Shown piece after piece: positions 1 through 64,000 of a DNA stretch of 64,000 bases (positions are counted from its first letter, which is position 1; every line of letters begins with the position of its first letter). Location: assembly GCA_028286915.1 (NCBI GenBank), contig JAQBQQ010000006.1:9595-73594 (forward strand). Reading direction: 5' to 3'. A program made the position numbers and the translations under genes. A model generated the notes under the pieces. The model made no database searches and was not told the DNA's origin. It was given only the letters and a program-made list of their open reading frames with translations. The stretch comes from Candidatus Peribacteria bacterium. GTDB taxonomy: Bacteria; Patescibacteriota; Gracilibacteria; Peribacterales; Peribacteraceae.

Positions 1-24
1 GCCGAAGAGAAGTTGTTTTGCCAT
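1..24 (-). CDS. groEL: Chaperonin GroEL, 5' fragment (continues beyond window)
   Basis: Reverse strand reads MAKQLLFG directly downstream of groES. Confidence 0.85.
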
Positions 25-40
25 AGGAATAAGGGGGATC

Positions 41-70
41 CGGCTTCGTCAGCCGTGGCTGACTGCGCCG
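41..70. repeat. REP-like hairpin element, copy A (groES-groEL spacer)
   Basis: CGGC-TTC-GTCAGC-CGTG-GCTGAC-TGC-GCCG; same architecture as the copies at tRNAs. Confidence 0.7.
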
Positions 71-113
71 AGATAAGTAAAATGTAGAATGTAAAATGAA
101 AGATATTTTCTGA

Positions 114-455
114 TTATTCCACGATACCCAGGATGGAATCGAGGTGGAGGATTTTTACTTCCAGATCTTTACCATCGGTGGTCTTGAGTTTGACGTCGTC
201 GCCGGCGTACTTGCCGAAGAGCACTTTGTCACCCAGCTTTAAAAACTCCGTCGGGTTTACGGACTCTTTGCCAAGACCGCCTTTACCAAGGGCAATCACT
301 TCGCCTTCCTGTGGTTTTTCACCGGAAGCCGTGTCGGGAATAATGAGGCCGGAAGCCGTAACAGACTCCTTTTCCAGCGGACGTACTACAACCCTGTCCC
401 CAATGGGACGGATGTTGACGGCCAACTTCGGAGTTTTGGGGGAAGCGGTTGCCAT
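114..455 (-). CDS. groES: Co-chaperonin GroES
   Basis: IRPIGDRVVVR...TASGLIIPDTA..EKPQEGEVIALG...GDKVLFGKYAG signature. Confidence 0.97.
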   Translation of the reverse strand: MATASPKTPKLAVNIRPIGDRVVVRPLEKESVTASGLIIPDTASGEKPQEGEVIALGKGGLGKESVNPTEFLKLGDKVLFGKYAGDDVKLKTTDGKDLEVKILHLDSILGIVE

Positions 456-524
456 AGGTAAATTGAAGAAATAAATGAAAGAAATAAGCTGCGTGTCTGG
501 TGCCGGTGCCGTGAATCTACTGCA

Positions 525-551
525 TTAGCAGTCTACATTTTAGAGTGCTAA
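525..551 (-). promoter_or_regulatory. CIRCE operator (HrcA site) overlapping the sigma70 -10
   Basis: Minus strand TTAGCACTC-N9-GACTGCTAA, 1 mismatch to consensus; TTGACT(564-559)-N16-TAAAAT(542-537) promoter. Confidence 0.93.
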
Positions 552-780
552 CCGGTGAAGTCAAGAGTCTTGCTGACGACGAATAGTGTTCAATAGATTA
601 TTCAGAGACGTAATTGGATTGTAAATAGAAAGATATGAAACAGATACGATGAGTAGACGAACAGTGATACGTAAGATTTTCAACAGGCCCGAATGGAATA
701 TGGAGTATTCGCGTAAGAAAAGTAGAAACAAGGCGTCAATGATCCTGTGCAATATTTTCATTTATATTCCCAACCATTGT

Positions 781-2568
781 ATGAAAAAAAGAGTACGGGC
801 ACTTAGTGCGGGAATGATTGTTAGTTTGGTATGTCTGCCACTTTCGCAGGTGCATGCGGCATTGAGCCAGAAGTCCGTCACAATCAGTCCCAACTGGAAT
901 GGGGATTTCATTAGTGATTCGTTCAAGCAGTCTGTTCGCGATGCCAAAGACGTAAATGTTAATATGATTACCCTGGTGCTGCCTTTCCAGCAGGCAAACC
1001 CATGGTCGACCGATATCTGGAAGGCGGCCAACGCGCCAAGTGATGACGTGTTAGGCCAGGCGATTGATTACATTCATTCGATTGGTCTGCAGGTGACACT
1101 AAAGCCGCACTTAGACCCTACCGATGGAAATTGGCGGGCACAAATAAACCCGGGCGACCGTGATTCGTGGTTCAGGAATTATAAAAATTCCGTTCTCCTT
1201 CCGCTGGCCTCCCTTGGCCAGTCTCATGGTGTGGAAGAAATAATTATTGGGACCGAGTTGGCAAAAATGGCCAGTGATAGCGTGAACCCGACAAATTCCA
1301 CTAACTGGCGCGGAATGATCCGGGAAATGAAAAATACATATTCCGGGCAACTTACCTACAGCGCGCAGCACGATGCGGCGCCGGATAACACAAATGAGAA
1401 ATCCAATATAACTTTCTGGAAAGATTTGAATTCCATCGGCATTTCCGCGTACCACCCGGTGGCAACCTGGACGGGTAATCCGACGTCACAAGATGTAAAA
1501 AGTTCACTGCAGCAATGGTATGACACCGAACTAAAACCCATTTCGCAACAGTACGGCAAGCCGATTCTTTTTTCGGAAATCGGGTACCGGAGTGTAGACG
1601 GCGCCAACTATGAACCGTCATCGTACTGGCGGGACGGTAATTATAACCCGCAGGAACAGAGCGCGCTTACGCAGGGCATGTGTGAATTCGTGCGGGATAA
1701 TCCCGGTCTTATAGGTGCCCATATTTGGGACTGGAAGAGCGACCCCAATGCCGGCGGACCGGGTAATAAAGATTATACAGTCCAAAATAAGCCGAGCGAG
1801 GATGTGCTCCGTAATTGTTTCGGCGGTAACGCCGGTTCATCACCTGCGGGCGGTAATTCCAACCCCGGCCCGCAGTCCACATCCTTCACAACAACGGCAA
1901 CGGTTCCCGGTAACCCGGCTGCCGGCCAGGTAATTAACGGATCGGTGACCATACAAAACGCAGTAGCGCAGCCGGCCGGTGGTATTAATGTGGATATTGA
2001 AATTTATGACAGTGCCGGGTCGCCCATGTTCCAGAAAGTATTTATGGGAGAGTCGTTTACGGCAAATCAGTCCAAACAATATCCCTTTGATTGGTCCACG
2101 GGTAAGCAGGGAACATATGTCGTGAAAATAGGCGTTTTTGACAGCAGCTGGTCTACCAATTTTGTCTGGAATAATGAAGCGGCAAAGTTTACGGTAGGCG
2201 CATTAAATCCTCCTCCAAACACAACTCCCAATCCCTCACCGGCGCCGACACCCGCTCCCGGGCCATCCGGCTCTATTGAAGTATGGTGGGTGGGTAACGG
2301 GCAGACAGTATCCGGCCAGCAGCCGTTTAAGGCTCTTCTTACACAGGGAAATGTGGATCAGTATGAAATGTACTGGACGGTGGACGGCGGCCCTGAGGTG
2401 AAAATGTATAACACCAATCAGGATTATCCGCACAAGGAATTTATGGTCGATTTGAATCCATGGACCTGGCGCGGCAATAATGGAACGTATGCTGTCACCT
2501 ACATTGCCCGTTCGAATAACGGTACGGAAATAGCCCGGCAAACCGTCAATATGACGGTAATCCATTAA
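781..2568 (+). CDS. Secreted glycoside hydrolase family 113-like (beta-mannanase-like) protein with C-terminal Ig-like domains
   Basis: Signal peptide; LKPHLD, IGTEL, GISAYHP, KPILFSEIGYRS motifs; Pro-rich linkers. Confidence 0.8.
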   Translation: MKKRVRALSAGMIVSLVCLPLSQVHAALSQKSVTISPNWNGDFISDSFKQSVRDAKDVNVNMITLVLPFQQANPWSTDIWKAANAPSDDVLGQAIDYIHSIGLQVTLKPHLDPTDGNWRAQINPGDRDSWFRNYKNSVLLPLASLGQSHGVEEIIIGTELAKMASDSVNPTNSTNWRGMIREMKNTYSGQLTYSAQHDAAPDNTNEKSNITFWKDLNSIGISAYHPVATWTGNPTSQDVKSSLQQWYDTELKPISQQYGKPILFSEIGYRSVDGANYEPSSYWRDGNYNPQEQSALTQGMCEFVRDNPGLIGAHIWDWKSDPNAGGPGNKDYTVQNKPSEDVLRNCFGGNAGSSPAGGNSNPGPQSTSFTTTATVPGNPAAGQVINGSVTIQNAVAQPAGGINVDIEIYDSAGSPMFQKVFMGESFTANQSKQYPFDWSTGKQGTYVVKIGVFDSSWSTNFVWNNEAAKFTVGALNPPPNTTPNPSPAPTPAPGPSGSIEVWWVGNGQTVSGQQPFKALLTQGNVDQYEMYWTVDGGPEVKMYNTNQDYPHKEFMVDLNPWTWRGNNGTYAVTYIARSNNGTEIARQTVNMTVIH

Positions 2569-2581
2569 TCAGAAATGTGCG

Positions 2582-2610
2582 AAAAGGCTTCCTGGAACAG
2601 AGGCCTTTTT
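2582..2610 (+). terminator. Rho-independent terminator
   Basis: AAAAGGCTTC...GAGGCCTTTTT hairpin followed by a T-run. Confidence 0.6.
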
Positions 2611-2730
2611 GCGGTCCCGGCTTATAGTATTCCTCTTTTGGTATGTACGGTAATCAGCACATGCATTTCTGGCAGGACATGAAAGAAGTACCGACATGTC
2701 ACGTCATATACGCATAGAAAATATATATTT

Positions 2731-3999
2731 ATGGCACGCACTCTTGTATCACCGGCACCGGCGCAGGCAGATCAGACACACCGGAAGCATGCCGAGCTTA
2801 CGTATGATGTGCTCAGCGGAATCAGCTTTGGGCACCTTATCGTCCGTGACCCCGATGGCGTGACGCATGAATTCGGAACCGCACAAACCGAGCCGCATGC
2901 AACGATGGTTATTCGTAACTGGCAATTTTACGCCCGCGTTCTTACATATGGCTCGCTGGGGCTGGGAGAAAGTTATATGGACGGCTGGTGGGCCGTGGAA
3001 GATGACAGGCTGTGTGAATGCATCGGTATCTTTTTAAAGAATGACGTTGAAAAAGCATTATGGAAAAATCCGCTGCTCATAAGCAGAATGCTGTACCATT
3101 ATATCGCAACAAAACCTATTAACAGTTTCCGGAGCAAGAGCAATGTGCATCATCATTACGATTTAAGTAATCAGTTTTTCCGGCTGATGCTGGGGCCGTC
3201 CATGACATACTCATGCGGTGTACTGGAGCAAACGACGAACGCCATGCAGAATACGCTGGAAGCCATTCAGGCCAGGAAATATGATCTTGTGTGCAGAAAG
3301 TTGCAGCTTCAGCCCGGTGACCGCCTGCTGGATATCGGTTGCGGCTGGGGCGGCTTGCTGTTTCATGCCGCCAGATATTACGGCGTACAGGCCACGGGTA
3401 TAACGCTGAGTTCCAACCAGGCGGAATGGATTCGTGCGCGGATACAGAACCAAAAATGGTCACGGCTTGTACGTGTGGAAGAAAAAGATTACCGGGAAGC
3501 AGAAGGTACGTACGATGCCGTTGCCAGCATAGGAATGTTCGAACACGTGGGTGATGCGCAGTACGGTACATTCATGCAAAAGGTTGCCGCATTGCTCAAG
3601 CCCGACGGTAAAGGCCTGCTGCATACCATCGGTTGGCAGAAGCGAACCTGGGCAAGCGTGCAGGACGCCTGGATGTCCACGTATATTTTCCCGGGCGGGC
3701 ACTTGCCAAGCCTGGACCGCATAACGGCGGAAATGCAGAAAGCGGAATTTCTTATCGGTCACATAGAAAACTTCAAGCCGCACTACGCCGAAACACTGCG
3801 TCTCTGGAAACGGAATGTGGATGCCAACCGCCAGAATATAGAAAAGCTGGATGCGCATTTTGATACACGTTTTTTCCGCATGTGGGACTACTATCTGCAG
3901 GCCTGCGACGCCGGTTTTCGCTACGGCCGGCTCCAGTTATACCAGATTCTGTTTAGCAGTGGGCGGCAGTGGGCGTTCCCGCAGCGGTTTCATTATTAG
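2731..3999 (+). CDS. cfa: Cyclopropane-fatty-acyl-phospholipid synthase
   Basis: HHYDLSN, MTYSC, LLDIGCGWG, SIGMFEHVG, YIFPGG, HYAETLRLW, RMWDYYL. Confidence 0.92.
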   Translation: MARTLVSPAPAQADQTHRKHAELTYDVLSGISFGHLIVRDPDGVTHEFGTAQTEPHATMVIRNWQFYARVLTYGSLGLGESYMDGWWAVEDDRLCECIGIFLKNDVEKALWKNPLLISRMLYHYIATKPINSFRSKSNVHHHYDLSNQFFRLMLGPSMTYSCGVLEQTTNAMQNTLEAIQARKYDLVCRKLQLQPGDRLLDIGCGWGGLLFHAARYYGVQATGITLSSNQAEWIRARIQNQKWSRLVRVEEKDYREAEGTYDAVASIGMFEHVGDAQYGTFMQKVAALLKPDGKGLLHTIGWQKRTWASVQDAWMSTYIFPGGHLPSLDRITAEMQKAEFLIGHIENFKPHYAETLRLWKRNVDANRQNIEKLDAHFDTRFFRMWDYYLQACDAGFRYGRLQLYQILFSSGRQWAFPQRFHY

Positions 4000-4029
4000 T
4001 GGTGCGTAATACATACTGCGTACTACTAG

Positions 4030-4620
4030 CTAGGCGCCGTGCATTTGCCAGATCTTTACTGCCCGAATGGGATAGATCAGCATAATGACATTGAGCGTAA
4101 GATTATCGCGGATGAAAAACAGCATGCCAAGTTCAATAAGAAGACTGATGACGAGGGTCCATTTAACCGGCAGTCTGGCTGCCAGATAAAACCCGAGTAT
4201 GCAGGACACCACATCACCGACAGAGTTAAGAATGCTGTCGCCCATGTAGTCCAGCGAAGCAGTGGCTGCCCGGTACCGGTTGATAATAACGGGCGAATTT
4301 TCCAGTAGTTCCCAGCCGATTTCTATAACCGTAGCAATAACAAGGCGCTGCCGTACTGTCAGTTTCTTGGAAAAAATTGTAAGAAGAGCGTAAAAAATAA
4401 AGCCATGCAGAATGTGTGATAAAGAATACGGATCCGCGAAGTGCTGTGATGTGGCATTGCTCCAGGCGTTACCTGTCCAGAGGCCGAAGCCGCACGCGCA
4501 CATGGCAATGCGACCCATAAAATGCAGTATGAGCGCCTGCGCCGTAATCAGTACAAGAATTATCGTCCCTGCCAAGGCCGACGGATGGTTTCTGATACTG
4601 CTCTGTATCTGCGTCATCAT
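4030..4620 (-). CDS. DUF2585 (UPF0314) membrane protein
   Basis: MGR..C.CG, SQHFADPYSLSHILHG, WELLEN, GDSILNS, IRDNLTLN. Confidence 0.88.
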   Translation of the reverse strand: MMTQIQSSIRNHPSALAGTIILVLITAQALILHFMGRIAMCACGFGLWTGNAWSNATSQHFADPYSLSHILHGFIFYALLTIFSKKLTVRQRLVIATVIEIGWELLENSPVIINRYRAATASLDYMGDSILNSVGDVVSCILGFYLAARLPVKWTLVISLLIELGMLFFIRDNLTLNVIMLIYPIRAVKIWQMHGA

Positions 4621-4703
4621 GGAACTATACTACGCGGGTATCTTCCATTTCGAAAATCAGCAAATATCTTGATGCCTGAAAGAAAAAAGTGGATGATAGC
4701 CAT

Positions 4704-5063
4704 ATGGATTTCAACACGCTCACGCCCGAAGAGAAGCGCATAATAGAAGACAAGGGAACGGAAATGCCGTTCACCGGCGAGTACGATAATACGTTTGAGA
4801 AAGGTACGTATATCTGCCGGCGCTGTAATGCCGAGCTTTACAGATCCGACGATAAATTCCACTCCGGCTGCGGCTGGCCCAGTTTTGATCAGGAAATTCC
4901 CGGAGCCGTCCAGCGCATTCCGGATGCTGATGGCAGCCGTATAGAAATTCAGTGTGCCAATTGCCACGCTCATCTGGGACATGTATTTGAAGGTGAGCAG
5001 CTCACCGAAAAAAATACACGTCATTGTGTGAATTCACTGTCCATGCGGTTTGTGGCTGAATAA
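4704..5063 (+). CDS. msrB: Methionine-R-sulfoxide reductase
   Basis: [36 protein letters not shown]. Confidence 0.95.
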
Positions 5064-5129
5064 TTGTTACATCTAAAAAAGCCCCTTACCCGCTATGGGC
5101 AAGGGGCCATGACCGCAATCGATCTGGGC

Positions 5130-5489
5130 TTATACAGGGAAACTCGCAAGCGCAGTCTCTCGATCCTCGTGAATGTCGAATGCCTCAGTGAGCCCTGTGA
5201 GCTTGAATGTCTTAAGAACCGATGGCTGGATGCCGCAGAGCTTCATTTGGACGGCAACTCTTTTTGCCGCTTCGCAAGTCATAAACAGAGAATGAACTCC
5301 GGTCGTACTCAGATACAGGACACTGGTGAAAACCAGCACCATTCCCATCGGTCGTTCGTCGACCAATTGATGAATGTTGCGAGCCAGTTCTCCAGTGGCA
5401 TCTTTCGTGAAAATGCTGGAATTGATGAATGTTGCGACCGTGATGTTATTCACGCGCTCAACATTCAAATACGTATTCGACTGCAGCAT
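5130..5489 (-). CDS. STAS-domain anti-sigma factor antagonist
   Basis: VLYLSTTG, LCGIQPSVLKTFKLTGL..F.I....E.AL pattern. Confidence 0.8.
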   Translation of the reverse strand: MLQSNTYLNVERVNNITVATFINSSIFTKDATGELARNIHQLVDERPMGMVLVFTSVLYLSTTGVHSLFMTCEAAKRVAVQMKLCGIQPSVLKTFKLTGLTEAFDIHEDRETALASFPV

Positions 5490-5658
5490 GCGGTGCCTCC
5501 TGACAAGTAAAGGATCAGACTGATGCACGGTAGGACATTGGCTAAGTACACAATAAATAAAATTCATGATTTGTCAAAATTATTGACCAATCTTGCATAA
5601 TATCCGTTCACAACCACCAAAAGCTCTGTTACAGTCACGCAGCTCAATCTTTATTATT

Positions 5659-5745
5659 GCCCGGATGGCGGAATTGGTAGACGCGCACGCTTCAGGAGCG
5701 TGTATCCGTAAGGTTGTGGAGGTTCAAGTCCTCTTCCGGGCACCA
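5659..5745 (+). tRNA. tRNA-Leu(CAG)
   Basis: Cloverleaf with long variable arm; anticodon arm CACGC-TT-CAG-GA-GCGTG; GTTCAAGTC; CCA end. Confidence 0.96.
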
Positions 5746-5831
5746 GCCTTCGCGCAGCGGAGGCTGCCCGCCGGAACGAAGTGAAGGTGGGCACTACTTA
5801 TAAAATGGACTGCGCTCCGGCTGGCGAGCCA
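5743..5831. repeat. REP-like hairpin element, copy E, with a nested inverted copy in its loop
   Basis: CCAGCC-TTC-GCGCAG-[52 nt]-CTGCGC-TCC-GGCTGG; inner copy on the minus strand GCCCACC-TTC-ACTTCGT-TCC-GGCGGGC. Confidence 0.65.
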
Positions 5832-6231
5832 TTTCTTTATCATTGATTAATTTCTGCATTCCAATATAGAAAGCAGGCTGCATCTCATGAGAAGTTCTTT
5901 GGCTTGGATCAGGACATGAATTTTGGAAACAGCGTTTGCAAATTCATGATGATCAGAAATAACATCTCAAAGGCTGGACATGAGAAAAGGAGGAAAGCTA
6001 ATTTTCTTCGGTTAGCGCTTTTTGGTTCTGCCCTTCCTTTTTATCGTAGTGAACTTGTCAGACATAGATCGAAAATGACTTTAGCTGTAATGTCTTGATT
6101 AGGCCGATTCACATCAGAAAAAATTTCAGTGCGAGTCATCTCTGCGCGATCTGCAAACAGATCAATGAGAATCGGCGATACCAGCGGCCAATGCAAGGAA
6201 CCTACCCGCCTGAATCAGATATTTTTCTGCA

Positions 6232-7443
6232 TTAAGCCGGAGTAATCCGTGTCGGGATTTTTTCTACGGCAGCTGGCGTCAATGGTTGAGGCATAGCAAC
6301 AGATCTGACTGGCTGTACAGGAATAGTCTGCGTATCACGTTTGCGATGAAGCATCTTGAATGCAACGCCACTGATTACAACGCCAATGACCAGTGCTACG
6401 GCGATAGCTACCGGCGAATGGATGATATCGGAAACAATAATTGTAATGCCGGTAAGCAGAACGGCGACCATGAGCATCGCGAAATTAATGAATGTCCGGG
6501 AGAGCGAGCCGAAGATAGGCAGAACATCGAGTAAGACACTGATCAGGCCAAAGAATGCACACAATCCGATCCACATCATAAGGAAACCAATGGCGCGAAC
6601 GATCCATAGCCACATCTTGTATTCCGTATTCAAAGTATGGACAGCCTCATCTTTTGAACCACCCTGGAAAATTCGGTAGATACGATTTCCACTGGGATCA
6701 ATGAATGCCGTAACGGTGCTCCCGGCTAGCTTGCCCATAACCGTGCCGGTCACGCCGCTTGGAATACCGCTGTAGCTAATACGCACGTCTCCGATCTGAG
6801 GCTGCGACAGTGAACCTTTGCCTTGGAAAATATAACTGCCATCGAGCTTTACGCCATTCTGCAATTTTACATTATCGCTGCTTAGGGCAATAGTTGTGCT
6901 GGAGGGAAGGCTAATAGAAGCGACATCCAACTTGTAGACACCTACTTTTGCAGACTGCGCGGTAGTACTTGTGCTGTTGACCGACATGGAAGGATTCACA
7001 TGGTCTTCTGGATGCTGAAAATCGCTCTTTGGCGAATTTGTCCAACCCTGTGAATACGTATAGGTCGTCGTGACCGTCTCGGAGCCGCCAACATTTTTGT
7101 GAGAGTTCTCCTGCTTATGTTCCACCCACGCATACATCTCTGCCTTCCTGTTCACGGCGATATATTTATCCGCCTTCAGATACAGCCCGTCGCTCACATC
7201 TTCATCAGTCCTAACAGGACCGGTTATTGACACAAGCTTCCCTTCATTCACCGTATCAGGCGTCGTCGCATTAATCTCCACCGCATTCTTGGCGATCTGC
7301 GACAAATCCACCCGCCCCTCATTCCAATACAAGACAAGGAAAGAAGCTCCAAAGAGAATGAGACCGAAGAAGATTCCTTTAATGGAACTGACGATACGGG
7401 ATCCATAACCAATGGTCTGAACCTCTGTGAACTGGTTTTGCAT
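6232..7443 (-). CDS. TMEM43 (DUF1625) family membrane protein
   Basis: GI.FG..LF...F.VL.WNEGR, EGKLV..TG, R..EMY.W.E, PQIGDVRISY, C-terminal TM helices. Confidence 0.88.
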   Translation of the reverse strand: MQNQFTEVQTIGYGSRIVSSIKGIFFGLILFGASFLVLYWNEGRVDLSQIAKNAVEINATTPDTVNEGKLVSITGPVRTDEDVSDGLYLKADKYIAVNRKAEMYAWVEHKQENSHKNVGGSETVTTTYTYSQGWTNSPKSDFQHPEDHVNPSMSVNSTSTTAQSAKVGVYKLDVASISLPSSTTIALSSDNVKLQNGVKLDGSYIFQGKGSLSQPQIGDVRISYSGIPSGVTGTVMGKLAGSTVTAFIDPSGNRIYRIFQGGSKDEAVHTLNTEYKMWLWIVRAIGFLMMWIGLCAFFGLISVLLDVLPIFGSLSRTFINFAMLMVAVLLTGITIIVSDIIHSPVAIAVALVIGVVISGVAFKMLHRKRDTQTIPVQPVRSVAMPQPLTPAAVEKIPTRITPA

Positions 7444-7626
7444 GGGTGTTTGTGCGGAAATTACTGTATATTATAACATATTTATTAGTTTATAACAAAT
7501 TAAAGCAAGGTGCACATCCGGAAACTCTGCCAGTAGCGCATAGTATGGTTCCATCAATTATGTATGCGCTTGATTCATTTCTAAAGCCGGAGCGCCTGAT
7601 TGCAGCATTGAGAAAATAAAAATTTC

Positions 7627-8124
7627 TTATTCAAAAGTGGCGACAAGCCCCGTAAAAACAATTAAAAAGTATCCACTGGCGATACTAAAGAATAGATTTG
7701 ATAAACCAAGAAGCGGCTGCCGGGCGCGAAAACCGGCGATTGCTTTTTGCAGGCTCAAAGTCAGAATTGAAGATAGGACTATAAATATGAATGCAAGGTA
7801 CATGCCACTGTCTGAATGTTCAGAAAAACCGATTAGTAGTATTAAAGTTAACAGTGAGGCTAAAATTTCAAAAAGCGGGAATCCGGAACCCCATCGTTTG
7901 AGCGAGGTAAATACAGACCAGACTAGAGCAATGGCAAAGGGGAAAAGAATGCTGGTCCAGGTAAAAATCGCAGCATACGCATGGAGTGAATGCGGCGATA
8001 TGTTTATCGGCCGGACGACAGTGGCAATTCCGAGCGTAAGTCCACCATTGATGATTCCTATTACTAAATTTTTACATTCCTGAGGGACAGAAGGCGCGTA
8101 AGGGATGCGAAGAGATTTGAGCAT
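7627..8124 (-). CDS. Hypothetical multi-pass membrane protein
   Basis: About 5 hydrophobic segments; AT-rich. Confidence 0.6.
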   Translation of the reverse strand: MLKSLRIPYAPSVPQECKNLVIGIINGGLTLGIATVVRPINISPHSLHAYAAIFTWTSILFPFAIALVWSVFTSLKRWGSGFPLFEILASLLTLILLIGFSEHSDSGMYLAFIFIVLSSILTLSLQKAIAGFRARQPLLGLSNLFFSIASGYFLIVFTGLVATFE

Positions 8125-8202
8125 AGATAAGGATACTAGCGGAAAAAAGGCTGAGAGAATAATAGGGTAAACAAAATTTCCACTTTCTGTATACTGCGCC
8201 TC

Positions 8203-9021
8203 ATGCGCAAATCATTATTATTCATCGGTTGTCTCTTTTTTATTGCCGGTTGCTCCGCAAAAACGGAAGCCAGCATATTACGGCGCGCGCGGCCTGCCGT
8301 TGCCGGCTCTTCATCGGCTGCATCTGTCAGCTCTGCCAAGCCGGTTCCGCTGTCATCCTATAAGATTCCCATTCTTGTCTATCATCATATTCGCAAGCAG
8401 GAAGGGTGGCCCAAGGCTACGTGGAGCTGGAAGATGACGGTGTCGCCGGCAACTTTTGATAAGCAAATGCAGTGGTTGAATGATCATGACTATACGGCGG
8501 TGGATTTGAACACGTTCGTCAAAATCATTCACGGTGAAATGCAGGGTCCGACAAAACCCGTGGTTATTACTTTCGATGACAATAATCTGAACGCCTATGA
8601 AAACGGACTGCCAATTCTAAAGAAGTACGGCCAGGTCGCCGTCTTCTATATTATTACCGACAGGCTTAAAAATCATGCTACTATTGATGAAGACCGGATA
8701 AAAGATCTGGTGGCGCAGGGAATGGATATAGAGTCGCATACGGTCACGCATCGTGTGCTGAGCGCGCTATCCACACAGCAAATTGATGATGAATTGACGC
8801 AGAGCAAGAAAACGCTGGAAGCGCTGACGGGCAAGTTGGTTCTGCATTTGGCATACCCCGGTACAGCCCAGAATGCTGCTGTCCGCGAACGTGCCAAACT
8901 TGCGGGTTATGTAACGGCGACCATTATGGATCCGCGGCCAGCCACAGAAAAAGATGATCTGCTCAAACTCCCGCGCATTATGATGACGGATGACACGAAC
9001 CTGTCCAAGGTATTGCCGTAA
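8203..9021 (+). CDS. Polysaccharide deacetylase (CE4) lipoprotein
   Basis: Lipobox IAGC; PILVYHHI, ITFDD, ESHTVTH, LAYPG. Confidence 0.9.
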   Translation: MRKSLLFIGCLFFIAGCSAKTEASILRRARPAVAGSSSAASVSSAKPVPLSSYKIPILVYHHIRKQEGWPKATWSWKMTVSPATFDKQMQWLNDHDYTAVDLNTFVKIIHGEMQGPTKPVVITFDDNNLNAYENGLPILKKYGQVAVFYIITDRLKNHATIDEDRIKDLVAQGMDIESHTVTHRVLSALSTQQIDDELTQSKKTLEALTGKLVLHLAYPGTAQNAAVRERAKLAGYVTATIMDPRPATEKDDLLKLPRIMMTDDTNLSKVLP

Positions 9022-9056
9022 TCTAAAAGAGAAGGAGAATACATTCAGACTAAAAA

Positions 9057-9485
9057 CTAGAGCGCATTCCTGCCGATTTCTTTGAGCACTTCCGCGAATG
9101 CCTGAATATTCTTTGCGCCGGAGGAGGGGATTAACCTTTTGGCAAGATCTTCAGCATCTTCCAGGGCGTCCGTTAGCTTTGCCTTTCCGCCCGGGGCGAG
9201 TTTGACAAAGCTTACCCGGGCATCCTGTTCATGTGCTTCTCTTTTGATGAGACCGACTTTTTCCATGGGCGCCAGCAGACGGGTAATGCCGGATGCCGTA
9301 AGGCCGACCGTTTCGGCCAGGTCTATGCGACGCATTTTTTCCTCGCGGGCCTGGCTTAGCTCAAACAGAATCATAAAATCACTCAGGCTAAGACCGCCGA
9401 GGCCGCTATCGAAACGACGCGTGACAATGGATTCGGCTTTTGTCAGGCTCAGAAGAAATTGTACGTTGGAACTGATGTTAATCAT
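9057..9485 (-). CDS. MarR family transcriptional regulator
   Basis: RIDLAETVGLTASGITRLL.PMEKVGLI.R....DAR wHTH. Confidence 0.9.
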   Translation of the reverse strand: MINISSNVQFLLSLTKAESIVTRRFDSGLGGLSLSDFMILFELSQAREEKMRRIDLAETVGLTASGITRLLAPMEKVGLIKREAHEQDARVSFVKLAPGGKAKLTDALEDAEDLAKRLIPSSGAKNIQAFAEVLKEIGRNAL

Positions 9486-9496
9486 ATGCATCCATA

Positions 9497-9516
9497 ATAC
9501 TTGATAACTCAAATAT
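9497..9516. promoter_or_regulatory. Probable MarR autoregulatory operator within a TTGACA...TATTAT promoter
   Basis: ATACTTGA-TAAC-TCAAATAT imperfect palindrome between the minus-strand -35 (9523-9518) and -10 (9499-9494). Confidence 0.55.
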
Positions 9517-9572
9517 ATGTCAAATAAATAAAATCAGATATTTCTGATTAGTCGTATATTAAACTCAAATAA

Positions 9573-10289
9573 TCACGAAGGTATTTGCACAAGTAGCGTT
9601 TCGGCCTGTCCGGTTTCTATGGCTTCCACTACTTTTTCGGCTACTTTTTCTACGCTGTCCGCCGGTGGCATGTTCGGCATGGTAAGCGCCGGCTGAGCCG
9701 CCATTCCTCCGCCCAGCGAATTTTTGCCAAAGTTCGTTGCCGTGCGGGTAGGCATAACGGCGCTTACGATAATATTGTCCTTTTCCAATTCGGCACGGGC
9801 CGTATGGCTCAGTGCATTTAAGGCATATTTGGTGGATGCATACGCACCAAGGCCGGGGATATGCATTTTGGAAACCATGGAACTGATATTTACAATCATG
9901 CCCTTACCGGCTGCCCGCATATGCGGAATGACCAGTTGCATATTGTGAAGCGGGGCGATGACATTCAATTCCAGTAAGTGCCTGTATTCGTCCAGGTTAG
10001 TGGTTTCTATGGTCGCATATAGTCCCTGTCCTGCGTTATTAATAAGAATATCAATGCGGCCGTAATGGTCCATTGTTTCCTGAATCATGCGTTCTCTGTC
10101 CTCCTGTCTGGTCATGTCTGCCGCAATTACCAGTGAGTCCGGTAACTCTTTGGACAATTCTTCAAGCGTATCTTTTGACCTGGCAACGAGGGCGACTTTC
10201 GCTCCTTTGTGCGTTAGTGCCTGTGCGGCAGCTTTGCCAATGCCATGTGATGCGCCGGTAATAAGGATGATGGAATCTGCAATAGTCAT
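9573..10289 (-). CDS. SDR family oxidoreductase
   Basis: TGASHGIG, NNAG, YASTK catalytic motif. Confidence 0.93.
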   Translation of the reverse strand: MTIADSIILITGASHGIGKAAAQALTHKGAKVALVARSKDTLEELSKELPDSLVIAADMTRQEDRERMIQETMDHYGRIDILINNAGQGLYATIETTNLDEYRHLLELNVIAPLHNMQLVIPHMRAAGKGMIVNISSMVSKMHIPGLGAYASTKYALNALSHTARAELEKDNIIVSAVMPTRTATNFGKNSLGGGMAAQPALTMPNMPPADSVEKVAEKVVEAIETGQAETLLVQIPS

Positions 10290-10398
10290 AAATTTTATTC
10301 TAATGCATTCCCGGAAATATTGTAGTATTTTCCGAAGATATATGCAGATGTAATCTCGTTTCCGGGTGCTGTGATTATGTGCACATTTTATTTGAAAG

Positions 10399-10414
10399 GT
10401 GTACGAAAGTACAC
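10399..10414 (+). promoter_or_regulatory. Candidate SOS (LexA-type) operator
   Basis: GTGTAC-GAAA-GTACAC palindrome filling the spacer of TTGAAA-N17-TATGCT upstream of a DNA repair gene. Confidence 0.55.
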
Positions 10415-10452
10415 TATGCTAAGAACACTTCTATCCTTTAATCACACATCTT

Positions 10453-11055
10453 ATGAACTTCGATAAGCTCAAAGAACAATTTTCAGCCGAGGATGTTGAG
10501 TGGCGCATTGGCCGGGCGGGCTATACATTCAATGGAAAGTTGTATGCTACGGCGCTGGCATATATAACAAACCGCGCCATTATGAATCGCCTGGACCAGG
10601 TGTGCGGACCGGAAAACTGGCGTAACGAATTCCGCGAATGGCATGTGGGAAGCAGACACGGCGTACTCTGCGGTCTTTCCATTCGTATTAACAATGAATG
10701 GGTGACTAAGTGGGATGCAGCCGAGAATACGGATATTGAACCTGTTAAAGGTGGCATCTCCGATTCCATGAAACGGGCCGGCGTACAATGGGGCATTGGC
10801 CGCTACCTGTATGATCTAACCGAAGGTTTTGCCATTATTCAATCCGATGGACAGTACTACGCGCAGGGGAAAGATAAATTATCCGGTAAAGAGTATCGCT
10901 TCCGCTGGAATGCACCGCAATTGCCGGAGTGGGCTCTGCCAAAAGCCAAGTTTATTGCGGCAACTGCCAAAGTGCGTTCGCCACGGAAGAAAATTATAAA
11001 AGATCCTGCCGTACAGAATAAAGCCATAGAACAGGAGCCAGTCGCAAAGAGCTAG
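10453..11055 (+). CDS. Rad52/Rad22 family single-strand annealing protein (Sak/DdrA-like)
   Basis: F...DVEWR, LAYITNRAIMNRLD.VCG..NW, KGGISDSMKRA.VQWGIGRYLY. Confidence 0.88.
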   Translation: MNFDKLKEQFSAEDVEWRIGRAGYTFNGKLYATALAYITNRAIMNRLDQVCGPENWRNEFREWHVGSRHGVLCGLSIRINNEWVTKWDAAENTDIEPVKGGISDSMKRAGVQWGIGRYLYDLTEGFAIIQSDGQYYAQGKDKLSGKEYRFRWNAPQLPEWALPKAKFIAATAKVRSPRKKIIKDPAVQNKAIEQEPVAKS

Positions 11056-11259
11056 GAGCTTATGAGGCTGTAGAGAAATTTGGCCGGTGTATGAGACTGA
11101 AGCTTGCTCTCTTGGATACATAGCAACTTCTAAAGCTGCTACTTATTCATTCGGGCAGATACATAGTCTCTGCACCGTTCTGCATTATCCTAAAATACAC
11201 ATAATGACATGCAACCGAATTGGATAGGCCCGCAGGCGTGCGTGGGGCATACTTTTAGC

Positions 11260-13245
11260 ATGAAACATCTCTCCCGCCTGTCTGTTGCCGATGCGCTTTT
11301 ACTTTTTTTACTGACATTCACCATTCTTTGGAAGGGCGGCAAGAGTCTGGAATCCACCTGGCTATTGGTGTTCGTTGCAGGGTTTTGCGTTTTGAGTTAC
11401 TGGGAACATCATCGCCGGAAAAAAGATAATTATACGCTGGGCGTTTCGCCGCTGGTGTGGTGGAGCGGTGTGCTGTTTATTGTCTGGACGGTATGCAGCT
11501 TTTATTTTTCCACAACCCGAAACTACGGCTTCGACGAAGTGATCCGTGATACGGCGCTTATTCTTCTGCTATATATTATAGCGCGTCGCAAGCCTGATGA
11601 CGCCTCCCGGAATCATATAACGGGCCGTCATATAGTCTGGCTGATTGCCATACTTTCGGTACTGGCGTGTGAGATAGGCGTGGCGGTGTATGTATTTCAG
11701 CCGGTAAACCGTTTTGTGGGTACGTTTTTTGATTATCGCTTTACCACTGATTATTGGCCAAATGCCTGGGCGGAATTCCTGCTGCTCGCATGGCCGGCTG
11801 TCTTATGGCGCTTCAATTATGCAAAAATACGGTTTGCACGTATTGGCTGGTTTTTGGGATTGGGCTTTGTCTTTGGCTGCATGCTTCTAAGCTATTCGCG
11901 TGGCGCGCTCCTGGCCTTGTTTGGCCAGTTGTTTATTTTTGGCGCTTTTGCGCTTATGGCGAAGCAAAAAGAGGAACATTCGTTTGTTGCCCAGCTGCGT
12001 CATTGGTTTAAAAAAAGCGCGCCTATTAAGGGCTATGTCTACCTGCTCATTCCCGTACTGGCCGTGAGTATTTTTCTTATTGTCAATGGTCTCAGATCCC
12101 AATTTTTTGCCGTGCAGGATGTCGGCCAGAAAATTACATTTACCGCCGCCGAAGGAGCGTCATCCAAAACAGAACGTTCGCAGTTCTGGCGGCAGGCGGC
12201 ACATTTGTCGCTGGAAAAACCGCTCTTTGGCTGGGGCCCGTACAGTTTCCGTTTCCTGCAGCCGTATAAGCAGGAAGGAATTCTGGAAACAGCCGATCAT
12301 CCGCATAATGTATTTCTAAAGATCGCCATGGAGCGCGGCTACCCGGCGCTGCTTTTGTACCTGTTATTCCTGGGCGGTATTTTAATTCCGGCCGGTCGCC
12401 GTATAATTCGCAGAGGTACTCTGTTGGATACTCATACACTGTCATTCATAGCCGTACTTGGCGTGCTGGCACATAATCTTATTGATTACAATTTGCAGTT
12501 TGTAGGCGTGAGTCTGCCGCTTACATTTCTTCTCGGTATTCTGGCGGCATCAGACAGGGCGTACGTATTTCCGCAGAAGAAAGTTGTGCGTGTCGTGGAA
12601 ATAGTCATGGCATGCGTATTGCTCATTGTCACAATTTCAGAAGGTAGATATCTCTTTCTTTCGTCACTCGGGCGCCATGCGGAATCGGTGGGCAATACGC
12701 AAGCGGCGCTCACATGGTACACAGCCGCTTCGCATGAGTTATTCTCCCGCGATTTATTGTTGAGCCAGGCTGAATTATATGCCGAAATCGGTGACATGAC
12801 TGCAGCGCAAAAAGCATTACGGGCATACCATTTGGTCAATGCGTGGGACTACCGTTGGGCCAAGCTGGCAGGTTTGCTTGCGTACGAAAATGGCGACAAT
12901 GCCCGGGCTCGGGAGTTGCTCACGCAAGCGTACGCAGCCGGCAAATATAATGACATAAGCATTGTAAAGCCGCTGCTGCAAAGCTCTATTGCCCTGGGCA
13001 AACCGGCGTTTACCCAGGACGAATTGGAAAAACTGCTGTCTACGTACCACACTGCCATTCAGAACAATGCGCATTACATTTCACTATCGCCAAATGTGGA
13101 GGCATTTATTGACCTGGCAACCTATGTGGCGGATGTATACCCGGATGCGTCGCTGGCACTTGTGAGTGAAATAGATGATGTGAGGAATAAAGCCCGCGAA
13201 GCGCGTTCGCAGCTTTCGGCACATAAGCCGGGACTTCTGTGGTGA
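11260..13245 (+). CDS. O-antigen ligase (Wzy_C) family protein with C-terminal TPR-like region
   Basis: LLSYSRGA, R..FW, PLFGWGPYSF, HPHNVFL..AMERG, HNLIDYNL. Confidence 0.85.
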   Translation: MKHLSRLSVADALLLFLLTFTILWKGGKSLESTWLLVFVAGFCVLSYWEHHRRKKDNYTLGVSPLVWWSGVLFIVWTVCSFYFSTTRNYGFDEVIRDTALILLLYIIARRKPDDASRNHITGRHIVWLIAILSVLACEIGVAVYVFQPVNRFVGTFFDYRFTTDYWPNAWAEFLLLAWPAVLWRFNYAKIRFARIGWFLGLGFVFGCMLLSYSRGALLALFGQLFIFGAFALMAKQKEEHSFVAQLRHWFKKSAPIKGYVYLLIPVLAVSIFLIVNGLRSQFFAVQDVGQKITFTAAEGASSKTERSQFWRQAAHLSLEKPLFGWGPYSFRFLQPYKQEGILETADHPHNVFLKIAMERGYPALLLYLLFLGGILIPAGRRIIRRGTLLDTHTLSFIAVLGVLAHNLIDYNLQFVGVSLPLTFLLGILAASDRAYVFPQKKVVRVVEIVMACVLLIVTISEGRYLFLSSLGRHAESVGNTQAALTWYTAASHELFSRDLLLSQAELYAEIGDMTAAQKALRAYHLVNAWDYRWAKLAGLLAYENGDNARARELLTQAYAAGKYNDISIVKPLLQSSIALGKPAFTQDELEKLLSTYHTAIQNNAHYISLSPNVEAFIDLATYVADVYPDASLALVSEIDDVRNKAREARSQLSAHKPGLLW

Positions 13246-13601
13246 GTGCTCAAGAGGGCAGAAAAAATAAGATGCCATAAAACGTATCGAATCGGCTAAT
13301 ACACAAACTCTATACAAATGGCTTCTGTAAGCCATAAAATTGATGTTTATCGTAACTGATTTTTAAAGCTCGTTTCCGTATTCAGAATACAAAACAATTA
13401 CTAATTCTAGTCAAAAAACTATATATCATGTGTATACATATCTTCTCAGCTGATTGAAGGCAGTCGTACCATGGCCATATCATTCTTCGTTATGAACAAA
13501 AATGCCACCCTCGCAGGGCGAGGATGCTTGAATTTGTATACCGCTCTCACTTTCTACTGATCTTCCTGTGCGAGCGGGACCGGGGATTCACTCCACTCTT
13601 C

Positions 13602-13715
13602 CTATCCAACGGCTGGAAGGCCGATCATCATTCCTGCGAGGAATGTAATCATGAGCACGTGCATAAGCACGAGAGGGAGCGAAACACGACGGGATAAGTG
13701 CTTCACTGGTTTCAT
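13602..13715 (-). CDS. 37-aa hydrophobic microprotein (not in ORF track)
   Basis: MKPVKHLSRRVSLPLVLMHVLMITFLAGMMIGLPAVG; own promoter TGGACA-N16-TACAAT and AAGGGG SD. Confidence 0.55.
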   Translation of the reverse strand: MKPVKHLSRRVSLPLVLMHVLMITFLAGMMIGLPAVG

Positions 13716-14011
13716 AATACCCCTTTTGACGGGGGAGAAGCATTGTAATGACAGGAGTTTTATTGTCCATTGTTACTTGACTACATTATGTGATCAGAGT
13801 TTATTCATACTCAATAAGCAAAAAGGCTGAACAATAGATGATTTATTGATGTTTACAAAAATTACTATATAACAATATTTATGCCTATGTACCAGCATTT
13901 AAGGCGTTTGATTCAATACAATAGCCCACTCCCAAGCCTATTTGCCGTGTTGCTGAAATGGTTTTTGTACAGGAAATCTGCGGAAGCAGTGCCTGCCTGA
14001 GCCCTACGCAA

Positions 14012-14176
14012 CTATTTTCCCTCGCCCACGCCTACGGCATCTTTACTGCCCATATCGGTAAATGTGCCACCGAATTTATCCTGATTATCTTCCGGCTTGT
14101 TATCCATGCCTTCGGGTTTTCTATCGCCCATGTCCAGCAAATGGCCGCCAAAACCTGTCTTCTTCTTGTCTGCCAT
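14012..14176 (-). CDS. 54-aa hydrophilic small protein with internal FGG..DMG repeat
   Basis: MADKKKTGFGGHLLDMGDRK...KFGGTFTDMGSK; pyrimidine-rich upstream typical of this genome. Confidence 0.55.
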   Translation of the reverse strand: MADKKKTGFGGHLLDMGDRKPEGMDNKPEDNQDKFGGTFTDMGSKDAVGVGEGK

Positions 14177-14417
14177 AATAAAGATGGGAATTAATACTCT
14201 AATACCATAGAAGACGTTCACAGGCTGCAGTTATGACTCCGGGCTTTCACGGTCTGCAAACACGCATGCATCACTTGCCCAAATAAACGGTGCTGTTTTA
14301 TGTATGAATCGTTCTGTTTCATTTGGATTCTCTCGGGTGAGAATTGTGTTGCAAGTTCATCGGGTCGTTGCCTCCTGTTCTTGTGAAGAAGATATAACTG
14401 CGGGTAACATTATTTTC

Positions 14418-15368
14418 ATGTCCAAACAAGAATTTACGATCATCTCTGCCGGGTACCTGGTGCTCTTTGGCGTGATCTTTTATTTTACGCAGTGCGATAA
14501 AAACGGTTGCGGAACCGTAGCCAAGCCTCCTTCACTTATGACGTTTACCGAGTGTGCATCAGCCGGTTACCCCGTGCTGGAATCTTTGCCCAGACGTTGT
14601 CAGTTGCCCGATGGCACGATTGTGACCGAAGAAAAAACAGTAGCCGTCACCGCGCCGCCGGTAGACAACATAAAAAAGAGTGACTCCGTTATTACGGTTA
14701 CGGAACCCGCAGCCAATGCGAGTATCGGCCTGCCTGTTGCGCTTCGGGGAAAGGCAAGTGTGTTTGAAGGGCAGGTGCATTATATATTACACGATGAAGA
14801 TGGCACCGTACTGGTGGAAAATACGACCGATGTACAAACTGACGGTACCTTTCAAGTAAGCATGGTCTATGCTGAACCATTTGGAAAAAAGGGAACGCTG
14901 GAGGTGTTTGAGTCACTGCCGGCCTCTGGTATTGAGCCAACACGTATTCATATTCCGGTTCTGTTTGCCGCAGTTCAGGCTCAACCGGTGGGTGTGTACT
15001 TTATGAATCTGGCACAAGACCCGGAGCGAAAAGACTGTAAAAATGTAACGCCGTTTACGCGCAGAGTGTCCCAGAGTGGCTCCATAGAACGTACGGCTCT
15101 GGAGGAGTTGTTAAAAGGACCGGTGGAAAGTGATATACGAAAAAAGGCGCAGACGTCCATTCCGAGTGGCGTCAGCCTGCATTCTTTTTCTCTGGTAAAG
15201 GGAGTGGCAAAGGCGGATTTTACTGATGCACTCATAAAAGATGTCGCAGGCATCTGCCGCACCAGGGCAATCCGCGCACAAATTGAACAGACGCTGAAGC
15301 AATTTCCATCCGTCAAAACCGTCGTCATCAGTGTGAATGGAAAGCCTGACGGAGTGTTGCCGAAGTAA
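14418..15368 (+). CDS. Membrane-anchored Gmad2 (Ig-like) plus GerMN domain protein
   Basis: TFTECASAGYPVLESLPRRC, G.A.VFEG, ALEELLKGP, QIEQTLKQFP.V..V.I.VNG. Confidence 0.85.
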   Translation: MSKQEFTIISAGYLVLFGVIFYFTQCDKNGCGTVAKPPSLMTFTECASAGYPVLESLPRRCQLPDGTIVTEEKTVAVTAPPVDNIKKSDSVITVTEPAANASIGLPVALRGKASVFEGQVHYILHDEDGTVLVENTTDVQTDGTFQVSMVYAEPFGKKGTLEVFESLPASGIEPTRIHIPVLFAAVQAQPVGVYFMNLAQDPERKDCKNVTPFTRRVSQSGSIERTALEELLKGPVESDIRKKAQTSIPSGVSLHSFSLVKGVAKADFTDALIKDVAGICRTRAIRAQIEQTLKQFPSVKTVVISVNGKPDGVLPK

Positions 15369-15483
15369 TTCGCAGAGCGTATTACTATGAATAGTGTCCA
15401 TTTTAAAATTTAAGCAGATTTGTTCGTTTGCACGCTGTTGTCCTCTATAGTTTTATACACTCATTCTTTTACCTTTATCTTGT

Positions 15484-16077
15484 ATGGACGCAACGCCTCA
15501 GCGCAGGAAATTCGGTTGGTTATTTGGAATTCTTGGTGTCGTTATTGTACTTCTTCTATGGTCATTTGGCAGTTATAACGGACTGATCAGATCCAAAGCG
15601 GCAGTGGATAATTCCTGGGCGCAGGTGCAGACGCAGTATCAGCGTCGGTTTGACCTGGTGCCGAACCTTGTGAGCACGGTAAAAGGCGCCGCAAATTTTG
15701 AGCAGCAGACACTTACGCAGGTAACGGAGGCGCGAACCAAATTTTTGAGTGGCGGCTCCAGGAGTGACCAGATAGCGGCTGCCGGTCAGTTTGAGTCCGC
15801 TTTGTCGCGGTTACTTGTAACGGTGGAGGCTTACCCGCAGCTTAAGGCGACACAGGCATTCAGTGATCTTATGGCGCAGTTGGAAGGAACAGAAAACCGC
15901 ATTGCCGTTGCCCGCAAGGATTATAATGACGCAGTGACGACATATAATGTGAAAGTGCGCAGTTTCCCGGCTGTCATTTTTGCCTCTATTTTCGGCTTCG
16001 GCCCGGAGAAATTATTCGAGAGCAGCCAGGGCGCAAGCCAGGCTCCGGCTGTTAACTTTGATCAGAAGAGCTCCTAA
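15484..16077 (+). CDS. lemA: LemA family protein
   Basis: YNGL....W.QV..QYQRR.DLVPNLV, EAYPQLKA, ENRIAVAR..YN. Confidence 0.95.
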   Translation: MDATPQRRKFGWLFGILGVVIVLLLWSFGSYNGLIRSKAAVDNSWAQVQTQYQRRFDLVPNLVSTVKGAANFEQQTLTQVTEARTKFLSGGSRSDQIAAAGQFESALSRLLVTVEAYPQLKATQAFSDLMAQLEGTENRIAVARKDYNDAVTTYNVKVRSFPAVIFASIFGFGPEKLFESSQGASQAPAVNFDQKSS

Positions 16078-16946
16078 TGCACGCCTCCCGTTTTCTTACC
16101 GGCATGAGCCTGGGTCTGATTGGGCTGGCTTTTCCTTTTGTCTCTGCATGTGCGGCATTTGATCCGCCGGCGAATGACGGTTTTGTCACCGATGCGGCAC
16201 ATATTCTTACGCCACAGGAAGAACAGGATCTGGAAAAACGACTGGATGCGTACCAAAAAGAAACCAGCAATGAAATTGCCATACTTATTGTTCCCAGTCT
16301 GAACGGCCAGCCTATTGAGGATGCGGCAGTGGATATCGGCCGCAAGTGGGGAATCGGTTCCAAGCAGAATAACGGCATTCTGATGTTAATGGATTACGAC
16401 AAGCGCGACATGGTGATTGCAACCGGTTACGGGCTGGAAGGCGCCGTACCCGACATTGTCGCCAAAGGTATTATTGATAAAGATATAGCGCCGGAGACAA
16501 AGCAGGGACATTATTATGCCGGTCTTCTGGCCGGCATAAGTGCACTGCAAAAACATATCGGCGGTGAATACACAGCGGCCCGTTATGACACGGGTAATGG
16601 TCCCGGCTTTCCCGGCTACCTGCTCTTTTTCGTTTTTATTTTCCTGAATTTTCTCGGGTCTTTTTTGGGCCGGACACGTTCGTGGTGGTTTGGAGGAGTG
16701 CTGGGCGCTGTCTTCGGCATTATTCTGACATTTTTGTTTTCATGGTGGGTTTCCATTCCACTGCTTATTGCACTCGGTTTACTCTTTGATTTTATTGTGT
16801 CCCGCGCACCGCGTGGCGGCTACAGAGGCGGACGGGGCGGACCATGGGGAGGCGGGGGATTCGGTGGCGGCACGCGCGGAGGCGGCGGCTTTGGTGGTTT
16901 TGGCGGCGGCTCATTCGGTGGCGGTGGCGCCAGAGGAAAGTGGTAA
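16077..16946 (+). CDS. TPM domain protein (YgcG-like) with Gly-rich tail
   Basis: FVTDAA.IL, WGIG...NNG, TGYGLEG.VPD, GGGSFGGGGARG.W; coupled to lemA. Confidence 0.92.
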   Translation: MHASRFLTGMSLGLIGLAFPFVSACAAFDPPANDGFVTDAAHILTPQEEQDLEKRLDAYQKETSNEIAILIVPSLNGQPIEDAAVDIGRKWGIGSKQNNGILMLMDYDKRDMVIATGYGLEGAVPDIVAKGIIDKDIAPETKQGHYYAGLLAGISALQKHIGGEYTAARYDTGNGPGFPGYLLFFVFIFLNFLGSFLGRTRSWWFGGVLGAVFGIILTFLFSWWVSIPLLIALGLLFDFIVSRAPRGGYRGGRGGPWGGGGFGGGTRGGGGFGGFGGGSFGGGGARGKW

Positions 16947-17089
16947 GACTTTTTGGAGAACTGTTTTTGTATAAGTTGAGTGCTCCTCTATTGCACTGAT
17001 TGGAACCTGGAATCCTTTTTTCACGAGCGACATAGAGTGGCGAATGTATGCATGATGCGGCACAATAGTTCCCGCTTCTCCCTTATGCC

Positions 17090-17965
17090 ATGCGTTGTTC
17101 TCTTGTAACTTCCGGTTTTTGTGTTTTAGTTCTTGTTTCTTGTGTCTCGCAAACAGGCCTGGCACCCGGTGACGTACTCGGCAAAGCCGCTACAGCCAGC
17201 AGAAATCTTCAATCTGTTAATTTTAACGGCAACGGAACACTGCAAATCGGGAAGGAAAATCAGAAGGCTGATATACAAATACAGGCGCAGGGTTCATTGC
17301 AGGATGAAGGGAAGCAGACCCAATTGCTGGTTACGCTGGGCGGAACGTTTACTGATAAAAAACAAGACTATGCCGTACATGGCAATGCGGAGATTATTGT
17401 TGCCGGGCCCGATGAAATATATCTGAATGTTCACTCACTGGAGACGACGCCCGCACATCCGCTTTTGAATCAACAGATGATTAAAAACTTAGGGGGCCAG
17501 TGGTGGAAGCTGCCGGCCGGTACTAAAAAGTCCGCCTCCATTTCGCCGGACCCAAGCCTGTTGCGCGCGCAATCGGAAGTTGTGAAAGTATCCAAGAATT
17601 ATGGTATCGAAAAAATCGACGGTACAGATGCCTACCATTACGATGTTCTGATTGATAAAGACAAGTTGCTGGCGTTTTTGCAGAAGACAGCTCAGGAGAA
17701 AGGCGAATTATTTGAAACCGAAAAAGCCAGGCAGATGATAGGTGGTTTTGACGCAAAGGGTTCGGTGTGGGTTGATGCGTCTACGTTTTTTCTGCACAAA
17801 ATTATGTGGAGCGTGGCGCCCGTTTCACCGGCGACAGATTCGTATGCGTTTACACTGGAACTTAATTTTACCGGCCATAATGCCGCCGCCGCTATTTCTC
17901 CGCCAGCCAAATTCAATATTATGTCGCCGAACATACCATTGCAAACCCCCGTTTCCTCCCGGTAA
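17090..17965 (+). CDS. Lipoprotein, possibly LppX/LprAFG (LolA-like) fold
   Basis: Lipobox LVSC; GQWWKL, G.E.IDG..AYHY, G.VWVD pattern. Confidence 0.55.
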   Translation: MRCSLVTSGFCVLVLVSCVSQTGLAPGDVLGKAATASRNLQSVNFNGNGTLQIGKENQKADIQIQAQGSLQDEGKQTQLLVTLGGTFTDKKQDYAVHGNAEIIVAGPDEIYLNVHSLETTPAHPLLNQQMIKNLGGQWWKLPAGTKKSASISPDPSLLRAQSEVVKVSKNYGIEKIDGTDAYHYDVLIDKDKLLAFLQKTAQEKGELFETEKARQMIGGFDAKGSVWVDASTFFLHKIMWSVAPVSPATDSYAFTLELNFTGHNAAAAISPPAKFNIMSPNIPLQTPVSSR

Positions 17966-17970
17966 AGAAC

Positions 17971-20115
17971 ATGGATGATAATGTGCCACTTCCCGGCGCC
18001 GGTGCCACACCGGAAATGATTCCGGCTACTGTATCCGTATCCGATACCGGTGTTCCGTTAGACGGTATCGCCTCCGGTGAGCAGCCAACGGCTGAGATAA
18101 ACGCGCCTGCACCCGTAACAGCCGAAACCGTGCCACCGGAGTTAATGGCGAAAGCGAAGAAGACCGAAAAAATGCTCATAGCCATAGGGGCGCTCGCCTA
18201 TATTTTGTATGGAGGCTGGTGCGCCTTCTTGCTGGCAACACTGCCCAGCGCCAATGCCGGCAGTAAAAATCTGGTGTCCGCAGGTTTGGTAAGTTGTCTT
18301 GTTGCCGCCGGCATATTACTCATGCTTGTACTAATTGCCATGCAGCGGATTGCCAAAGCGGATGTGGCTATAAGCAGACGTAAAATAAGTCTGATGAAGA
18401 TACTCATTGTCACTGTTCCGGGTATTCTGTTAAGCGCGCTTGTGCCGCTTAAAATTACGGGCCAGCCGCCGCTTTGGATAGATATTGTCTACCCAACCCA
18501 GACCGAAGATTTTGTGGCACCGTTGGCGGTAACATTCAGCGTGGAAAAGGCGACGGCGACGCTGCGGGAGCAGAATATAAAAGCCATCCGCTATACATGG
18601 GATTTTGATGGCGACGGGAAGCCGAATGATGAAACCGTACTGCCCGTAACCACAGGACTGTACGATCAGCGTGGCGTTTTTACGGTGACGGTAAAAATAG
18701 ATACAGGCGGCGGTGCCAGCCGCACCATTAGTCGCAGGCTTACCATTCCGGAAGCAGTGTTCTCCGTTTCACCGGCAAAGCCTATCGTGGAACAACCGGT
18801 CCGCCTGAGTGTCGGTCAGCTCTTAACGGATCCATCGCTTTTAAAAGAAGTGACCTGGGATTTTGATGGTGACGGTACGGTGGATCAGACTACAAAGGAA
18901 ACCGATACTGTGCATACTTTTTACACAACCGGCAGATTTGCCGTTACGGCCGTTCTCACTTTGGCTAACCAGTCGCAGCGGACACTCATACGAAAAGTGG
19001 ATGTAGAAAACCCGCCGCCGTTGCCGTTCCCGATTACCCTTACGACAGATCCTTCCACACTGGTTGGCCCTGCTCCGTTCGGCGCCGGCTTTAAGCTGGA
19101 AACAGCCGAATCCATTAAAGAAGTACAGTGGTCGTTTGGTGATGGCAAAGAGGAGCACGGTGCGCAGTTACTTAAAGTTCTCCATTCATTTGATAAGCCG
19201 GGTGTGTATTCGGTCACGGCAAAAGTGCGCTCAGCGAGCGGCTCACGGCCACAGGCTGAGCTTTCAGCCATTGTACGCGTAACGCAGACATTGCAATTGT
19301 CTGATCTGCATTTTACCAGCAAGCCGGAATTACAGTCCCAGACTCTGTCCGGCGAAGTGCCGCTTACCATTCACATAACACCGGTTACCAGCGTTCCGCT
19401 GATTGAGTTTTCCTGGGAAACGCCGGGTGCCACTACCAGGACCAATACAGGCGCCACACTGGAAGCCAGATACCGAAACGAGGGAAGCTATGTTGTAACT
19501 CTTATTGCCCAGGATCCCGAAGGCCGGGCATTGCGTATGCCGTTCCAGATACAAGCGGAACCCCCCGTACCGGTTGCAGATATTATGGTACGTCCGGATA
19601 CCGGTGATGCTCCGTTGCCTGTGAATTTTGACGCTTCAAATTCCTACATTCCCCCGGGCCAGCACGTTATTGGTTATGAGTGGATCTACGGTGATGAAAA
19701 ACAGGCGGATAGTAAATCTGTCCTGGGCGTGGCGCACAGCACACACTTATATAGCCAGCCGGGCGAGTACACGGTGACATTACGTATTGTCATGGCCAAT
19801 GGTACCGATGTCACTACAAAGCGTACCGTAGTAGTACGCAAACCAAGCCTGAGCGCGTGTATTGCAGCCAGCCGCGTGCGTGTGCAGGCGGGAGGCGGCA
19901 TTCGGTTTAGTGCCACCGACTGCAGCACGGGGGTACCAACCAGCTTCCTCTGGGATGTACGGTCTGATGCCGACCCGACCGTTGTTCTGGCCCAAAGCCA
20001 GGAAAATGAATATATTCATGTGTTTGATACTCCCGGCACATACACTGTTTCGCTCACCCTTAAAGATGCCTGGGGACAGAGCAAAGATTCTTTATCCATT
20101 ACCGTTACACCATGA
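17971..20115 (+). CDS. Membrane protein with multiple PKD domains
   Basis: 3 N-terminal TMs; repeated WDFDGDG / W.FGDG and H.F..PG.Y.V.L motifs. Confidence 0.9.
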   Translation: MDDNVPLPGAGATPEMIPATVSVSDTGVPLDGIASGEQPTAEINAPAPVTAETVPPELMAKAKKTEKMLIAIGALAYILYGGWCAFLLATLPSANAGSKNLVSAGLVSCLVAAGILLMLVLIAMQRIAKADVAISRRKISLMKILIVTVPGILLSALVPLKITGQPPLWIDIVYPTQTEDFVAPLAVTFSVEKATATLREQNIKAIRYTWDFDGDGKPNDETVLPVTTGLYDQRGVFTVTVKIDTGGGASRTISRRLTIPEAVFSVSPAKPIVEQPVRLSVGQLLTDPSLLKEVTWDFDGDGTVDQTTKETDTVHTFYTTGRFAVTAVLTLANQSQRTLIRKVDVENPPPLPFPITLTTDPSTLVGPAPFGAGFKLETAESIKEVQWSFGDGKEEHGAQLLKVLHSFDKPGVYSVTAKVRSASGSRPQAELSAIVRVTQTLQLSDLHFTSKPELQSQTLSGEVPLTIHITPVTSVPLIEFSWETPGATTRTNTGATLEARYRNEGSYVVTLIAQDPEGRALRMPFQIQAEPPVPVADIMVRPDTGDAPLPVNFDASNSYIPPGQHVIGYEWIYGDEKQADSKSVLGVAHSTHLYSQPGEYTVTLRIVMANGTDVTTKRTVVVRKPSLSACIAASRVRVQAGGGIRFSATDCSTGVPTSFLWDVRSDADPTVVLAQSQENEYIHVFDTPGTYTVSLTLKDAWGQSKDSLSITVTP

Positions 20116-20204
20116 AGCAAAAAACTGTCGTTCGCGTATTCGCCATCTGCGGAGCACTCGCCATTCTGCTCGGTGCTATTCTGCCAACGCTCATGAACCT
20201 GTAG
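20112..20204 (+). CDS. 30-aa single-TM microprotein coupled to the PKD gene
   Basis: ATGA overlap; MKQKTVVRVFAICGALAILLGAILPTLMNL. Confidence 0.6.
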   Translation: MKQKTVVRVFAICGALAILLGAILPTLMNL

Positions 20205-20232
20205 ATGCAGCTGGCAGACGCGTAGCAACGCA

Positions 20233-21261
20233 TCATTCTGCCAGTGTTTTTTGTAAGGACAGTGATGCCTCAGTTTCAAAGTTTGCCGTGACAGTTTCGG
20301 GTTCCTCCATCAGTTGAAAGTATCCTGCGGATGCAATCATGGCTGCATTATCGGTGCAATACATATTTAATAATGGGTACCTGAGTGTTACGGCATACTC
20401 ATGGCAGAGCGAGCTTGTAAGCAGGCGCAGATGATTGTTTGCCGAAACGCCGCCGACTAAATGTACTTCACGGGTATCCGGGTGCAACTCTACTGCTTTC
20501 CTCAGCCGGTCAACCAGGTGCCGGCAGAGTGCATGCTCATACGATGCTGCTATATCGGAAACGGCAAAAGGCTCAGGCAGGTCGCGCAACAAATATTTGA
20601 GAGACGTCTTAAGGCCCGAAAAGCTAAAATCACAGGATGAATCACCGTGGAGGGGTAGCGGAAAAGGGTAAGCCTTCTCGTTTCCTTCTGCCGCCATGCG
20701 GGCGATATGCGGACCGCCGGGGTAGGGGAGTCCCAGCATGCTGGCGCCTTTGTCGAATGCTTCACCGGCGGCATCATCCCTGGTTCTGCCGATAAGAGAA
20801 CCATGCATGTGCGATGTTCTGTACCAGATATCCGTATGCCCTCCGGAAGCCGAGAGCGTGAGAACAGGGAATACCGGAGCATTAGCCGGTCCGGTACCCA
20901 GCCATGTAGACGAAAGGTGCCCCAGTGTGTGGTGTACGCCTATGAGCGGCTTCTGCCAGATGGCAGCCAGCATACGTGCCGTAGTGGTCCCAACCAGAAG
21001 CGAACCAAGCAGGCCCGGCCCTCTGGTAACGGCGATGGCATCTATATCCGCCGGTTGCATGCCCGCTGCCTTAAGCGCGTCTTGTATGACAGGAATCATG
21101 TATTCCAGCTGCAGGCGCGCAGCTTCCTCCGGAATCACGCCGGCTAACTTTTCGAACTGCAGGACAGAGCTGGAGATACTATTGGCATATACTTCTGTTC
21201 CGTCTTTTACAATAGCCACAGCCGTTTCGTCACACGATGTTTCAATGCCCAGAATATGCAT
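20233..21261 (-). CDS. tsaD: tRNA N6-adenosine threonylcarbamoyltransferase
   Basis: LGIETSCDET, GPGL.GSL.VG, H..GH, SGGHT, DDAAGEAFDK, FSFSGLKT, TDNAAMIA. Confidence 0.96.
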   Translation of the reverse strand: MHILGIETSCDETAVAIVKDGTEVYANSISSSVLQFEKLAGVIPEEAARLQLEYMIPVIQDALKAAGMQPADIDAIAVTRGPGLLGSLLVGTTTARMLAAIWQKPLIGVHHTLGHLSSTWLGTGPANAPVFPVLTLSASGGHTDIWYRTSHMHGSLIGRTRDDAAGEAFDKGASMLGLPYPGGPHIARMAAEGNEKAYPFPLPLHGDSSCDFSFSGLKTSLKYLLRDLPEPFAVSDIAASYEHALCRHLVDRLRKAVELHPDTREVHLVGGVSANNHLRLLTSSLCHEYAVTLRYPLLNMYCTDNAAMIASAGYFQLMEEPETVTANFETEASLSLQKTLAE

Positions 21262-21362
21262 GGAGGAAGTGTAGAATAAGATGCAGAAAATCCCAATAAG
21301 ATGACATATCACGGCAGTTCCCATCGCTGGTCATGCTGTTCATTTTTCAGTACACTAAAGCC

Positions 21363-22148
21363 GTGATTTCCCTGTTTCCGTCACGGACGGTGGCATTCAT
21401 TATCGGCGGCTTCCCTGTGCATTGGTATGGCATTATGTATCTGCTTGCCTTCGTATGCGCGTTTATCATTCTGCCGAATATTCAGCATTACAGAAAATTG
21501 TACCTTACGCGTGATGAATGGGCGTCCGTTATCTCGGCGTCGGTTATTGGCGTCATTGTCGGTGGCAGACTTGGTTATGTGCTCTTCTATGAGCCGCAGT
21601 ACTTTGCCCAGCATCCGCTGGAAATACTCGCCGTCTGGAACGGCGGCATGGCATCGCATGGCGGATTTATAGGTGTCGCTATCGCGCTGGCATACATTTG
21701 CTGGAAAATGAAACTGGATATTCGCAAGGTAGCCGATGTTGCCGTTATTGCAGTGGCTGTTGGTTTGGCGTTCGGCAGATTCGGGAATTTTATCAACCAG
21801 GAATTATACGGTACGGTGACCACTCTGCCGTGGGGCATTCATATACCAGGCGTAGAGGGCTTACGGCACCCGACACAGATATACGCCATCATAAAAGACC
21901 TGTTCATTGCACTCGTCTGTTATTTTCATTTACGTTACACCCAGCCATTTTACCGCGGCCGGACGGCTGCCTTGTTCCTCATGCTCTATGGTGTTCTCCG
22001 GTTCTTTAAAGAATATCTGATGGTCCAGGATTACCCTCTCATCCCGATTCTAGGCTTTCCATTAAGCCGCGAACAGTTACTGACTATTCCGATATTTCTT
22101 ATCGGTGCATTATTGTGGGTTATTTATAACGAGAAAGAGGAAGCATAA
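21363..22148 (+). CDS. lgt: Prolipoprotein diacylglyceryl transferase
   Basis: HWYGIMY, GGRLGYVL, GGMASHGG, GRFGNFINQE, RHPTQIY. Confidence 0.96.
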   Translation: MISLFPSRTVAFIIGGFPVHWYGIMYLLAFVCAFIILPNIQHYRKLYLTRDEWASVISASVIGVIVGGRLGYVLFYEPQYFAQHPLEILAVWNGGMASHGGFIGVAIALAYICWKMKLDIRKVADVAVIAVAVGLAFGRFGNFINQELYGTVTTLPWGIHIPGVEGLRHPTQIYAIIKDLFIALVCYFHLRYTQPFYRGRTAALFLMLYGVLRFFKEYLMVQDYPLIPILGFPLSREQLLTIPIFLIGALLWVIYNEKEEA

Positions 22149-22160
22149 TAACCAGCTATG

Positions 22161-22799
22161 CTAGGAAGCCATTTCATAAGTATGCGATGAGGCTGCAAAA
22201 ATATTTTTCAAAAATGTTCGTCGGTGCAAACTACACGGGCCGTGTGCGGCAATATTCTGCCTGTGCACAGTTGATCCGTATCCTTTGTGAGTATGGAACT
22301 CATACAACGGATACTGCTGATGATACACAACCATCATCCTATCGCGTGTGACTTTAGCAAGAATAGAGGCTGCTGCAATGCACGGCTCTTTTCTGTCGCC
22401 ACCAATAAGCGATGTATGCGGAACAGAGAATGAATACGGGTCACGTCCGTCGACAAGCAGGTGATCGGGGCATGTTTTTTCCGTCAGCATATCCAGTGCC
22501 CGGCGCATGGCTAATTCATTGGCTCGGACAATACCCATACTGTCGATAAGCTCTGCTTCTACAATGCCGATGCCATAGGAGCAATAGGCGATAATCCACT
22601 CATACGTGAATGACCGTTGACCGGGACTTAGAATTTTACTGTCAGCGATAAGATAATCATTCGCTTTCGGGCGACGGAAAGGGGACCAGTGCGGCAATTT
22701 TCTCCGCCTTCGGAATAACGGCTGATGTAGAATAACCGCACCGGCAACCACCGGCCCGGCAAGCGCCCCGCGGCCGACCTCATCAATGCCGGCAATCAT
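22161..22799 (-). CDS. rnhB: Ribonuclease HII
   Basis: GIDEVGRGALAGPVV, DSK, LVDG, IAAASILAKV.RD, KGYG. Confidence 0.95.
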   Translation of the reverse strand: MIAGIDEVGRGALAGPVVAGAVILHQPLFRRRRKLPHWSPFRRPKANDYLIADSKILSPGQRSFTYEWIIAYCSYGIGIVEAELIDSMGIVRANELAMRRALDMLTEKTCPDHLLVDGRDPYSFSVPHTSLIGGDRKEPCIAAASILAKVTRDRMMVVYHQQYPLYEFHTHKGYGSTVHRQNIAAHGPCSLHRRTFLKNIFAASSHTYEMAS

Positions 22800-22978
22800 C
22801 AGCTGTGTCACCCAAGAAGTATTCCACATTTTCCATCCATGAAAAAGACAGCCGCCCCGCTGTGTGCGGGACGGCCAAACAGCTGGTCATTTACTGCTCA
22901 GAATCCACTGCGCCATCTTTTGCACTTCTTATTTGCTCGGATTCACCGTAATGGATTGAACATTCATTATGATAGCCA

Positions 22979-24289
22979 TCAGGCCGCAGCCAGCAGATCC
23001 TTTACAATTTGCCGCTCATTCCAGGGAATCTGGCCATCTTTGGTCCACATGGTGGTATCGCTGCCTTTACCGCAAAAAATGACGACATCGTGCTCGCGTG
23101 CCTGGGACAGAAGAAATTTAATTGCCTCCAGACGGTCACTAATCTTATGTGCCTCGGTTTGAGCCTGGTCTATGCCCGCCCATACTTCATCTATAATAGC
23201 CTGCGGATCTTCGTTATACGGATCCTCATTTGTCACCACGACAAGATCAGCCAATTCGCTGCAGACACGCCCGATGAACGGACGCTTTTCCTTCATGCGT
23301 TCGCCGCAACTGCCGGTAAGAACCAAAAGGCGTGCATTGGGAGCCAACAGTGCTTTTAGAGAGCTAAGCGTCTTCTGATAAGAAACCGGCGTGACTGTAA
23401 AATCAACAAAAACAGAATACGGTTTGTTGCCGGGTATCCGCTCCATTCGGCCTGGTACGCCGGGAAAGCTGGCAAGCGCTGTTGTGGCTTTTTGCATGTC
23501 CAGGCCGCATGCCTTGGCAATGGACAGGGCAGCCAAAGCATTTTCCATATTAAATTCACCCGGAATGGCGAGCGTAATTGGCATAGTATCGCTCACAACT
23601 TCTTCAATCTGATGAAGTGTGGCCGCTGTTCCAGCGGTAGAAGCACGGATAGCGGTGACAAATAGTTCCTTGGACAAGCCTTTTACGCGGCTTTCCCGCT
23701 GTCCTTCCACGGAATAGCCAATGGTCTTGGCTGATTTAACGGGCAGATACAATGCAAATGTTTCATCATCCATATTCAGAACTTTAGTGCCTTTGCCGCC
23801 CAGCATTTCAAACAGTATCCGTTTATCTTTTCTGTATTGCTCCATGGTTCCATGGTAGTCCAGGTGTTCGGCGGAAGTGTTGGTAATAGCTGTCACCACA
23901 GGCCAGGTAAAAATACCACGGCCTTGTACCAGACCGTGAGAAGAATATTCCAGCACGGCGTGCGTGCATTTTTCCGTTACCAGGCGGCGTAAAAACTTCT
24001 GAATTAAAAATGGCGACGGCAAAGTTTTTTGTGTGGCATTCCATTCTATGGTATTTCGCACCTGGAAAAAAGCTGTGGACAGCGCACCAACCTGCACACC
24101 GGCCTCGTGCAATATATGTGCAGTCATTCCAATGGTTGTTGTTTTTCCATCTGTTCCAGTCACGCCGATAATCTTTAATTTTCTGGCGGGAAACCCGTAG
24201 CGTGCGGCGGCAACCAGAGCTTTCGCCCTGTGCCATTCCAGACGAATAGGACTGCGCTGGCCGATAAGGCCTTTAAGTGCATTGAGCAT
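22979..24289 (-). CDS. murE: UDP-MurNAc-dipeptide--diamino acid ligase
   Basis: IGVTGTDGKTTT, E.SSHGL.Q.R, EHLDYH.TME.Y, VPGRME, GKG. Confidence 0.9.
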   Translation of the reverse strand: MLNALKGLIGQRSPIRLEWHRAKALVAAARYGFPARKLKIIGVTGTDGKTTTIGMTAHILHEAGVQVGALSTAFFQVRNTIEWNATQKTLPSPFLIQKFLRRLVTEKCTHAVLEYSSHGLVQGRGIFTWPVVTAITNTSAEHLDYHGTMEQYRKDKRILFEMLGGKGTKVLNMDDETFALYLPVKSAKTIGYSVEGQRESRVKGLSKELFVTAIRASTAGTAATLHQIEEVVSDTMPITLAIPGEFNMENALAALSIAKACGLDMQKATTALASFPGVPGRMERIPGNKPYSVFVDFTVTPVSYQKTLSSLKALLAPNARLLVLTGSCGERMKEKRPFIGRVCSELADLVVVTNEDPYNEDPQAIIDEVWAGIDQAQTEAHKISDRLEAIKFLLSQAREHDVVIFCGKGSDTTMWTKDGQIPWNERQIVKDLLAAA

Positions 24290-24314
24290 AGAAATTAAGA
24301 ATTCGGGTAGGAAT

Positions 24315-24704
24315 TCAGAACGGAGAAGCCAGTATACTCCTGATGCTGCGGATATCCTCGGCGATCTGCGCTTTTAGTTCTTCCAGTGATGAAAATGCCT
24401 GCACGTCGCGTATGCGCTGGACAACCCTTATATCCACTACGTCCGGCCGCTTTTCCAGAATGGTATCCAGCAAGTGCACTTCACATGCCACAGATCCGTC
24501 GTAGCTGTGGCGCGGTCCGTAATGCAGCGCACCTACCCACTTTTTACCATCAATCGTCACAAAACTTGCATAGACTCCCTGCTCCAGTACGGGTGGCACC
24601 GCGTGCAGATCAATATTCACCGTAGGCGTGCCGAGCTCTTTGCCATGGCCGGCACCGGTAATACTGGAGCCGGTAAAGCTAAGAGGTAAATACGAAGCGG
24701 TCAT
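24315..24704 (-). CDS. Riboflavin kinase (RibF C-terminal domain only)
   Basis: G...G..LG.PT.N, GVY, EVHLLD, IR....F.S.EEL..QI..D. Confidence 0.88.
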   Translation of the reverse strand: MTASYLPLSFTGSSITGAGHGKELGTPTVNIDLHAVPPVLEQGVYASFVTIDGKKWVGALHYGPRHSYDGSVACEVHLLDTILEKRPDVVDIRVVQRIRDVQAFSSLEELKAQIAEDIRSIRSILASPF

Positions 24705-24722
24705 ATAACAGGCAAAAGAAAG

Positions 24723-25739
24723 TTACTTGCTTCTGGTCCGGGCACTGTTCGCCAGAGTTTTGGCGTAGCCCTGCAGCTGGGTAGCCACGGACGAAATATC
24801 GCCGGAAATCTTCTTGGCTTCACCGCCAAGGAACCAGGCATCGCCGGAAAGCCGGATGACTTCATCATATTTACTGTCTATACCAGCCTGATAGCCCCGC
24901 ACCAGCGACCGGAATCCTTCGGTAAGTTTTACGACGGCACGAACCAGCTGCTGCTCCGGCGCACTGGCATGGGCTCCGCGGGAGGAAAGCAGCGCTCTGG
25001 CCGATGCCTGTTCTGCGGCCTTCACGTCACTTTTCTCCAGGCCATTCAGTGTAATAATAAGGTTCTGTTGAGCCTGATCCAGCAGGAACTGTGTCCGTTT
25101 GCCTTCTTTATACTGCAGTAAGCGGTACAGCAAAACGGCGACATCTATACGACTTAAAGGGCGCTCCAACCCGAACCCGCCGTTCGTATTCGGCAGCGCA
25201 ACCGAAGCAGACACGCTGTAGCGAAGGTACGGGTAGTACCATTCCTGCGGATTCGTGTCCGGCGATAATGAAAGCTTCACTTCGCTGTAGGAATTGGGAT
25301 CAATGTCACGAGAGACAATCATCATTTTCAGAAACTCAGCCTTTGTCACGCCGCGCGTGGGATAAAATTTTAGTGTCTTTGGCGGACCGTCCAAAAAACG
25401 CAGTTGCTGGCGTGACCATTCCACATACGGGATGTACCAGGCGTTTGCAGGAATATCTTCGTATACGGTTTTACCGATTTTCATCCGTTCCGTATCAGTC
25501 ATAAGCGGTGCGGCGATAATTTTTACGGCTTCCGCCCTGTTCACCGGTACATTCGGCCGGAACGTTCCGTCTTCGTAACCGACAAGAATATTCTTGTCCT
25601 TTAAGTATTCCACCGCCTCAAACCCGAAGTCACCGGGCTTAACGTCTGTAAATGCCCTGCTCTGTTGGGCCAGTGCAGCCGCCGGCGAAAGAGAAACCGC
25701 TATTGCCGAAATCAGCGTGAGCGCCGTAATGCGTTGCAT
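24723..25739 (-). CDS. S-layer homology (SLH) domain protein
   Basis: Signal peptide; FTDV, GYEDGTFRPN..VNRAE, TKAEFLKM. Confidence 0.88.
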   Translation of the reverse strand: MQRITALTLISAIAVSLSPAAALAQQSRAFTDVKPGDFGFEAVEYLKDKNILVGYEDGTFRPNVPVNRAEAVKIIAAPLMTDTERMKIGKTVYEDIPANAWYIPYVEWSRQQLRFLDGPPKTLKFYPTRGVTKAEFLKMMIVSRDIDPNSYSEVKLSLSPDTNPQEWYYPYLRYSVSASVALPNTNGGFGLERPLSRIDVAVLLYRLLQYKEGKRTQFLLDQAQQNLIITLNGLEKSDVKAAEQASARALLSSRGAHASAPEQQLVRAVVKLTEGFRSLVRGYQAGIDSKYDEVIRLSGDAWFLGGEAKKISGDISSVATQLQGYAKTLANSARTRSK

Positions 25740-25810
25740 AGAAGGAGGATGCGGAAAAGAAGCCATTTTGAGAGGCTTACAGTGTAGCATACACCGCAAA
25801 AAACATACAA

Positions 25811-25835
25811 AACAGGCGGGGGTTACCCGCCTGTT
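25811..25835. terminator. Hairpin terminator
   Basis: AACAGGCGGG-GTTA-CCCGCCTGTT perfect stem. Confidence 0.7.
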
Positions 25836-25841
25836 TATACA

Positions 25842-26042
25842 TTACTGGCGCGTGCGTTTATATGGCTGATAGTTCTGAGGTAAGACCCTGTTGAAAGCCA
25901 TTACATATTTTTGATGTGATTCACTGGTAAGCATGCCTGTCATTTCGAGTGATAAATATTCCCTTCGCAATTGTTCGGGTGGCTTGTCTTTCAGATCAGA
26001 AATATCAACTGTGTTATACAATACGGGAATAGATTGTCGCAT
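25842..26042 (-). CDS. Hypothetical 66-aa protein
   Basis: MRQSIPVLY...; ends just before the terminator. Confidence 0.5.
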   Translation of the reverse strand: MRQSIPVLYNTVDISDLKDKPPEQLRREYLSLEMTGMLTSESHQKYVMAFNRVLPQNYQPYKRTRQ

Positions 26043-26062
26043 AAAAAGAAAGAGTAATAATA

Positions 26063-26230
26063 TTAAGCGGCTGCTTCCGAACATGTGACGTCTGATACTT
26101 TATTACCGGTATCTTCAGCTGTCCGCTGAATCGCCAATGTTATTCTTGCGGCGGAAATATTTGCTTCAACTATCCTTGGATCGATTAAGCTGTTCTTAAG
26201 ATCCTCTGCCTCCGGAACGGTGAGTGCCAT
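26063..26230 (-). CDS. Hypothetical 55-aa protein (not in ORF track)
   Basis: MALTVPEAEDLKNSLIDPRIVEANISAARITLAIQRTAEDTGNKVSDVTCSEAAA; TTGACT upstream. Confidence 0.5.
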   Translation of the reverse strand: MALTVPEAEDLKNSLIDPRIVEANISAARITLAIQRTAEDTGNKVSDVTCSEAAA

Positions 26231-26480
26231 ACAATAAAAGGGGGAAAGTAACGCCCCTATTTTCTTTAAATTGATTCATAAGTCAAGTATTTTATATCAA
26301 ATTGAGAGTTAGATATTTGAACAACAGAATTATAAATAGAGATGAAATACTAGATATTGTCGTAGTACGTATCGCATCACGAGTTATGTGTCATAACATA
26401 CTGGTATAAAAAATATTTTTAGTTTGCTGCTGATTGCCGGACACCTTAAAGAGTCCGCATCACAGTCACAGATACTAAAA

Positions 26481-26520
26481 GCTGGCCTGCCGGCCGTAGT
26501 TCGCCACTGCGAACGAAGGC
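26481..26520 (-). repeat. REP-like hairpin element, copy B, abutting the tRNA-Ser CCA
   Basis: GCC-TTC-GTTCGC-AGTG-GCGAAC-TAC-GGC-CGGCAGGCCAGC. Confidence 0.75.
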
Positions 26521-26610
26521 TGGCGGAGAGAAAGGGATTCGAACCCTTGAGACCCTTGCAGGTCTAACAGTTTTCAAGACTGTCGCCATCGACCACTCGG
26601 CCATCTCTCC
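26521..26610 (-). tRNA. tRNA-Ser(TGA)
   Basis: GGAGAGATGGCCGAGTGG...ACAGT-CT-TGA-AA-ACTGT, long variable arm, GTTCGAATCC, CCA. Confidence 0.96.
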
Positions 26611-26656
26611 AGTACCGACATTGTTGCATATTTCCAGTAATGATCCAGAGAAACTG

Positions 26657-26751
26657 AAGCACTAAGCACGAAATTCCAAATTCCAAATACGGCTGCATTT
26701 GGAATTTAGAGGTTGTCCCAAAGGGATCGCTTAGTGAGAATTTGGAATTTC
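26657..26751. repeat. Inverted heptamer repeat array
   Basis: AAGCACT AAGCACG AAATTCC AAATTCC ... ATTTGGA ATTTAGA ... ATTTGGAATTT. Confidence 0.7.
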
Positions 26752-26752
26752 T

Positions 26753-29059
26753 TTAGAGTGGCATATCAAATGTCACATCGCCCAGCATTTCGCGTAGCTT
26801 CTGGTTGGTAGGAAGAGAATCGGCATCGGCGGTTCGCTGTTCCCAGACGCCGCGCAATTTTTCCAGATAGTCTTTTTCATCTCCCAGGCGCTCAATGTAC
26901 GGCATGGCTGTCTCGTGGAAACGGCTCTCTCTGGCATTGCCGAGCAATGCATAGACAGATGTCACAAAGGCATCTTCGCCGCCCGTTACTTCTTTGCGCA
27001 CTTCATCCAAAACAGTATTAAGAATACTTTCATCATCCAGGCCTGCCAGAAATTTTAAATCCTCAGCTGATGCGGATGGGAAATAGTGGTTTACTCCCAT
27101 GCGCCGCAAGCTGCACGGCAGTTGAAAATCCGCAATCACGTCGGCCACCTGGGTTGCCAGACCGCCTTCGCTGTGGTGATCTTCCACGACAATAAGATGC
27201 ATGGTTTCCATGGCGGCCTGAATAACTGCCGATGCATCCAGCGGACGAATACAGCCGACATTCAAAACACGGGCACGAATTTTTTCTTCCTCCCACAGGC
27301 GATCTGCCGCTTTCACAGCATCATGAACAGAAATGCCGGTCGCAATAATGGTTGCATGATCTGTAAAATCACCCGCGCCGCGGACGATATCGGCTTTGCC
27401 GTCAAATATATAGTCCGCCTGGTATATAAGCTCGCCAGCCGGGTCTTTTAGCTGTTCATGCCCGGAACGAGCCGAGAATACATACACGCTCTGGCGTCCC
27501 TCCGCTACATGCTCCAGGCCGCGCTCGGCCATGGCCGCCGCCTGGTTGCTGTCTGCCGGCATCCAGACCTGGGTATTATCAAATGGAATATTCAGGTAAT
27601 TACGTTCCTGATGCGTCTCGCCATCTTCACCGACGCTCAGTCCGCTATGCGTGCAGTCGTGCAGCACGGCGCACGGCGTATGTCGTGCGTTAATATCAAT
27701 CAAACGGGCATTGGCGCGGGCTTCATTGGTACCAAAAGCGGCAAATGTATACGTAACAGGCAGCAGACCGGCTTGTCTTAGGCCGGCAGCCATCATGTAC
27801 ATATTCGCCTCGGCAGCGCCGCAGTTTATAATCCGGTTCGGAAATGTCTTCTCCACTTTGTCGAAACCGCCGGAGGAAGCAAGGTCGCCGTGCAGCACAA
27901 TAATGCGCTCATCCGTTTTCATGAGGTTCAAAATATGGGTCGCTCCGAAATCCTTACGAGCAGCGCCTTTCTCCGCCGTAATGCTTCGCGGACATGTCAG
28001 GAGCGGCGCCAACGGCGTGCGATCCATAGGTACATGGCTGGCAATAAATAACTGCCGGTATGGTTCGTACTCTTTTACCAGTAGGTCCAGCGATGGAATT
28101 TTTTGCAATTCCGTTTCGGCCAGTTCTTTCTTCATGGGTGCACCGTGGTACTCGGCCGAGCCGGCATTGGCGGCGTCTTCCATTGTCTTCACGCCGTAGC
28201 CCATAGTGGTGTAATAACACAGGAAAATCGGCTTTCCTTTGCCAATAAGCCCCTGGGCATATTCCAGTGCCGCTTCCACCTGGCCGGGGTCATTCCCATT
28301 CTGCACTTCAATTACGGCCCAGCCCATAGCCTGGAAAATAGACGCCAAATCAGCTGCTGCCACTTTAGACGGCAGATCACTCAATTGAATGTCATTCACA
28401 TCGGCATGCAGCATGAGGTGATCAAGGCCCAGTTTGGAAGCAACGCGGGCCGCTTCCATAACCTGTCCTTCCTGCGAATCACCGTCGCCCATCATCACGT
28501 CCACGATGCCGTTTTTATTCTGCATCTTCCAGCCGAGTGCAAAACCAACGGCGTTACTTAGGCCTTTTCCAAGCGGCCCGAAGCCAAAGGGAATATCGCC
28601 CACGCCGGATTCCACATGCCCCGGCAAGCCGTCCGCCACGCGGAATGAATCAATAATTGCCTGCGGAGATGCCAGACGCTTGTCATCCAAACCTCTGCCG
28701 CCAAGCCACTGCAGACCATAACCCAATAATGAAAGGTGACCGGCGCTCATGCGCAATGCGGCATCCTTTTTGGAATCACGCTTGCGGAGAATTCCGTAGC
28801 AGAACGTAAATGCCGAGAGCGGCCCGCCCGGGTGACCGGATGCGTGCTTTAATGGCGCCTGAATGCACAAGTGTTTCATAATATTATGTGCCAGTTCATA
28901 GGCATGCAGATCTTCCTGGCGCAGCTTCAAGGCATCATCAGGCCCAATCCATACGCTGTCCACTTTGGATTCAGCGGCAAAAATACGCTGGACGGACTTC
29001 GGAACTATGGACAGGTCTTTACCGATGAGAGACTCTTTGGACGGGCGGGTTGTTGGCAT
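26753..29059 (-). CDS. tkt: Transketolase with N- and C-terminal extensions
   Basis: SGHPGG, SAGH, PGH, GPLG.GL, GDGDSQEG (TPP), HG, G.AE.NM, GEDG.THQ, EDH...GGL. Confidence 0.9.
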   Translation of the reverse strand: MPTTRPSKESLIGKDLSIVPKSVQRIFAAESKVDSVWIGPDDALKLRQEDLHAYELAHNIMKHLCIQAPLKHASGHPGGPLSAFTFCYGILRKRDSKKDAALRMSAGHLSLLGYGLQWLGGRGLDDKRLASPQAIIDSFRVADGLPGHVESGVGDIPFGFGPLGKGLSNAVGFALGWKMQNKNGIVDVMMGDGDSQEGQVMEAARVASKLGLDHLMLHADVNDIQLSDLPSKVAAADLASIFQAMGWAVIEVQNGNDPGQVEAALEYAQGLIGKGKPIFLCYYTTMGYGVKTMEDAANAGSAEYHGAPMKKELAETELQKIPSLDLLVKEYEPYRQLFIASHVPMDRTPLAPLLTCPRSITAEKGAARKDFGATHILNLMKTDERIIVLHGDLASSGGFDKVEKTFPNRIINCGAAEANMYMMAAGLRQAGLLPVTYTFAAFGTNEARANARLIDINARHTPCAVLHDCTHSGLSVGEDGETHQERNYLNIPFDNTQVWMPADSNQAAAMAERGLEHVAEGRQSVYVFSARSGHEQLKDPAGELIYQADYIFDGKADIVRGAGDFTDHATIIATGISVHDAVKAADRLWEEEKIRARVLNVGCIRPLDASAVIQAAMETMHLIVVEDHHSEGGLATQVADVIADFQLPCSLRRMGVNHYFPSASAEDLKFLAGLDDESILNTVLDEVRKEVTGGEDAFVTSVYALLGNARESRFHETAMPYIERLGDEKDYLEKLRGVWEQRTADADSLPTNQKLREMLGDVTFDMPL

Positions 29060-29293
29060 AGTAAAAAGAGTGTAAAGCCGAATGAATGCGGGGTAAAGAC
29101 AAGCATCGGCTGTATTTTGATCAGTACGTGCTGAATTTTTAGGCAATTCATTTCAGTGTATATGGCGCTGTCACTTTCTTTTTATCGTTTTGTCATTTTT
29201 TCATCCAGCGCAAACTGGCAAGTTTCTTTATTTTTGATTCAAAGGATACATCTGACAATCACTGAATACCGGCGTATGAATGAAGCTGATTTT

Positions 29294-30106
29294 CTATTTT
29301 TGTTTCACGATCATCATAACCTTTTTTCCTTGCTCTATATTTTCATTCTGCATATTCCAGTCGTGAATGTTATTAAATAATTTTGCGTACGGGTATGCAT
29401 ATCCTTCACCGTGTCTGGTGCCGACATCGTTGGTTATAAAATTCTTTTTATCGTACCCGGTAATGACCAGCATGTGGTACCACGGGCCCTGGCCGCTATA
29501 GTACGGGTTGCCAATCCTGCGTCCGGCCAGCGGAACAATAATCGGATGGCCTTCTGCCAATAGCTGTTTCATATCATCAATCGTAAATTCATAAAACAGT
29601 TCGGTGTCATAGCCATATTTCTTTTTAGCCACGTCACTCAGTTGCTCTATTTGTATGTCGGCACTGTAGCCGAAATCATCATTCTCTATTTTTATCAGAT
29701 CCAAAATTTCCTTATCCATCTCGGCTGGCGAAATGGATTTGTGGGCAAGGAAATGATGTACCAAGACAAGCGATGCTTCTTCGCAGGCTTCCGCATAGGG
29801 CATGCTCCATCTGCCCGTGGGCGCTTGCGTGGCAAAAGGAACCTGAATACGGATAGAAGAAGGCAGTGCGGCTATGGAGGAAGCAGATGAACCCGCGGGC
29901 GTCTGCAAAAATTCATCAACCGTTGTAGCTGAACCGGTTCCGGTATTGGTTATATTCTGCACGGCCCTGGTTGTCTGTTGGACAAGCGGATAATCATACA
30001 ACACTTTCTGTACGTATGGATGAAGCCTGAAAAAAATGCCGATGCCAATGCCTGCAAGAACAATGAAGCCAAAAACGAACGGCCGGATTTTTATTGTACG
30101 ATGCAT
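29294..30106 (-). CDS. Peptidase C39-like family protein
   Basis: VPF..QAP, EACEEAS, G.PIIV, YHMLVI.GYD, NDVG; N-terminal TM. Confidence 0.85.
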   Translation of the reverse strand: MHRTIKIRPFVFGFIVLAGIGIGIFFRLHPYVQKVLYDYPLVQQTTRAVQNITNTGTGSATTVDEFLQTPAGSSASSIAALPSSIRIQVPFATQAPTGRWSMPYAEACEEASLVLVHHFLAHKSISPAEMDKEILDLIKIENDDFGYSADIQIEQLSDVAKKKYGYDTELFYEFTIDDMKQLLAEGHPIIVPLAGRRIGNPYYSGQGPWYHMLVITGYDKKNFITNDVGTRHGEGYAYPYAKLFNNIHDWNMQNENIEQGKKVMMIVKQK

Positions 30107-30239
30107 TGTCATTATAGTGCTAAGAGGCTGATAATTGTGGGCGTACTTATGCAGGCAATCAATCGGAAAAACATGAAAAGAATAGAATTAAGTGAATTAT
30201 TGAGTATACTTGCCACTGGTATTTCTTCCTCCATTTCTT

Positions 30240-31247
30240 ATGCGAACATCATTCATGGCAGGAGCGCTTGTGTTCATCGTTCCACTGGCAACAAGTGCTG
30301 CCATGCCAAGCTTGCCAGGCAGCGAACAAACGCGCCCGGGTTTTACCGATGTTCCCGGAGATGCATGGTATGCCAGCTATATTGAGGCGGCGGCGAACAT
30401 AGGTATTGTTGCGGGTTATACCGATTCCAAAGGTCATGCAACCGGCAGGTTCGGACCCGGTGACAAAGTAACCATCGCGCAGGCATTAAAGATCGCCATT
30501 AACGGCTCGGGCAAGAGTATTAAACAGGGAAGCGGCAATTATTGGTCGCTGCCTTTTCTTAACTATGCCCACACTAATAATTTTGCGGTTGTAAACGTAT
30601 CCGGCAGGCTGGACGAGAACCGGCCGGCCACGCGCGCGCAGGTAGCATCTATTGTTGCTGATGCTTTTAAGGCAGATGAAAAAAATGCACTCACGAATAT
30701 ATATAGCGATGTCACTGCCAAAACCGAGTTTATTGCAGCTATCGAAGCCCTGTCGCGTGACGCAGTTGTTTCCGGTGATACCAACGCCTCCGGCCAGGCT
30801 ACCGGACATTTCCGCCCCGGCGATTCCATTGTTCGCGCCGAAGTGGTAAAAATGATGATGAAAGCGCGGGAGAAATACATGGGAATAGCGACGCCAGCTG
30901 CTGCTTCCTCTTCTTCACAGAGTGTCATTTCTTCATCTTCCAATAGTTCGGCAGACGCCTCCTCCAGGGCCGCTACGGGCGCCACTGTGGCATACACCGA
31001 TAAGGGATTTTCTCCCGGCACGATAGAAGTAACAGCCGGCAGCAGCGTCACATTCCAGAATAATAGCACCAAGGCGCTTCTCGTCGCTTCAGACCCGCAC
31101 CCCGTCCATACCGACGACCTGGAATTAAATGCACAAAATTCCATAAAAGCCGGGGAAAGTGTTTTGCTGACACTTACTAAAAAAGGCACATTTGGTTTTC
31201 ATAATCACTTTATTCCGGCGGATCGTGGTACAATCACTATCAAATAG
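30240..31247 (+). CDS. SLH domain protein with C-terminal cupredoxin-like domain
   Basis: FTDV..DAWY, TRAQVA, RAEVVKM; GFSP..I.V..G..V.F.N, SDPHPVH, G.FGFHNH. Confidence 0.85.
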   Translation: MRTSFMAGALVFIVPLATSAAMPSLPGSEQTRPGFTDVPGDAWYASYIEAAANIGIVAGYTDSKGHATGRFGPGDKVTIAQALKIAINGSGKSIKQGSGNYWSLPFLNYAHTNNFAVVNVSGRLDENRPATRAQVASIVADAFKADEKNALTNIYSDVTAKTEFIAAIEALSRDAVVSGDTNASGQATGHFRPGDSIVRAEVVKMMMKAREKYMGIATPAAASSSSQSVISSSSNSSADASSRAATGATVAYTDKGFSPGTIEVTAGSSVTFQNNSTKALLVASDPHPVHTDDLELNAQNSIKAGESVLLTLTKKGTFGFHNHFIPADRGTITIK

Positions 31248-31277
31248 CACGGCATTTACTTTTCTTCCCTTCGCTTT

Positions 31278-31928
31278 ATGAAATTATTTATGGATACCGC
31301 CAACGTAGCACAGGTAGCCGAAGTGGCTGGCTGGGGTATATTGGACGGCGTTACCACCAATCCAAGCCTGGTCGCGAAAGAAGGGAAAGATTTCCAGCAG
31401 ACAGTACTGGAAATGTGCAAGCATGTGCCGAATGTAAGCGCTCAGGTGACTGCCACTGATTTCGAAGGCATGAAAAAACAAGGCGATGAATATGCCGGCT
31501 GGCATAAAAATATTGTCGTCAAAGTTCCAATGACCGTAGAAGGCCTTAAGGCACTCACTTATTTTAAGTCAAAAAATATCCGCACGAATACGACGCTCAT
31601 TTTCTCCGTTCCTCAGGCCATTCTGGCTGCCAAGGCCGGTGCATCCATCATCAGCCCGTTCATCGGTCGCCTGGATGATGCGGGCGAGGACGGCATGGCT
31701 CTTATTGAAGAAATCATGGACGTCTGGATGAATTATGATTTTGAGACGGAGGTACTTGTCGCATCCACCCGTCATCCGCGGCATATTGTGGATGCGGCGC
31801 GGCTGGGAGCCCACATCGCCACCATGCCGTATGACCTTTTCAAAAAGCTGCCATTGCATCCGTTAACGGATAGCGGACTTAAGAAATTCCAGGAAGACTG
31901 GGAGAAGGTTCAGCCAAAAGCCGCATGA
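31278..31928 (+). CDS. tal: Transaldolase / fructose-6-phosphate aldolase (short type)
   Basis: DTAN, GVTTNPSL, VVKVPMT.EG, N.TLIFS..QA, SPFIGRLDD. Confidence 0.93.
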   Translation: MKLFMDTANVAQVAEVAGWGILDGVTTNPSLVAKEGKDFQQTVLEMCKHVPNVSAQVTATDFEGMKKQGDEYAGWHKNIVVKVPMTVEGLKALTYFKSKNIRTNTTLIFSVPQAILAAKAGASIISPFIGRLDDAGEDGMALIEEIMDVWMNYDFETEVLVASTRHPRHIVDAARLGAHIATMPYDLFKKLPLHPLTDSGLKKFQEDWEKVQPKAA

Positions 31929-32092
31929 GTGACGTAGCACTCTTAAGGGGTTTCCTGCTCATCTTTTGTCTGGCTGGCATTGGTGCGTATGTGTATTTTC
32001 TGTCTTTCAAAGGTTTGTCCTGTACCAATGTATCGGACTGCAGCCCGATTGGCCTGGTTGGATTGCAGTGCACCAATGGCCGGTGTCAGTAA
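31925..32092 (+). CDS. 55-aa TM-anchored Cys-rich microprotein (not in ORF track)
   Basis: ATGA overlap with the tal stop; MSDVALLRGFLLIFCLAGIGAYVYFLSFKGLSCTNVSDCSPIGLVGLQCTNGRCQ. Confidence 0.7.
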   Translation: MSDVALLRGFLLIFCLAGIGAYVYFLSFKGLSCTNVSDCSPIGLVGLQCTNGRCQ

Positions 32093-32179
32093 ATTGAAAA
32101 ACTGCATGACAGTGCCTCTGTGCATTTCATATGAAGCCTTGGAATGTACATTTGTATTTTGTTCGTTAAGATGGTGAGC

Positions 32180-33580
32180 ATGAAACATCTTGGATTAATC
32201 GGGCTCGGAACAATGGGTGCAAATTTAGCTCGTAATGCTGCACGGAACGATGCAACTGTCGCCGTCTATAACCGGACAACGGCAAGGACGGATGAGTTTA
32301 TACATGCGTACGCATCCGAAGGAGCGTTTATCGGCTGCCATACCTATGAAGAATTGGTACAAGCTTTACCTCAGCCAAGAGCGATTTTGCTTATGGTAAA
32401 AGCCGGGCCGCCGGTAGATACGGTGATCGAAGATTTGTTGCCGCTTCTTTCCAAAGGAGACATGCTTATTGATGGTGGAAACAGCCACTACAAAGACACC
32501 AGCCGTCGCGAACAGTATCTGGCGGAGAAGGGGATTCATTTTGTAGGCATGGGCGTGAGCGGCGGCGAAGAAGGCGCCTTGCACGGCCCCAGCATGATGC
32601 CGGGCGGGTCAAAAGAATCTTATAAAGCACTGGAACCGCTGTTAAAAGAAATGGCCGCCGATGACGGCGATGGCGGAAAGTGCGTTACGCATGTCGGCCC
32701 CGGCGGTGCCGGTCATTTCGTAAAGATGGTTCATAACGGCATCGAATATGGCATTATGCAACTCATCGCCGAAAGTTATGACATGCTGCGCAAGCTGGGC
32801 GGCCACTCCAATGCCGAGTTGGCGGAAATCTACGCCAAGTGGAATGCCAGCGAAGAACTTCATTCGTTTCTTGTGGAAATTACCGCGAAGATCTTTACGG
32901 TAAAAGATGAAGAGACCGGGGAGGATTTAATTGATGTTATCAAAGATGCTGCCGGCCAAAAAGGAACCGGCCGCTGGACTACCGAAGCTGCCATGCAGTA
33001 TGGCGTAGCCATTCCCACCATTAATGCAGCTGTAGATGCGCGTATTTTTTCGGCAGATACGGAGTTGCGGTCGGCGGTACGCGGCACATTGCCACAGGTA
33101 ATGCTAAGAGCGGATGAACCGGAATACAATGCCGATGATATAAAGCAGGCGTTGTTGCTGGGCAGTATGAACTGCTACACGCAGGGTTTTCTTTTAATAG
33201 AAAAGGCCAGCCGTGCGGAGCAATGGAATGTGAGCCTCAGCGAAATTGCGCGCATATGGAAGGGCGGCTGCATTATCCGCTCGAATCTTTTGAAAGAGTA
33301 TCAGGCACTGTATGGGCCAGACCCTAAAGCGCAGGAAGCAGCGAAGGAGAAAATAAACGAATACCTCATGGAAGGGCAACCCGGCTGGCGCCAGGTAGTG
33401 GCCGAAGCCATGCACAACGGCATTCCTGTCCCGGCCATGGCAGCCAGCCTTTCCTACTTCGACTCACTGTGCGCCGAAGATCTTCCGACAAATCTGATTC
33501 AGGCCCAGCGCGATTTTTTTGGCGCTCATAGCTTTGAGCGAACGGATAAAGAGGGAAGCTTCCATGCCGAGTGGCAATAG
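32180..33580 (+). CDS. gndA: 6-phosphogluconate dehydrogenase, decarboxylating
   Basis: GLGTMG.NLA, YNRT, DGGNS, GVSGGEEGA, KMVHNGIEY, QKGTG, GCIIRS, QAQRDFFGAH. Confidence 0.97.
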   Translation: MKHLGLIGLGTMGANLARNAARNDATVAVYNRTTARTDEFIHAYASEGAFIGCHTYEELVQALPQPRAILLMVKAGPPVDTVIEDLLPLLSKGDMLIDGGNSHYKDTSRREQYLAEKGIHFVGMGVSGGEEGALHGPSMMPGGSKESYKALEPLLKEMAADDGDGGKCVTHVGPGGAGHFVKMVHNGIEYGIMQLIAESYDMLRKLGGHSNAELAEIYAKWNASEELHSFLVEITAKIFTVKDEETGEDLIDVIKDAAGQKGTGRWTTEAAMQYGVAIPTINAAVDARIFSADTELRSAVRGTLPQVMLRADEPEYNADDIKQALLLGSMNCYTQGFLLIEKASRAEQWNVSLSEIARIWKGGCIIRSNLLKEYQALYGPDPKAQEAAKEKINEYLMEGQPGWRQVVAEAMHNGIPVPAMAASLSYFDSLCAEDLPTNLIQAQRDFFGAHSFERTDKEGSFHAEWQ

Positions 33581-33787
33581 ATGTGGCGCTATCGCTTCGT
33601 TTTCAGCGTTTTTTCATCATTCTATCCAGCGAGAGCGGGTCATAGTCCGCTCTGATTTCCAGTCGTTGCCAGACGTATTTTTTGAATCAGTGATAAAAAA
33701 TTACAGGCTCTCGCTGGATGGGAAACTAACAACAAACGAGCAAGTGAGCGAAGCGCCCAAATTACATATCACTTTAACAGCACGTTC

Positions 33788-34657
33788 TTATAGCGTAGTC
33801 AGCAAAGCCGCCCCCAGAGTTCCGGGGTGCTCCAGTGTCTGCATGGCCAGCTCCGGCAGAGGAGCATTGGGAATCGCCCATTCCTGCATATCTTTTCTCA
33901 CTGATGGCAAATGCGGCTCCAGTGCTTTTCCGGTGCTGCCGCCAAAAATAATAATCGATGGGTTTAGAAGATACGTCAAGTTGAGGCATAACCACGCAAC
34001 CTCGCGGAAAAAGTCCGGGTGCATAAAGGAGCAAACCTCGCCGTCCAGGTAATCTTCCGGTCGCTTTGCCTCACGGCAGCGGCGGCCGAGTGCGGTACCG
34101 GAAATGAATTGTTCCACTTCGCCTCTGGCATCAGCAGTAAGATACGGTGGTTTGCCGGGTATTAATAACATATGTCCGATTTCGGCAGCACTGCCCATGG
34201 CGCCATGAAAGATTTTCTGGTCAATAATAATGCCGCCACCCACACCCGTGCCAAGCGTGATTCCCACAATAACTTTGTGCCCTTTGCCGCTACCCAGCAT
34301 TGCTTCGGACAAGGCAAAAGCGTTGGCGTCATTATCCACTGCCACAGGGAGCTTTAGGGCTTCTTCCAGAATTTTCTTGATTTCAAAATTATGGGAACCG
34401 GGCAGGTTGGGTGCGTTCATGAGGTATCCTTCCGGCTGCTTAAGGAGGCCGGGAATACCAATGCCAACGGCTTTCGTCTCGGGCGTGCGGATTTGACTTA
34501 TACGCTCCACCATATCCTGTATCACTTTTTCAAAGCCCTGTTCGGCATTGGTAAAGAAGCGCTCGTAGGCTTGCTGCTCAAACGTCTGATTGTCAAAACG
34601 TCCAATGGCGCTTTTCGTTCCGCCGAGATCGAATCCAATAACAGAGCCGGGTGTCAT
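33788..34657 (-). CDS. ROK family sugar kinase (glucokinase-like)
   Basis: DLGGT, NDANAFAL.E, TLGTGVGGG, EIGH, LGAA. Confidence 0.92.
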   Translation of the reverse strand: MTPGSVIGFDLGGTKSAIGRFDNQTFEQQAYERFFTNAEQGFEKVIQDMVERISQIRTPETKAVGIGIPGLLKQPEGYLMNAPNLPGSHNFEIKKILEEALKLPVAVDNDANAFALSEAMLGSGKGHKVIVGITLGTGVGGGIIIDQKIFHGAMGSAAEIGHMLLIPGKPPYLTADARGEVEQFISGTALGRRCREAKRPEDYLDGEVCSFMHPDFFREVAWLCLNLTYLLNPSIIIFGGSTGKALEPHLPSVRKDMQEWAIPNAPLPELAMQTLEHPGTLGAALLTTL

Positions 34658-34778
34658 AATAGGCTGGGGATAAAATAATGTATTTCCACCCACAGCGTAG
34701 CACGCCCGGGAAAAATATGAAGATCCAACTTGCCGTCCGTGTTGGAACACTATATAAAGAGGTGTAGAATATGGGGCC

Positions 34779-35354
34779 TTGACCAGAATTACTTCTCACC
34801 ACGTCATGAGCACATCCCAGGAGTATCAGGAAAGCATCGAAAAGCAGTTTGAAGAAGCATATGAAAAATATTCTGATGCAATCTTCCGACATTGCTACTT
34901 CCGCGTGTTTGACCGTGAGCAAGGTAAGGAACTTATGCAGGAAGCGTTCATGCGTGCCTGGACATATTTAGCCGACGGAAAAACCGTGGATAACATGCGG
35001 GCGTTTTTATATCGCATCGCTAATAACCTTATCATCGATTACGTCAGAAAAAAGAAAGAAATTTCGCTGGATGATTTACAGATGAAAGGAATTGACCCCG
35101 GCTACGACGCCACGGCCGAAATGCAGCGTCGCGTGGATGAGTCATCCATTATGGCCAATCTGGTATACCTGGAAAAGGATTACCGCGAGGCATTGGTTAT
35201 GCGATACATCGACGGATTGTCACCGGCCGAAATTGCCCAGGTACTTGGTGAGTCCGCCAATACGATTTCCGTTCGTCTGCACAGAGGGCTAAAGCAACTG
35301 CGTTCACACTTGAATAAAGGCGACACGGGCAGCACGCACATACCCTCAGCCTGA
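34779..35354 (+). CDS. ECF sigma factor
   Basis: Y...IFR....RV, QEAF.RAW, FLYRIA.N.IID..RK, region 4 EIAQ.LG.S..T..VRLHRG; start TTG 34779 or ATG 34806. Confidence 0.92.
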   Translation: MTRITSHHVMSTSQEYQESIEKQFEEAYEKYSDAIFRHCYFRVFDREQGKELMQEAFMRAWTYLADGKTVDNMRAFLYRIANNLIIDYVRKKKEISLDDLQMKGIDPGYDATAEMQRRVDESSIMANLVYLEKDYREALVMRYIDGLSPAEIAQVLGESANTISVRLHRGLKQLRSHLNKGDTGSTHIPSA

Positions 35355-35427
35355 CATTAAGCGCGTACACGGCAACTTTGCTCCAGGCTGCTTGTAATGC
35401 TCCGGGTTCTAGTGCGTCATAGAAAAC

Positions 35428-35700
35428 ATGAACACATTCTCTGTATTTGATGGCATGACAGCGGCAAGTCTTTTTACGCTCAACAAAGAAGAACGGGCAG
35501 TTATTTTTGATCGCATTCGGGATTTTATGAGGTTATATCCGTATCAGACGGAGAAAGATATCCAGACAAGTTTTCGGTACCGTGACAACTTCTACCCGGC
35601 CGAAAGACAGGCAGAAACGGTTACCGTCATTCAATCCTGTTCGCGTTTTACAGATTTCGTCCGCCTTTCCCTCCCGAACCATGACTACATCTCGCATTAG
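35428..35700 (+). CDS. Hypothetical protein
   Basis: ORF directly downstream of the ECF sigma. Confidence 0.45.
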   Translation: MNTFSVFDGMTAASLFTLNKEERAVIFDRIRDFMRLYPYQTEKDIQTSFRYRDNFYPAERQAETVTVIQSCSRFTDFVRLSLPNHDYISH

Positions 35701-35914
35701 CCGCTCCGCCAGACCGACGGCATATCAATGGAGCAAAAATCCCATGGCAAAGATGGACATGAAAAATATATTGCCATTTCTGCCAATGGCTTTACCAATT
35801 ATAGGCAGGTTATGGCGACGCGGCTCCCGACGAAGTTTTTCTGTCTCGGCCGCCATGTCCATGGCGGCTATATTTTTTCTGGAACAATTTTTATTTCGCC
35901 GCCGTAAAACATAA
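35681..35914 (+). CDS. Hypothetical basic amphipathic small protein
   Basis: MTTSRISRS...LPFLPMALPIIGRLWRR...FLFRRRKT. Confidence 0.45.
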   Translation: MTTSRISRSARPTAYQWSKNPMAKMDMKNILPFLPMALPIIGRLWRRGSRRSFSVSAAMSMAAIFFLEQFLFRRRKT

Positions 35915-35928
35915 CTATTTTTTCAATA

Positions 35929-37005
35929 ATGCCTGATACTGACAATCAGCATCGGCTTAAAAATTTTATGAAAAAGCAACGGGAAACACTTATGCGCAAT
36001 GGCCGGTTGTTCTATGTCACGGCTGTCATTATATTTCTGGGCGCACTGGGCATAGCAGCCAGCGCGCCGCTGCGAAGTCTGGCTCAAATGAATACTGATT
36101 TTCCTTTGTATGTAACAAACGGACAACGATACAGCTCTTCATTCTACCTGCCTGGAAATTCCACTTCATCCGACCGCATCGCTCTTTGCAGTAGTCTCCA
36201 GTCTTTATGCCAGACGGAAAAATCCACAACTGCATCGCTACAGTCGCTGGCTGTGCGTTACGGTATTACCGATACCATACAAGCCGGCTCCGCCTGTCTG
36301 TGGCAAAATAAATATTGCTCGACAATTCAAACGAGTTGCCCTGTGCAAGGCGTTGTCTGTGGCGTGGATAATAAGACCTATGCCAGTGTGTGCGAACTCA
36401 TCTCGCGCGGCGTGCAAATTGCAAAATGGGGTGCCTGTTCTGCGTATTTCAAGTCTTCCTCCTATTCGTACAGTTCGTTCTATTCATATTCGTCATTCAA
36501 TTATTCGTCTGCGCCAACCAGCTGCTCATCATCAGTACATGGTTCCTGTCGGAACGGCCTGGCGTGCCCTGCGGGAACTGCCTGTTCCGGTTTTCCGGAT
36601 TACATGTGTTACTCGCCGGCCTGTAGCCCGCTTGGTCCCATCCCAGGCGTTCCGCTTCTTCCGCCCCTAAACATCAACCCAAACCCGGCACAGTATAATG
36701 CGTCATCCTCATTGTTATGGAACAGCATTCATACTGATTGCGACGCATTATCCGGTCCGGTATGTGGTTCTGATACCAAGACATATGCCAACGAATGCGA
36801 TGCCAAAAGTAACGGCACAATCGTTCTGTATAACTCAGCCTGTGCGCCTGCCAGCCTGCCGGGCTATGACAATCAGGCGAATTGCGTCTGCAGTAACGTG
36901 TACGATCCGGTATGCGGCACCAATAACAATACGTATTCCAATGAATGTTTTGCCCGTTGCGCCGGACAGAGTGTTCAATCCAAAGGAGCCTGTTCCGCCT
37001 ATTGA
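35929..37005 (+). CDS. Cys-rich surface protein with three Kazal-type domains
   Basis: VCGVDNKTYASVC, PVCGSDTKTYANEC, PVCGTNNNTYSNEC...G.C. Confidence 0.88.
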   Translation: MPDTDNQHRLKNFMKKQRETLMRNGRLFYVTAVIIFLGALGIAASAPLRSLAQMNTDFPLYVTNGQRYSSSFYLPGNSTSSDRIALCSSLQSLCQTEKSTTASLQSLAVRYGITDTIQAGSACLWQNKYCSTIQTSCPVQGVVCGVDNKTYASVCELISRGVQIAKWGACSAYFKSSSYSYSSFYSYSSFNYSSAPTSCSSSVHGSCRNGLACPAGTACSGFPDYMCYSPACSPLGPIPGVPLLPPLNINPNPAQYNASSSLLWNSIHTDCDALSGPVCGSDTKTYANECDAKSNGTIVLYNSACAPASLPGYDNQANCVCSNVYDPVCGTNNNTYSNECFARCAGQSVQSKGACSAY

Positions 37006-37064
37006 TAAAACCCCTCCTGAAGATAAGAAGGGGTAATAAGGAAACTGCAGAGTACAAACCAAAA

Positions 37065-37436
37065 CTATGCCGTAGCGTGCACCGGGTTCTTGGCACTTAG
37101 GAAACCGATGAGTAAAGTGACAGCAGCAATAACCAGATGCAGATAATTATCAGCCAGATTTGCATTCAAAAGACTACCCAGCAAATCAGGCGTTACAAAA
37201 CCGAGTACCGTCACAAGGGCATAGACCAACCCGAAGATTATAAGATACAGACGGGAGTTTTTATACCCGCTGGATGCGGCACCAAGGGCGACAGCGCCGC
37301 TTAAAAGATGAACAATATTGTGTACGGCATTAACACTGAAAAGACCCAAAATAGGATTATTAATAAAACCCAGAATACCGATGGCAATAAAAACGACACC
37401 AAAGAGCCAGGTGACAGGCTTCACGAGCTGGTCCAT
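37065..37436 (-). CDS. DUF4383 membrane protein
   Basis: GILGF....LGLF.VN.VHN.VHL.SG, N.ADN.LHL. Confidence 0.85.
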   Translation of the reverse strand: MDQLVKPVTWLFGVVFIAIGILGFINNPILGLFSVNAVHNIVHLLSGAVALGAASSGYKNSRLYLIIFGLVYALVTVLGFVTPDLLGSLLNANLADNYLHLVIAAVTLLIGFLSAKNPVHATA

Positions 37437-37595
37437 AGAATGAAGGAAGGAAAAAATAAAGTAATAGTAAGTATACCAGCTCTTACTTCTGATGCACGCC
37501 ACTCTGAAAATTCTGCAAGGAAATAGAGACAGCAACCGGCAGTCTGCTATGCTCGCGTTATAGGTACTGATACAAAAAACCGCCGGCAACGAAAT

Positions 37596-38327
37596 TTGTT
37601 TAACCCGTCTGCTACACTGCCGTATCGGCTCAGCAGAAGTAAATTGGAATATTTTCTGTCATGTCCGCGTTGCTTTTATATGGATAGACGGCTGGGGATT
37701 GAGCGGCCGGAAGGACCTCCGTTTACGCTCAATAATACGGTGGACCTGCTGATGAAACGAGAGTTTGATATTGCGCGCCGCGAACAAAAGGCAACTATTC
37801 TCATGCAGCAGTACAGTATTGACGCCGTTCCTCTGGAGCATCCGGATTTGGCAGACTGGCGCGACCCGTGGAAAGGCATTACGGCATTGCATGAACCGAC
37901 TCAATTTATATTTTTCGGTGCAGTGGACGACGTTTGGGTGAATACCGATGGCGAATTACTGATTGTGGATTACAAGGCAACCAGCTCGCAGGAGGAGGTA
38001 TCGCTGCGCCATGCCTGGAAAGACAGCTATAAGCGCCAAATAGAAATGTATCAGTGGCTCTTCCGTCATAATGGCTTTGTCGTCTCCGATATGGCCTATT
38101 TTGTCTATGTAAATGCCGATAAAGGCCGCGAATCATTTGATGGAAGACTGGAATTTACCACGCGCATTTTGCCCTATAAAGGTAATGACGACTGGGTGGA
38201 TGATGCCCTGGCGGAAGCAAAAATCTGCCTGTTCAAAGAGACATTGCCCCAGGCAGCCGCCAATTGTGAGTGGTGTGCGTACAGAAAAGAAGCAGCCACC
38301 ATTGAAGTTCCAAATTCCAAGCTCTAA
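37596..38327 (+). CDS. PD-(D/E)XK nuclease (RecB/Cas4-like)
   Basis: LSRSK...F..CPRCFY, G.VDD, IVDYKAT, Q.E.Y, C-terminal CEWC. Confidence 0.85.
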   Translation: MFNPSATLPYRLSRSKLEYFLSCPRCFYMDRRLGIERPEGPPFTLNNTVDLLMKREFDIARREQKATILMQQYSIDAVPLEHPDLADWRDPWKGITALHEPTQFIFFGAVDDVWVNTDGELLIVDYKATSSQEEVSLRHAWKDSYKRQIEMYQWLFRHNGFVVSDMAYFVYVNADKGRESFDGRLEFTTRILPYKGNDDWVDDALAEAKICLFKETLPQAAANCEWCAYRKEAATIEVPNSKL

Positions 38328-38372
38328 ATTCCAAACCAACATATGTTTGCAAAATGGAGTTTGGAATTTAAG
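38305..38372. repeat. Inverted heptamer repeat array
   Basis: AAGTTCC AAATTCC AAGCTCT AAATTCC ... ATGGAGT TTGGAAT TT. Confidence 0.7.
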
Positions 38373-38470
38373 AGGATATCGTCATAATTCTTATCCTAAG
38401 GGTTCTCCGGCAAATTTCCGCAAAACGGGTCTGGCCAAAGTGTTATTTCTGCATATACTGCCTGCACCAC

Positions 38471-38564
38471 GGAGAGGTGCCTGAGTGGCCGAAAGGGCCG
38501 CACTGCTAATGCGGTATACGGGATTAAACCCGTATCGGGGGTTCGAATCCCCCCCTCTCCGCCA
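38471..38564 (+). tRNA. tRNA-Ser(GCT)
   Basis: CCGCA-CT-GCT-AA-TGCGG anticodon arm, long variable arm, GTTCGAATCC, CCA. Confidence 0.96.
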
Positions 38565-38567
38565 TCC

Positions 38568-38607
38568 GTCTTCGTCCGCCGTGGCGGACTGCGGCCGGCA
38601 GGCCAGC
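38568..38607 (+). repeat. REP-like hairpin element, copy C
   Basis: GTC-TTC-GTCCGC-CGTG-GCGGAC-TGC-GGC-CGGCAGGCCAGC. Confidence 0.75.
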
Positions 38608-38738
38608 TATAATAGCGGCTTACATTCAGCCGTATCAGACAAATAGCTTCGGCTGGCAGATATTTTCACGTATCTGCACTATAAGCGATATCTGTAAAAT
38701 CCCACGACTCGGCCGCCGTCTCATGCTTTACTGTCCGT

Positions 38739-39683
38739 ATGTCGACACTTCGTCATGTTCCGGTTTTTCATGCGTTTGGGCACCGGCAAGGTGAAGATAG
38801 CCTGATGATGCAACTTTTGGCCCCAAAAAACGATGATATCGTCATTGATTGCACCCTGGGTCTGGCCGGCCACGCCAAAGCTTTTCTGGAAAAAACTGCT
38901 CCGGCAGGGCACCTGTACGGCCTGGATGCCGATGCCGATAACATTGCTCTCGCCAACGAAAATCTATCGGACTTTCAAAGCAGATGTACACTGATTCATT
39001 CCAATTTTCGCCATCTGCCCGAACTGCATTTGCCACCGGCAAATATTATCTTTGCGGATCTCGGTCTTAGCTCCGCGCATGTGGATGACCCGGAAAGGGG
39101 ATTCAGCTTCCGGACAGAAGGCCCGCTAGATTTACGGTTTGACCGTTCCACTGGCATAACAGCGGCGGAATACATTGCCCAAACCAATGAAAGTGACCTG
39201 AAATATATGTTCCGGCGTTTTGGCGAGCTGAAAGAAGCCAACCGAATTGCTCATGCGCTTTTTGCCGCCGCGCGACATGAAGTATTACGTACTACGACGG
39301 ATCTTGTGCGGGTATGCGATGAAACATTCGGTTACAGGGCTCCTGCGCTGTTGCCGCAGATTTTTCAGGCTTTACGCATGCAGGTGAATGATGAGCTGGG
39401 TGCGCTGGAAAAGCTCCTGGCTACCGCTCCGTATATGCTCAAGCCCGGCGGCAGATTCGGCATTATCACTTTTCATTCTCTGGAGGACCGGCTGGTTAAG
39501 CGTACTTTTAAAAATCTGGCGCAGCCTGAAATAGATGAAATAACCGGACAAATTCGTACGGCTGCACCATTTGATTTGCTGACAAGAAAGCCACTCACGC
39601 CAACTGCCGGAGAAATCAGCCTAAACCCGCGCGCCAGAAGCGCACACTTCCGCGCCATTATCCGCACAGAACAGACGGCATGA
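38739..39683 (+). CDS. rsmH: 16S rRNA m4C1402 methyltransferase
   Basis: HVPV, DCTLG.AGH, DLGLSS, RGFSF...GPLD.R, FQALR..VN.EL, FHSLEDR, NPRARSA. Confidence 0.95.
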   Translation: MSTLRHVPVFHAFGHRQGEDSLMMQLLAPKNDDIVIDCTLGLAGHAKAFLEKTAPAGHLYGLDADADNIALANENLSDFQSRCTLIHSNFRHLPELHLPPANIIFADLGLSSAHVDDPERGFSFRTEGPLDLRFDRSTGITAAEYIAQTNESDLKYMFRRFGELKEANRIAHALFAAARHEVLRTTTDLVRVCDETFGYRAPALLPQIFQALRMQVNDELGALEKLLATAPYMLKPGGRFGIITFHSLEDRLVKRTFKNLAQPEIDEITGQIRTAAPFDLLTRKPLTPTAGEISLNPRARSAHFRAIIRTEQTA

Positions 39684-39725
39684 GTCAATCGTGAGATGCG
39701 AGCAATCTGCTACAATGCATCCGCT

Positions 39726-40103
39726 GTGTTTTCATTTTTGAAAGAATCATCGGCTGTGCCCCGGCGGCTGTCACTCGGCCGCATGGTAAACCAAAGTACC
39801 GTGCTTCTTATGGTCAGCATCGGTTCACTTATTCTTATTCTGGCGCTTCTTATTCTTTTTCACGAGAATGCCAATGCCACTAAGGGCTACGACTTGCGCA
39901 AATTGGAATCCGACCGCTCGGCCTATTTCCTGGAGCAGGAGGTCTTAAATATGCAGATTGCCGAAGCGCAGGCGCTGGAAAAACTGCGGACGGACTCTCA
40001 AATCGGTACTATGATACCGGTCAAAAATCCCCGTTTCGTGCCATCAGCCGCCCAGATAATTACTCCAAAAAAATCTGACCCGGTTGCTAAAAACAACTAT
40101 TAG
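39726..40103 (+). CDS. FtsL-like bitopic coiled-coil protein
   Basis: Directly after rsmH; single TM, then KGY.L..LE coiled coil. Confidence 0.65.
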   Translation: MFSFLKESSAVPRRLSLGRMVNQSTVLLMVSIGSLILILALLILFHENANATKGYDLRKLESDRSAYFLEQEVLNMQIAEAQALEKLRTDSQIGTMIPVKNPRFVPSAAQIITPKKSDPVAKNNY

Positions 40104-40286
40104 CCATATATAAGCCAATAGGACTGGATTGTAAATTTTAAACTTTCTGCATACGACAGGCAGAGGCACGGGGGTTTCTACCTCAAAAAAATTATTCCGT
40201 ATTCACGGCCTCTCGAATATATGAGACTGGCGCCGGACAGCTTTTTTTGCTATACTAATAGGATTTATTTTTTCACATACATACCA

Positions 40287-40409
40287 ATGTCTTTCTATCA
40301 GCTCCTTCCCTACGCCATGTTCGTAGACGCCGTTGCCATCGGCTACATTCTCCAGACCGTCTGGTCACGCAGCCGCACCCGTCCTTTGAATATGGAAGTT
40401 CCGGAATAA
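40287..40409 (+). CDS. 40-aa hydrophobic microprotein
   Basis: MSFYQLLPYAMFVDAVAIGYILQTVW...; TATACT upstream, terminator downstream. Confidence 0.5.
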   Translation: MSFYQLLPYAMFVDAVAIGYILQTVWSRSRTRPLNMEVPE

Positions 40410-40434
40410 AATCCGGCAGTACATGACGCTTTAT

Positions 40435-40468
40435 AAAAAAAACCGGAGCATAATGCTCCGGTTTTTTT
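40435..40468. terminator. Bidirectional terminator
   Basis: A8-CCGGAGCA-TAA-TGCTCCGG-T7. Confidence 0.85.
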
Positions 40469-40479
40469 GTCATAACGTA

Positions 40480-41487
40480 TTATCGATTACGTGCAGATTC
40501 GTGTCTGTTGTCACAGTAATCAAGATAGTTCTGACGGGTATAGCTATTGTAATACGTACATGTGGAATCCGATGAGCTGCTGCTATTGCCGTAGTAGTCC
40601 ACGCGCGTTGTTTCCGTATCAGATGTATTATCTGTTTCGGCACGGAATACAAGACTGGAGTTACTGCTTAAGTTAGTGCGGGTACGGACACGGAGTGTGA
40701 GTGTATGGATATCATTCGGATACAACCGAAGATTGGTCCACTCGACGTTATTGGAACTCAGACGGGTGCCATTTTCGGTAGCCGATACAAATGTCGTGTT
40801 GCTGTCCAGGTAGCCGCGCACATTTACCGTCGTAGTGTACGACGAGTTATTCCGGACATCGATTGTATAGGTAAGTGCGTCATCGGAACGGACAGGGTCA
40901 CGGTCATCGTTAATAGACAATGTGACGTTGTTATCGATACTGCAGTTGCTACAGTTACTGCTGCCACTGATTACCTTGATCGTCTTCGCCGCACTGTCGC
41001 TATCGGTCTGCACTCGCAAGCGCAACGTGTCGCCGCTGCGGACACCGGAGCTAATGCGGACACGCAAAGTAATTGTCTGCGTTGTACCCTGGTAGACATA
41101 AAAACTGCGCCAGTCCACCTGGTCACTACTGTCGTCCCCGTTGCTGGAAGCGGAGACAAAGGTCATGTTTGGATCCAATAAGGCGTTCACATTTGTTGTG
41201 ATGTCAGAATTTCCCCGGTTTCGTAGCTTGATGGTAAAATTTACCGTATCTCCCGCACGGACATTGCTGTAATCGCTGGTAACCGTAGTAGTAATATCCT
41301 GATAGCTGGAAGAGGATATGCGGCTACTGGACGAATTTGAACCGGACGTCGTATTACGGCATACCGTGTCATAGCACATGCCGTTCTGGTAAAAATTGCA
41401 GGAACAGACCTGAATAGCTTCTGCTGCCGGAATAAGCAGCAAAACTGCTGCCACCAGCCCGAAAAATAGAAAAAAAGGTTTTTGCAT
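40480..41487 (-). CDS. Secreted DUF11 repeat protein, Ser/Thr/Cys-rich
   Basis: Two G.T...TI...N....L....TFVSA......V.W repeats. Confidence 0.8.
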   Translation of the reverse strand: MQKPFFLFFGLVAAVLLLIPAAEAIQVCSCNFYQNGMCYDTVCRNTTSGSNSSSSRISSSSYQDITTTVTSDYSNVRAGDTVNFTIKLRNRGNSDITTNVNALLDPNMTFVSASSNGDDSSDQVDWRSFYVYQGTTQTITLRVRISSGVRSGDTLRLRVQTDSDSAAKTIKVISGSSNCSNCSIDNNVTLSINDDRDPVRSDDALTYTIDVRNNSSYTTTVNVRGYLDSNTTFVSATENGTRLSSNNVEWTNLRLYPNDIHTLTLRVRTRTNLSSNSSLVFRAETDNTSDTETTRVDYYGNSSSSSDSTCTYYNSYTRQNYLDYCDNRHESARNR

Positions 41488-41659
41488 AGGGAATAAGGCT
41501 ATTTCTAATTATTTGAGCCGTCAAGAGTCAAATTGACGAATATCTGTATTTATTTATGATAATCATTTGGCTATTTTTCTGCACGCACAAGACACATCAT
41601 ACTTCAAAGGCGGCCTGCGTCATTCGATTTGCGGGCATTTATTGCTCTATCGTAAAGCA

Positions 41660-42211
41660 GTGTCTCATCTGCCATATTTTTATAGCACCACAAAGACCGG
41701 CAAAAGGTTCTTTCGACGCAGGGCGTTCACACTCATAGAACTGCTGATTGTCGTTGCTATTATTGCCGTATTGGCCGCTATTGTCTTCTTTAGCGTAGGT
41801 GGCAATATCAAAAAAACTAAATTTGTGCGGGCAAAAGCAGAGTTAGCCCAAATATCTCAGGCTTTGAATCAATATATTATAGAAAATAAAGGCGCTCTTC
41901 CGCCTGATGCCGACCGTTCCGTACCACCGGGTATTGAATCCTATCTCGGACCGGGAATATGGCCGAACGGACCGTGGGAAGGAAGCGTATATGACTGGGA
42001 TGTATATCCGGATCGGATAAGCGGACCAAATTATCAGGTTTCCATTCGTTTCTGTCCGCTGGGAAAACCAGCCGACTGCCATTTCCCGGATGAACCCTGG
42101 GCCGCCAACTTCGATTATTACAGCAGCGTCTATTTCTGTGTACAGGGAAATTGCAAAGCTCATCCGGATCAGCCACAAGACCATGCTGGCTACTGTATTA
42201 ATTGTCAGTAA
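41660..42211 (+). CDS. Type IV pilin / T2SS pseudopilin-like protein
   Basis: AFTLIELLIVVAIIAVLAAI prepilin motif; Cys-rich C-terminus; GTG start inferred. Confidence 0.88.
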   Translation: MSHLPYFYSTTKTGKRFFRRRAFTLIELLIVVAIIAVLAAIVFFSVGGNIKKTKFVRAKAELAQISQALNQYIIENKGALPPDADRSVPPGIESYLGPGIWPNGPWEGSVYDWDVYPDRISGPNYQVSIRFCPLGKPADCHFPDEPWAANFDYYSSVYFCVQGNCKAHPDQPQDHAGYCINCQ

Positions 42212-43177
42212 TCAGGTCTTGAAACGGATAGGAATATGGCGCTCCTGCCCGCGTTTGCCCGGTGCCAGATATTCAAAAATTTCTACCGTGCCCTGTTTCC
42301 CCTTGGCTGCCGTATAAGGTATGGGCAATGAAATGGTTCCGTAGTTTCCTTTTTTGGGAAGCGGCACAAAGAAATCCTGCAACGCCAGTTCCGTACCATC
42401 GGCATCCAGAATACGCACCCGTACAGGATTATCGTAAATTCGTGCCCGGCCGGTAAGGGTAAAGGGATTTGCAATTGCTTCGCCTTCAACCGGGTTCTGA
42501 ATATATAGAACAAGATCCTGTGCCTCCAATGCCGCATCGGTCATCGTGTCTTCCTCATACACTTTACCATCCGGTGTCTGACATATGCGCGGGCTGCCAT
42601 CGTTTACGTAATAGCCTGCCGCCGCACACTCTTCAAAGGTATCCAATTCGGGCGTTTTCACTTTTGTCGCCACAACAGCCGCCTTATTTCCAAAAAAATA
42701 ACGAACGCCCAGGTAACCGCCGGTGGAAATACCACCGATCAGAATCATAGCTCCGCCTGTCATGAGTAATGTCCTGAACAATGCCGGTAAACCTTCGTCA
42801 TTTTTGAGCTGAAAAAAAGAACCCGATGCAGTCGCCTTAACTGGTGATGCATCTGCAACTGACGGTGCCACCCATTGCGGTACAGATGCAGGAGAGAACG
42901 AAGGCGGATTGGCATGGAGAGTGTCTTGTGCCGGCGGCAATGTATGTAATTCCTTATGAGAATAGGTTGTTAAACCGCCTTTTTGTGCCGGGAAAAAATC
43001 CGGTGACGGGCTGCGAGAAGCAGCCGGTTTATTTTCTGCAGGCGTAGAAATCGATTTGGTGCCCGCTTTCTTTTTTTCTTTGCCGGCAGTTTTCTTGACG
43101 GCAGAAGATTTTTTTACAACCGGCTTCTTGGGTGCCGTAATTTTTTTCGGAGTAGTGCTTTGCAATTTCTTAGGCAT
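42212..43177 (-). CDS. Gmad2 Ig-like domain membrane protein with Lys/Pro-rich N-terminus
   Basis: TFEECAAAGY.V....PR.C.TPDG module shared with 14418; G.AR, G.VEIFE. Confidence 0.75.
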   Translation of the reverse strand: MPKKLQSTTPKKITAPKKPVVKKSSAVKKTAGKEKKKAGTKSISTPAENKPAASRSPSPDFFPAQKGGLTTYSHKELHTLPPAQDTLHANPPSFSPASVPQWVAPSVADASPVKATASGSFFQLKNDEGLPALFRTLLMTGGAMILIGGISTGGYLGVRYFFGNKAAVVATKVKTPELDTFEECAAAGYYVNDGSPRICQTPDGKVYEEDTMTDAALEAQDLVLYIQNPVEGEAIANPFTLTGRARIYDNPVRVRILDADGTELALQDFFVPLPKKGNYGTISLPIPYTAAKGKQGTVEIFEYLAPGKRGQERHIPIRFKT

Positions 43178-43346
43178 AGTAAAATACTACCAGTTAGCGC
43201 TAATAGAAGTACTTCCCGACAAACAGAGGTGTGGTGAAATGGAAGAACATTGCCATGCAGACAAAGTTGGAAAATTTTGCATGAAAAGCAGTCCTCATTG
43301 CTCCATTACATTCAGAAGCAGACTTTCATTCCATGCCTACAACGTA

Positions 43347-43904
43347 TTAGTTTTTAAGTAATTTTAACACCGTATTCCAGTTCCGGGTTGTTACATTTTT
43401 TCCGTATGATTTCTCCAGTATCTTCATGGCATCGGTGGATTGTACTGTCGGCTCTAAAACCAGAACACTGCACACTTCCGTATTGGACGCCCGTAGAATG
43501 GTAAAATTTCCGGCAGGGGATTTATATGGCAGCTTGACCGTTGCGGTAACAGCCTCAGCTAAAAACGTAACATACAGCTGCGTATCATCAGTCATTGGTA
43601 TGTTGCCAAAAGGATCGGCATCTATAAGTTTTTGCATGTCCCAAACGGATCGAATAATAACATTCGAATGAAACCCGAACGATTGCTCGATAATTTTTTC
43701 GATCTTCTCGGCTACGTGCGGAGTCTTGTCTTCCGGCGCATCAAACAAGATATTTCCGCTGTTCAGCAAAGTCTGTACATTCTTAAAACCTGCTTTCTCC
43801 AGAGCCTTCGTCAGTTCTGCCATGCTCACTTTTTTATGGCCGCCTACGTTAATGCCCCTAAGAAATGCAACATAGCGAATGGAATGGGCATCGGAAGGCT
43901 TCAT
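43347..43904 (-). CDS. DUF1697 family protein
   Basis: YVAFLRGINVGG, V.T.L.SGN, TTRNWNTV.KL. Confidence 0.92.
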   Translation of the reverse strand: MKPSDAHSIRYVAFLRGINVGGHKKVSMAELTKALEKAGFKNVQTLLNSGNILFDAPEDKTPHVAEKIEKIIEQSFGFHSNVIIRSVWDMQKLIDADPFGNIPMTDDTQLYVTFLAEAVTATVKLPYKSPAGNFTILRASNTEVCSVLVLEPTVQSTDAMKILEKSYGKNVTTRNWNTVLKLLKN

Positions 43905-43998
43905 GACTCATAGCCTAGTATAAATCTTCTCAAACACCCACTCGAAAAAAGTGAAATTTTTGATGAACAAACAACATGAGTCTGCTAATATGGACTAT

Positions 43999-44634
43999 AT
44001 GAAAATCACTAAGCTCGGACATTGTTGCATGCTTATCGAAGAAAATGGCGTACGAATACTCACGGATCCCGGCGCGTGGACAACCACGCAGCTGGACGTA
44101 CGCAATCTGGATATAATTCTTATTACGCACGAACACGCGGATCATTTTCATCTGGATTCACTCAAAAAAATTCTGGAGCACAATACAAATGCCATCGTGG
44201 TGACCAACAAGAGCACCGGCGCGCTGCTGGATAAAGAGGGGATTTCTTATCAGGGCGTGGATGATGGAACAATGGAAATAATACAGGGAATTGCAATCAG
44301 CGGACACGGCACGAAACACGCCGTTATTTACCCCGCACTTCCGAACATGGAAAATACGGGTTTCTTTATTGCCAACAAGTTTTTCTTTCCCGGTGATTCA
44401 TTTGTCATGCCGCCATTGCCGGTGGATATTCTGGCACTGCCCATTGCCGGACCATGGATGAAACTATCCGAAGCTATTGATTACCTGAAAGAAGTAAACC
44501 CCCGCATCTCATTCCCGGTTCATGATGGCATGATTCAGCCGGTGGACTGGCTGCATGCAAGTATTGAGCACATTTCCAAAAGTCTCGGCCTGAATTTTCA
44601 AGCGGTAAAAGTTGGGGAGGAAAACGAGTGGTAA
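43999..44634 (+). CDS. MBL-fold metallo-hydrolase
   Basis: GHCC, TDPG, THEHADH, PGDS, PVHD. Confidence 0.9.
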   Translation: MKITKLGHCCMLIEENGVRILTDPGAWTTTQLDVRNLDIILITHEHADHFHLDSLKKILEHNTNAIVVTNKSTGALLDKEGISYQGVDDGTMEIIQGIAISGHGTKHAVIYPALPNMENTGFFIANKFFFPGDSFVMPPLPVDILALPIAGPWMKLSEAIDYLKEVNPRISFPVHDGMIQPVDWLHASIEHISKSLGLNFQAVKVGEENEW

Positions 44635-44640
44635 ATCCAA

Positions 44641-44850
44641 TCAATCACCTGCATTCCATTGTCTCTGAAATTCATCTGAAGGTGTCCACACTCTCTGGTT
44701 TCTTATTTTTCCATCCGGTGACTGGGTAATGACTCGCCAGACGTCTTCTCGTACCTGTTCTTTGGAGACGACTATAAAAGCAGGGCAATGTATTTTTAAT
44801 GGAGGTGGTTCTTCTGGGGACTTTTTCCTGAAAAAAGAAAGGATGTTCAT
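44641..44850 (-). CDS. Hypothetical protein
   Basis: 69-aa ORF in AT-rich islet. Confidence 0.5.
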   Translation of the reverse strand: MNILSFFRKKSPEEPPPLKIHCPAFIVVSKEQVREDVWRVITQSPDGKIRNQRVWTPSDEFQRQWNAGD

Positions 44851-44913
44851 AATGGAATGGTATTCTTTATGAGAGATTATAAAGATCTAAGATTAGATAA
44901 AGTCCACCTGCGG

Positions 44914-45597
44914 CTATTGCAAAACAAAAGCTGCATCACTTACATCACTGGCTAACAAGGGAAGGATGAAGGGATGAGCATAATCAGGCTGGCCTTTGCT
45001 TCCATCGGGGATAAGAATATTTTCGCCATCGAACGTATCAAATTCATCAGTTAAAATATCAACCGGATCTTCAATGCCATTGCTTGGTGTTTTGTTTCTT
45101 ATAAGGAGAAGCACTCTATATTCGCCAGGACCAGGCGATTGTTCTGTTGTATCAAGACCTCCATTATGCTGAAGTTTTTCTGGCCTCCAAACATATGATG
45201 CTTTTGATATATCGGTTACACCACCAATATAACCTTCCACTATTCCATCAGTCCTTAGCAAATATAGCTCTATAAGCATATTTTTCGATATTTTCTTTTT
45301 TAGCGAATTACTGATTTTATAACGAATAGTAATATTAGAACTCATGGTAAATTTCTCTCCGCCATTAGGAGCAACAATAGAAATATCAGGCGATTGTATG
45401 TTGGGAATACTTGGCTTTGGCAATTGTTCACTTATTAATGATGACGCTTCTTCACTCGAAGAAGCTGATGAAAATGTATCAACTGATGCACCCGGGCTTG
45501 CTGTATCCGCGGTATGGGATACATCTTCCGGTGCTACGCATGAAGTTAAAAAAAGCAAAGAACCTATACTAATACTAATTGATAAAAATTTAATCAT
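44914..45597 (-). CDS. Hypothetical lipoprotein with Ig-like (PNGGE) domain
   Basis: Lipobox LTSC; I..PNGGE...SD..F; low GC. Confidence 0.7.
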   Translation of the reverse strand: MIKFLSISISIGSLLFLTSCVAPEDVSHTADTASPGASVDTFSSASSSEEASSLISEQLPKPSIPNIQSPDISIVAPNGGEKFTMSSNITIRYKISNSLKKKISKNMLIELYLLRTDGIVEGYIGGVTDISKASYVWRPEKLQHNGGLDTTEQSPGPGEYRVLLLIRNKTPSNGIEDPVDILTDEFDTFDGENILIPDGSKGQPDYAHPFILPLLASDVSDAAFVLQ

Positions 45598-45641
45598 CAG
45601 AACATCTTTGGAAGTAAAACAAGTACTATATGTGAGCTGAA

Positions 45642-45718
45642 TGGTACCCCGGACAGGAGTCGAACCTGTGACCTCGACCTTAGAAGGGTCTTGCTCTATC
45701 CAACTGAGCTACCGGGGC
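45642..45718 (-). tRNA. tRNA-Arg(TCT)
   Basis: GCCCCGGTAGCTCAGTTGGATAGAGC, GACC-CT-TCT-AA-GGTC, GTTCGACTCC, CCA. Confidence 0.95.
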
Positions 45719-45742
45719 ATAACGATGATACTCATGATTTCC

Positions 45743-45796
45743 CCAACTGCTTGCCGGTCGTAATCCGCAGGGCGGACGAAGGCTGGAGCTACCGGG
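45743..45796 (-). repeat. Duplicated tRNA-Arg 5' fragment interrupted by REP-like copy D
   Basis: Plus strand CCAACTG-[37 nt element]-AGCTACCGGG versus uninterrupted CCAACTGAGCTACCGGG at 45700-45716. Confidence 0.7.
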
Positions 45797-45803
45797 ACGT
45801 ACG

Positions 45804-45838
45804 TGAATTATGAAGGATGAATGCTGAATTATGAAGGG
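45804..45838. repeat. Heptamer tandem repeat (5 units)
   Basis: TGAATTA TGAAGGA TGAATGC TGAATTA TGAAGGG. Confidence 0.7.
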
Positions 45839-45963
45839 GAACATTTACTGCTCCCACAGAGCAATACATAAAACGCAAAATATCAATATGTATGTAGCAT
45901 CATATATTTTGCATAAAGCAGCCGGATTGCCTAAAATGACTGTTTCATGCTATAATACTACTA

Positions 45964-46479
45964 ATGGAACCAATACAAACACCAGTTCAGCATCCGCATG
46001 AAGATGTGCAGCAAAACCGTGATTTGGCGGCACTTAGTTATGTGTGGATATTTTCGGTCATACTTTTTTTCCTTCGCCGCGAATCGCCGTTTATTCATTT
46101 TCACAGCAAGCAAGGCATCATTCTATTTCTTCTGTCTATTCCCGTCTGGTTTATTCCGTATATTGGTCACCCGCTGGAACTAATGATTCTGGCCGGCATG
46201 GTTATTGGCTTTCTGGGCGCGGCGGAAGGTGAATGGAAAGATGTGCCGTTTATCGGGCCACTTTCCAGGGGCGAAACCAACCTGCGCGATACCTGGAAAC
46301 AAATGAGCCAATCGCTGATTCAGCTGTTTCAGAAGCTAAAGCAAGCCGCGCGTGATGACAGCCGGAAGAAAGCACTACGGTCAGCCGCACTGCAAGTTTC
46401 GCCAGAGAGCGCCTTGGCGCCGGGTAAAGATGCTTCTACCATGGCGCAGACTTCTTCACCAACCACTCCCCATGTATAA
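45964..46479 (+). CDS. DUF4870-like membrane protein
   Basis: AALSY, S.FI.FH.KQG, IPYIG, A..G.....PFIG. Confidence 0.8.
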   Translation: MEPIQTPVQHPHEDVQQNRDLAALSYVWIFSVILFFLRRESPFIHFHSKQGIILFLLSIPVWFIPYIGHPLELMILAGMVIGFLGAAEGEWKDVPFIGPLSRGETNLRDTWKQMSQSLIQLFQKLKQAARDDSRKKALRSAALQVSPESALAPGKDASTMAQTSSPTTPHV

Positions 46480-47176
46480 GCGCATCATGCTCAAACTGTC
46501 CGGCGAGGTACTGTCCGGCAACGACGAATTCGGCATCAACAAGCCTGCTCTGGTGGATATTGCCAACCAAATTTGTGAAGTGGCAAAGCTGGGTATGCAA
46601 ATTGTCGTCGTAGTGGGAGGCGGGAACATCTGGCGCTACCGCGATACGAAAGAGAGCGGTATAGAGCGTACGGCCAGCGATGCCATGGGCATGCTTGCCA
46701 CAATTATGAATAGTGTGGCTTTGCAATCAGCCCTGGAATTTATCGGTTGCGAGACGCGCGTGTTGTCCGCCATTGAAATTCCTCAATTAGCCGAGCCATT
46801 CATTAAGCGCCGGGCTTTGCGCCACTTCGAGAAAGGCCGCATTGTCATATGTGCCGGCGGAACCGGAAACCCGTACTTTACCACCGATAGTGCGGCGGCA
46901 TTGCGCGCGCTGGAGCTGAACTGCGATGTGCTTCTTAAGGCTACAAACGTTGACGGCGTGTACGACAAAGACCCGAATAAGAATGCTGATGCCAAAAAGT
47001 ACGAATCACTTACATACCAGGAAGCACTGGAAAAACACCTGGCCGTTATGGATCAAGCTGCCTTTAGCTTATGCCAGGAGCAGAATCTTCCCATTGTCGT
47101 CTTCAACTTCCTGAAAACAGGAACATTGCTCCAGGCTGCCAAAGGTGAGCCCGTCGGCACCGTTGTCCACAGCTAA
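46472..47176 (+). CDS. pyrH: Uridylate kinase
   Basis: RIMLKLSGE, VGGGNI.R, D.MGMLAT, GTGNPYFTTD, VDGVY..DP. Confidence 0.97.
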   Translation: MYKRIMLKLSGEVLSGNDEFGINKPALVDIANQICEVAKLGMQIVVVVGGGNIWRYRDTKESGIERTASDAMGMLATIMNSVALQSALEFIGCETRVLSAIEIPQLAEPFIKRRALRHFEKGRIVICAGGTGNPYFTTDSAAALRALELNCDVLLKATNVDGVYDKDPNKNADAKKYESLTYQEALEKHLAVMDQAAFSLCQEQNLPIVVFNFLKTGTLLQAAKGEPVGTVVHS

Positions 47177-47278
47177 ATGTACAACCGTGAATGCATGATG
47201 TAGGATGCTATTCGGAACGATCAATACAGGTTATTCCTATTTCCATTCTACCTTCATCTACATTTTACATTCTTTTTT

Positions 47279-47821
47279 ATGTCCGATCCACGCATTGTCG
47301 CATTTCACGCCGCAAATGAGAAAATCCTGTCACACCTTCATACCGAATTTTCCAAGCTGCAGACTGGCCGTGCCAACGCCGCGCAGGTGGAAACGGTAAT
47401 GGTCGACGCCTACGGACAGAGACAGGAACTCCGGGCGGTAGCCGGCATTTCCATTCCGGAATCACGCAGCATTCTCATTCAGCCGTGGGACAAATCTATT
47501 ATGGGCGCCGTGGAAAAAGCATTGCAGCAAAGCAACCTGGGTGCCAACCCCGTGAATGACGGCGTGGCGATCCGTATTAATTTTCCACCCATGAACGAAG
47601 AGCGTCGTATGCAGCTTGTAAAAGTAGTAAGCCGCATGGCCGAAGATTCTCGCATTGCAGTCCGTCAGGCACGCCAGGAAGCGCACGATTCCATTAAGCA
47701 GGAGAAAGACGAAGATCTTAAAGAGACGCTGCTGGATTACCTGCAAAAAGCCGTGGACGAAGCCAATGCCAAGATTGCCGAGAGTTCATTAAAGAAAGAA
47801 GAGGAAATTATGAAAGTATAG
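47279..47821 (+). CDS. frr: Ribosome recycling factor
   Basis: TGRA, V..YG, IQPWD, NP.NDG..IR, P..EERR. Confidence 0.96.
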   Translation: MSDPRIVAFHAANEKILSHLHTEFSKLQTGRANAAQVETVMVDAYGQRQELRAVAGISIPESRSILIQPWDKSIMGAVEKALQQSNLGANPVNDGVAIRINFPPMNEERRMQLVKVVSRMAEDSRIAVRQARQEAHDSIKQEKDEDLKETLLDYLQKAVDEANAKIAESSLKKEEEIMKV

Positions 47822-47939
47822 TGAGTAGTGAATGATGTTTAAAATTCAGGAATTATCACGGCAAATTATTTGCCGGATAAACCAACGAAATGTTGAATGA
47901 ATAAAACTGTAACCTGCCACTTACGACCTGCTCACTAAC

Positions 47940-48392
47940 ATGCGCTCAATTATTTTTTTGGCCCATAACGTCCGTTCTCTCTGGAACGTTGGCTCTTTTT
48001 TTCGGACTGCTGATGCTTTTGCGGTGGAAAAAATTTACCTCACGGGCTACACGGGGCATCCGCCCAGAAAGGAAATTACCAAAACTGCATTGGGCGCGGA
48101 TAAAACGATGCCGTGGGAACATGTCATTGATCCGGCGGATGTAGTACGGCAATTACAAGCGGACGGCTGGACGATTGCATCATTGGAACTGCATCCGGAC
48201 GCCATTGACATTCAGCGGTATAAGCCGCCGGAAAAAATTTGCATCATTGTCGGCCATGAATTAACCGGTGTGACCGATGAGCTTTTAAAGCTTTCCGATG
48301 TCACACTCAAGATTCCCATGCTCGGCGCAAAGGAATCATTGAACGTGGCGGTGGCTGCCGGTATCGCGCTTTCTTATATAAGGTTTGCCTGA
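47940..48392 (+). CDS. SpoU/TrmH family RNA methyltransferase
   Basis: NVGS.FRTADA, G.E..GV, IPM.G.KESLNVAVA. Confidence 0.92.
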   Translation: MRSIIFLAHNVRSLWNVGSFFRTADAFAVEKIYLTGYTGHPPRKEITKTALGADKTMPWEHVIDPADVVRQLQADGWTIASLELHPDAIDIQRYKPPEKICIIVGHELTGVTDELLKLSDVTLKIPMLGAKESLNVAVAAGIALSYIRFA

Positions 48393-49009
48393 TGCTTCAA
48401 CTCACTGGCGTGCAAATACTGAAACAGAAACGCACCCAGTAAAGAGCCGACAATCGGTCCGACAATATACATCCACTGAAACGAACCGATGCCCAGTGCC
48501 ACGGCCGGGTTAAGGACGCCGTTGGAAAAAGTGCCCGCGGCCATAATGCCAAGCAGAAGTGAGCCGCCAATCACCATGCCATTTGCGGCAGATTCCACAC
48601 GCTTGTGCACAACGGATGACACGCCGAATACGAGCAGGAACGTCCCGATAATTTCACCCATCAGCTGCAAGGAAACAGGAGAGGCGTTGGCACTCACCAT
48701 GGGCAGCGAACCAAGAAGTACCTTTGCAATGACCATAGCCAGAATGGAACCGATGAACTGTGATGCGACATATACTGCTGCATCGGCGGCCGGTATGGCA
48801 CCAACGGACCACAGACCGATAGTGACGGACGGATTAATGTGCGTGCCACTGATATTACCAATGGTATACACAAAAATTCCCAACGTAAGCGCAGCCAAAA
48901 CAGGCGTTGGCAACGGCAAGCCGCCGTGAATAGACAGCAAAACCACAAGCGTCAAAAAAAATGTGCCGAGCAACTCGGCAATGTATTTATGAAGATGAAG
49001 AGAAAGCAT
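48374..49009 (-). CDS. Aquaporin (MIP family)
   Basis: AE..GTF, ISG.H.NPS, E..GTF, LNPA, GPI.G. Confidence 0.92.
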   Translation of the reverse strand: MLSLHLHKYIAELLGTFFLTLVVLLSIHGGLPLPTPVLAALTLGIFVYTIGNISGTHINPSVTIGLWSVGAIPAADAAVYVASQFIGSILAMVIAKVLLGSLPMVSANASPVSLQLMGEIIGTFLLVFGVSSVVHKRVESAANGMVIGGSLLLGIMAAGTFSNGVLNPAVALGIGSFQWMYIVGPIVGSLLGAFLFQYLHASELKHQANLI

Positions 49010-49117
49010 GAGGGAAGAGGAAGGGGATTTGTCTGTTAGTGTAGCGGGCTATCGTGAGAAGTCATTAGCCGTTAAAATTTTCTAAAAAGTATGAATACGT
49101 TGCCTATAAACTATGTA

Positions 49118-51247
49118 CTACACCGTCTCCATGGGGTCTACATCTATAATCACCTCATCAAGATTCAGTCCTTCCAAAGCTTTTTTCGTTGCAGTTCCGC
49201 GCAGCAGAATATGCCATTCGCGGCCGCCGCCAAAAAATGTTGGCGCGCATTTGGCAGTGACATGCAGGCCGAGTGCATCAATATTTTTCTGTAACGTAAC
49301 CGTAAAAGAGCGGGCCCGGCCGGCCGGGTCATTATCGCGCACAATGAGCCGGAGCATTTCGGTTGTCGGCGGATAGTTGGTATACGCCCGCAATTTAAGC
49401 TCCTGATCCAGATACTGTTCTGTTTCATGCCTGGATGCCGCCAGAATTTCCGGCGCATTGGGCCGGAAGGTCTGAATGATCACTTCGCCCTGCTTGGCAC
49501 GGCCACTCCGGCCCGTAAGCTGGGTAAGAAGCTGGAAAATGCGCTCGCCGGCGCGGAAATGCGGAAGGGACAGGCCAACATCCGCCAGTACCACGGCTGC
49601 CAGCGTGACATTCGGTAAGTCCAGCCCTTTCACTACCGACTGCGTGCCAAGAAGAATATCGGCTCTGCCTTCGCGCATGGCGGATAACATTTCCCTCATC
49701 TGGTCCGGGTGAGACATGGTATCGGCATCTGCCCGCAGCAACCGTGCCTGTGGAAATTTTTTTCCAAGAATATGTTCCACTTTTTGCGTACCGGCTCCGA
49801 CAGCCAATAGTTTCGTGCTGTCACAGTGCGGACAACGGGCGGGCAGCGCCGCTGTAAGTCCCGACGTATGATCCATGAGAAATGGTTTGCCGCCGTGCGT
49901 CTGGTGAACGGTAAACGGCAGTAACGACTCCGGCGACACCACGCGCCTCCTGCACTCCAGACACAGAAGCGACGTGGCAACACCGCGTCTGTTAAGAAAC
50001 AGCACCACCTGTTCCTTTTTGCGTAATTTCGCTTCAATGGCGTCGAGTAAAGGTGGAGAAAACGGGTACATGGAGCCAAAATCTACATCAGCCAAATCGA
50101 TAATCCGCACATCCGGCATTGCCTGGTCTTTGTAGCGCATGGGTAGCCGCTCCATTTGATAGCGCCCGTCCTTGGCCCGTACCCACGCTTCCATAGACGG
50201 CGTGGCGGTTCCCAGAACAAGCTTGGCACCCGAAAATCTACAGAGTGTCTCGGCCGTGTCGCGTGCGTGGTAGCGCGGCGTCTGCTCATTTTTGAATGTC
50301 CATTCATGCTCTTCGTCAATAATAACAAGACCAAGGTGTGGCATGGGTGCAAACAGCGCGCTGCGTGAGCCAAGTACCATGGCAATATCGCCCCGGCGGA
50401 TGCGCTTCCACAAAACCAGACGGGCTGCCGGTGTAAGCCGGCTGTGCAGCACGGCAATGGACTTGCGGTTTAATAACGTTTCATAGCGGTGAATGCTGTG
50501 TTCGGTAAGCAAGATCTCCGGAACCAGCACAATAGCCTGCTTGCCGGCGCGGATGGTGTCCACAATCATTTGGGCATAGATCTCCGTTTTTCCGCTGCCC
50601 GTCACGCCAAACAGAAGTGACGGCCGCGGATCCCGCGACATGGAATCTGCCACTTGCTGCTGCGCGGACGTAAGAACAGGCAGTCCTTTTACATGATCCA
50701 GGTGAGCCGTGCCATCCGCGGCAACGGTTTGCAATTCTTCTTCCACAATCCGCTTTTCCAGAAGCGCATTCATGTGTGTTTTCGTTACCTCCAGCTCACG
50801 TTTCAGCTCTTCGGCCGACACCCAGTCCCGGCCCTGCAGATATTCCATAATGGCAACCTGTTTTTTGCCGCGCACCAGACTCATATCGCCATTCAAGACC
50901 CTGTATCCTGCTTTGCGATCCGGAAGAAAGCGTGCCCACGGCGGAGAAGGAAGCCACGGAGCCAGTGCCTGCCGTAAAGTTGTAAGGTAATGATCCGCCA
51001 TCCATTGGGCGGTTTGTAATTGCGCTTCGGCCAATAATGGCTGGCGGCTCAGCACTTCTTCCACTTGTTTCACGTCGTATTCGGAGTCATTGGTCTGCAT
51101 TAGTTCCACTACCAGACCTTCCGTCAATTTTGAGCGCAATGGCACGCGCACCAGGTCACCAATGCGCACTTCGTGGCTGCCAGTCTCGTATGTAAGACCG
51201 TTCCCGATACCGCCGGAACGCGATGCCGTAATCACTTTGCAATACAT
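49118..51247 (-). CDS. priA: Primosomal protein N' (replication restart helicase)
   Basis: GVTGSGKTE, VPEI, G.RSALF.P, DEEH, ATPS, LNRRG, Q..GRSGR. Confidence 0.95.
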   Translation of the reverse strand: MYCKVITASRSGGIGNGLTYETGSHEVRIGDLVRVPLRSKLTEGLVVELMQTNDSEYDVKQVEEVLSRQPLLAEAQLQTAQWMADHYLTTLRQALAPWLPSPPWARFLPDRKAGYRVLNGDMSLVRGKKQVAIMEYLQGRDWVSAEELKRELEVTKTHMNALLEKRIVEEELQTVAADGTAHLDHVKGLPVLTSAQQQVADSMSRDPRPSLLFGVTGSGKTEIYAQMIVDTIRAGKQAIVLVPEILLTEHSIHRYETLLNRKSIAVLHSRLTPAARLVLWKRIRRGDIAMVLGSRSALFAPMPHLGLVIIDEEHEWTFKNEQTPRYHARDTAETLCRFSGAKLVLGTATPSMEAWVRAKDGRYQMERLPMRYKDQAMPDVRIIDLADVDFGSMYPFSPPLLDAIEAKLRKKEQVVLFLNRRGVATSLLCLECRRRVVSPESLLPFTVHQTHGGKPFLMDHTSGLTAALPARCPHCDSTKLLAVGAGTQKVEHILGKKFPQARLLRADADTMSHPDQMREMLSAMREGRADILLGTQSVVKGLDLPNVTLAAVVLADVGLSLPHFRAGERIFQLLTQLTGRSGRAKQGEVIIQTFRPNAPEILAASRHETEQYLDQELKLRAYTNYPPTTEMLRLIVRDNDPAGRARSFTVTLQKNIDALGLHVTAKCAPTFFGGGREWHILLRGTATKKALEGLNLDEVIIDVDPMETV

Positions 51248-51380
51248 GACCGGAGTATAACATGGTGTACTTTGGTACACCAAATTTTTTATGTATCTGC
51301 TTGTGCGTATCGTGATTATTCCTATAATCCATGTGTCGTTGTTTATTTGTTGTTTCTTTTTGCAACACACTGGGGAACCT

Positions 51381-51557
51381 ATGCAGTCGTACGATCATTC
51401 CGTAAAGAACACTCCGGACCGAAAGCCGCATACACAAGAAACGAGGCCGACAACACCCGAAGATATTCGTACAAAAGAAGGTACCTCTGATGATTCGGAT
51501 GAAGCTGCTCGAAGGATCATAAGCTTTATGATCTTTCCCAACAGGCTCCCCAAATAA
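51381..51557 (+). CDS. Hypothetical 58-aa hydrophilic protein
   Basis: GGGGA SD, MQSYDHSVK...; terminator follows. Confidence 0.45.
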   Translation: MQSYDHSVKNTPDRKPHTQETRPTTPEDIRTKEGTSDDSDEAARRIISFMIFPNRLPK

Positions 51558-51563
51558 CGACGC

Positions 51564-51590
51564 AAACCCCGGCATTGCCGGGGTTTTTTT
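51564..51590. terminator. Terminator
   Basis: AAACCCCGGC-ATT-GCCGGGGTTTTTTT. Confidence 0.85.
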
Positions 51591-51596
51591 GTGTAC

Positions 51597-53318
51597 CTAA
51601 TTATCCATATGATGGACATCGCTTATGCCTGTCGCCTGCACATTATTTCTGGCATTGCCGTGGTAGGAAATAGTACTGTTGCCATTCGCCTCGCCGGTCA
51701 GCGTTTCTATGGCAAACAGATTAGCATTACTGGCTCCATCAGCCTTTACCACTATATTGTGTACTTCATAATCCCGGGCTTCCAGCTGTGACGTACCGCT
51801 TATCTGAGCATGTAAAGTTTCACCTGATCCGGCCACAATAATAGATGAAGCTCCATGTGCGCCGACTGTCAACCTCTGGATATAAAATTTTCCTTCAATT
51901 GATGACGCGCCGTCTGCATATACGTCCATATTTGAACCGGAAAATCCATTGACCGTAGCCGACATGGTACCGTGAAGATCAACATGTTTTAATGTCGGCA
52001 TGGTAATATTTATAACCATATCTTTGTCCTTGCACAATAAACACAACATATGATTTTCAGATTCATCCAGACCAAGTGCACTGTCCTTCTTTATAAAATG
52101 AAGACGGTCCAGCTCGGACCGTAATCCGCGGGCTGTCACACTGAATGTATTGCCCTGCCGGACAACAAGCGTATGGCTGCCTCCCATGGAAATAGAATCA
52201 AAATCACGGGCATCAAAAGTCTTCGTTATTTCCACGCCCCCGTTCCGGCGCAGCTGCTCTACTTTCGCCCGTACCTCCGGCACTTTGGTTATACCGGTAA
52301 CGCCGGCAATAAGAAGGGCTGCAATCCACATGCCGAGCAAAGAAAAGAAAAGCGGCGCATGAAAAGTCCAGCGCCTGCGTACGAGCGACAGGCCAATGCC
52401 AAATAAAAAAGCCAGCGGAACAAAGGCAATCATAAAGCCGGAGCCCAGCAGGACGTAAAATGCCGTGTGTCCCAATAATTCAATTGGCGGCACGTCTATA
52501 TACTGGGAACCGCGATTCGCCAACACCAATAACGTGGCGAATGTGAGACTGAACAACGCAGCGCTGGAAACAAGCAGCATGAGCAGGCCGACCAATCTAC
52601 CCAGGCCGGGAACAATCAGTGTCAAAACTTTTCCCAAAGCCTTAAAAATATCACGCAATAGTGCAAACGGTCTGGCGGAAACGCGGCGCAGTGTTCCGGG
52701 CTTCACCTGCGCTTTGGGAAGCGTCTCATTTATTTTTGCCTCTATGGCACTGAGTGTCACTGGCTTGCCCTGCATTTCCATTTGCTGAGCCGGTGTTTTT
52801 GCTTCCGGCAGAATAATCCACAAAACGATATAGATAAGAATGCCATAACCGCCAGCAATGGTAAGCAGGACAAACAAAAGCCGGACCACCACCGGGTCAA
52901 TTCCCATATATTTGGCAATGCCCGCCGCCACGCCGCCCAGTACCTGGTCATTCCCGTCGCGGTACAAACGACGACTGGCTTTTGGCGAAAATGAATCAGT
53001 GTGTGCCTGGTAATCGCCGGTAGCGGCGGACGAGGCATGGCCGGCCGGCTGTTCAAATGCTTCAAAGTCTTTTACCGTTCCCATGGAAGCAATCAACGCA
53101 TCTACATCGTCCGCGGAAATCACTTGTTTGGTTTTGGTGAGCGATTCCGAAAAACGCTCCGCAATGCGCGATTCAATATCGTGTACAATCTCATGACTGT
53201 CTTCAAATGATGCAAAATGCTCGCGGATGGACTGTAGATAATTCCGAAAACGCGCGTAGGCGTCTTCATCAATATGGAAAAGCATGCCGGCTATCTGAAT
53301 GCTGATTGTCTTATTCAT
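51597..53318 (-). CDS. PspC domain protein with TM region and C-terminal DUF2807 (beta-helix, GIN-like) domain
   Basis: MNKT..I......F.IDEDAY, RRLYR.....LGGVAAG.A.Y..IDP..VR, repeated A.GAS/SG.S units. Confidence 0.88.
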   Translation of the reverse strand: MNKTISIQIAGMLFHIDEDAYARFRNYLQSIREHFASFEDSHEIVHDIESRIAERFSESLTKTKQVISADDVDALIASMGTVKDFEAFEQPAGHASSAATGDYQAHTDSFSPKASRRLYRDGNDQVLGGVAAGIAKYMGIDPVVVRLLFVLLTIAGGYGILIYIVLWIILPEAKTPAQQMEMQGKPVTLSAIEAKINETLPKAQVKPGTLRRVSARPFALLRDIFKALGKVLTLIVPGLGRLVGLLMLLVSSAALFSLTFATLLVLANRGSQYIDVPPIELLGHTAFYVLLGSGFMIAFVPLAFLFGIGLSLVRRRWTFHAPLFFSLLGMWIAALLIAGVTGITKVPEVRAKVEQLRRNGGVEITKTFDARDFDSISMGGSHTLVVRQGNTFSVTARGLRSELDRLHFIKKDSALGLDESENHMLCLLCKDKDMVINITMPTLKHVDLHGTMSATVNGFSGSNMDVYADGASSIEGKFYIQRLTVGAHGASSIIVAGSGETLHAQISGTSQLEARDYEVHNIVVKADGASNANLFAIETLTGEANGNSTISYHGNARNNVQATGISDVHHMDN

Positions 53319-53661
53319 GACGGAGGAGGGAAGTGATGGAAGACGAAAGAGATTTCCAGTTGAGAACGAGTTGCCCGAGCATGTCTTTGCCTTTCGGCGT
53401 AAGGGCATACAATTTTCTCGGCGGACCACTCATGCTTTCCTCCCAGCTGTATTCCAATATATTTTCGCGCTTCAGGCGTGACAGTAGCGGATAAATAGTC
53501 CCTTCTACGACAATCATATCGATGTCTTTCAGGCGGCGCAGAATATCCGGCGCATATATGCCGGGCGTCGTGCGGATAATTAACAGAATGCAGAACTCCA
53601 GTATGCCTTTACGCATCTGTGACGAGTGATTCTCTAAGTTATGATTCTCTGTAGAGGTCAT
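53311..53661 (-). CDS. PadR family transcriptional regulator
   Basis: QMRKG.LE.CIL, EGTIYPLL.RL, W.ES..GPPRK.Y.LT..G. Confidence 0.93.
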   Translation of the reverse strand: MTSTENHNLENHSSQMRKGILEFCILLIIRTTPGIYAPDILRRLKDIDMIVVEGTIYPLLSRLKRENILEYSWEESMSGPPRKLYALTPKGKDMLGQLVLNWKSLSSSITSLLRHE

Positions 53662-53690
53662 ACATATCTGGGAAAGTATGCACACTGTAG

Positions 53691-53723
53691 TGCATAGTAC
53701 TTTGTATTGCAAGGTACTATGCA
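53691..53723. promoter_or_regulatory. Probable PadR operator
   Basis: TGCATAGTAC-N13-GTACTATGCA perfect inverted repeat 30 nt upstream of padR. Confidence 0.75.
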
Positions 53724-53858
53724 AATAATAATCAGCAGCTGATTTTATGGCATAGAAAAGCGCATCAACCAGAAAAACCGGTCTTCATTATTGTCTGGAA
53801 TGAAAGCAGCTCTATACTGTCTATTGCCCCTCTCTGCATGAGAAAAAAGAGGTGACAC

Positions 53859-53999
53859 ATGCTCCTGGAACTGGCTCCGTCATTCGATCTGGTTTTGCAT
53901 GAACTCATCATGCGCAGCGTGGCCCTCATTATTGTGACCACCGGAGCAATTATGATGGCAGTAGGTATTTACCGGAAGCTCCTCAGGAGCATCCATTGA
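53859..53999 (+). CDS. 46-aa single-TM microprotein (not in ORF track)
   Basis: MLLELAPSFDLVLHELIMRSVALIIVTTGAIMMAVGIYRKLLRSIH; TATACT promoter, AGAGGT SD, 3' hairpin 54017-54050. Confidence 0.6.
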   Translation: MLLELAPSFDLVLHELIMRSVALIIVTTGAIMMAVGIYRKLLRSIH

Positions 54000-54251
54000 A
54001 TACCGGCACGAGCACATAGGCGCTGGGGTTTCTACCTCCGCGCCTGTTTATAGTCTAAAGTGATTGCCCATTACGTTTGTGCTTAATGTGCGCGAGCCTT
54101 GTAACTCTTCCGGATACACTCCGTTGAATCATAAGAAAATTGTCATCCGGAGCGAAGTGGAATGAAACAATCTATGGCAAAAAATAATTTTATAAAAAAG
54201 AGACTGCCCTCGCAGCCTCTTTTCTTCCCTCCTTACTCAATTTTCCTCACA

Positions 54252-54827
54252 TTATTTGGTAACAGTACTGCTGGTACTGCTGCTTGTTTGCGCAGCAGAC
54301 TTTGTCCATCCTTTGTGCTTCCCATTCCTTCCGCGCTCCATTATGTTGCCGCTCATTTTTCCTTTGCCCATTTCCATTCCATTGTCCAATTCGTCATTCA
54401 TTTCATACAAGTCGTGGCCCATCATCGTCTTGCCACATGCTGTCTTAACGGCATCCATAATTGTCTGTGCATCTGTACTTTTGGTAACCATAACCGCCTG
54501 CATGGCAGTCCGGAAATCACTCTCCGCTTTTTGCACCGCTGCCTGTCTCTGCGTATCGTCCGTTATGGCGGCGGCTGCCGTGAGTGCCGTTTTATGAGCC
54601 TGTGTAGCTGCTTTCCGGGCGGCCGTCACAGTATCCAGATTGGCTAAGAACAAATCGTCTTTCTTTACCAAAGCCTGCACACATGCCTGGCTTGGCACCG
54701 TTTTGGTCATAGTTATTTTCGAAGAAGCACTGCTACCGGAAGCGGCACCGGCCACTTGGACAACGATGGGAACAGCGATAACCAGCGACGAAACACCGGC
54801 AACAACACCAAGGGTGAACTTATTCAT
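54252..54827 (-). CDS. Secreted helical protein with Met/Gly-rich tail
   Basis: Signal peptide, Ala-rich coiled coil with two Cys, GMEMGKGKM tail. Confidence 0.7.
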   Translation of the reverse strand: MNKFTLGVVAGVSSLVIAVPIVVQVAGAASGSSASSKITMTKTVPSQACVQALVKKDDLFLANLDTVTAARKAATQAHKTALTAAAAITDDTQRQAAVQKAESDFRTAMQAVMVTKSTDAQTIMDAVKTACGKTMMGHDLYEMNDELDNGMEMGKGKMSGNIMERGRNGKHKGWTKSAAQTSSSTSSTVTK

Positions 54828-54888
54828 AGAATACAGTGGGCAAAGAAATGAAAAATAAAAGAACTGTCTGCAGTATAAGCAGCGGGCT

Positions 54889-54905
54889 TTAAGAAAAGAT
54901 TAAGG
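54889..54905 (-). promoter_or_regulatory. OmpR-type direct-repeat box
   Basis: CCTTAA-N5-TCTTAA, then 11 nt to TATACT. Confidence 0.75.
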
Positions 54906-54936
54906 TCTTCCGGCGCTTAGCAAAAACAAAACACGG

Positions 54937-56106
54937 CTACGTGACAATATGCACAATAAATTGCGCCCCACCATTTGGGTTGTTGGCCGCTTCTATAGTC
55001 CAGCCATGCAGCTGCACAATGCGTTTGACCAATGACAGTCCTAAGCCAAAACCGCCGTGCGCCCGTGAACTGTCCGCCTGATAAAAACGGTCAAAAATAT
55101 ACGGAAGTGCGTCCGCGGCAATGCCGACGCCGGAATCCTCAACCCGTAAGGCATTCTTGCTAAGACTGACAACAATAGTGCCGTTGTCTTTATTGAATTT
55201 AATGGCATTTGAAAGTAAATTCACAAGTACCTGACGAAGCAGTGCCGCATCGCCGTTCACGACAATACCCTGTTCTACAGACGTCTGGATAGTAATATTT
55301 TTGTTCCTGGCCAATAGCTGATACTTCGCGGCCGCATTGGTTACCAGCGCCGAAACATCTACTTGTTTTCTGCTAAGGGTAAACGTATCCAAACGTGCCA
55401 GTTCCAGTAAACGTTCCACCAGCGTGGCTATTTGTGCCACATCTTCCTTGGCCGACAGAAGACCTTCTCTGTATTTTTCGGTACGAAGCGCCAGGTCCAG
55501 CGATGAATTCAAGACAGCCAGTGGCGTGCGAAGTTCATGGCTTGCATCCTGCGTAAACTGTTCCAGCTGCTCCACCATTTGCGTGGCCGGCCGCAAACTT
55601 CGCTTGGCAAAAAAGAGACCGATGATATACGTGAGGGCCGAAATGGAAATGCTGATAAATACGTACAACAACACGCGGAAAGGCAGATCGCTGCCCTGGA
55701 ATCGCTCAACATCCGCCACCTGCAGAAACCCGCCGGGTCCGCCGTTATAAGAAACCGGTGTCGTAAGTACGCTATATTGATCGTTTTCCAGAAAGAAATT
55801 GGAAATGCCTTTCTCGGTAGGAAGAGGAATATCGGCAAACAGTCCGCCGGCATACAGCACCTGGTTATTCGGACCGACAAAGCGAACGCGATCCCGCATA
55901 TTGGGCGGCAGGGAATCGGGCAGACCGATGCCCTCTGCACCGGCGTGATCCGTCACAAATTGAAGCGTATGCGATAACCGATCATACGATTGCCTGCGGG
56001 CATTGGTGTAATCAGCTGTAAGAAAAATAATGCCGTTTACCAGAAACAATAAAAATACGAAGGCGGTAAATTGCAAAGCAATGTTTCGGCTGATTTTCTT
56101 AAACAT
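54937..56106 (-). CDS. Sensor histidine kinase (HisKA/HATPase)
   Basis: F..DASHELRTPL, NLLSNAIKF, DSG.GI, FDRFYQAD, GFGLGL. Confidence 0.95.
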   Translation of the reverse strand: MFKKISRNIALQFTAFVFLLFLVNGIIFLTADYTNARRQSYDRLSHTLQFVTDHAGAEGIGLPDSLPPNMRDRVRFVGPNNQVLYAGGLFADIPLPTEKGISNFFLENDQYSVLTTPVSYNGGPGGFLQVADVERFQGSDLPFRVLLYVFISISISALTYIIGLFFAKRSLRPATQMVEQLEQFTQDASHELRTPLAVLNSSLDLALRTEKYREGLLSAKEDVAQIATLVERLLELARLDTFTLSRKQVDVSALVTNAAAKYQLLARNKNITIQTSVEQGIVVNGDAALLRQVLVNLLSNAIKFNKDNGTIVVSLSKNALRVEDSGVGIAADALPYIFDRFYQADSSRAHGGFGLGLSLVKRIVQLHGWTIEAANNPNGGAQFIVHIVT

Positions 56107-56107
56107 C

Positions 56108-56767
56108 TTAATCGGAAGGAATCATGTAGCCTTTTCCCGGTACGGTCTGAATCGTATCCTTGCCGATTTTACGCCTGATGTATGCAACGTGCACGTCCAC
56201 TGTCTGCGAAAACATCAGCTCATCGCGTCCGCCCCAGACATGCTCAATAATGCGCGGCCGCTCCTGCACAATGCCCTTATTGCGTATGAGAAATTCCAGC
56301 AACGCATATTCCTTTGGCGACAGATCAATCTTCTTTTTGCCCTTCCAGATTTCCTGGGTGTTCGTATTCAAGACAATAGCTCCTGCCTGCAATTCCGGTG
56401 ATTTTTCGCCATGCCGGCGAAGCAGCGCGCGGACGCGGGCCAATAATTCTTCCAGGTCAAACGGCTTGGTAATATAATCGTCAGCTCCGATATTGAGCCC
56501 GTGCACCACTTCCTGCTGCTTGGTACGGGCGGTTAACATAAGAATAGGCATGTTCTTTTTGTTTTGCCTGAGTAGCGAACAGATAACATAACCGTCCATG
56601 CCGGGTAAATTAATATCCAGTATCAACAAATCCACCTCATGCGTCATGGCCAGCTCAAAACCTTCTTTGCCGTCGTGTGCCACCGTTACGGTGTAATGTT
56701 CCAGCTCCAGAAATTGCCGGACATTGTCGGCCAATTTTTCCTGGTCCTCAATAAGAAGAATATGCAT
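56108..56767 (-). CDS. OmpR family response regulator
   Basis: LIED, LDINLP, LTAR, GADDYI.KPF, VDVHV..IR.K, IQTV.G.GY. Confidence 0.96.
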   Translation of the reverse strand: MHILLIEDQEKLADNVRQFLELEHYTVTVAHDGKEGFELAMTHEVDLLILDINLPGMDGYVICSLLRQNKKNMPILMLTARTKQQEVVHGLNIGADDYITKPFDLEELLARVRALLRRHGEKSPELQAGAIVLNTNTQEIWKGKKKIDLSPKEYALLEFLIRNKGIVQERPRIIEHVWGGRDELMFSQTVDVHVAYIRRKIGKDTIQTVPGKGYMIPSD

Positions 56768-56812
56768 GAAATGCGGGAAACATGATTATGGCAGTATCAT
56801 AACAATAGAACA

Positions 56813-56829
56813 TTAAGGCGACATTAAGG
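56813..56829 (-). promoter_or_regulatory. OmpR-type direct-repeat box (autoregulatory)
   Basis: CCTTAA-N5-CCTTAA, then 11 nt to TATGAT. Confidence 0.75.
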
Positions 56830-56862
56830 AAATAAGGCCGCATTCGTACTCTTAAAATGTTC

Positions 56863-56879
56863 TCTTAACCTTGTCTTAA
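56863..56879 (+). promoter_or_regulatory. OmpR-type direct-repeat box
   Basis: TCTTAA-N5-TCTTAA, then 11 nt to TAAAAT. Confidence 0.78.
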
Positions 56880-56925
56880 TGTCTGGCTGCTAAAATAATG
56901 TTATTATCATATTTCTTAATTTTTA

Positions 56926-57285
56926 ATGAAACAACTCCATTTTCCGTCCTTTAGTCTGGGCATTCTTTCCGGAATTATAATGGTAGGCATTGGTGTCATC
57001 GGCCTGCATGGTGTTCATCCGTCAGCCAATACATCTGCAGCCGGAGCAGGAGGTTCCAATGGCTTTGGTGGCGGCAACGGCAGAAACCTTACGCGGGCAG
57101 CCCAACGCTTTAATATGACGGAAGCGGAATTACAGAAAGAACTGGATAGCGGTAAAACCATGCAGCAGATTACTCAGGAACACGGCGTGACTTTTGGAGG
57201 CAACAGTGGACAAGGCATGCGTTCGAATACCTCGGGCGGAACAACCGCGACAGCCGGCACGCAGTCCGTTTCTCCTGCGCAATAA
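56926..57285 (+). CDS. Membrane-anchored small protein
   Basis: TM, Gly-rich linker, A....MT..EL..EL..GK....I..E.G module. Confidence 0.7.
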   Translation: MKQLHFPSFSLGILSGIIMVGIGVIGLHGVHPSANTSAAGAGGSNGFGGGNGRNLTRAAQRFNMTEAELQKELDSGKTMQQITQEHGVTFGGNSGQGMRSNTSGGTTATAGTQSVSPAQ

Positions 57286-57288
57286 TCC

Positions 57289-59343
57289 ATGCCTGCCGCT
57301 ACGCCATCTGCTTCCACCCACCCTATGTTCGTACGTTTGAAACATTTCTTGCAGGCTATTGTACTAAAGAGCTATATCTTCGGCCTCATTACTTCTCTTG
57401 TAATTGGCGGCGGCTATGTTGGCTTTGCAAAAAGCAGTACCAAAACACAGGCAGCCGGTGAAAGTTTTTCTGCAGTCGAGCGCCAGACCATCACTTCTTC
57501 CGTTAAGGCAACCGGCAAAGTGACTTTTGCGAATGAACAACAATTGCGTTTTAACCAAAAGGGAAAGGTAATGAAAGTACTGTTTAAAGAAGGAGACGCC
57601 GTAAAAAAAGGTCAGCTGATTGCGGAGCTGGATACATCAACTATCCAGGCGGATATCCGTCAGGCTCAGCTTTCGGTATCCGCCAGCGCATTACAGCTGC
57701 AGCAATTGCAAGCAGATAAAGAAAATCAGATTCTCAACAGCCAGAATGCCGTCAGCGATGCAGAGCGTCAGTTTATAGATGCCCAGAACTCTCTGGATGT
57801 TGCCAAAAAAAAATTACCAACGGATATTACCGGTGCCGAACGTGACATGACAGAAAAGCAGGCGGCTCTCAATAAGGCCAATGCGGAACTGGACCAGGCG
57901 CGCATTACCGCTGTGCAGGACCTTGCATCGACCGCCAATGACAGTATGACGTCGGGTGAAAATTTATTGGATACGCTGTATGGCGTGCTGGTGAATGACC
58001 TGAGCGCCAGACGAACGAGCGGCAGCAAAGAAATAGTAATTTATTATCGAAATTATAATGACGCAGTCCAAAAAGACGCAACTGAACGCAGTTACTACGA
58101 GGCGGCAAATACCATAGAAAGTATGCGCAATACGTATGGCAGTACGCTGGCATCGGTACGTGATGCAACAGCTCTGGCTGAAGCTCTGGCCAAGGCCAAT
58201 GCAGTGGCAACGGCCGTTCACACGCTGGCCGACAAAACATATACCTTATTACAGGGGGCAACGGATGATCCGACAATTTTTACGGTAAGTGATATTAACA
58301 AGCTGAAACAGCAGACAGCCACGGCCCGGAGCACGGCGGCCGAACTTATGAAAAGCACGGAAACAGCCCGAACAAGCCTGGTTGGAAACGGAAAAAATTT
58401 GACAAGTCTTATCATCCAGCAAAAGCAGGATGCCGTATCAACAGCCCAACATTCTCTGCTAAGCGCGCAGGAAAACCTGGCTATTTTGCAGACACAAACT
58501 CCGGGAGATCTCCAGAAGCAGGCAGCAGCCGTTGCCAAGATTCAGGATGATTTCCGCGCCAAGCAGGCGGCACTAAATGCAACCGGCAAGACAAGCGACG
58601 TGAATGCAAAATTAAAACAAAATGATATTGCCCAGAAAGCAACATCACTCCAGAAAACACTGAAAACAATTGATGACTATCGTCTTACCGCGCCGTTTGA
58701 CGGCATTATCCGCCGTATGGATTACAAGGTGGGGGATAACCTGCTGGATACAGGCGAAACAAAATATGTTATTATGGAAAACCCTGATTTTCTGATTGTT
58801 ACCGTGCCGCTGGACCAGGTGGATGTAGTGCGCGTACGCAAAAATATGACCGCCAGTATTGTGTTTGACGCACTGCCCGGACAGACATTTACCGGAACCA
58901 TCAATGACATCAATACGACTGCCGCTGAATCATCAGGCGTTGTGTCTTACGACGTTGCCATTACCATGCCGGCTCCCAAAGATCTTACAATATTGTCCGG
59001 CATGACCACTACGGTGACCATCGAAACCACGCATAAAGACAATATACTCGTCGTGCCAAACCTCGCACTCAAGACACAGGGCGGCACAACGACGGTCCGC
59101 AAAGCGACCGGTGAAACAGTCCCTGTTCAAACCGGCGTAACGAACGGCAAAGTGACAGAAATCGTGTCGGGCCTCCGGGAGGGAGACAGTATTGTCTCTG
59201 CAAATATCTCCGTGAGTACCTCCTCGCAGGGCGCAAACTCAAACGCCGCTCAACAATTATTGCGCAGTACGGGCGGTTTTGGCGGGGGAGCCGGAGTGGC
59301 AGGAGCAGGAGGAAATTTTCGTTCCACTACCCGGGGCAACTAA
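57289..59343 (+). CDS. MacA-like periplasmic adaptor (MFP) with long coiled coil
   Basis: ATG.V, G.V..V...EGD.VKKGQ, APFDG, V.Y.V.I, GMT, G...TEI.SGL..GD. Confidence 0.9.
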   Translation: MPAATPSASTHPMFVRLKHFLQAIVLKSYIFGLITSLVIGGGYVGFAKSSTKTQAAGESFSAVERQTITSSVKATGKVTFANEQQLRFNQKGKVMKVLFKEGDAVKKGQLIAELDTSTIQADIRQAQLSVSASALQLQQLQADKENQILNSQNAVSDAERQFIDAQNSLDVAKKKLPTDITGAERDMTEKQAALNKANAELDQARITAVQDLASTANDSMTSGENLLDTLYGVLVNDLSARRTSGSKEIVIYYRNYNDAVQKDATERSYYEAANTIESMRNTYGSTLASVRDATALAEALAKANAVATAVHTLADKTYTLLQGATDDPTIFTVSDINKLKQQTATARSTAAELMKSTETARTSLVGNGKNLTSLIIQQKQDAVSTAQHSLLSAQENLAILQTQTPGDLQKQAAAVAKIQDDFRAKQAALNATGKTSDVNAKLKQNDIAQKATSLQKTLKTIDDYRLTAPFDGIIRRMDYKVGDNLLDTGETKYVIMENPDFLIVTVPLDQVDVVRVRKNMTASIVFDALPGQTFTGTINDINTTAAESSGVVSYDVAITMPAPKDLTILSGMTTTVTIETTHKDNILVVPNLALKTQGGTTTVRKATGETVPVQTGVTNGKVTEIVSGLREGDSIVSANISVSTSSQGANSNAAQQLLRSTGGFGGGAGVAGAGGNFRSTTRGN

Positions 59344-60014
59344 TGATCGAACTTCGACACATCATTAAATCCTACCCGCTCGGCAAAGAATTGCTCACCG
59401 TGGTAAAAGGCGTGTCGCTCACCATTGAAGCCGGAGAGTTTGTCGCCATTATGGGGCCATCGGGTTCGGGCAAATCCACACTCATGAATATTATCGGTCT
59501 GCTGGATACGCCAAGTGACGGGTCATATCTTTTGGAAGGCAAAGAAGTGGGAAGCTTACTGGAAAATGAACAGGCCGATGTTCGCAGCCGCAGAATAGGT
59601 TTTGTCTTCCAGTCGTTTAACCTTTTGCCCCGCATGAGCGCCGTCCGGCAGGTTATGCAACCGCTCCTGTACCAAGGCACGCATCGCATACAGGCAGAGG
59701 AACGGTCTGTATCAGCATTACAATCGGTTGGACTCGGCGAACGCATGAATCATAAGCCCAATGAGCTTTCCGGTGGACAACAACAGCGGGTAGCCATTGC
59801 CCGCGCACTGGTGACAAATCCGGCACTCATTCTGGCCGATGAACCGACCGGCGCTCTGGATTCCAGGACCGGACAAGAAGTTATGGCTATTCTGACAGAA
59901 CTCAATCGGTTGGGGAAAACCATTGTCATGGTCACACACGAGCCAAAAGTAGCGGTATTTGCACACCGAACCATTCATATCCAGGACGGCTTGATTCAAA
60001 CAATATCTTCATGA
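59343..60014 (+). CDS. ABC transporter ATP-binding protein (MacB/LolD type)
   Basis: GPSGSGKST, IGFVFQ.FNL, LSGGQQQRVAIARAL, DEPTGALD. Confidence 0.96.
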   Translation: MIELRHIIKSYPLGKELLTVVKGVSLTIEAGEFVAIMGPSGSGKSTLMNIIGLLDTPSDGSYLLEGKEVGSLLENEQADVRSRRIGFVFQSFNLLPRMSAVRQVMQPLLYQGTHRIQAEERSVSALQSVGLGERMNHKPNELSGGQQQRVAIARALVTNPALILADEPTGALDSRTGQEVMAILTELNRLGKTIVMVTHEPKVAVFAHRTIHIQDGLIQTISS

Positions 60015-60125
60015 TTATTCAAATTTTCCCTGCCGGTACATCGGTACAACTGCATACACATCGGCCAGGCAGAATCGTACGCCCGATACCTCACCCGCCT
60101 CACCGGTATCTTAACGCGAAGCCGC

Positions 60126-61349
60126 ATGAACTTTTTTGAAAACATCCGAAACGCATTGGGTGCCATCAATAGCAATAAAATGCGGTCGGCCCTCACCATG
60201 CTCGGCATTATTATCGGTGTTGCATCGGTCGTATTACTTACGGCCATCGGGCAAGGCGCGCAAGCCAGTATTACATCGCAAATCCAGAATCTGGGTACCA
60301 ATCTGCTTACCGTTTCGCCGGGAAGCCCGACTCAGACGAATGTACGTTTTGGCGGCGGAGGCGGTGCCTCCACAACGCTAAAAGCCGATGATGCTGAAGC
60401 AATCCGGAGCCAGGTAACGGGGCTACAGGGCCTGGAACCGGAGCAGAGCGGACGGCAACAAGTGATCCAGGGCAGCCAGAATGCCAATACTACTGTTATC
60501 GGTACCATGCCAGACTATCTTACCGTTCGCAATGCAACCGTTGCCAATGGTACATTTATCACGCAGACAAATATTGATAATAAAGACAAAGTAGCAGTGC
60601 TGGGACCACAGACCATAGCCACTCTGTTTCCCGATGATCCGAACCCGCTGGGAAAGGACATTCGCATAGGCAACAATATTTTTACTGTTATCGGTATTCT
60701 GACAGCCAAAGGAGGACAGGGACCAACGAACCAGGATGACCGCATTCTCATACCGCTCACCACCATGCAGCAGCGGGTGACCGGCCAGAACACACTTAAT
60801 TCTATCAGCGTTTCCGTACAAGATCAGAAAGATATGCCAAAAGTGCAGGCGCTTATGACCGCCGTACTGCTTAATGCCCATAACATCACCGACATCAACA
60901 AGCAGGATTTTACAGTTCTGAATCAGGCTGATGCCGTATCTACGCTCAACAGCGTTACCGGCACTTTTACCTTATTGCTCGGAGGAATTGCTGCCATTTC
61001 ACTGCTCGTCGGCGGCATCGGCGTTATGAATATCATGCTGGTATCGGTTACGGAGCGCACACGCGAAATCGGCATACGCAAAGCCATCGGCGCCAAGAAG
61101 CGCGATATTATGCTGCAATTTTTAGTGGAAGCAGTGGTGCTCAGCGTTCTGGGTGGTGCCATCGGTATTCTTTTGAGTCTCATCGGATCCTGGATAATAA
61201 CAGTGTATTTCAGTTTTACGGCAATTATTGCAGTGTCATCCATTCTGCTTGCCTTTCTGTTTTCCGTCGGCGTCGGCATATTCTTCGGCTTATTACCGGC
61301 GTACCAAGCTGCAAAATTGCGACCCATTGAGGCACTGCGATACGAATAA
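60126..61349 (+). CDS. MacB-type ABC permease
   Basis: RS.LTMLGIIIGV, ISLLVGGIGVMNIMLVSVTERTREIGIRKAIGA, PIEALRYE. Confidence 0.96.
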   Translation: MNFFENIRNALGAINSNKMRSALTMLGIIIGVASVVLLTAIGQGAQASITSQIQNLGTNLLTVSPGSPTQTNVRFGGGGGASTTLKADDAEAIRSQVTGLQGLEPEQSGRQQVIQGSQNANTTVIGTMPDYLTVRNATVANGTFITQTNIDNKDKVAVLGPQTIATLFPDDPNPLGKDIRIGNNIFTVIGILTAKGGQGPTNQDDRILIPLTTMQQRVTGQNTLNSISVSVQDQKDMPKVQALMTAVLLNAHNITDINKQDFTVLNQADAVSTLNSVTGTFTLLLGGIAAISLLVGGIGVMNIMLVSVTERTREIGIRKAIGAKKRDIMLQFLVEAVVLSVLGGAIGILLSLIGSWIITVYFSFTAIIAVSSILLAFLFSVGVGIFFGLLPAYQAAKLRPIEALRYE

Positions 61350-61404
61350 AAATAGTAGTATAAAATCTGATCCATCTGGTACTACGGCGATCTAAAAAAC
61401 GTAT

Positions 61405-61421
61405 TCTTAATGTTTTCTTAA
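61405..61421 (+). promoter_or_regulatory. OmpR-type direct-repeat box
   Basis: TCTTAA-N5-TCTTAA, then 12 nt to TAAAGT (extended TGn). Confidence 0.7.
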
Positions 61422-61472
61422 TCTCATATTTGTTAAAGTAACATTTCATCATTTATTTTCCCTCCTTTTTTC

Positions 61473-61976
61473 ATGAAGAAAGTCCTTCTCGTACCCGGAA
61501 TTACCGCATTACTACTTCTTAGCGCCTGCGGCTCAAACACGGCGAATATTATAGACAACGGAACCAGCTCCTCATCTGTTGGTACGACTGATACAACGGG
61601 TACCGCCTCTTCCATTGACTCTTCTTCCTCCGCCGATACCGGCACAGTGGGCAGTGGTACAGCGTCTTCAACAAATACAAGTGTTACTGCCACCGATACA
61701 CGCGTCATAGACATGACGGTAACGGACTGGGCCTTCAGCCCGACTGCTATTACTGTTAAAAAAGGAGAGAAAGTAGTTGTTCGCTTAACAGGCATAGAAG
61801 GAGATCACAGTATGTTCAGCCAGGATCTTGGCATTAATACGCCGGTCAATGCAGGCGAAACGGTAGATATTACTATTCCTACGGATAAGGCCGGCACATT
61901 CGCATTCAAGTGCGGCATTCCATGCGGACCTGGCCACAAAACCATGGTCGGTCAGATTATTGTGACGGAAGCATAA
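61473..61976 (+). CDS. Cupredoxin-domain lipoprotein with CuA-like motif
   Basis: Lipobox LSAC; W.F.P..I.V..G, H, CGIPCGPGH..M. Confidence 0.85.
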   Translation: MKKVLLVPGITALLLLSACGSNTANIIDNGTSSSSVGTTDTTGTASSIDSSSSADTGTVGSGTASSTNTSVTATDTRVIDMTVTDWAFSPTAITVKKGEKVVVRLTGIEGDHSMFSQDLGINTPVNAGETVDITIPTDKAGTFAFKCGIPCGPGHKTMVGQIIVTEA

Positions 61977-62003
61977 TAAGTAAGAACGAGTGATCATAAA
62001 AAG

Positions 62004-62030
62004 AAAAGCCTCTCTCCGGAGAGGTTTTTT
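62004..62030. terminator. Bidirectional terminator
   Basis: AAAAGCCTCTC-TCCG-GAGAGGTTTTTT. Confidence 0.8.
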
Positions 62031-62046
62031 ATGGAAAGCCTGAATT

Positions 62047-62562
62047 TTATTTCAAAAATTTAAATGAGTTCAGAAAGCGATCATCATTGTCATTTTCGCT
62101 TACATTACCGGATACTGTAATTTGATAAATCCGGCTGCCATCAGCCACTAAAAACCCGCGCGATGACTTGGTGGGAGACAGCTGCAACACAAAGCGCACT
62201 GCCGGCTTGTTACTGAAAGTAGTGGTAACTTTACGATCAATAATACTGCCGCTATATGTACTCTTAAGACCGTCCAACGCATTGGTGAGCTGGGACTCGG
62301 GAATAAGTGCGCTGGTTGGCGACGGCAAATCCGTTACCGTCACGCCGTACGCAAGACCCGTTGGCGTGGAGCTTGTAAAAATATGGATGGGAATCATTTT
62401 CCCGCTGCCGCTATCCGGTACGGCTATGGAATTTTCGGTGGGAACCGTCGGCACCTGTATGGAAAAACCGTAATCATTTGAGCGGAATTCCTGCCAGGGG
62501 CCGGCACTCGAGCAGGCGACAAGCGCCATACCGAGAAAGAGAGAGAGAAAAGAGGTGCGCAT
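62047..62562 (-). CDS. Hypothetical lipoprotein (PsbP/DcrB-like fold possible)
   Basis: Lipobox LVAC; W..F.S...GFSI..P, FL.SF.F end. Confidence 0.7.
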   Translation of the reverse strand: MRTSFLSLFLGMALVACSSAGPWQEFRSNDYGFSIQVPTVPTENSIAVPDSGSGKMIPIHIFTSSTPTGLAYGVTVTDLPSPTSALIPESQLTNALDGLKSTYSGSIIDRKVTTTFSNKPAVRFVLQLSPTKSSRGFLVADGSRIYQITVSGNVSENDNDDRFLNSFKFLK

Positions 62563-62711
62563 ACGATTGATGGAATAATGACGCATTGGCACGAACATTA
62601 TGACAACATACCGACTCAATCAGCCAATAAGCGCTTTACATCCGCTTGCCTGTCATTCCCGGTATTTTTTTGCAAGATTGAAATATCCCCGGGCACGCAT
62701 AGATACAGGAA

Positions 62712-63107
62712 CTATGCCTTCTCTTCCAGTACCGAAAGAATATTTCCGGCCGGGTCCGTAAACCATGCAATAGACGGACCGTATTCACCGCCCCGGGAAA
62801 TTCCTTTTTCATCGGTCCTTGTCCATTGTGTGTCATACTGCAGAAATTGCACGCCGCGTTTTGTGAGCGCATCAACTGCAGCGTCCACATTTTCCACCGC
62901 AAAATTCAGAACCGTGAATGTGGCAGGGGAATGGCCTTCGCCTTTGGCATACACCATTACTTCACCGCCCGTTGGCAGATGCAGCTTTAGGATATCCATT
63001 TTATTAACTTCTGATACCTCCAGACCCAATATTTTCCCATAAAATTCCTTTGCCTTCGCAATATCATTAACCGAGAAACTGCTGAATACTTTTGTATATG
63101 GGAACAT
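62712..63107 (-). CDS. VOC (glyoxalase/bleomycin resistance) protein
   Basis: SFSV.D...AK.FY...LGL, LNF.V..VD, AWF.DPAGNIL. Confidence 0.9.
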
Positions 63108-63288
63108 ACAATGATGGTGAAAATAAAGTATAAGTCTACCGGACAGCCAGGCAGGAAATCCAATACTTGGGCTATAAAATAACCAGTGAACCTGAACTGG
63201 CAGAGAATATGTCTGCAAGCCAATAGAAAAATTATACATCCTGTGCCCGATTGTTGATTACATGGCAAAAATATTGTAGTTTGTAACT

Positions 63289-64000
63289 ATGGATAAAGAA
63301 TTACGAGATACGAACAGAAAGTATCATGCAGAATCAGCTGAAATTGATGCGGAAACTTTGGATCGACGGCGGTTTATTTTGAGCCTATCAGGATCTTTTG
63401 CCGCATTGATTGCACAAGGATGTGGAAGCCGCACGAAATCAGAAGTTGAAACGAAAACAGTTCTTTCTACCGATGATATTATTAAAAATATCCCTGATGA
63501 ATTCAATGGCGCGAAAATAGAGAAACACAGTGTGGAAGGAGCAACGGCAGTCATCATTCATGTCGCAGATTTGCACAATGATCCGGCCGCTGCAGATCCG
63601 CAAAAAATAAGAAACGCTTCGGATCTTGTCCAAGCGGAAAACGTTGCAATTCTCGAAATGCTTATGGATAATTGTAAGACAAATGTCGTTTTTAAAGAAG
63701 TGGTTACCAAAGATAATAAGTTTATTCTTAGAAAGAGAATTGCAGAAATTCAGGCCCTGCATCAGGCGGTTGAAACATGCACTGATGCAACGCAAAAGGA
63801 AAAACTTGGAGGGAAATTTATGGAAGACATAGATGAATTAAAATATGCCTTGGGTGCAGCCGGCTTTTTAGCTTTCCAGGGAAAAGCTCAGCTCGAAGCG
63901 GCGGAGACGACAGAAGGCAATTCTTTGACAAAAGAAGAACAATTGGATCCGGCAAAAAAATTCGATAGACGCGAAAATATCGCCATTAATCTCGCTCTCT
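63289..64000 (+). CDS. Partial hypothetical lipoprotein with twin-arginine-like signal (runs off window)
   Basis: Open frame MDKELR...LDRRRFILSLSGSFAALIAQGCGS...; no stop seen. Confidence 0.65.
   Translation, partial: MDKELRDTNRKYHAESAEIDAETLDRRRFILSLSGSFAALIAQGCGSRTKSEVETKTVLSTDDIIKNIPDEFNGAKIEKHSVEGATAVIIHVADLHNDPAAADPQKIRNASDLVQAENVAILEMLMDNCKTNVVFKEVVTKDNKFILRKRIAEIQALHQAVETCTDATQKEKLGGKFMEDIDELKYALGAAGFLAFQGKAQLEAAETTEGNSLTKEEQLDPAKKFDRRENIAINLAL

Follow-up and report, generated by a model that had tools for sequence, protein, structure and literature searches.

Why does every tRNA gene in a 64-kb stretch of bacterial DNA (hereafter the window, i.e., the whole stretch analysed) adjoin a small hairpin element bearing the ends of one family, with a further copy lying between groES and groEL? 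The shape of the hairpin recalls REPs, which are among the commonest bacterial repeats, while the place and manner of their insertion are poorly known. To our knowledge, no target rule for REPs beyond "extragenic" has been established. The hairpins were followed through the genome, its relatives and public sequences.

The hairpin family and its covariation

The unit consists of a 6-bp GC inner hairpin carrying a GTAG tag on one strand. It sits in an outer palindrome of 5-6 bp (CCsCC/GGsGG), which is followed by CAGG(C), and both are joined by a conserved mismatched 3x3 loop, TTC/TRC. In the alignment of 22 copies, read by eye, the T of TRC is present in 22/22, A or G in 18/22 and C in 19/22, while the outer stem features an A.C mismatch in 11 of the 22. 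The complement of TRC reads GTAG or GCAG on the other strand, with the last G being the first base of the stem; GTAG, GCAG or GTAA was rightly noted ahead of the hairpin on the opposite strand.

Four copies in the window were found where the initial annotation had placed them (A 41-70, B 26481-26520, C 38568-38607 and D 45750-45786). All of them are strong matches to the covariance model R1 and belong to its 22 seed copies, which were obtained by a pattern scan blind to tRNAs. Copy A (38..74, + strand, E 2.9e-10) lies in the groES-groEL spacer and is antisense to groESL, since the CCA-side strand of the element is the + strand of the window. Copy B (26481..26523, - strand, E 4.6e-13) begins at the CCA of tRNA-Ser(tga) (26521..26610, - strand) and copy C (38562..38607, + strand, E 1.2e-12) at that of tRNA-Ser(gct) (38471..38564, + strand), both having the tail GGCCGGCAGGCCAGC in common, as described before. 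Copy D (45750..45785, - strand, E 4.6e-10) is a 36-nt hairpin inserted cleanly into a dead 5' fragment of tRNA-Arg(tct). The left part of this pseudo-fragment (45786..45796, - strand), CCCGGTAGCTC, equals tRNA positions 3-13 and forms an 11-nt exact repeat of the 5' end of the gene; in the right part (45743..45749, - strand), CAGTTGG, the D loop resumes after the insert, as read against the intact gene (45642..45718, - strand), which lies 24 nt downstream of the pseudo-fragment. For positions 45300-46300, one DNA and two RNA sequencing runs yielded short tRNA-like pieces from other organisms only and left the hairpin uncovered.

The fifth element, E (5743..5831, + strand), is a composite trailer of tRNA-Leu(cag) (5659..5745, + strand), whose CCA provides its first three bases. 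Its assignment to the family held for the ends (CCAGCC-TTCG ... GGCTGG-CGAG-CCA), which are in common, but not for the interior, where E has different hairpins, and R1 does not detect it. The lowest-energy fold of E is a local hairpin, GCCTTCGC-GCA-GCGGAGGC, which is altered on both sides in two other E-type copies (read by eye) located downstream of tRNA-Leu(tag) and tRNA-Lys(ctt). Moreover, E contains a nested reversed partial copy. Counting E, which shares only the ends, all four tRNA genes in the window adjoin an element of this kind, as initially claimed, with B, C and E beginning at the CCA end and D lying 27 nt upstream of tRNA-Arg.

Scanning the 1.43-Mb genome (G000) with R1 revealed 26 copies at E<=0.001, including the 22 seeds and, from the window, A, B, C and D, and thereby established a dispersed repeat family, the count being low for a family of REPs. 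No ORF of >=100 aa was present at 18/26 copies, and the other eight overlap unvetted ORFs. Most copies are single, with one inverted pair of variant copies at C38:20795-20933. Loose regular-expression scans gave 96 matches vs 41-68 in shuffled sequence, mostly chance hairpins, and were abandoned in favour of nhmmer and the covariance model. In Rfam, only tRNA reached the gathering score in the window, and the hairpin had no match at E<=1 in five loci.

The stems do covary, but modestly. Paired cells amount to 81.4% vs 73.2% in shuffles and 24-48% when partners were slid, and changes on both sides occur in 9/14 pairs, a value reached by 0/500 shuffles. In the inner stem, nearly all two-sided change stems from one position (C-G to A-U, 7/22 copies). 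Because this position dominates and the repeat copies are kin, the covariation is no proof of selection; a structure-selected element and palindrome-templated repair could give the same pattern and cannot be told apart by it. Taken singly, no copy has an exceptional folding energy (z -1.4 to -2.2, and -0.6 for element E), which decides nothing either way.

Docking at tRNA and tmRNA genes

The proposed tRNA tropism was clearly borne out, with 17/26 copies lying <=200 nt from a tRNA or tmRNA gene vs 1.46% of the genome (binomial p 1.7e-25); the remaining 9/26 lie >200 nt from any such gene. Docking at the 3' end takes place between the discriminator base and CCA (N73^CCA). The tRNA gene stays whole thereby, because the element itself begins with CCA, as is seen for B, C and the C28 (Ser) and C12 (Cys) copies. 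All 3'-docked R1 copies in G000 have the orientation of the tRNA (4/4). Of the 15 3'-docked copies read, 12 have another CCA after the element, and no duplication accompanies 3' docking.

Upstream copies interrupt the D-arm stem cleanly within its 5' strand (GCT^CAG), and relatives have such inserts in the T arm as well. Such D-arm inserts were found at tRNA-Met, Arg(tct), Thr(tgt) and Asp, with tRNA sequence resuming on both sides (e.g., CAATGGTTAGA for Asp), while tmRNA, Val(tac) and Arg(tcg) carry theirs close to the 5' end. The D- or T-arm hairpin is always situated within a truncated tandem copy, composed of the leader and part of the tRNA, and the intact gene lies on the 3' side of the element. 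On either side, the inserts of 36-55 nt have direct repeats, 9-42 nt long and made up of tRNA and leader sequence, with the hairpin inside the first copy. Other copies are reversed relative to a nearby tRNA, at tRNA-Asn, Glu and Thr(cgt). Separately, a 3' half-copy of a tRNA was observed downstream of tRNA-Arg(cct).

At non-tRNA copies in G000, no target duplication above chance was detected (longest flank repeats 7-8 nt, 95th percentile of the null 8). Apparent flank repeats in a relative, G007 (L046, L048 and L053), lie in pre-existing AT-rich tandem motifs and were set aside.

Relatives, RAYT homologues and known systems

If the hairpins were simple conserved terminators, the same positions should be occupied in close relatives; instead, orthologous loci in genomes of the same genus lack A, D and the copies at tRNA-Ser. 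The groES-groEL spacer lacks copy A in G001 and G003, and likewise in G007, G009 and G033; tRNA-Arg(tct) has neither fragment nor hairpin in G003 and a different hairpin in G004; tRNA-Ser(tga) is free of the element in G001 and G004. Besides, B and the C28 copy alone are trailed by T-runs, which together with the absence after the same tRNAs in G001 and G004 does not fit intrinsic terminators. On sequence comparison, the element is thus gained or lost at individual loci over the divergence of species within a genus, although neither a transposition event nor an excised circle nor polymorphism within a population came to light. Across 61 genera of the family, the copy number ranges from 0 to 22 (R1, E<=1e-5). 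Of 18 copies read in G007, G013 and G014, seven dock at tRNA genes; D-arm sites with a fragment account for five of these and the T arm for one. In G014, a copy is reversed within a T-loop fragment. At the site upstream of tRNA-Met, the inserts of G002, G003 and G004 still pair with wholly different stems, which selection on structure would also give.

In public genomes, 20 of 104 loci lie upstream of a tRNA and five at a tRNA 3' end. The 3'-docked form is near-identical in Peregrinibacteria, other Patescibacteria and Acidobacteriota, which could reflect function rather than mobility. The exact-core scan also returned some chance or coding matches, e.g., the Streptomyces loci L158, L180, L225 and L235 (the last two labelled by sequence), whose near-identical flanks apparently belong to a conserved protein-coding gene, as judged by eye; by our estimate, 596 Gb of sequence with equal base frequencies should contain about 2 exact-core matches, a figure that rises for GC-rich DNA.

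Outside the window, the genome encodes five RAYT homologues, ORFs matching NF047646 (REP-associated tyrosine transposase), three of them above the cut-off of 80 bits (93.5, 88.5 and 81) and two below (76.7 and 74.2). A single RAYT per genome is said to be typical (PMC5581495). Occurrence of R1 and RAYT over the 61 genera gave counts of 35/3/10/13 (Fisher p 5e-5, Spearman 0.56; uncorrected for phylogeny), RAYT being undetected at E<=1e-8 in 3/38 R1-positive genomes. The association of the hairpins with RAYT neighbourhoods, for which a test was suggested initially, did not emerge, since no RAYT is flanked by the R1 family: no copy adjoins the five RAYTs of G000 or that of G007 (best E 0.056), G048 has a lone copy on one side of its RAYT, and the C4 and C5 RAYTs of G000 are flanked by different REPs of their own. 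The link between element and enzyme is therefore one that we infer. A RAYT-like domain embedded in LeuRS is not supported as the cognate enzyme by its distribution; with the query used, it was detected in 11/61 genera and was not found in G013, G014 and G015, which hold R1.

Like the GTAG-type REPs and REPINs of E. coli and Pseudomonas, the family is built on an imperfect palindrome that is short and GC-rich, carries GTAG 5' of the stem on one strand and has a conserved mismatch (PMC3333891, PMC3116915 and PMC2817692); in E. coli, TnpA-REP is described as requiring both of the latter features (PMC3333891). Further likenesses are the dispersed, extragenic location, the widely variable copy number between relatives, the occurrence of inverted pairs and the RAYT homologues in the genome, which co-occur with the family across genera. 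Unlike GTAG REPs, however, there is no REPtron here (no RAYT flanked by inverted copies of this family), copies number only ~26, an outer palindrome and a tail are added, and docking at tRNA and tmRNA genes is exact, with the gene partly duplicated at D-arm sites. In contrast to REPINs or BIMEs, in which two inverted REPs form the mobile unit, the copies are mostly singletons. The phrase "downstream of tRNA" was not found in the REP/RAYT literature examined, and in the sections available, Di Nocera et al. (2013, PMC3733652) mention tRNA only for REPs inside genes of tRNA-related proteins. The CGTC-tagged REPs treated in these sections likewise have no linked transposase, and REPs there have short unpaired tails mostly fitting CCA, with GTAG-23 REPs of Thermomicrobium roseum nesting in small GC palindromes, CCGSSCC(n)GGSSCGG. 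Yet those REPs are from other phyla and, in these sections, are not reported to dock at tRNA genes; a closer match to one of those families is conceivable.

As for IS200/IS605 elements (IS608, ISDra2), insertion is clean beside a short target, here GCT^CAG and N73^CCA, with no target duplication of its own and with hairpins of single-stranded DNA (PMC3333891). Unlike them, the element has one hairpin and no distinct left and right ends, and its target looks structural, a stem-loop junction of tRNA genes. Canonical IS200-type TnpA genes occur in G001, G003, G004 and G013 (E 1e-35 to 1e-41) and were not found in G000. Integrative elements landing in tRNA genes spare the gene, part of which they carry along or duplicate; they are of kilobase size, possess their own integrase and usually occupy the 3' half of the tRNA. 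Casposons also use tRNA genes as landing sites (PMC5137440). The present inserts differ from all of these in measuring 36-55 nt and in having local sequence as the part that is duplicated.

Mobility, function and a possible mechanism

Taken together, the hairpins probably represent a REP-like mobile DNA element that is non-autonomous and would be new in targeting tRNA genes. It is unlikely, but deserves weighing, that their main role is that of functional RNA (or DNA) signals in tRNA operons, as 3' trailers serving termination, exonuclease block or 3'/5' processing. Selection would then maintain them, and their resemblance to repeats would be superficial. The exact CCA start with uniform tRNA orientation of the four 3'-docked copies, the nearly identical trailer after tRNAs in three phyla, the pairing kept as stem sequences change and the T-runs after B and the C28 copy would all suit such a role. 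This is countered by the absence after the same tRNAs in congeneric genomes, by the 9/26 copies remote from tRNA and tmRNA genes, by copy A lying antisense in a groESL spacer that is empty in close relatives, by copies within dead tRNA fragments, reversed in the T-loop fragment of G014, and by the opposite orientation near tRNA-Asn, Glu and Thr(cgt). The range of 0-22 copies across genera and the lack of a matching Rfam family point the same way. REPs can be co-opted, so a signalling role would in any case be compatible with mobility.

Quite improbable, too, is a composite in which an older unit or preferred target, formed by the outer palindrome and the tail (CCsCC-TTC ... TRC-GGsGG-CAGGC), had different small hairpins inserted or swapped inside it. 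The covarying inner stems would then be replacements and not compensatory evolution. Its appeal lies in the same ends enclosing quite different interiors in E and its two relatives, at C38:20795-20933, and at Arg(tct) of G004, Ser(tga) of G003, Ser(cga) of G006 and Asn and Arg(gcg) of G000, with the T. roseum GTAG-23 REPs in GC palindromes as a parallel (PMC3733652); palindrome-templated repair, however, could yield the same pattern. The direct repeats of 9-42 nt (tRNA and leader) flanking the inserts, and likewise the 3' half-copy downstream of tRNA-Arg(cct), might be taken for attL/attR scars of integrase-mediated integration and decay of larger elements, or for integron-like cassette junctions. 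We hold this to be very improbable, as the same 36-55 nt insert recurs at many tRNAs, each with its tRNA-specific repeat, the hairpin is embedded in the fragment and bordered left and right by tRNA sequence rather than placed between two att copies, and 3'-docked copies show no duplication.

A REP-like element of this kind would move as single-stranded DNA, served in trans by one of the five Y1 (HUH) transposases of the RAYT type, as is thought for REPs and REPINs. Its targets would be the points where stem and loop meet in the cloverleaf that tRNA genes form as single-stranded DNA. The mechanism of the partial gene duplication is conjecture. It might be a rare by-product retained by selection, since a D-arm insertion alone would destroy an essential gene present in single copy, or it might arise by polymerase slippage right after the inserted hairpin has been crossed. 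A bolder version, which is offered tentatively and appears rather doubtful as a whole, envisages a REP-type single-strand element specialised on the tRNA/tmRNA cloverleaf, for which its own CCA makes the 3' landing harmless. Landing in the D or T arm would be coupled, via replication slippage at the fresh hairpin, with a tandem duplication by which the gene is restored; 13/43 tRNA/tmRNA genes would be scarred in this manner, and the Acidobacteriota form would reflect transfer between episymbiont-type bacteria and other soil or groundwater phyla.

The family supplies base-exact insertion sites, with essential genes acting as natural reporters, and points to the stem-loop junctions of tRNA-gene DNA as a possible structural target; it also presents an element that avoids harm via CCA mimicry. 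The recurrent and polar partial gene duplication may record replication-fork events at hairpin insertion. With five RAYT homologues in 1.43 Mb and a RAYT-like LeuRS domain, the lineage is well suited to testing RAYT function. Moreover, the family accounts for dead 5' fragments ahead of almost a third of the tRNA genes in a reduced genome, and such fragments can mislead the annotation of tRNAs and promoters in genomes of the candidate phyla radiation.

The repeat family in the window and the genome

The hairpin copies A (in the groES-groEL spacer), B, C and D were read in the sequence at the sites and with the layout that the initial annotation had ascribed to them, namely an outer stem, TTC, a tetraloop-capped GC hairpin of 6 bp, T(A/G)C and the outer stem again. 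The further claim that a copy adjoins each of the four tRNA genes of the window (ARAGORN and Rfam), three of them at the CCA end, holds as to position, with B starting at the CCA of tRNA-Ser(tga), C at that of tRNA-Ser(gct), E at that of tRNA-Leu(cag), and D lying upstream of tRNA-Arg(tct). Element E had been counted as a member and does have the same ends, but it folds best as a local hairpin and was not detected when the genome was searched with R1, the covariance model after which the family is named here. Two sister copies, one behind tRNA-Leu(tag) and the other behind tRNA-Lys(ctt), carry changes in both arms of this local hairpin, and E is not a plain family member.

In the source genome (G000; 1.43 Mb, 48 contigs, completeness rated 100%), whose contig C25 contains the window, a pattern scan together with nhmmer yielded 25 matches at E<0.05. 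R1, built from an alignment of 22 copies, recovered 26 at E<=0.001 (22 seeds and four new), and the repeat family with its proposed further genomic copies is real. Its stems had been described as covarying, which the alignment bears out in part: paired cells amount to 81.4%, vs 73.2% after shuffling and 24-48% with the partners slid, and two-sided changes occur at 9 of 14 pairs among the 22 copies, but in the inner stem one position accounts for nearly all two-sided change. Covariation is here no proof of selection, because repeat copies are related and palindromes can self-correct.

Docking at tRNA and tmRNA genes

The suspected enrichment near tRNAs is pronounced. The genome has 43 tRNA/tmRNA genes, the space within 200 nt of which makes up 1.46% of its length, and this space holds 17 of the 26 R1 matches (binomial p 1.7e-25) and 16 of the 25 nhmmer matches. 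Docking at tRNA and tmRNA genes is base-exact, with clean junctions. At the 3' ends of tRNA-Ser(tga), Ser(gct), Ser(cga) and Cys, the tRNA's own CCA, which is encoded in all 43 genes, forms the first bases of the element in the pattern N73-CCA-sCC-TTC. The element ends in GGCArG, followed by a second CCA in 12 of 15 3'-docked copies from this and other genomes (absent or unclear in the remaining three). This second CCA can be read in three ways: as the junction of an element that itself starts with CCA and entered cleanly between N73 and C74, as a 3-nt duplication, or as a tail belonging to the element. Flank repeats at 3'-end copies and at copies away from tRNAs were not above chance. Other structured sequences also follow tRNA genes. 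One such trailer family, about 85 nt long and made up of TTCGACTCGCA, a variable but paired hairpin, CTCATGGTAAACCACGATCT and GAGTCGAATGAC in that order, lies downstream of tmRNA (contig C34), tRNA-Leu(caa) (C5), Val(tac) (C24), Leu(gag) (C46) and Arg(tcg) (C16), and a third trailer family, beginning CGTAAAATCGCGCAG, occurs after tRNA-Met, Leu(taa) and Asp. On contig C43, 23 nt downstream of tRNA-Arg(cct) (12595-12669), there is a 3' half-copy of a tRNA reaching from the anticodon arm to CCA, with a different acceptor stem; this is the type of repeat left by integrase-type integration.

On the 5' side, tRNA-Met, Arg(tct), Thr(tgt) and Asp have a second, truncated 5' tRNA copy, which is split between positions 12 and 13 (GCT^CAG) by a hairpin of 36-37 nt. 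Beyond the insert, the tRNA-specific sequence resumes, with CAATGGTTAGA in Asp and CAGTTGGTA in Met and Thr, and the intact gene begins 10-24 nt after the fragment. An equivalent layout was found for tmRNA, Val(tac) and Arg(tcg) at positions 7-9, and other hairpin families are similarly placed upstream of Leu(caa), Lys(ttt), Phe, Val(tac), Asn, Arg(gcg) and Val(gac), where the repeats of leader plus tRNA reach 42 nt. Exact repeats of at least 10 nt reveal a fragment at 10 of the 43 genes, or at 13 once three shorter or mismatched ones recognized by eye are added, and all 13 fragments contain an insert. The order of fragment, hairpin and intact gene has a fixed polarity.

The duplication is not intrinsic to insertion, because plain 3' insertions and intergenic copies lack it. 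Duplication-coupled events might be rare and constitute the only D-arm insertions to survive in single-copy essential genes. Conceivably, the polymerase instead slips back as soon as it has passed the new hairpin and copies the leader and the 5' part a second time, which would predict the observed polarity.

Another small palindrome family, CCCCGAAGGGGnCCCTTTGGG, is represented by 12 copies in the genome (C5, C8, C11, C16, C38 and other contigs) and by none within the window. Six of the 12 interrupt the D or anticodon loop of a pseudo-tRNA copy, and a truncated tRNA-Thr copy at C38:20440-20500 carries two such inserts. In one public record (locus L230), the hairpin sits at GCT^CAG of a tRNA-Asn whose body and 3' end otherwise read as complete, with a mismatched 5' acceptor strand and without an intact copy in the surrounding 200 nt. 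This may represent a dead gene or another outcome of insertion.

Distribution and gain and loss in relatives

Of 18 genomes searched from the same family, 15 contain R1, and of 12 from other families of the class none does. Among 61 genera, represented by one genome each, 38 contain it at E<=1e-5; copy numbers over all 61 are 0-22, the highest being that of G000. The initial annotation had set mobility against simple conserved terminators, which would occupy identical positions in all relatives; the orthologous loci differ, and elements have been gained and lost at orthologous sites. Copy A is missing from the groES-groEL spacer of the same-genus genomes G001 and G003 and likewise of G007, G009 and G033, while those of G008, G013 and G014 (loci L077, L071 and L074) hold different, mutually unrelated hairpins. 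In other genera this short spacer has none, and small palindromes seem to have landed in it repeatedly. At tRNA-Arg(tct), G003 has neither fragment nor hairpin, and G004 has a fragment containing a hairpin with a different stem. The element at tRNA-Ser(tga) is absent in G001 and G004, and variants starting at its CCA occur at this gene in G003 and G009 and at Ser-cga in G006. For tRNA-Asp, G004 and G007 are devoid of the fragment, and G002 and G003 carry other inserts. At position 18 of tRNA-Met, G002, G003 and G004 all carry an insert that belongs to another family, with alignable flanks and inner stems that are wholly different yet paired.

Twenty loci around R1 matches were fetched from G007, G013 and G014, and the core was present in 18. 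One of these lies at a tRNA 3' end and five are D-arm inserts with fragment and intact gene. A further one, in G014, occupies the T loop of a 3' fragment duplicated downstream of tRNA-Thr; it is reversed relative to the tRNA, which again places the intact gene 3' of the element.

An exact-core scan of public genomes, one per species, gave 104 loci, the tallies of which are not independent of those above, as this collection and the relatives' genomes overlap. Titles were available for 80: 41 belong to Peregrinibacteria/Peribacteria, 13 to Acidobacteriota, six to other Patescibacteria, four to one Nitrospirales genome, four to entries titled 'bacterium' and 12 to others, some of them plainly chance or coding matches. 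Of the 104, five are located at the 3' end of a tRNA, including three in Acidobacteriota, 20 are found upstream of a same-strand tRNA, 10 of these with an exact repeat of at least 9 nt, and three show the tmRNA 5' repeat. The 3'-docked form is near-identical in Peregrinibacteria/Peribacteria, other Patescibacteria and Acidobacteriota. In the last, a near-identical CCA-docked hairpin with the tail GGCArGCCA follows tRNA-Ile and tRNA-Val (L147, L150, L151), and ten more Acidobacteriota-type loci have the same core within another repeat, TCCTTCGACTCCC ... TCGCTCAGGATGAC.

RAYT homologues and a possible route of movement

Six Y1_Tnp matches were found in G000. Five of them correspond to ORFs that measure 142-194 aa between stops (C30:4908-5492, C36:4125-4670, C5:36827-37255, C38:1039-1581 and C4:13754-14212), with REP-associated tyrosine transposase (RAYT) as best NCBIfam match, three exceeding the curated cut-off. 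None of these five is flanked by R1 copies; in G048, a single R1 copy is located about 165 nt from a RAYT, and the opposite flank of that gene has none. Across the 61 genera, R1 and RAYT coexist in 35, R1 is alone in three, RAYT is alone in 10, and both are lacking in 13 (Fisher p 5e-5, Spearman 0.56, kinship ignored). RAYT homologues are present in the genome and co-occur with the R1 family. Two of them have REPs of their own. Within C5:36800-37430, the C5 RAYT lies between inverted copies of GGTC-GCrGCC-AGGTAC-GGCyGC-TCTG, with covarying stems and seven copies in the genome, and within C4:13600-14335 the C4 RAYT lies between inverted copies of GCGGCCGCGAAGGGCCACTCT, which has four. Both layouts are classical REPtrons in a genome of 1.43 Mb. 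One copy from these RAYT-flanking REPs is located at C25:7348, just outside the window. In addition, a RAYT-like Y1 domain is embedded in frame in a leucyl-tRNA synthetase, between NWIGRxEG and the editing-domain start TTRPDT, in G000 (C31:38130-39146 and C35:6318-6485, both at contig ends) and in G007 (L240:1777-4947). The domain retains the HUH motif (DHLHLL) and the tyrosine motif YIQQNP. It was detected in 11 of the 61 genera, for the most part within ORFs about 980-1077 aa long.

An established literature covers REPs, REPINs and RAYTs (PMC3116915, PMC2817692, PMC5581495, PMC3333891, PMC3733652). REPs of the GTAG and CGTC superfamilies span eight phyla, those of the CGTC type occur without a linked transposase, and CCA-like tails and REPs nested within GC palindromes are on record; in the parts of the same source considered here, tRNA is mentioned solely for REPs inside tRNA-related protein genes (PMC3733652). 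In the text of the papers covered, no report was found of such partial tRNA duplications or of tRNA genes as docking sites for REP-like elements. Relatives of IS200/IS605 insert strand-specifically and make no target repeat, and TnpA-REP of E. coli requires GTAG and a stem mismatch (PMC3333891). The R1 element would move as single-stranded DNA through a RAYT acting in trans, and its target would be the cloverleaf of the tRNA gene.
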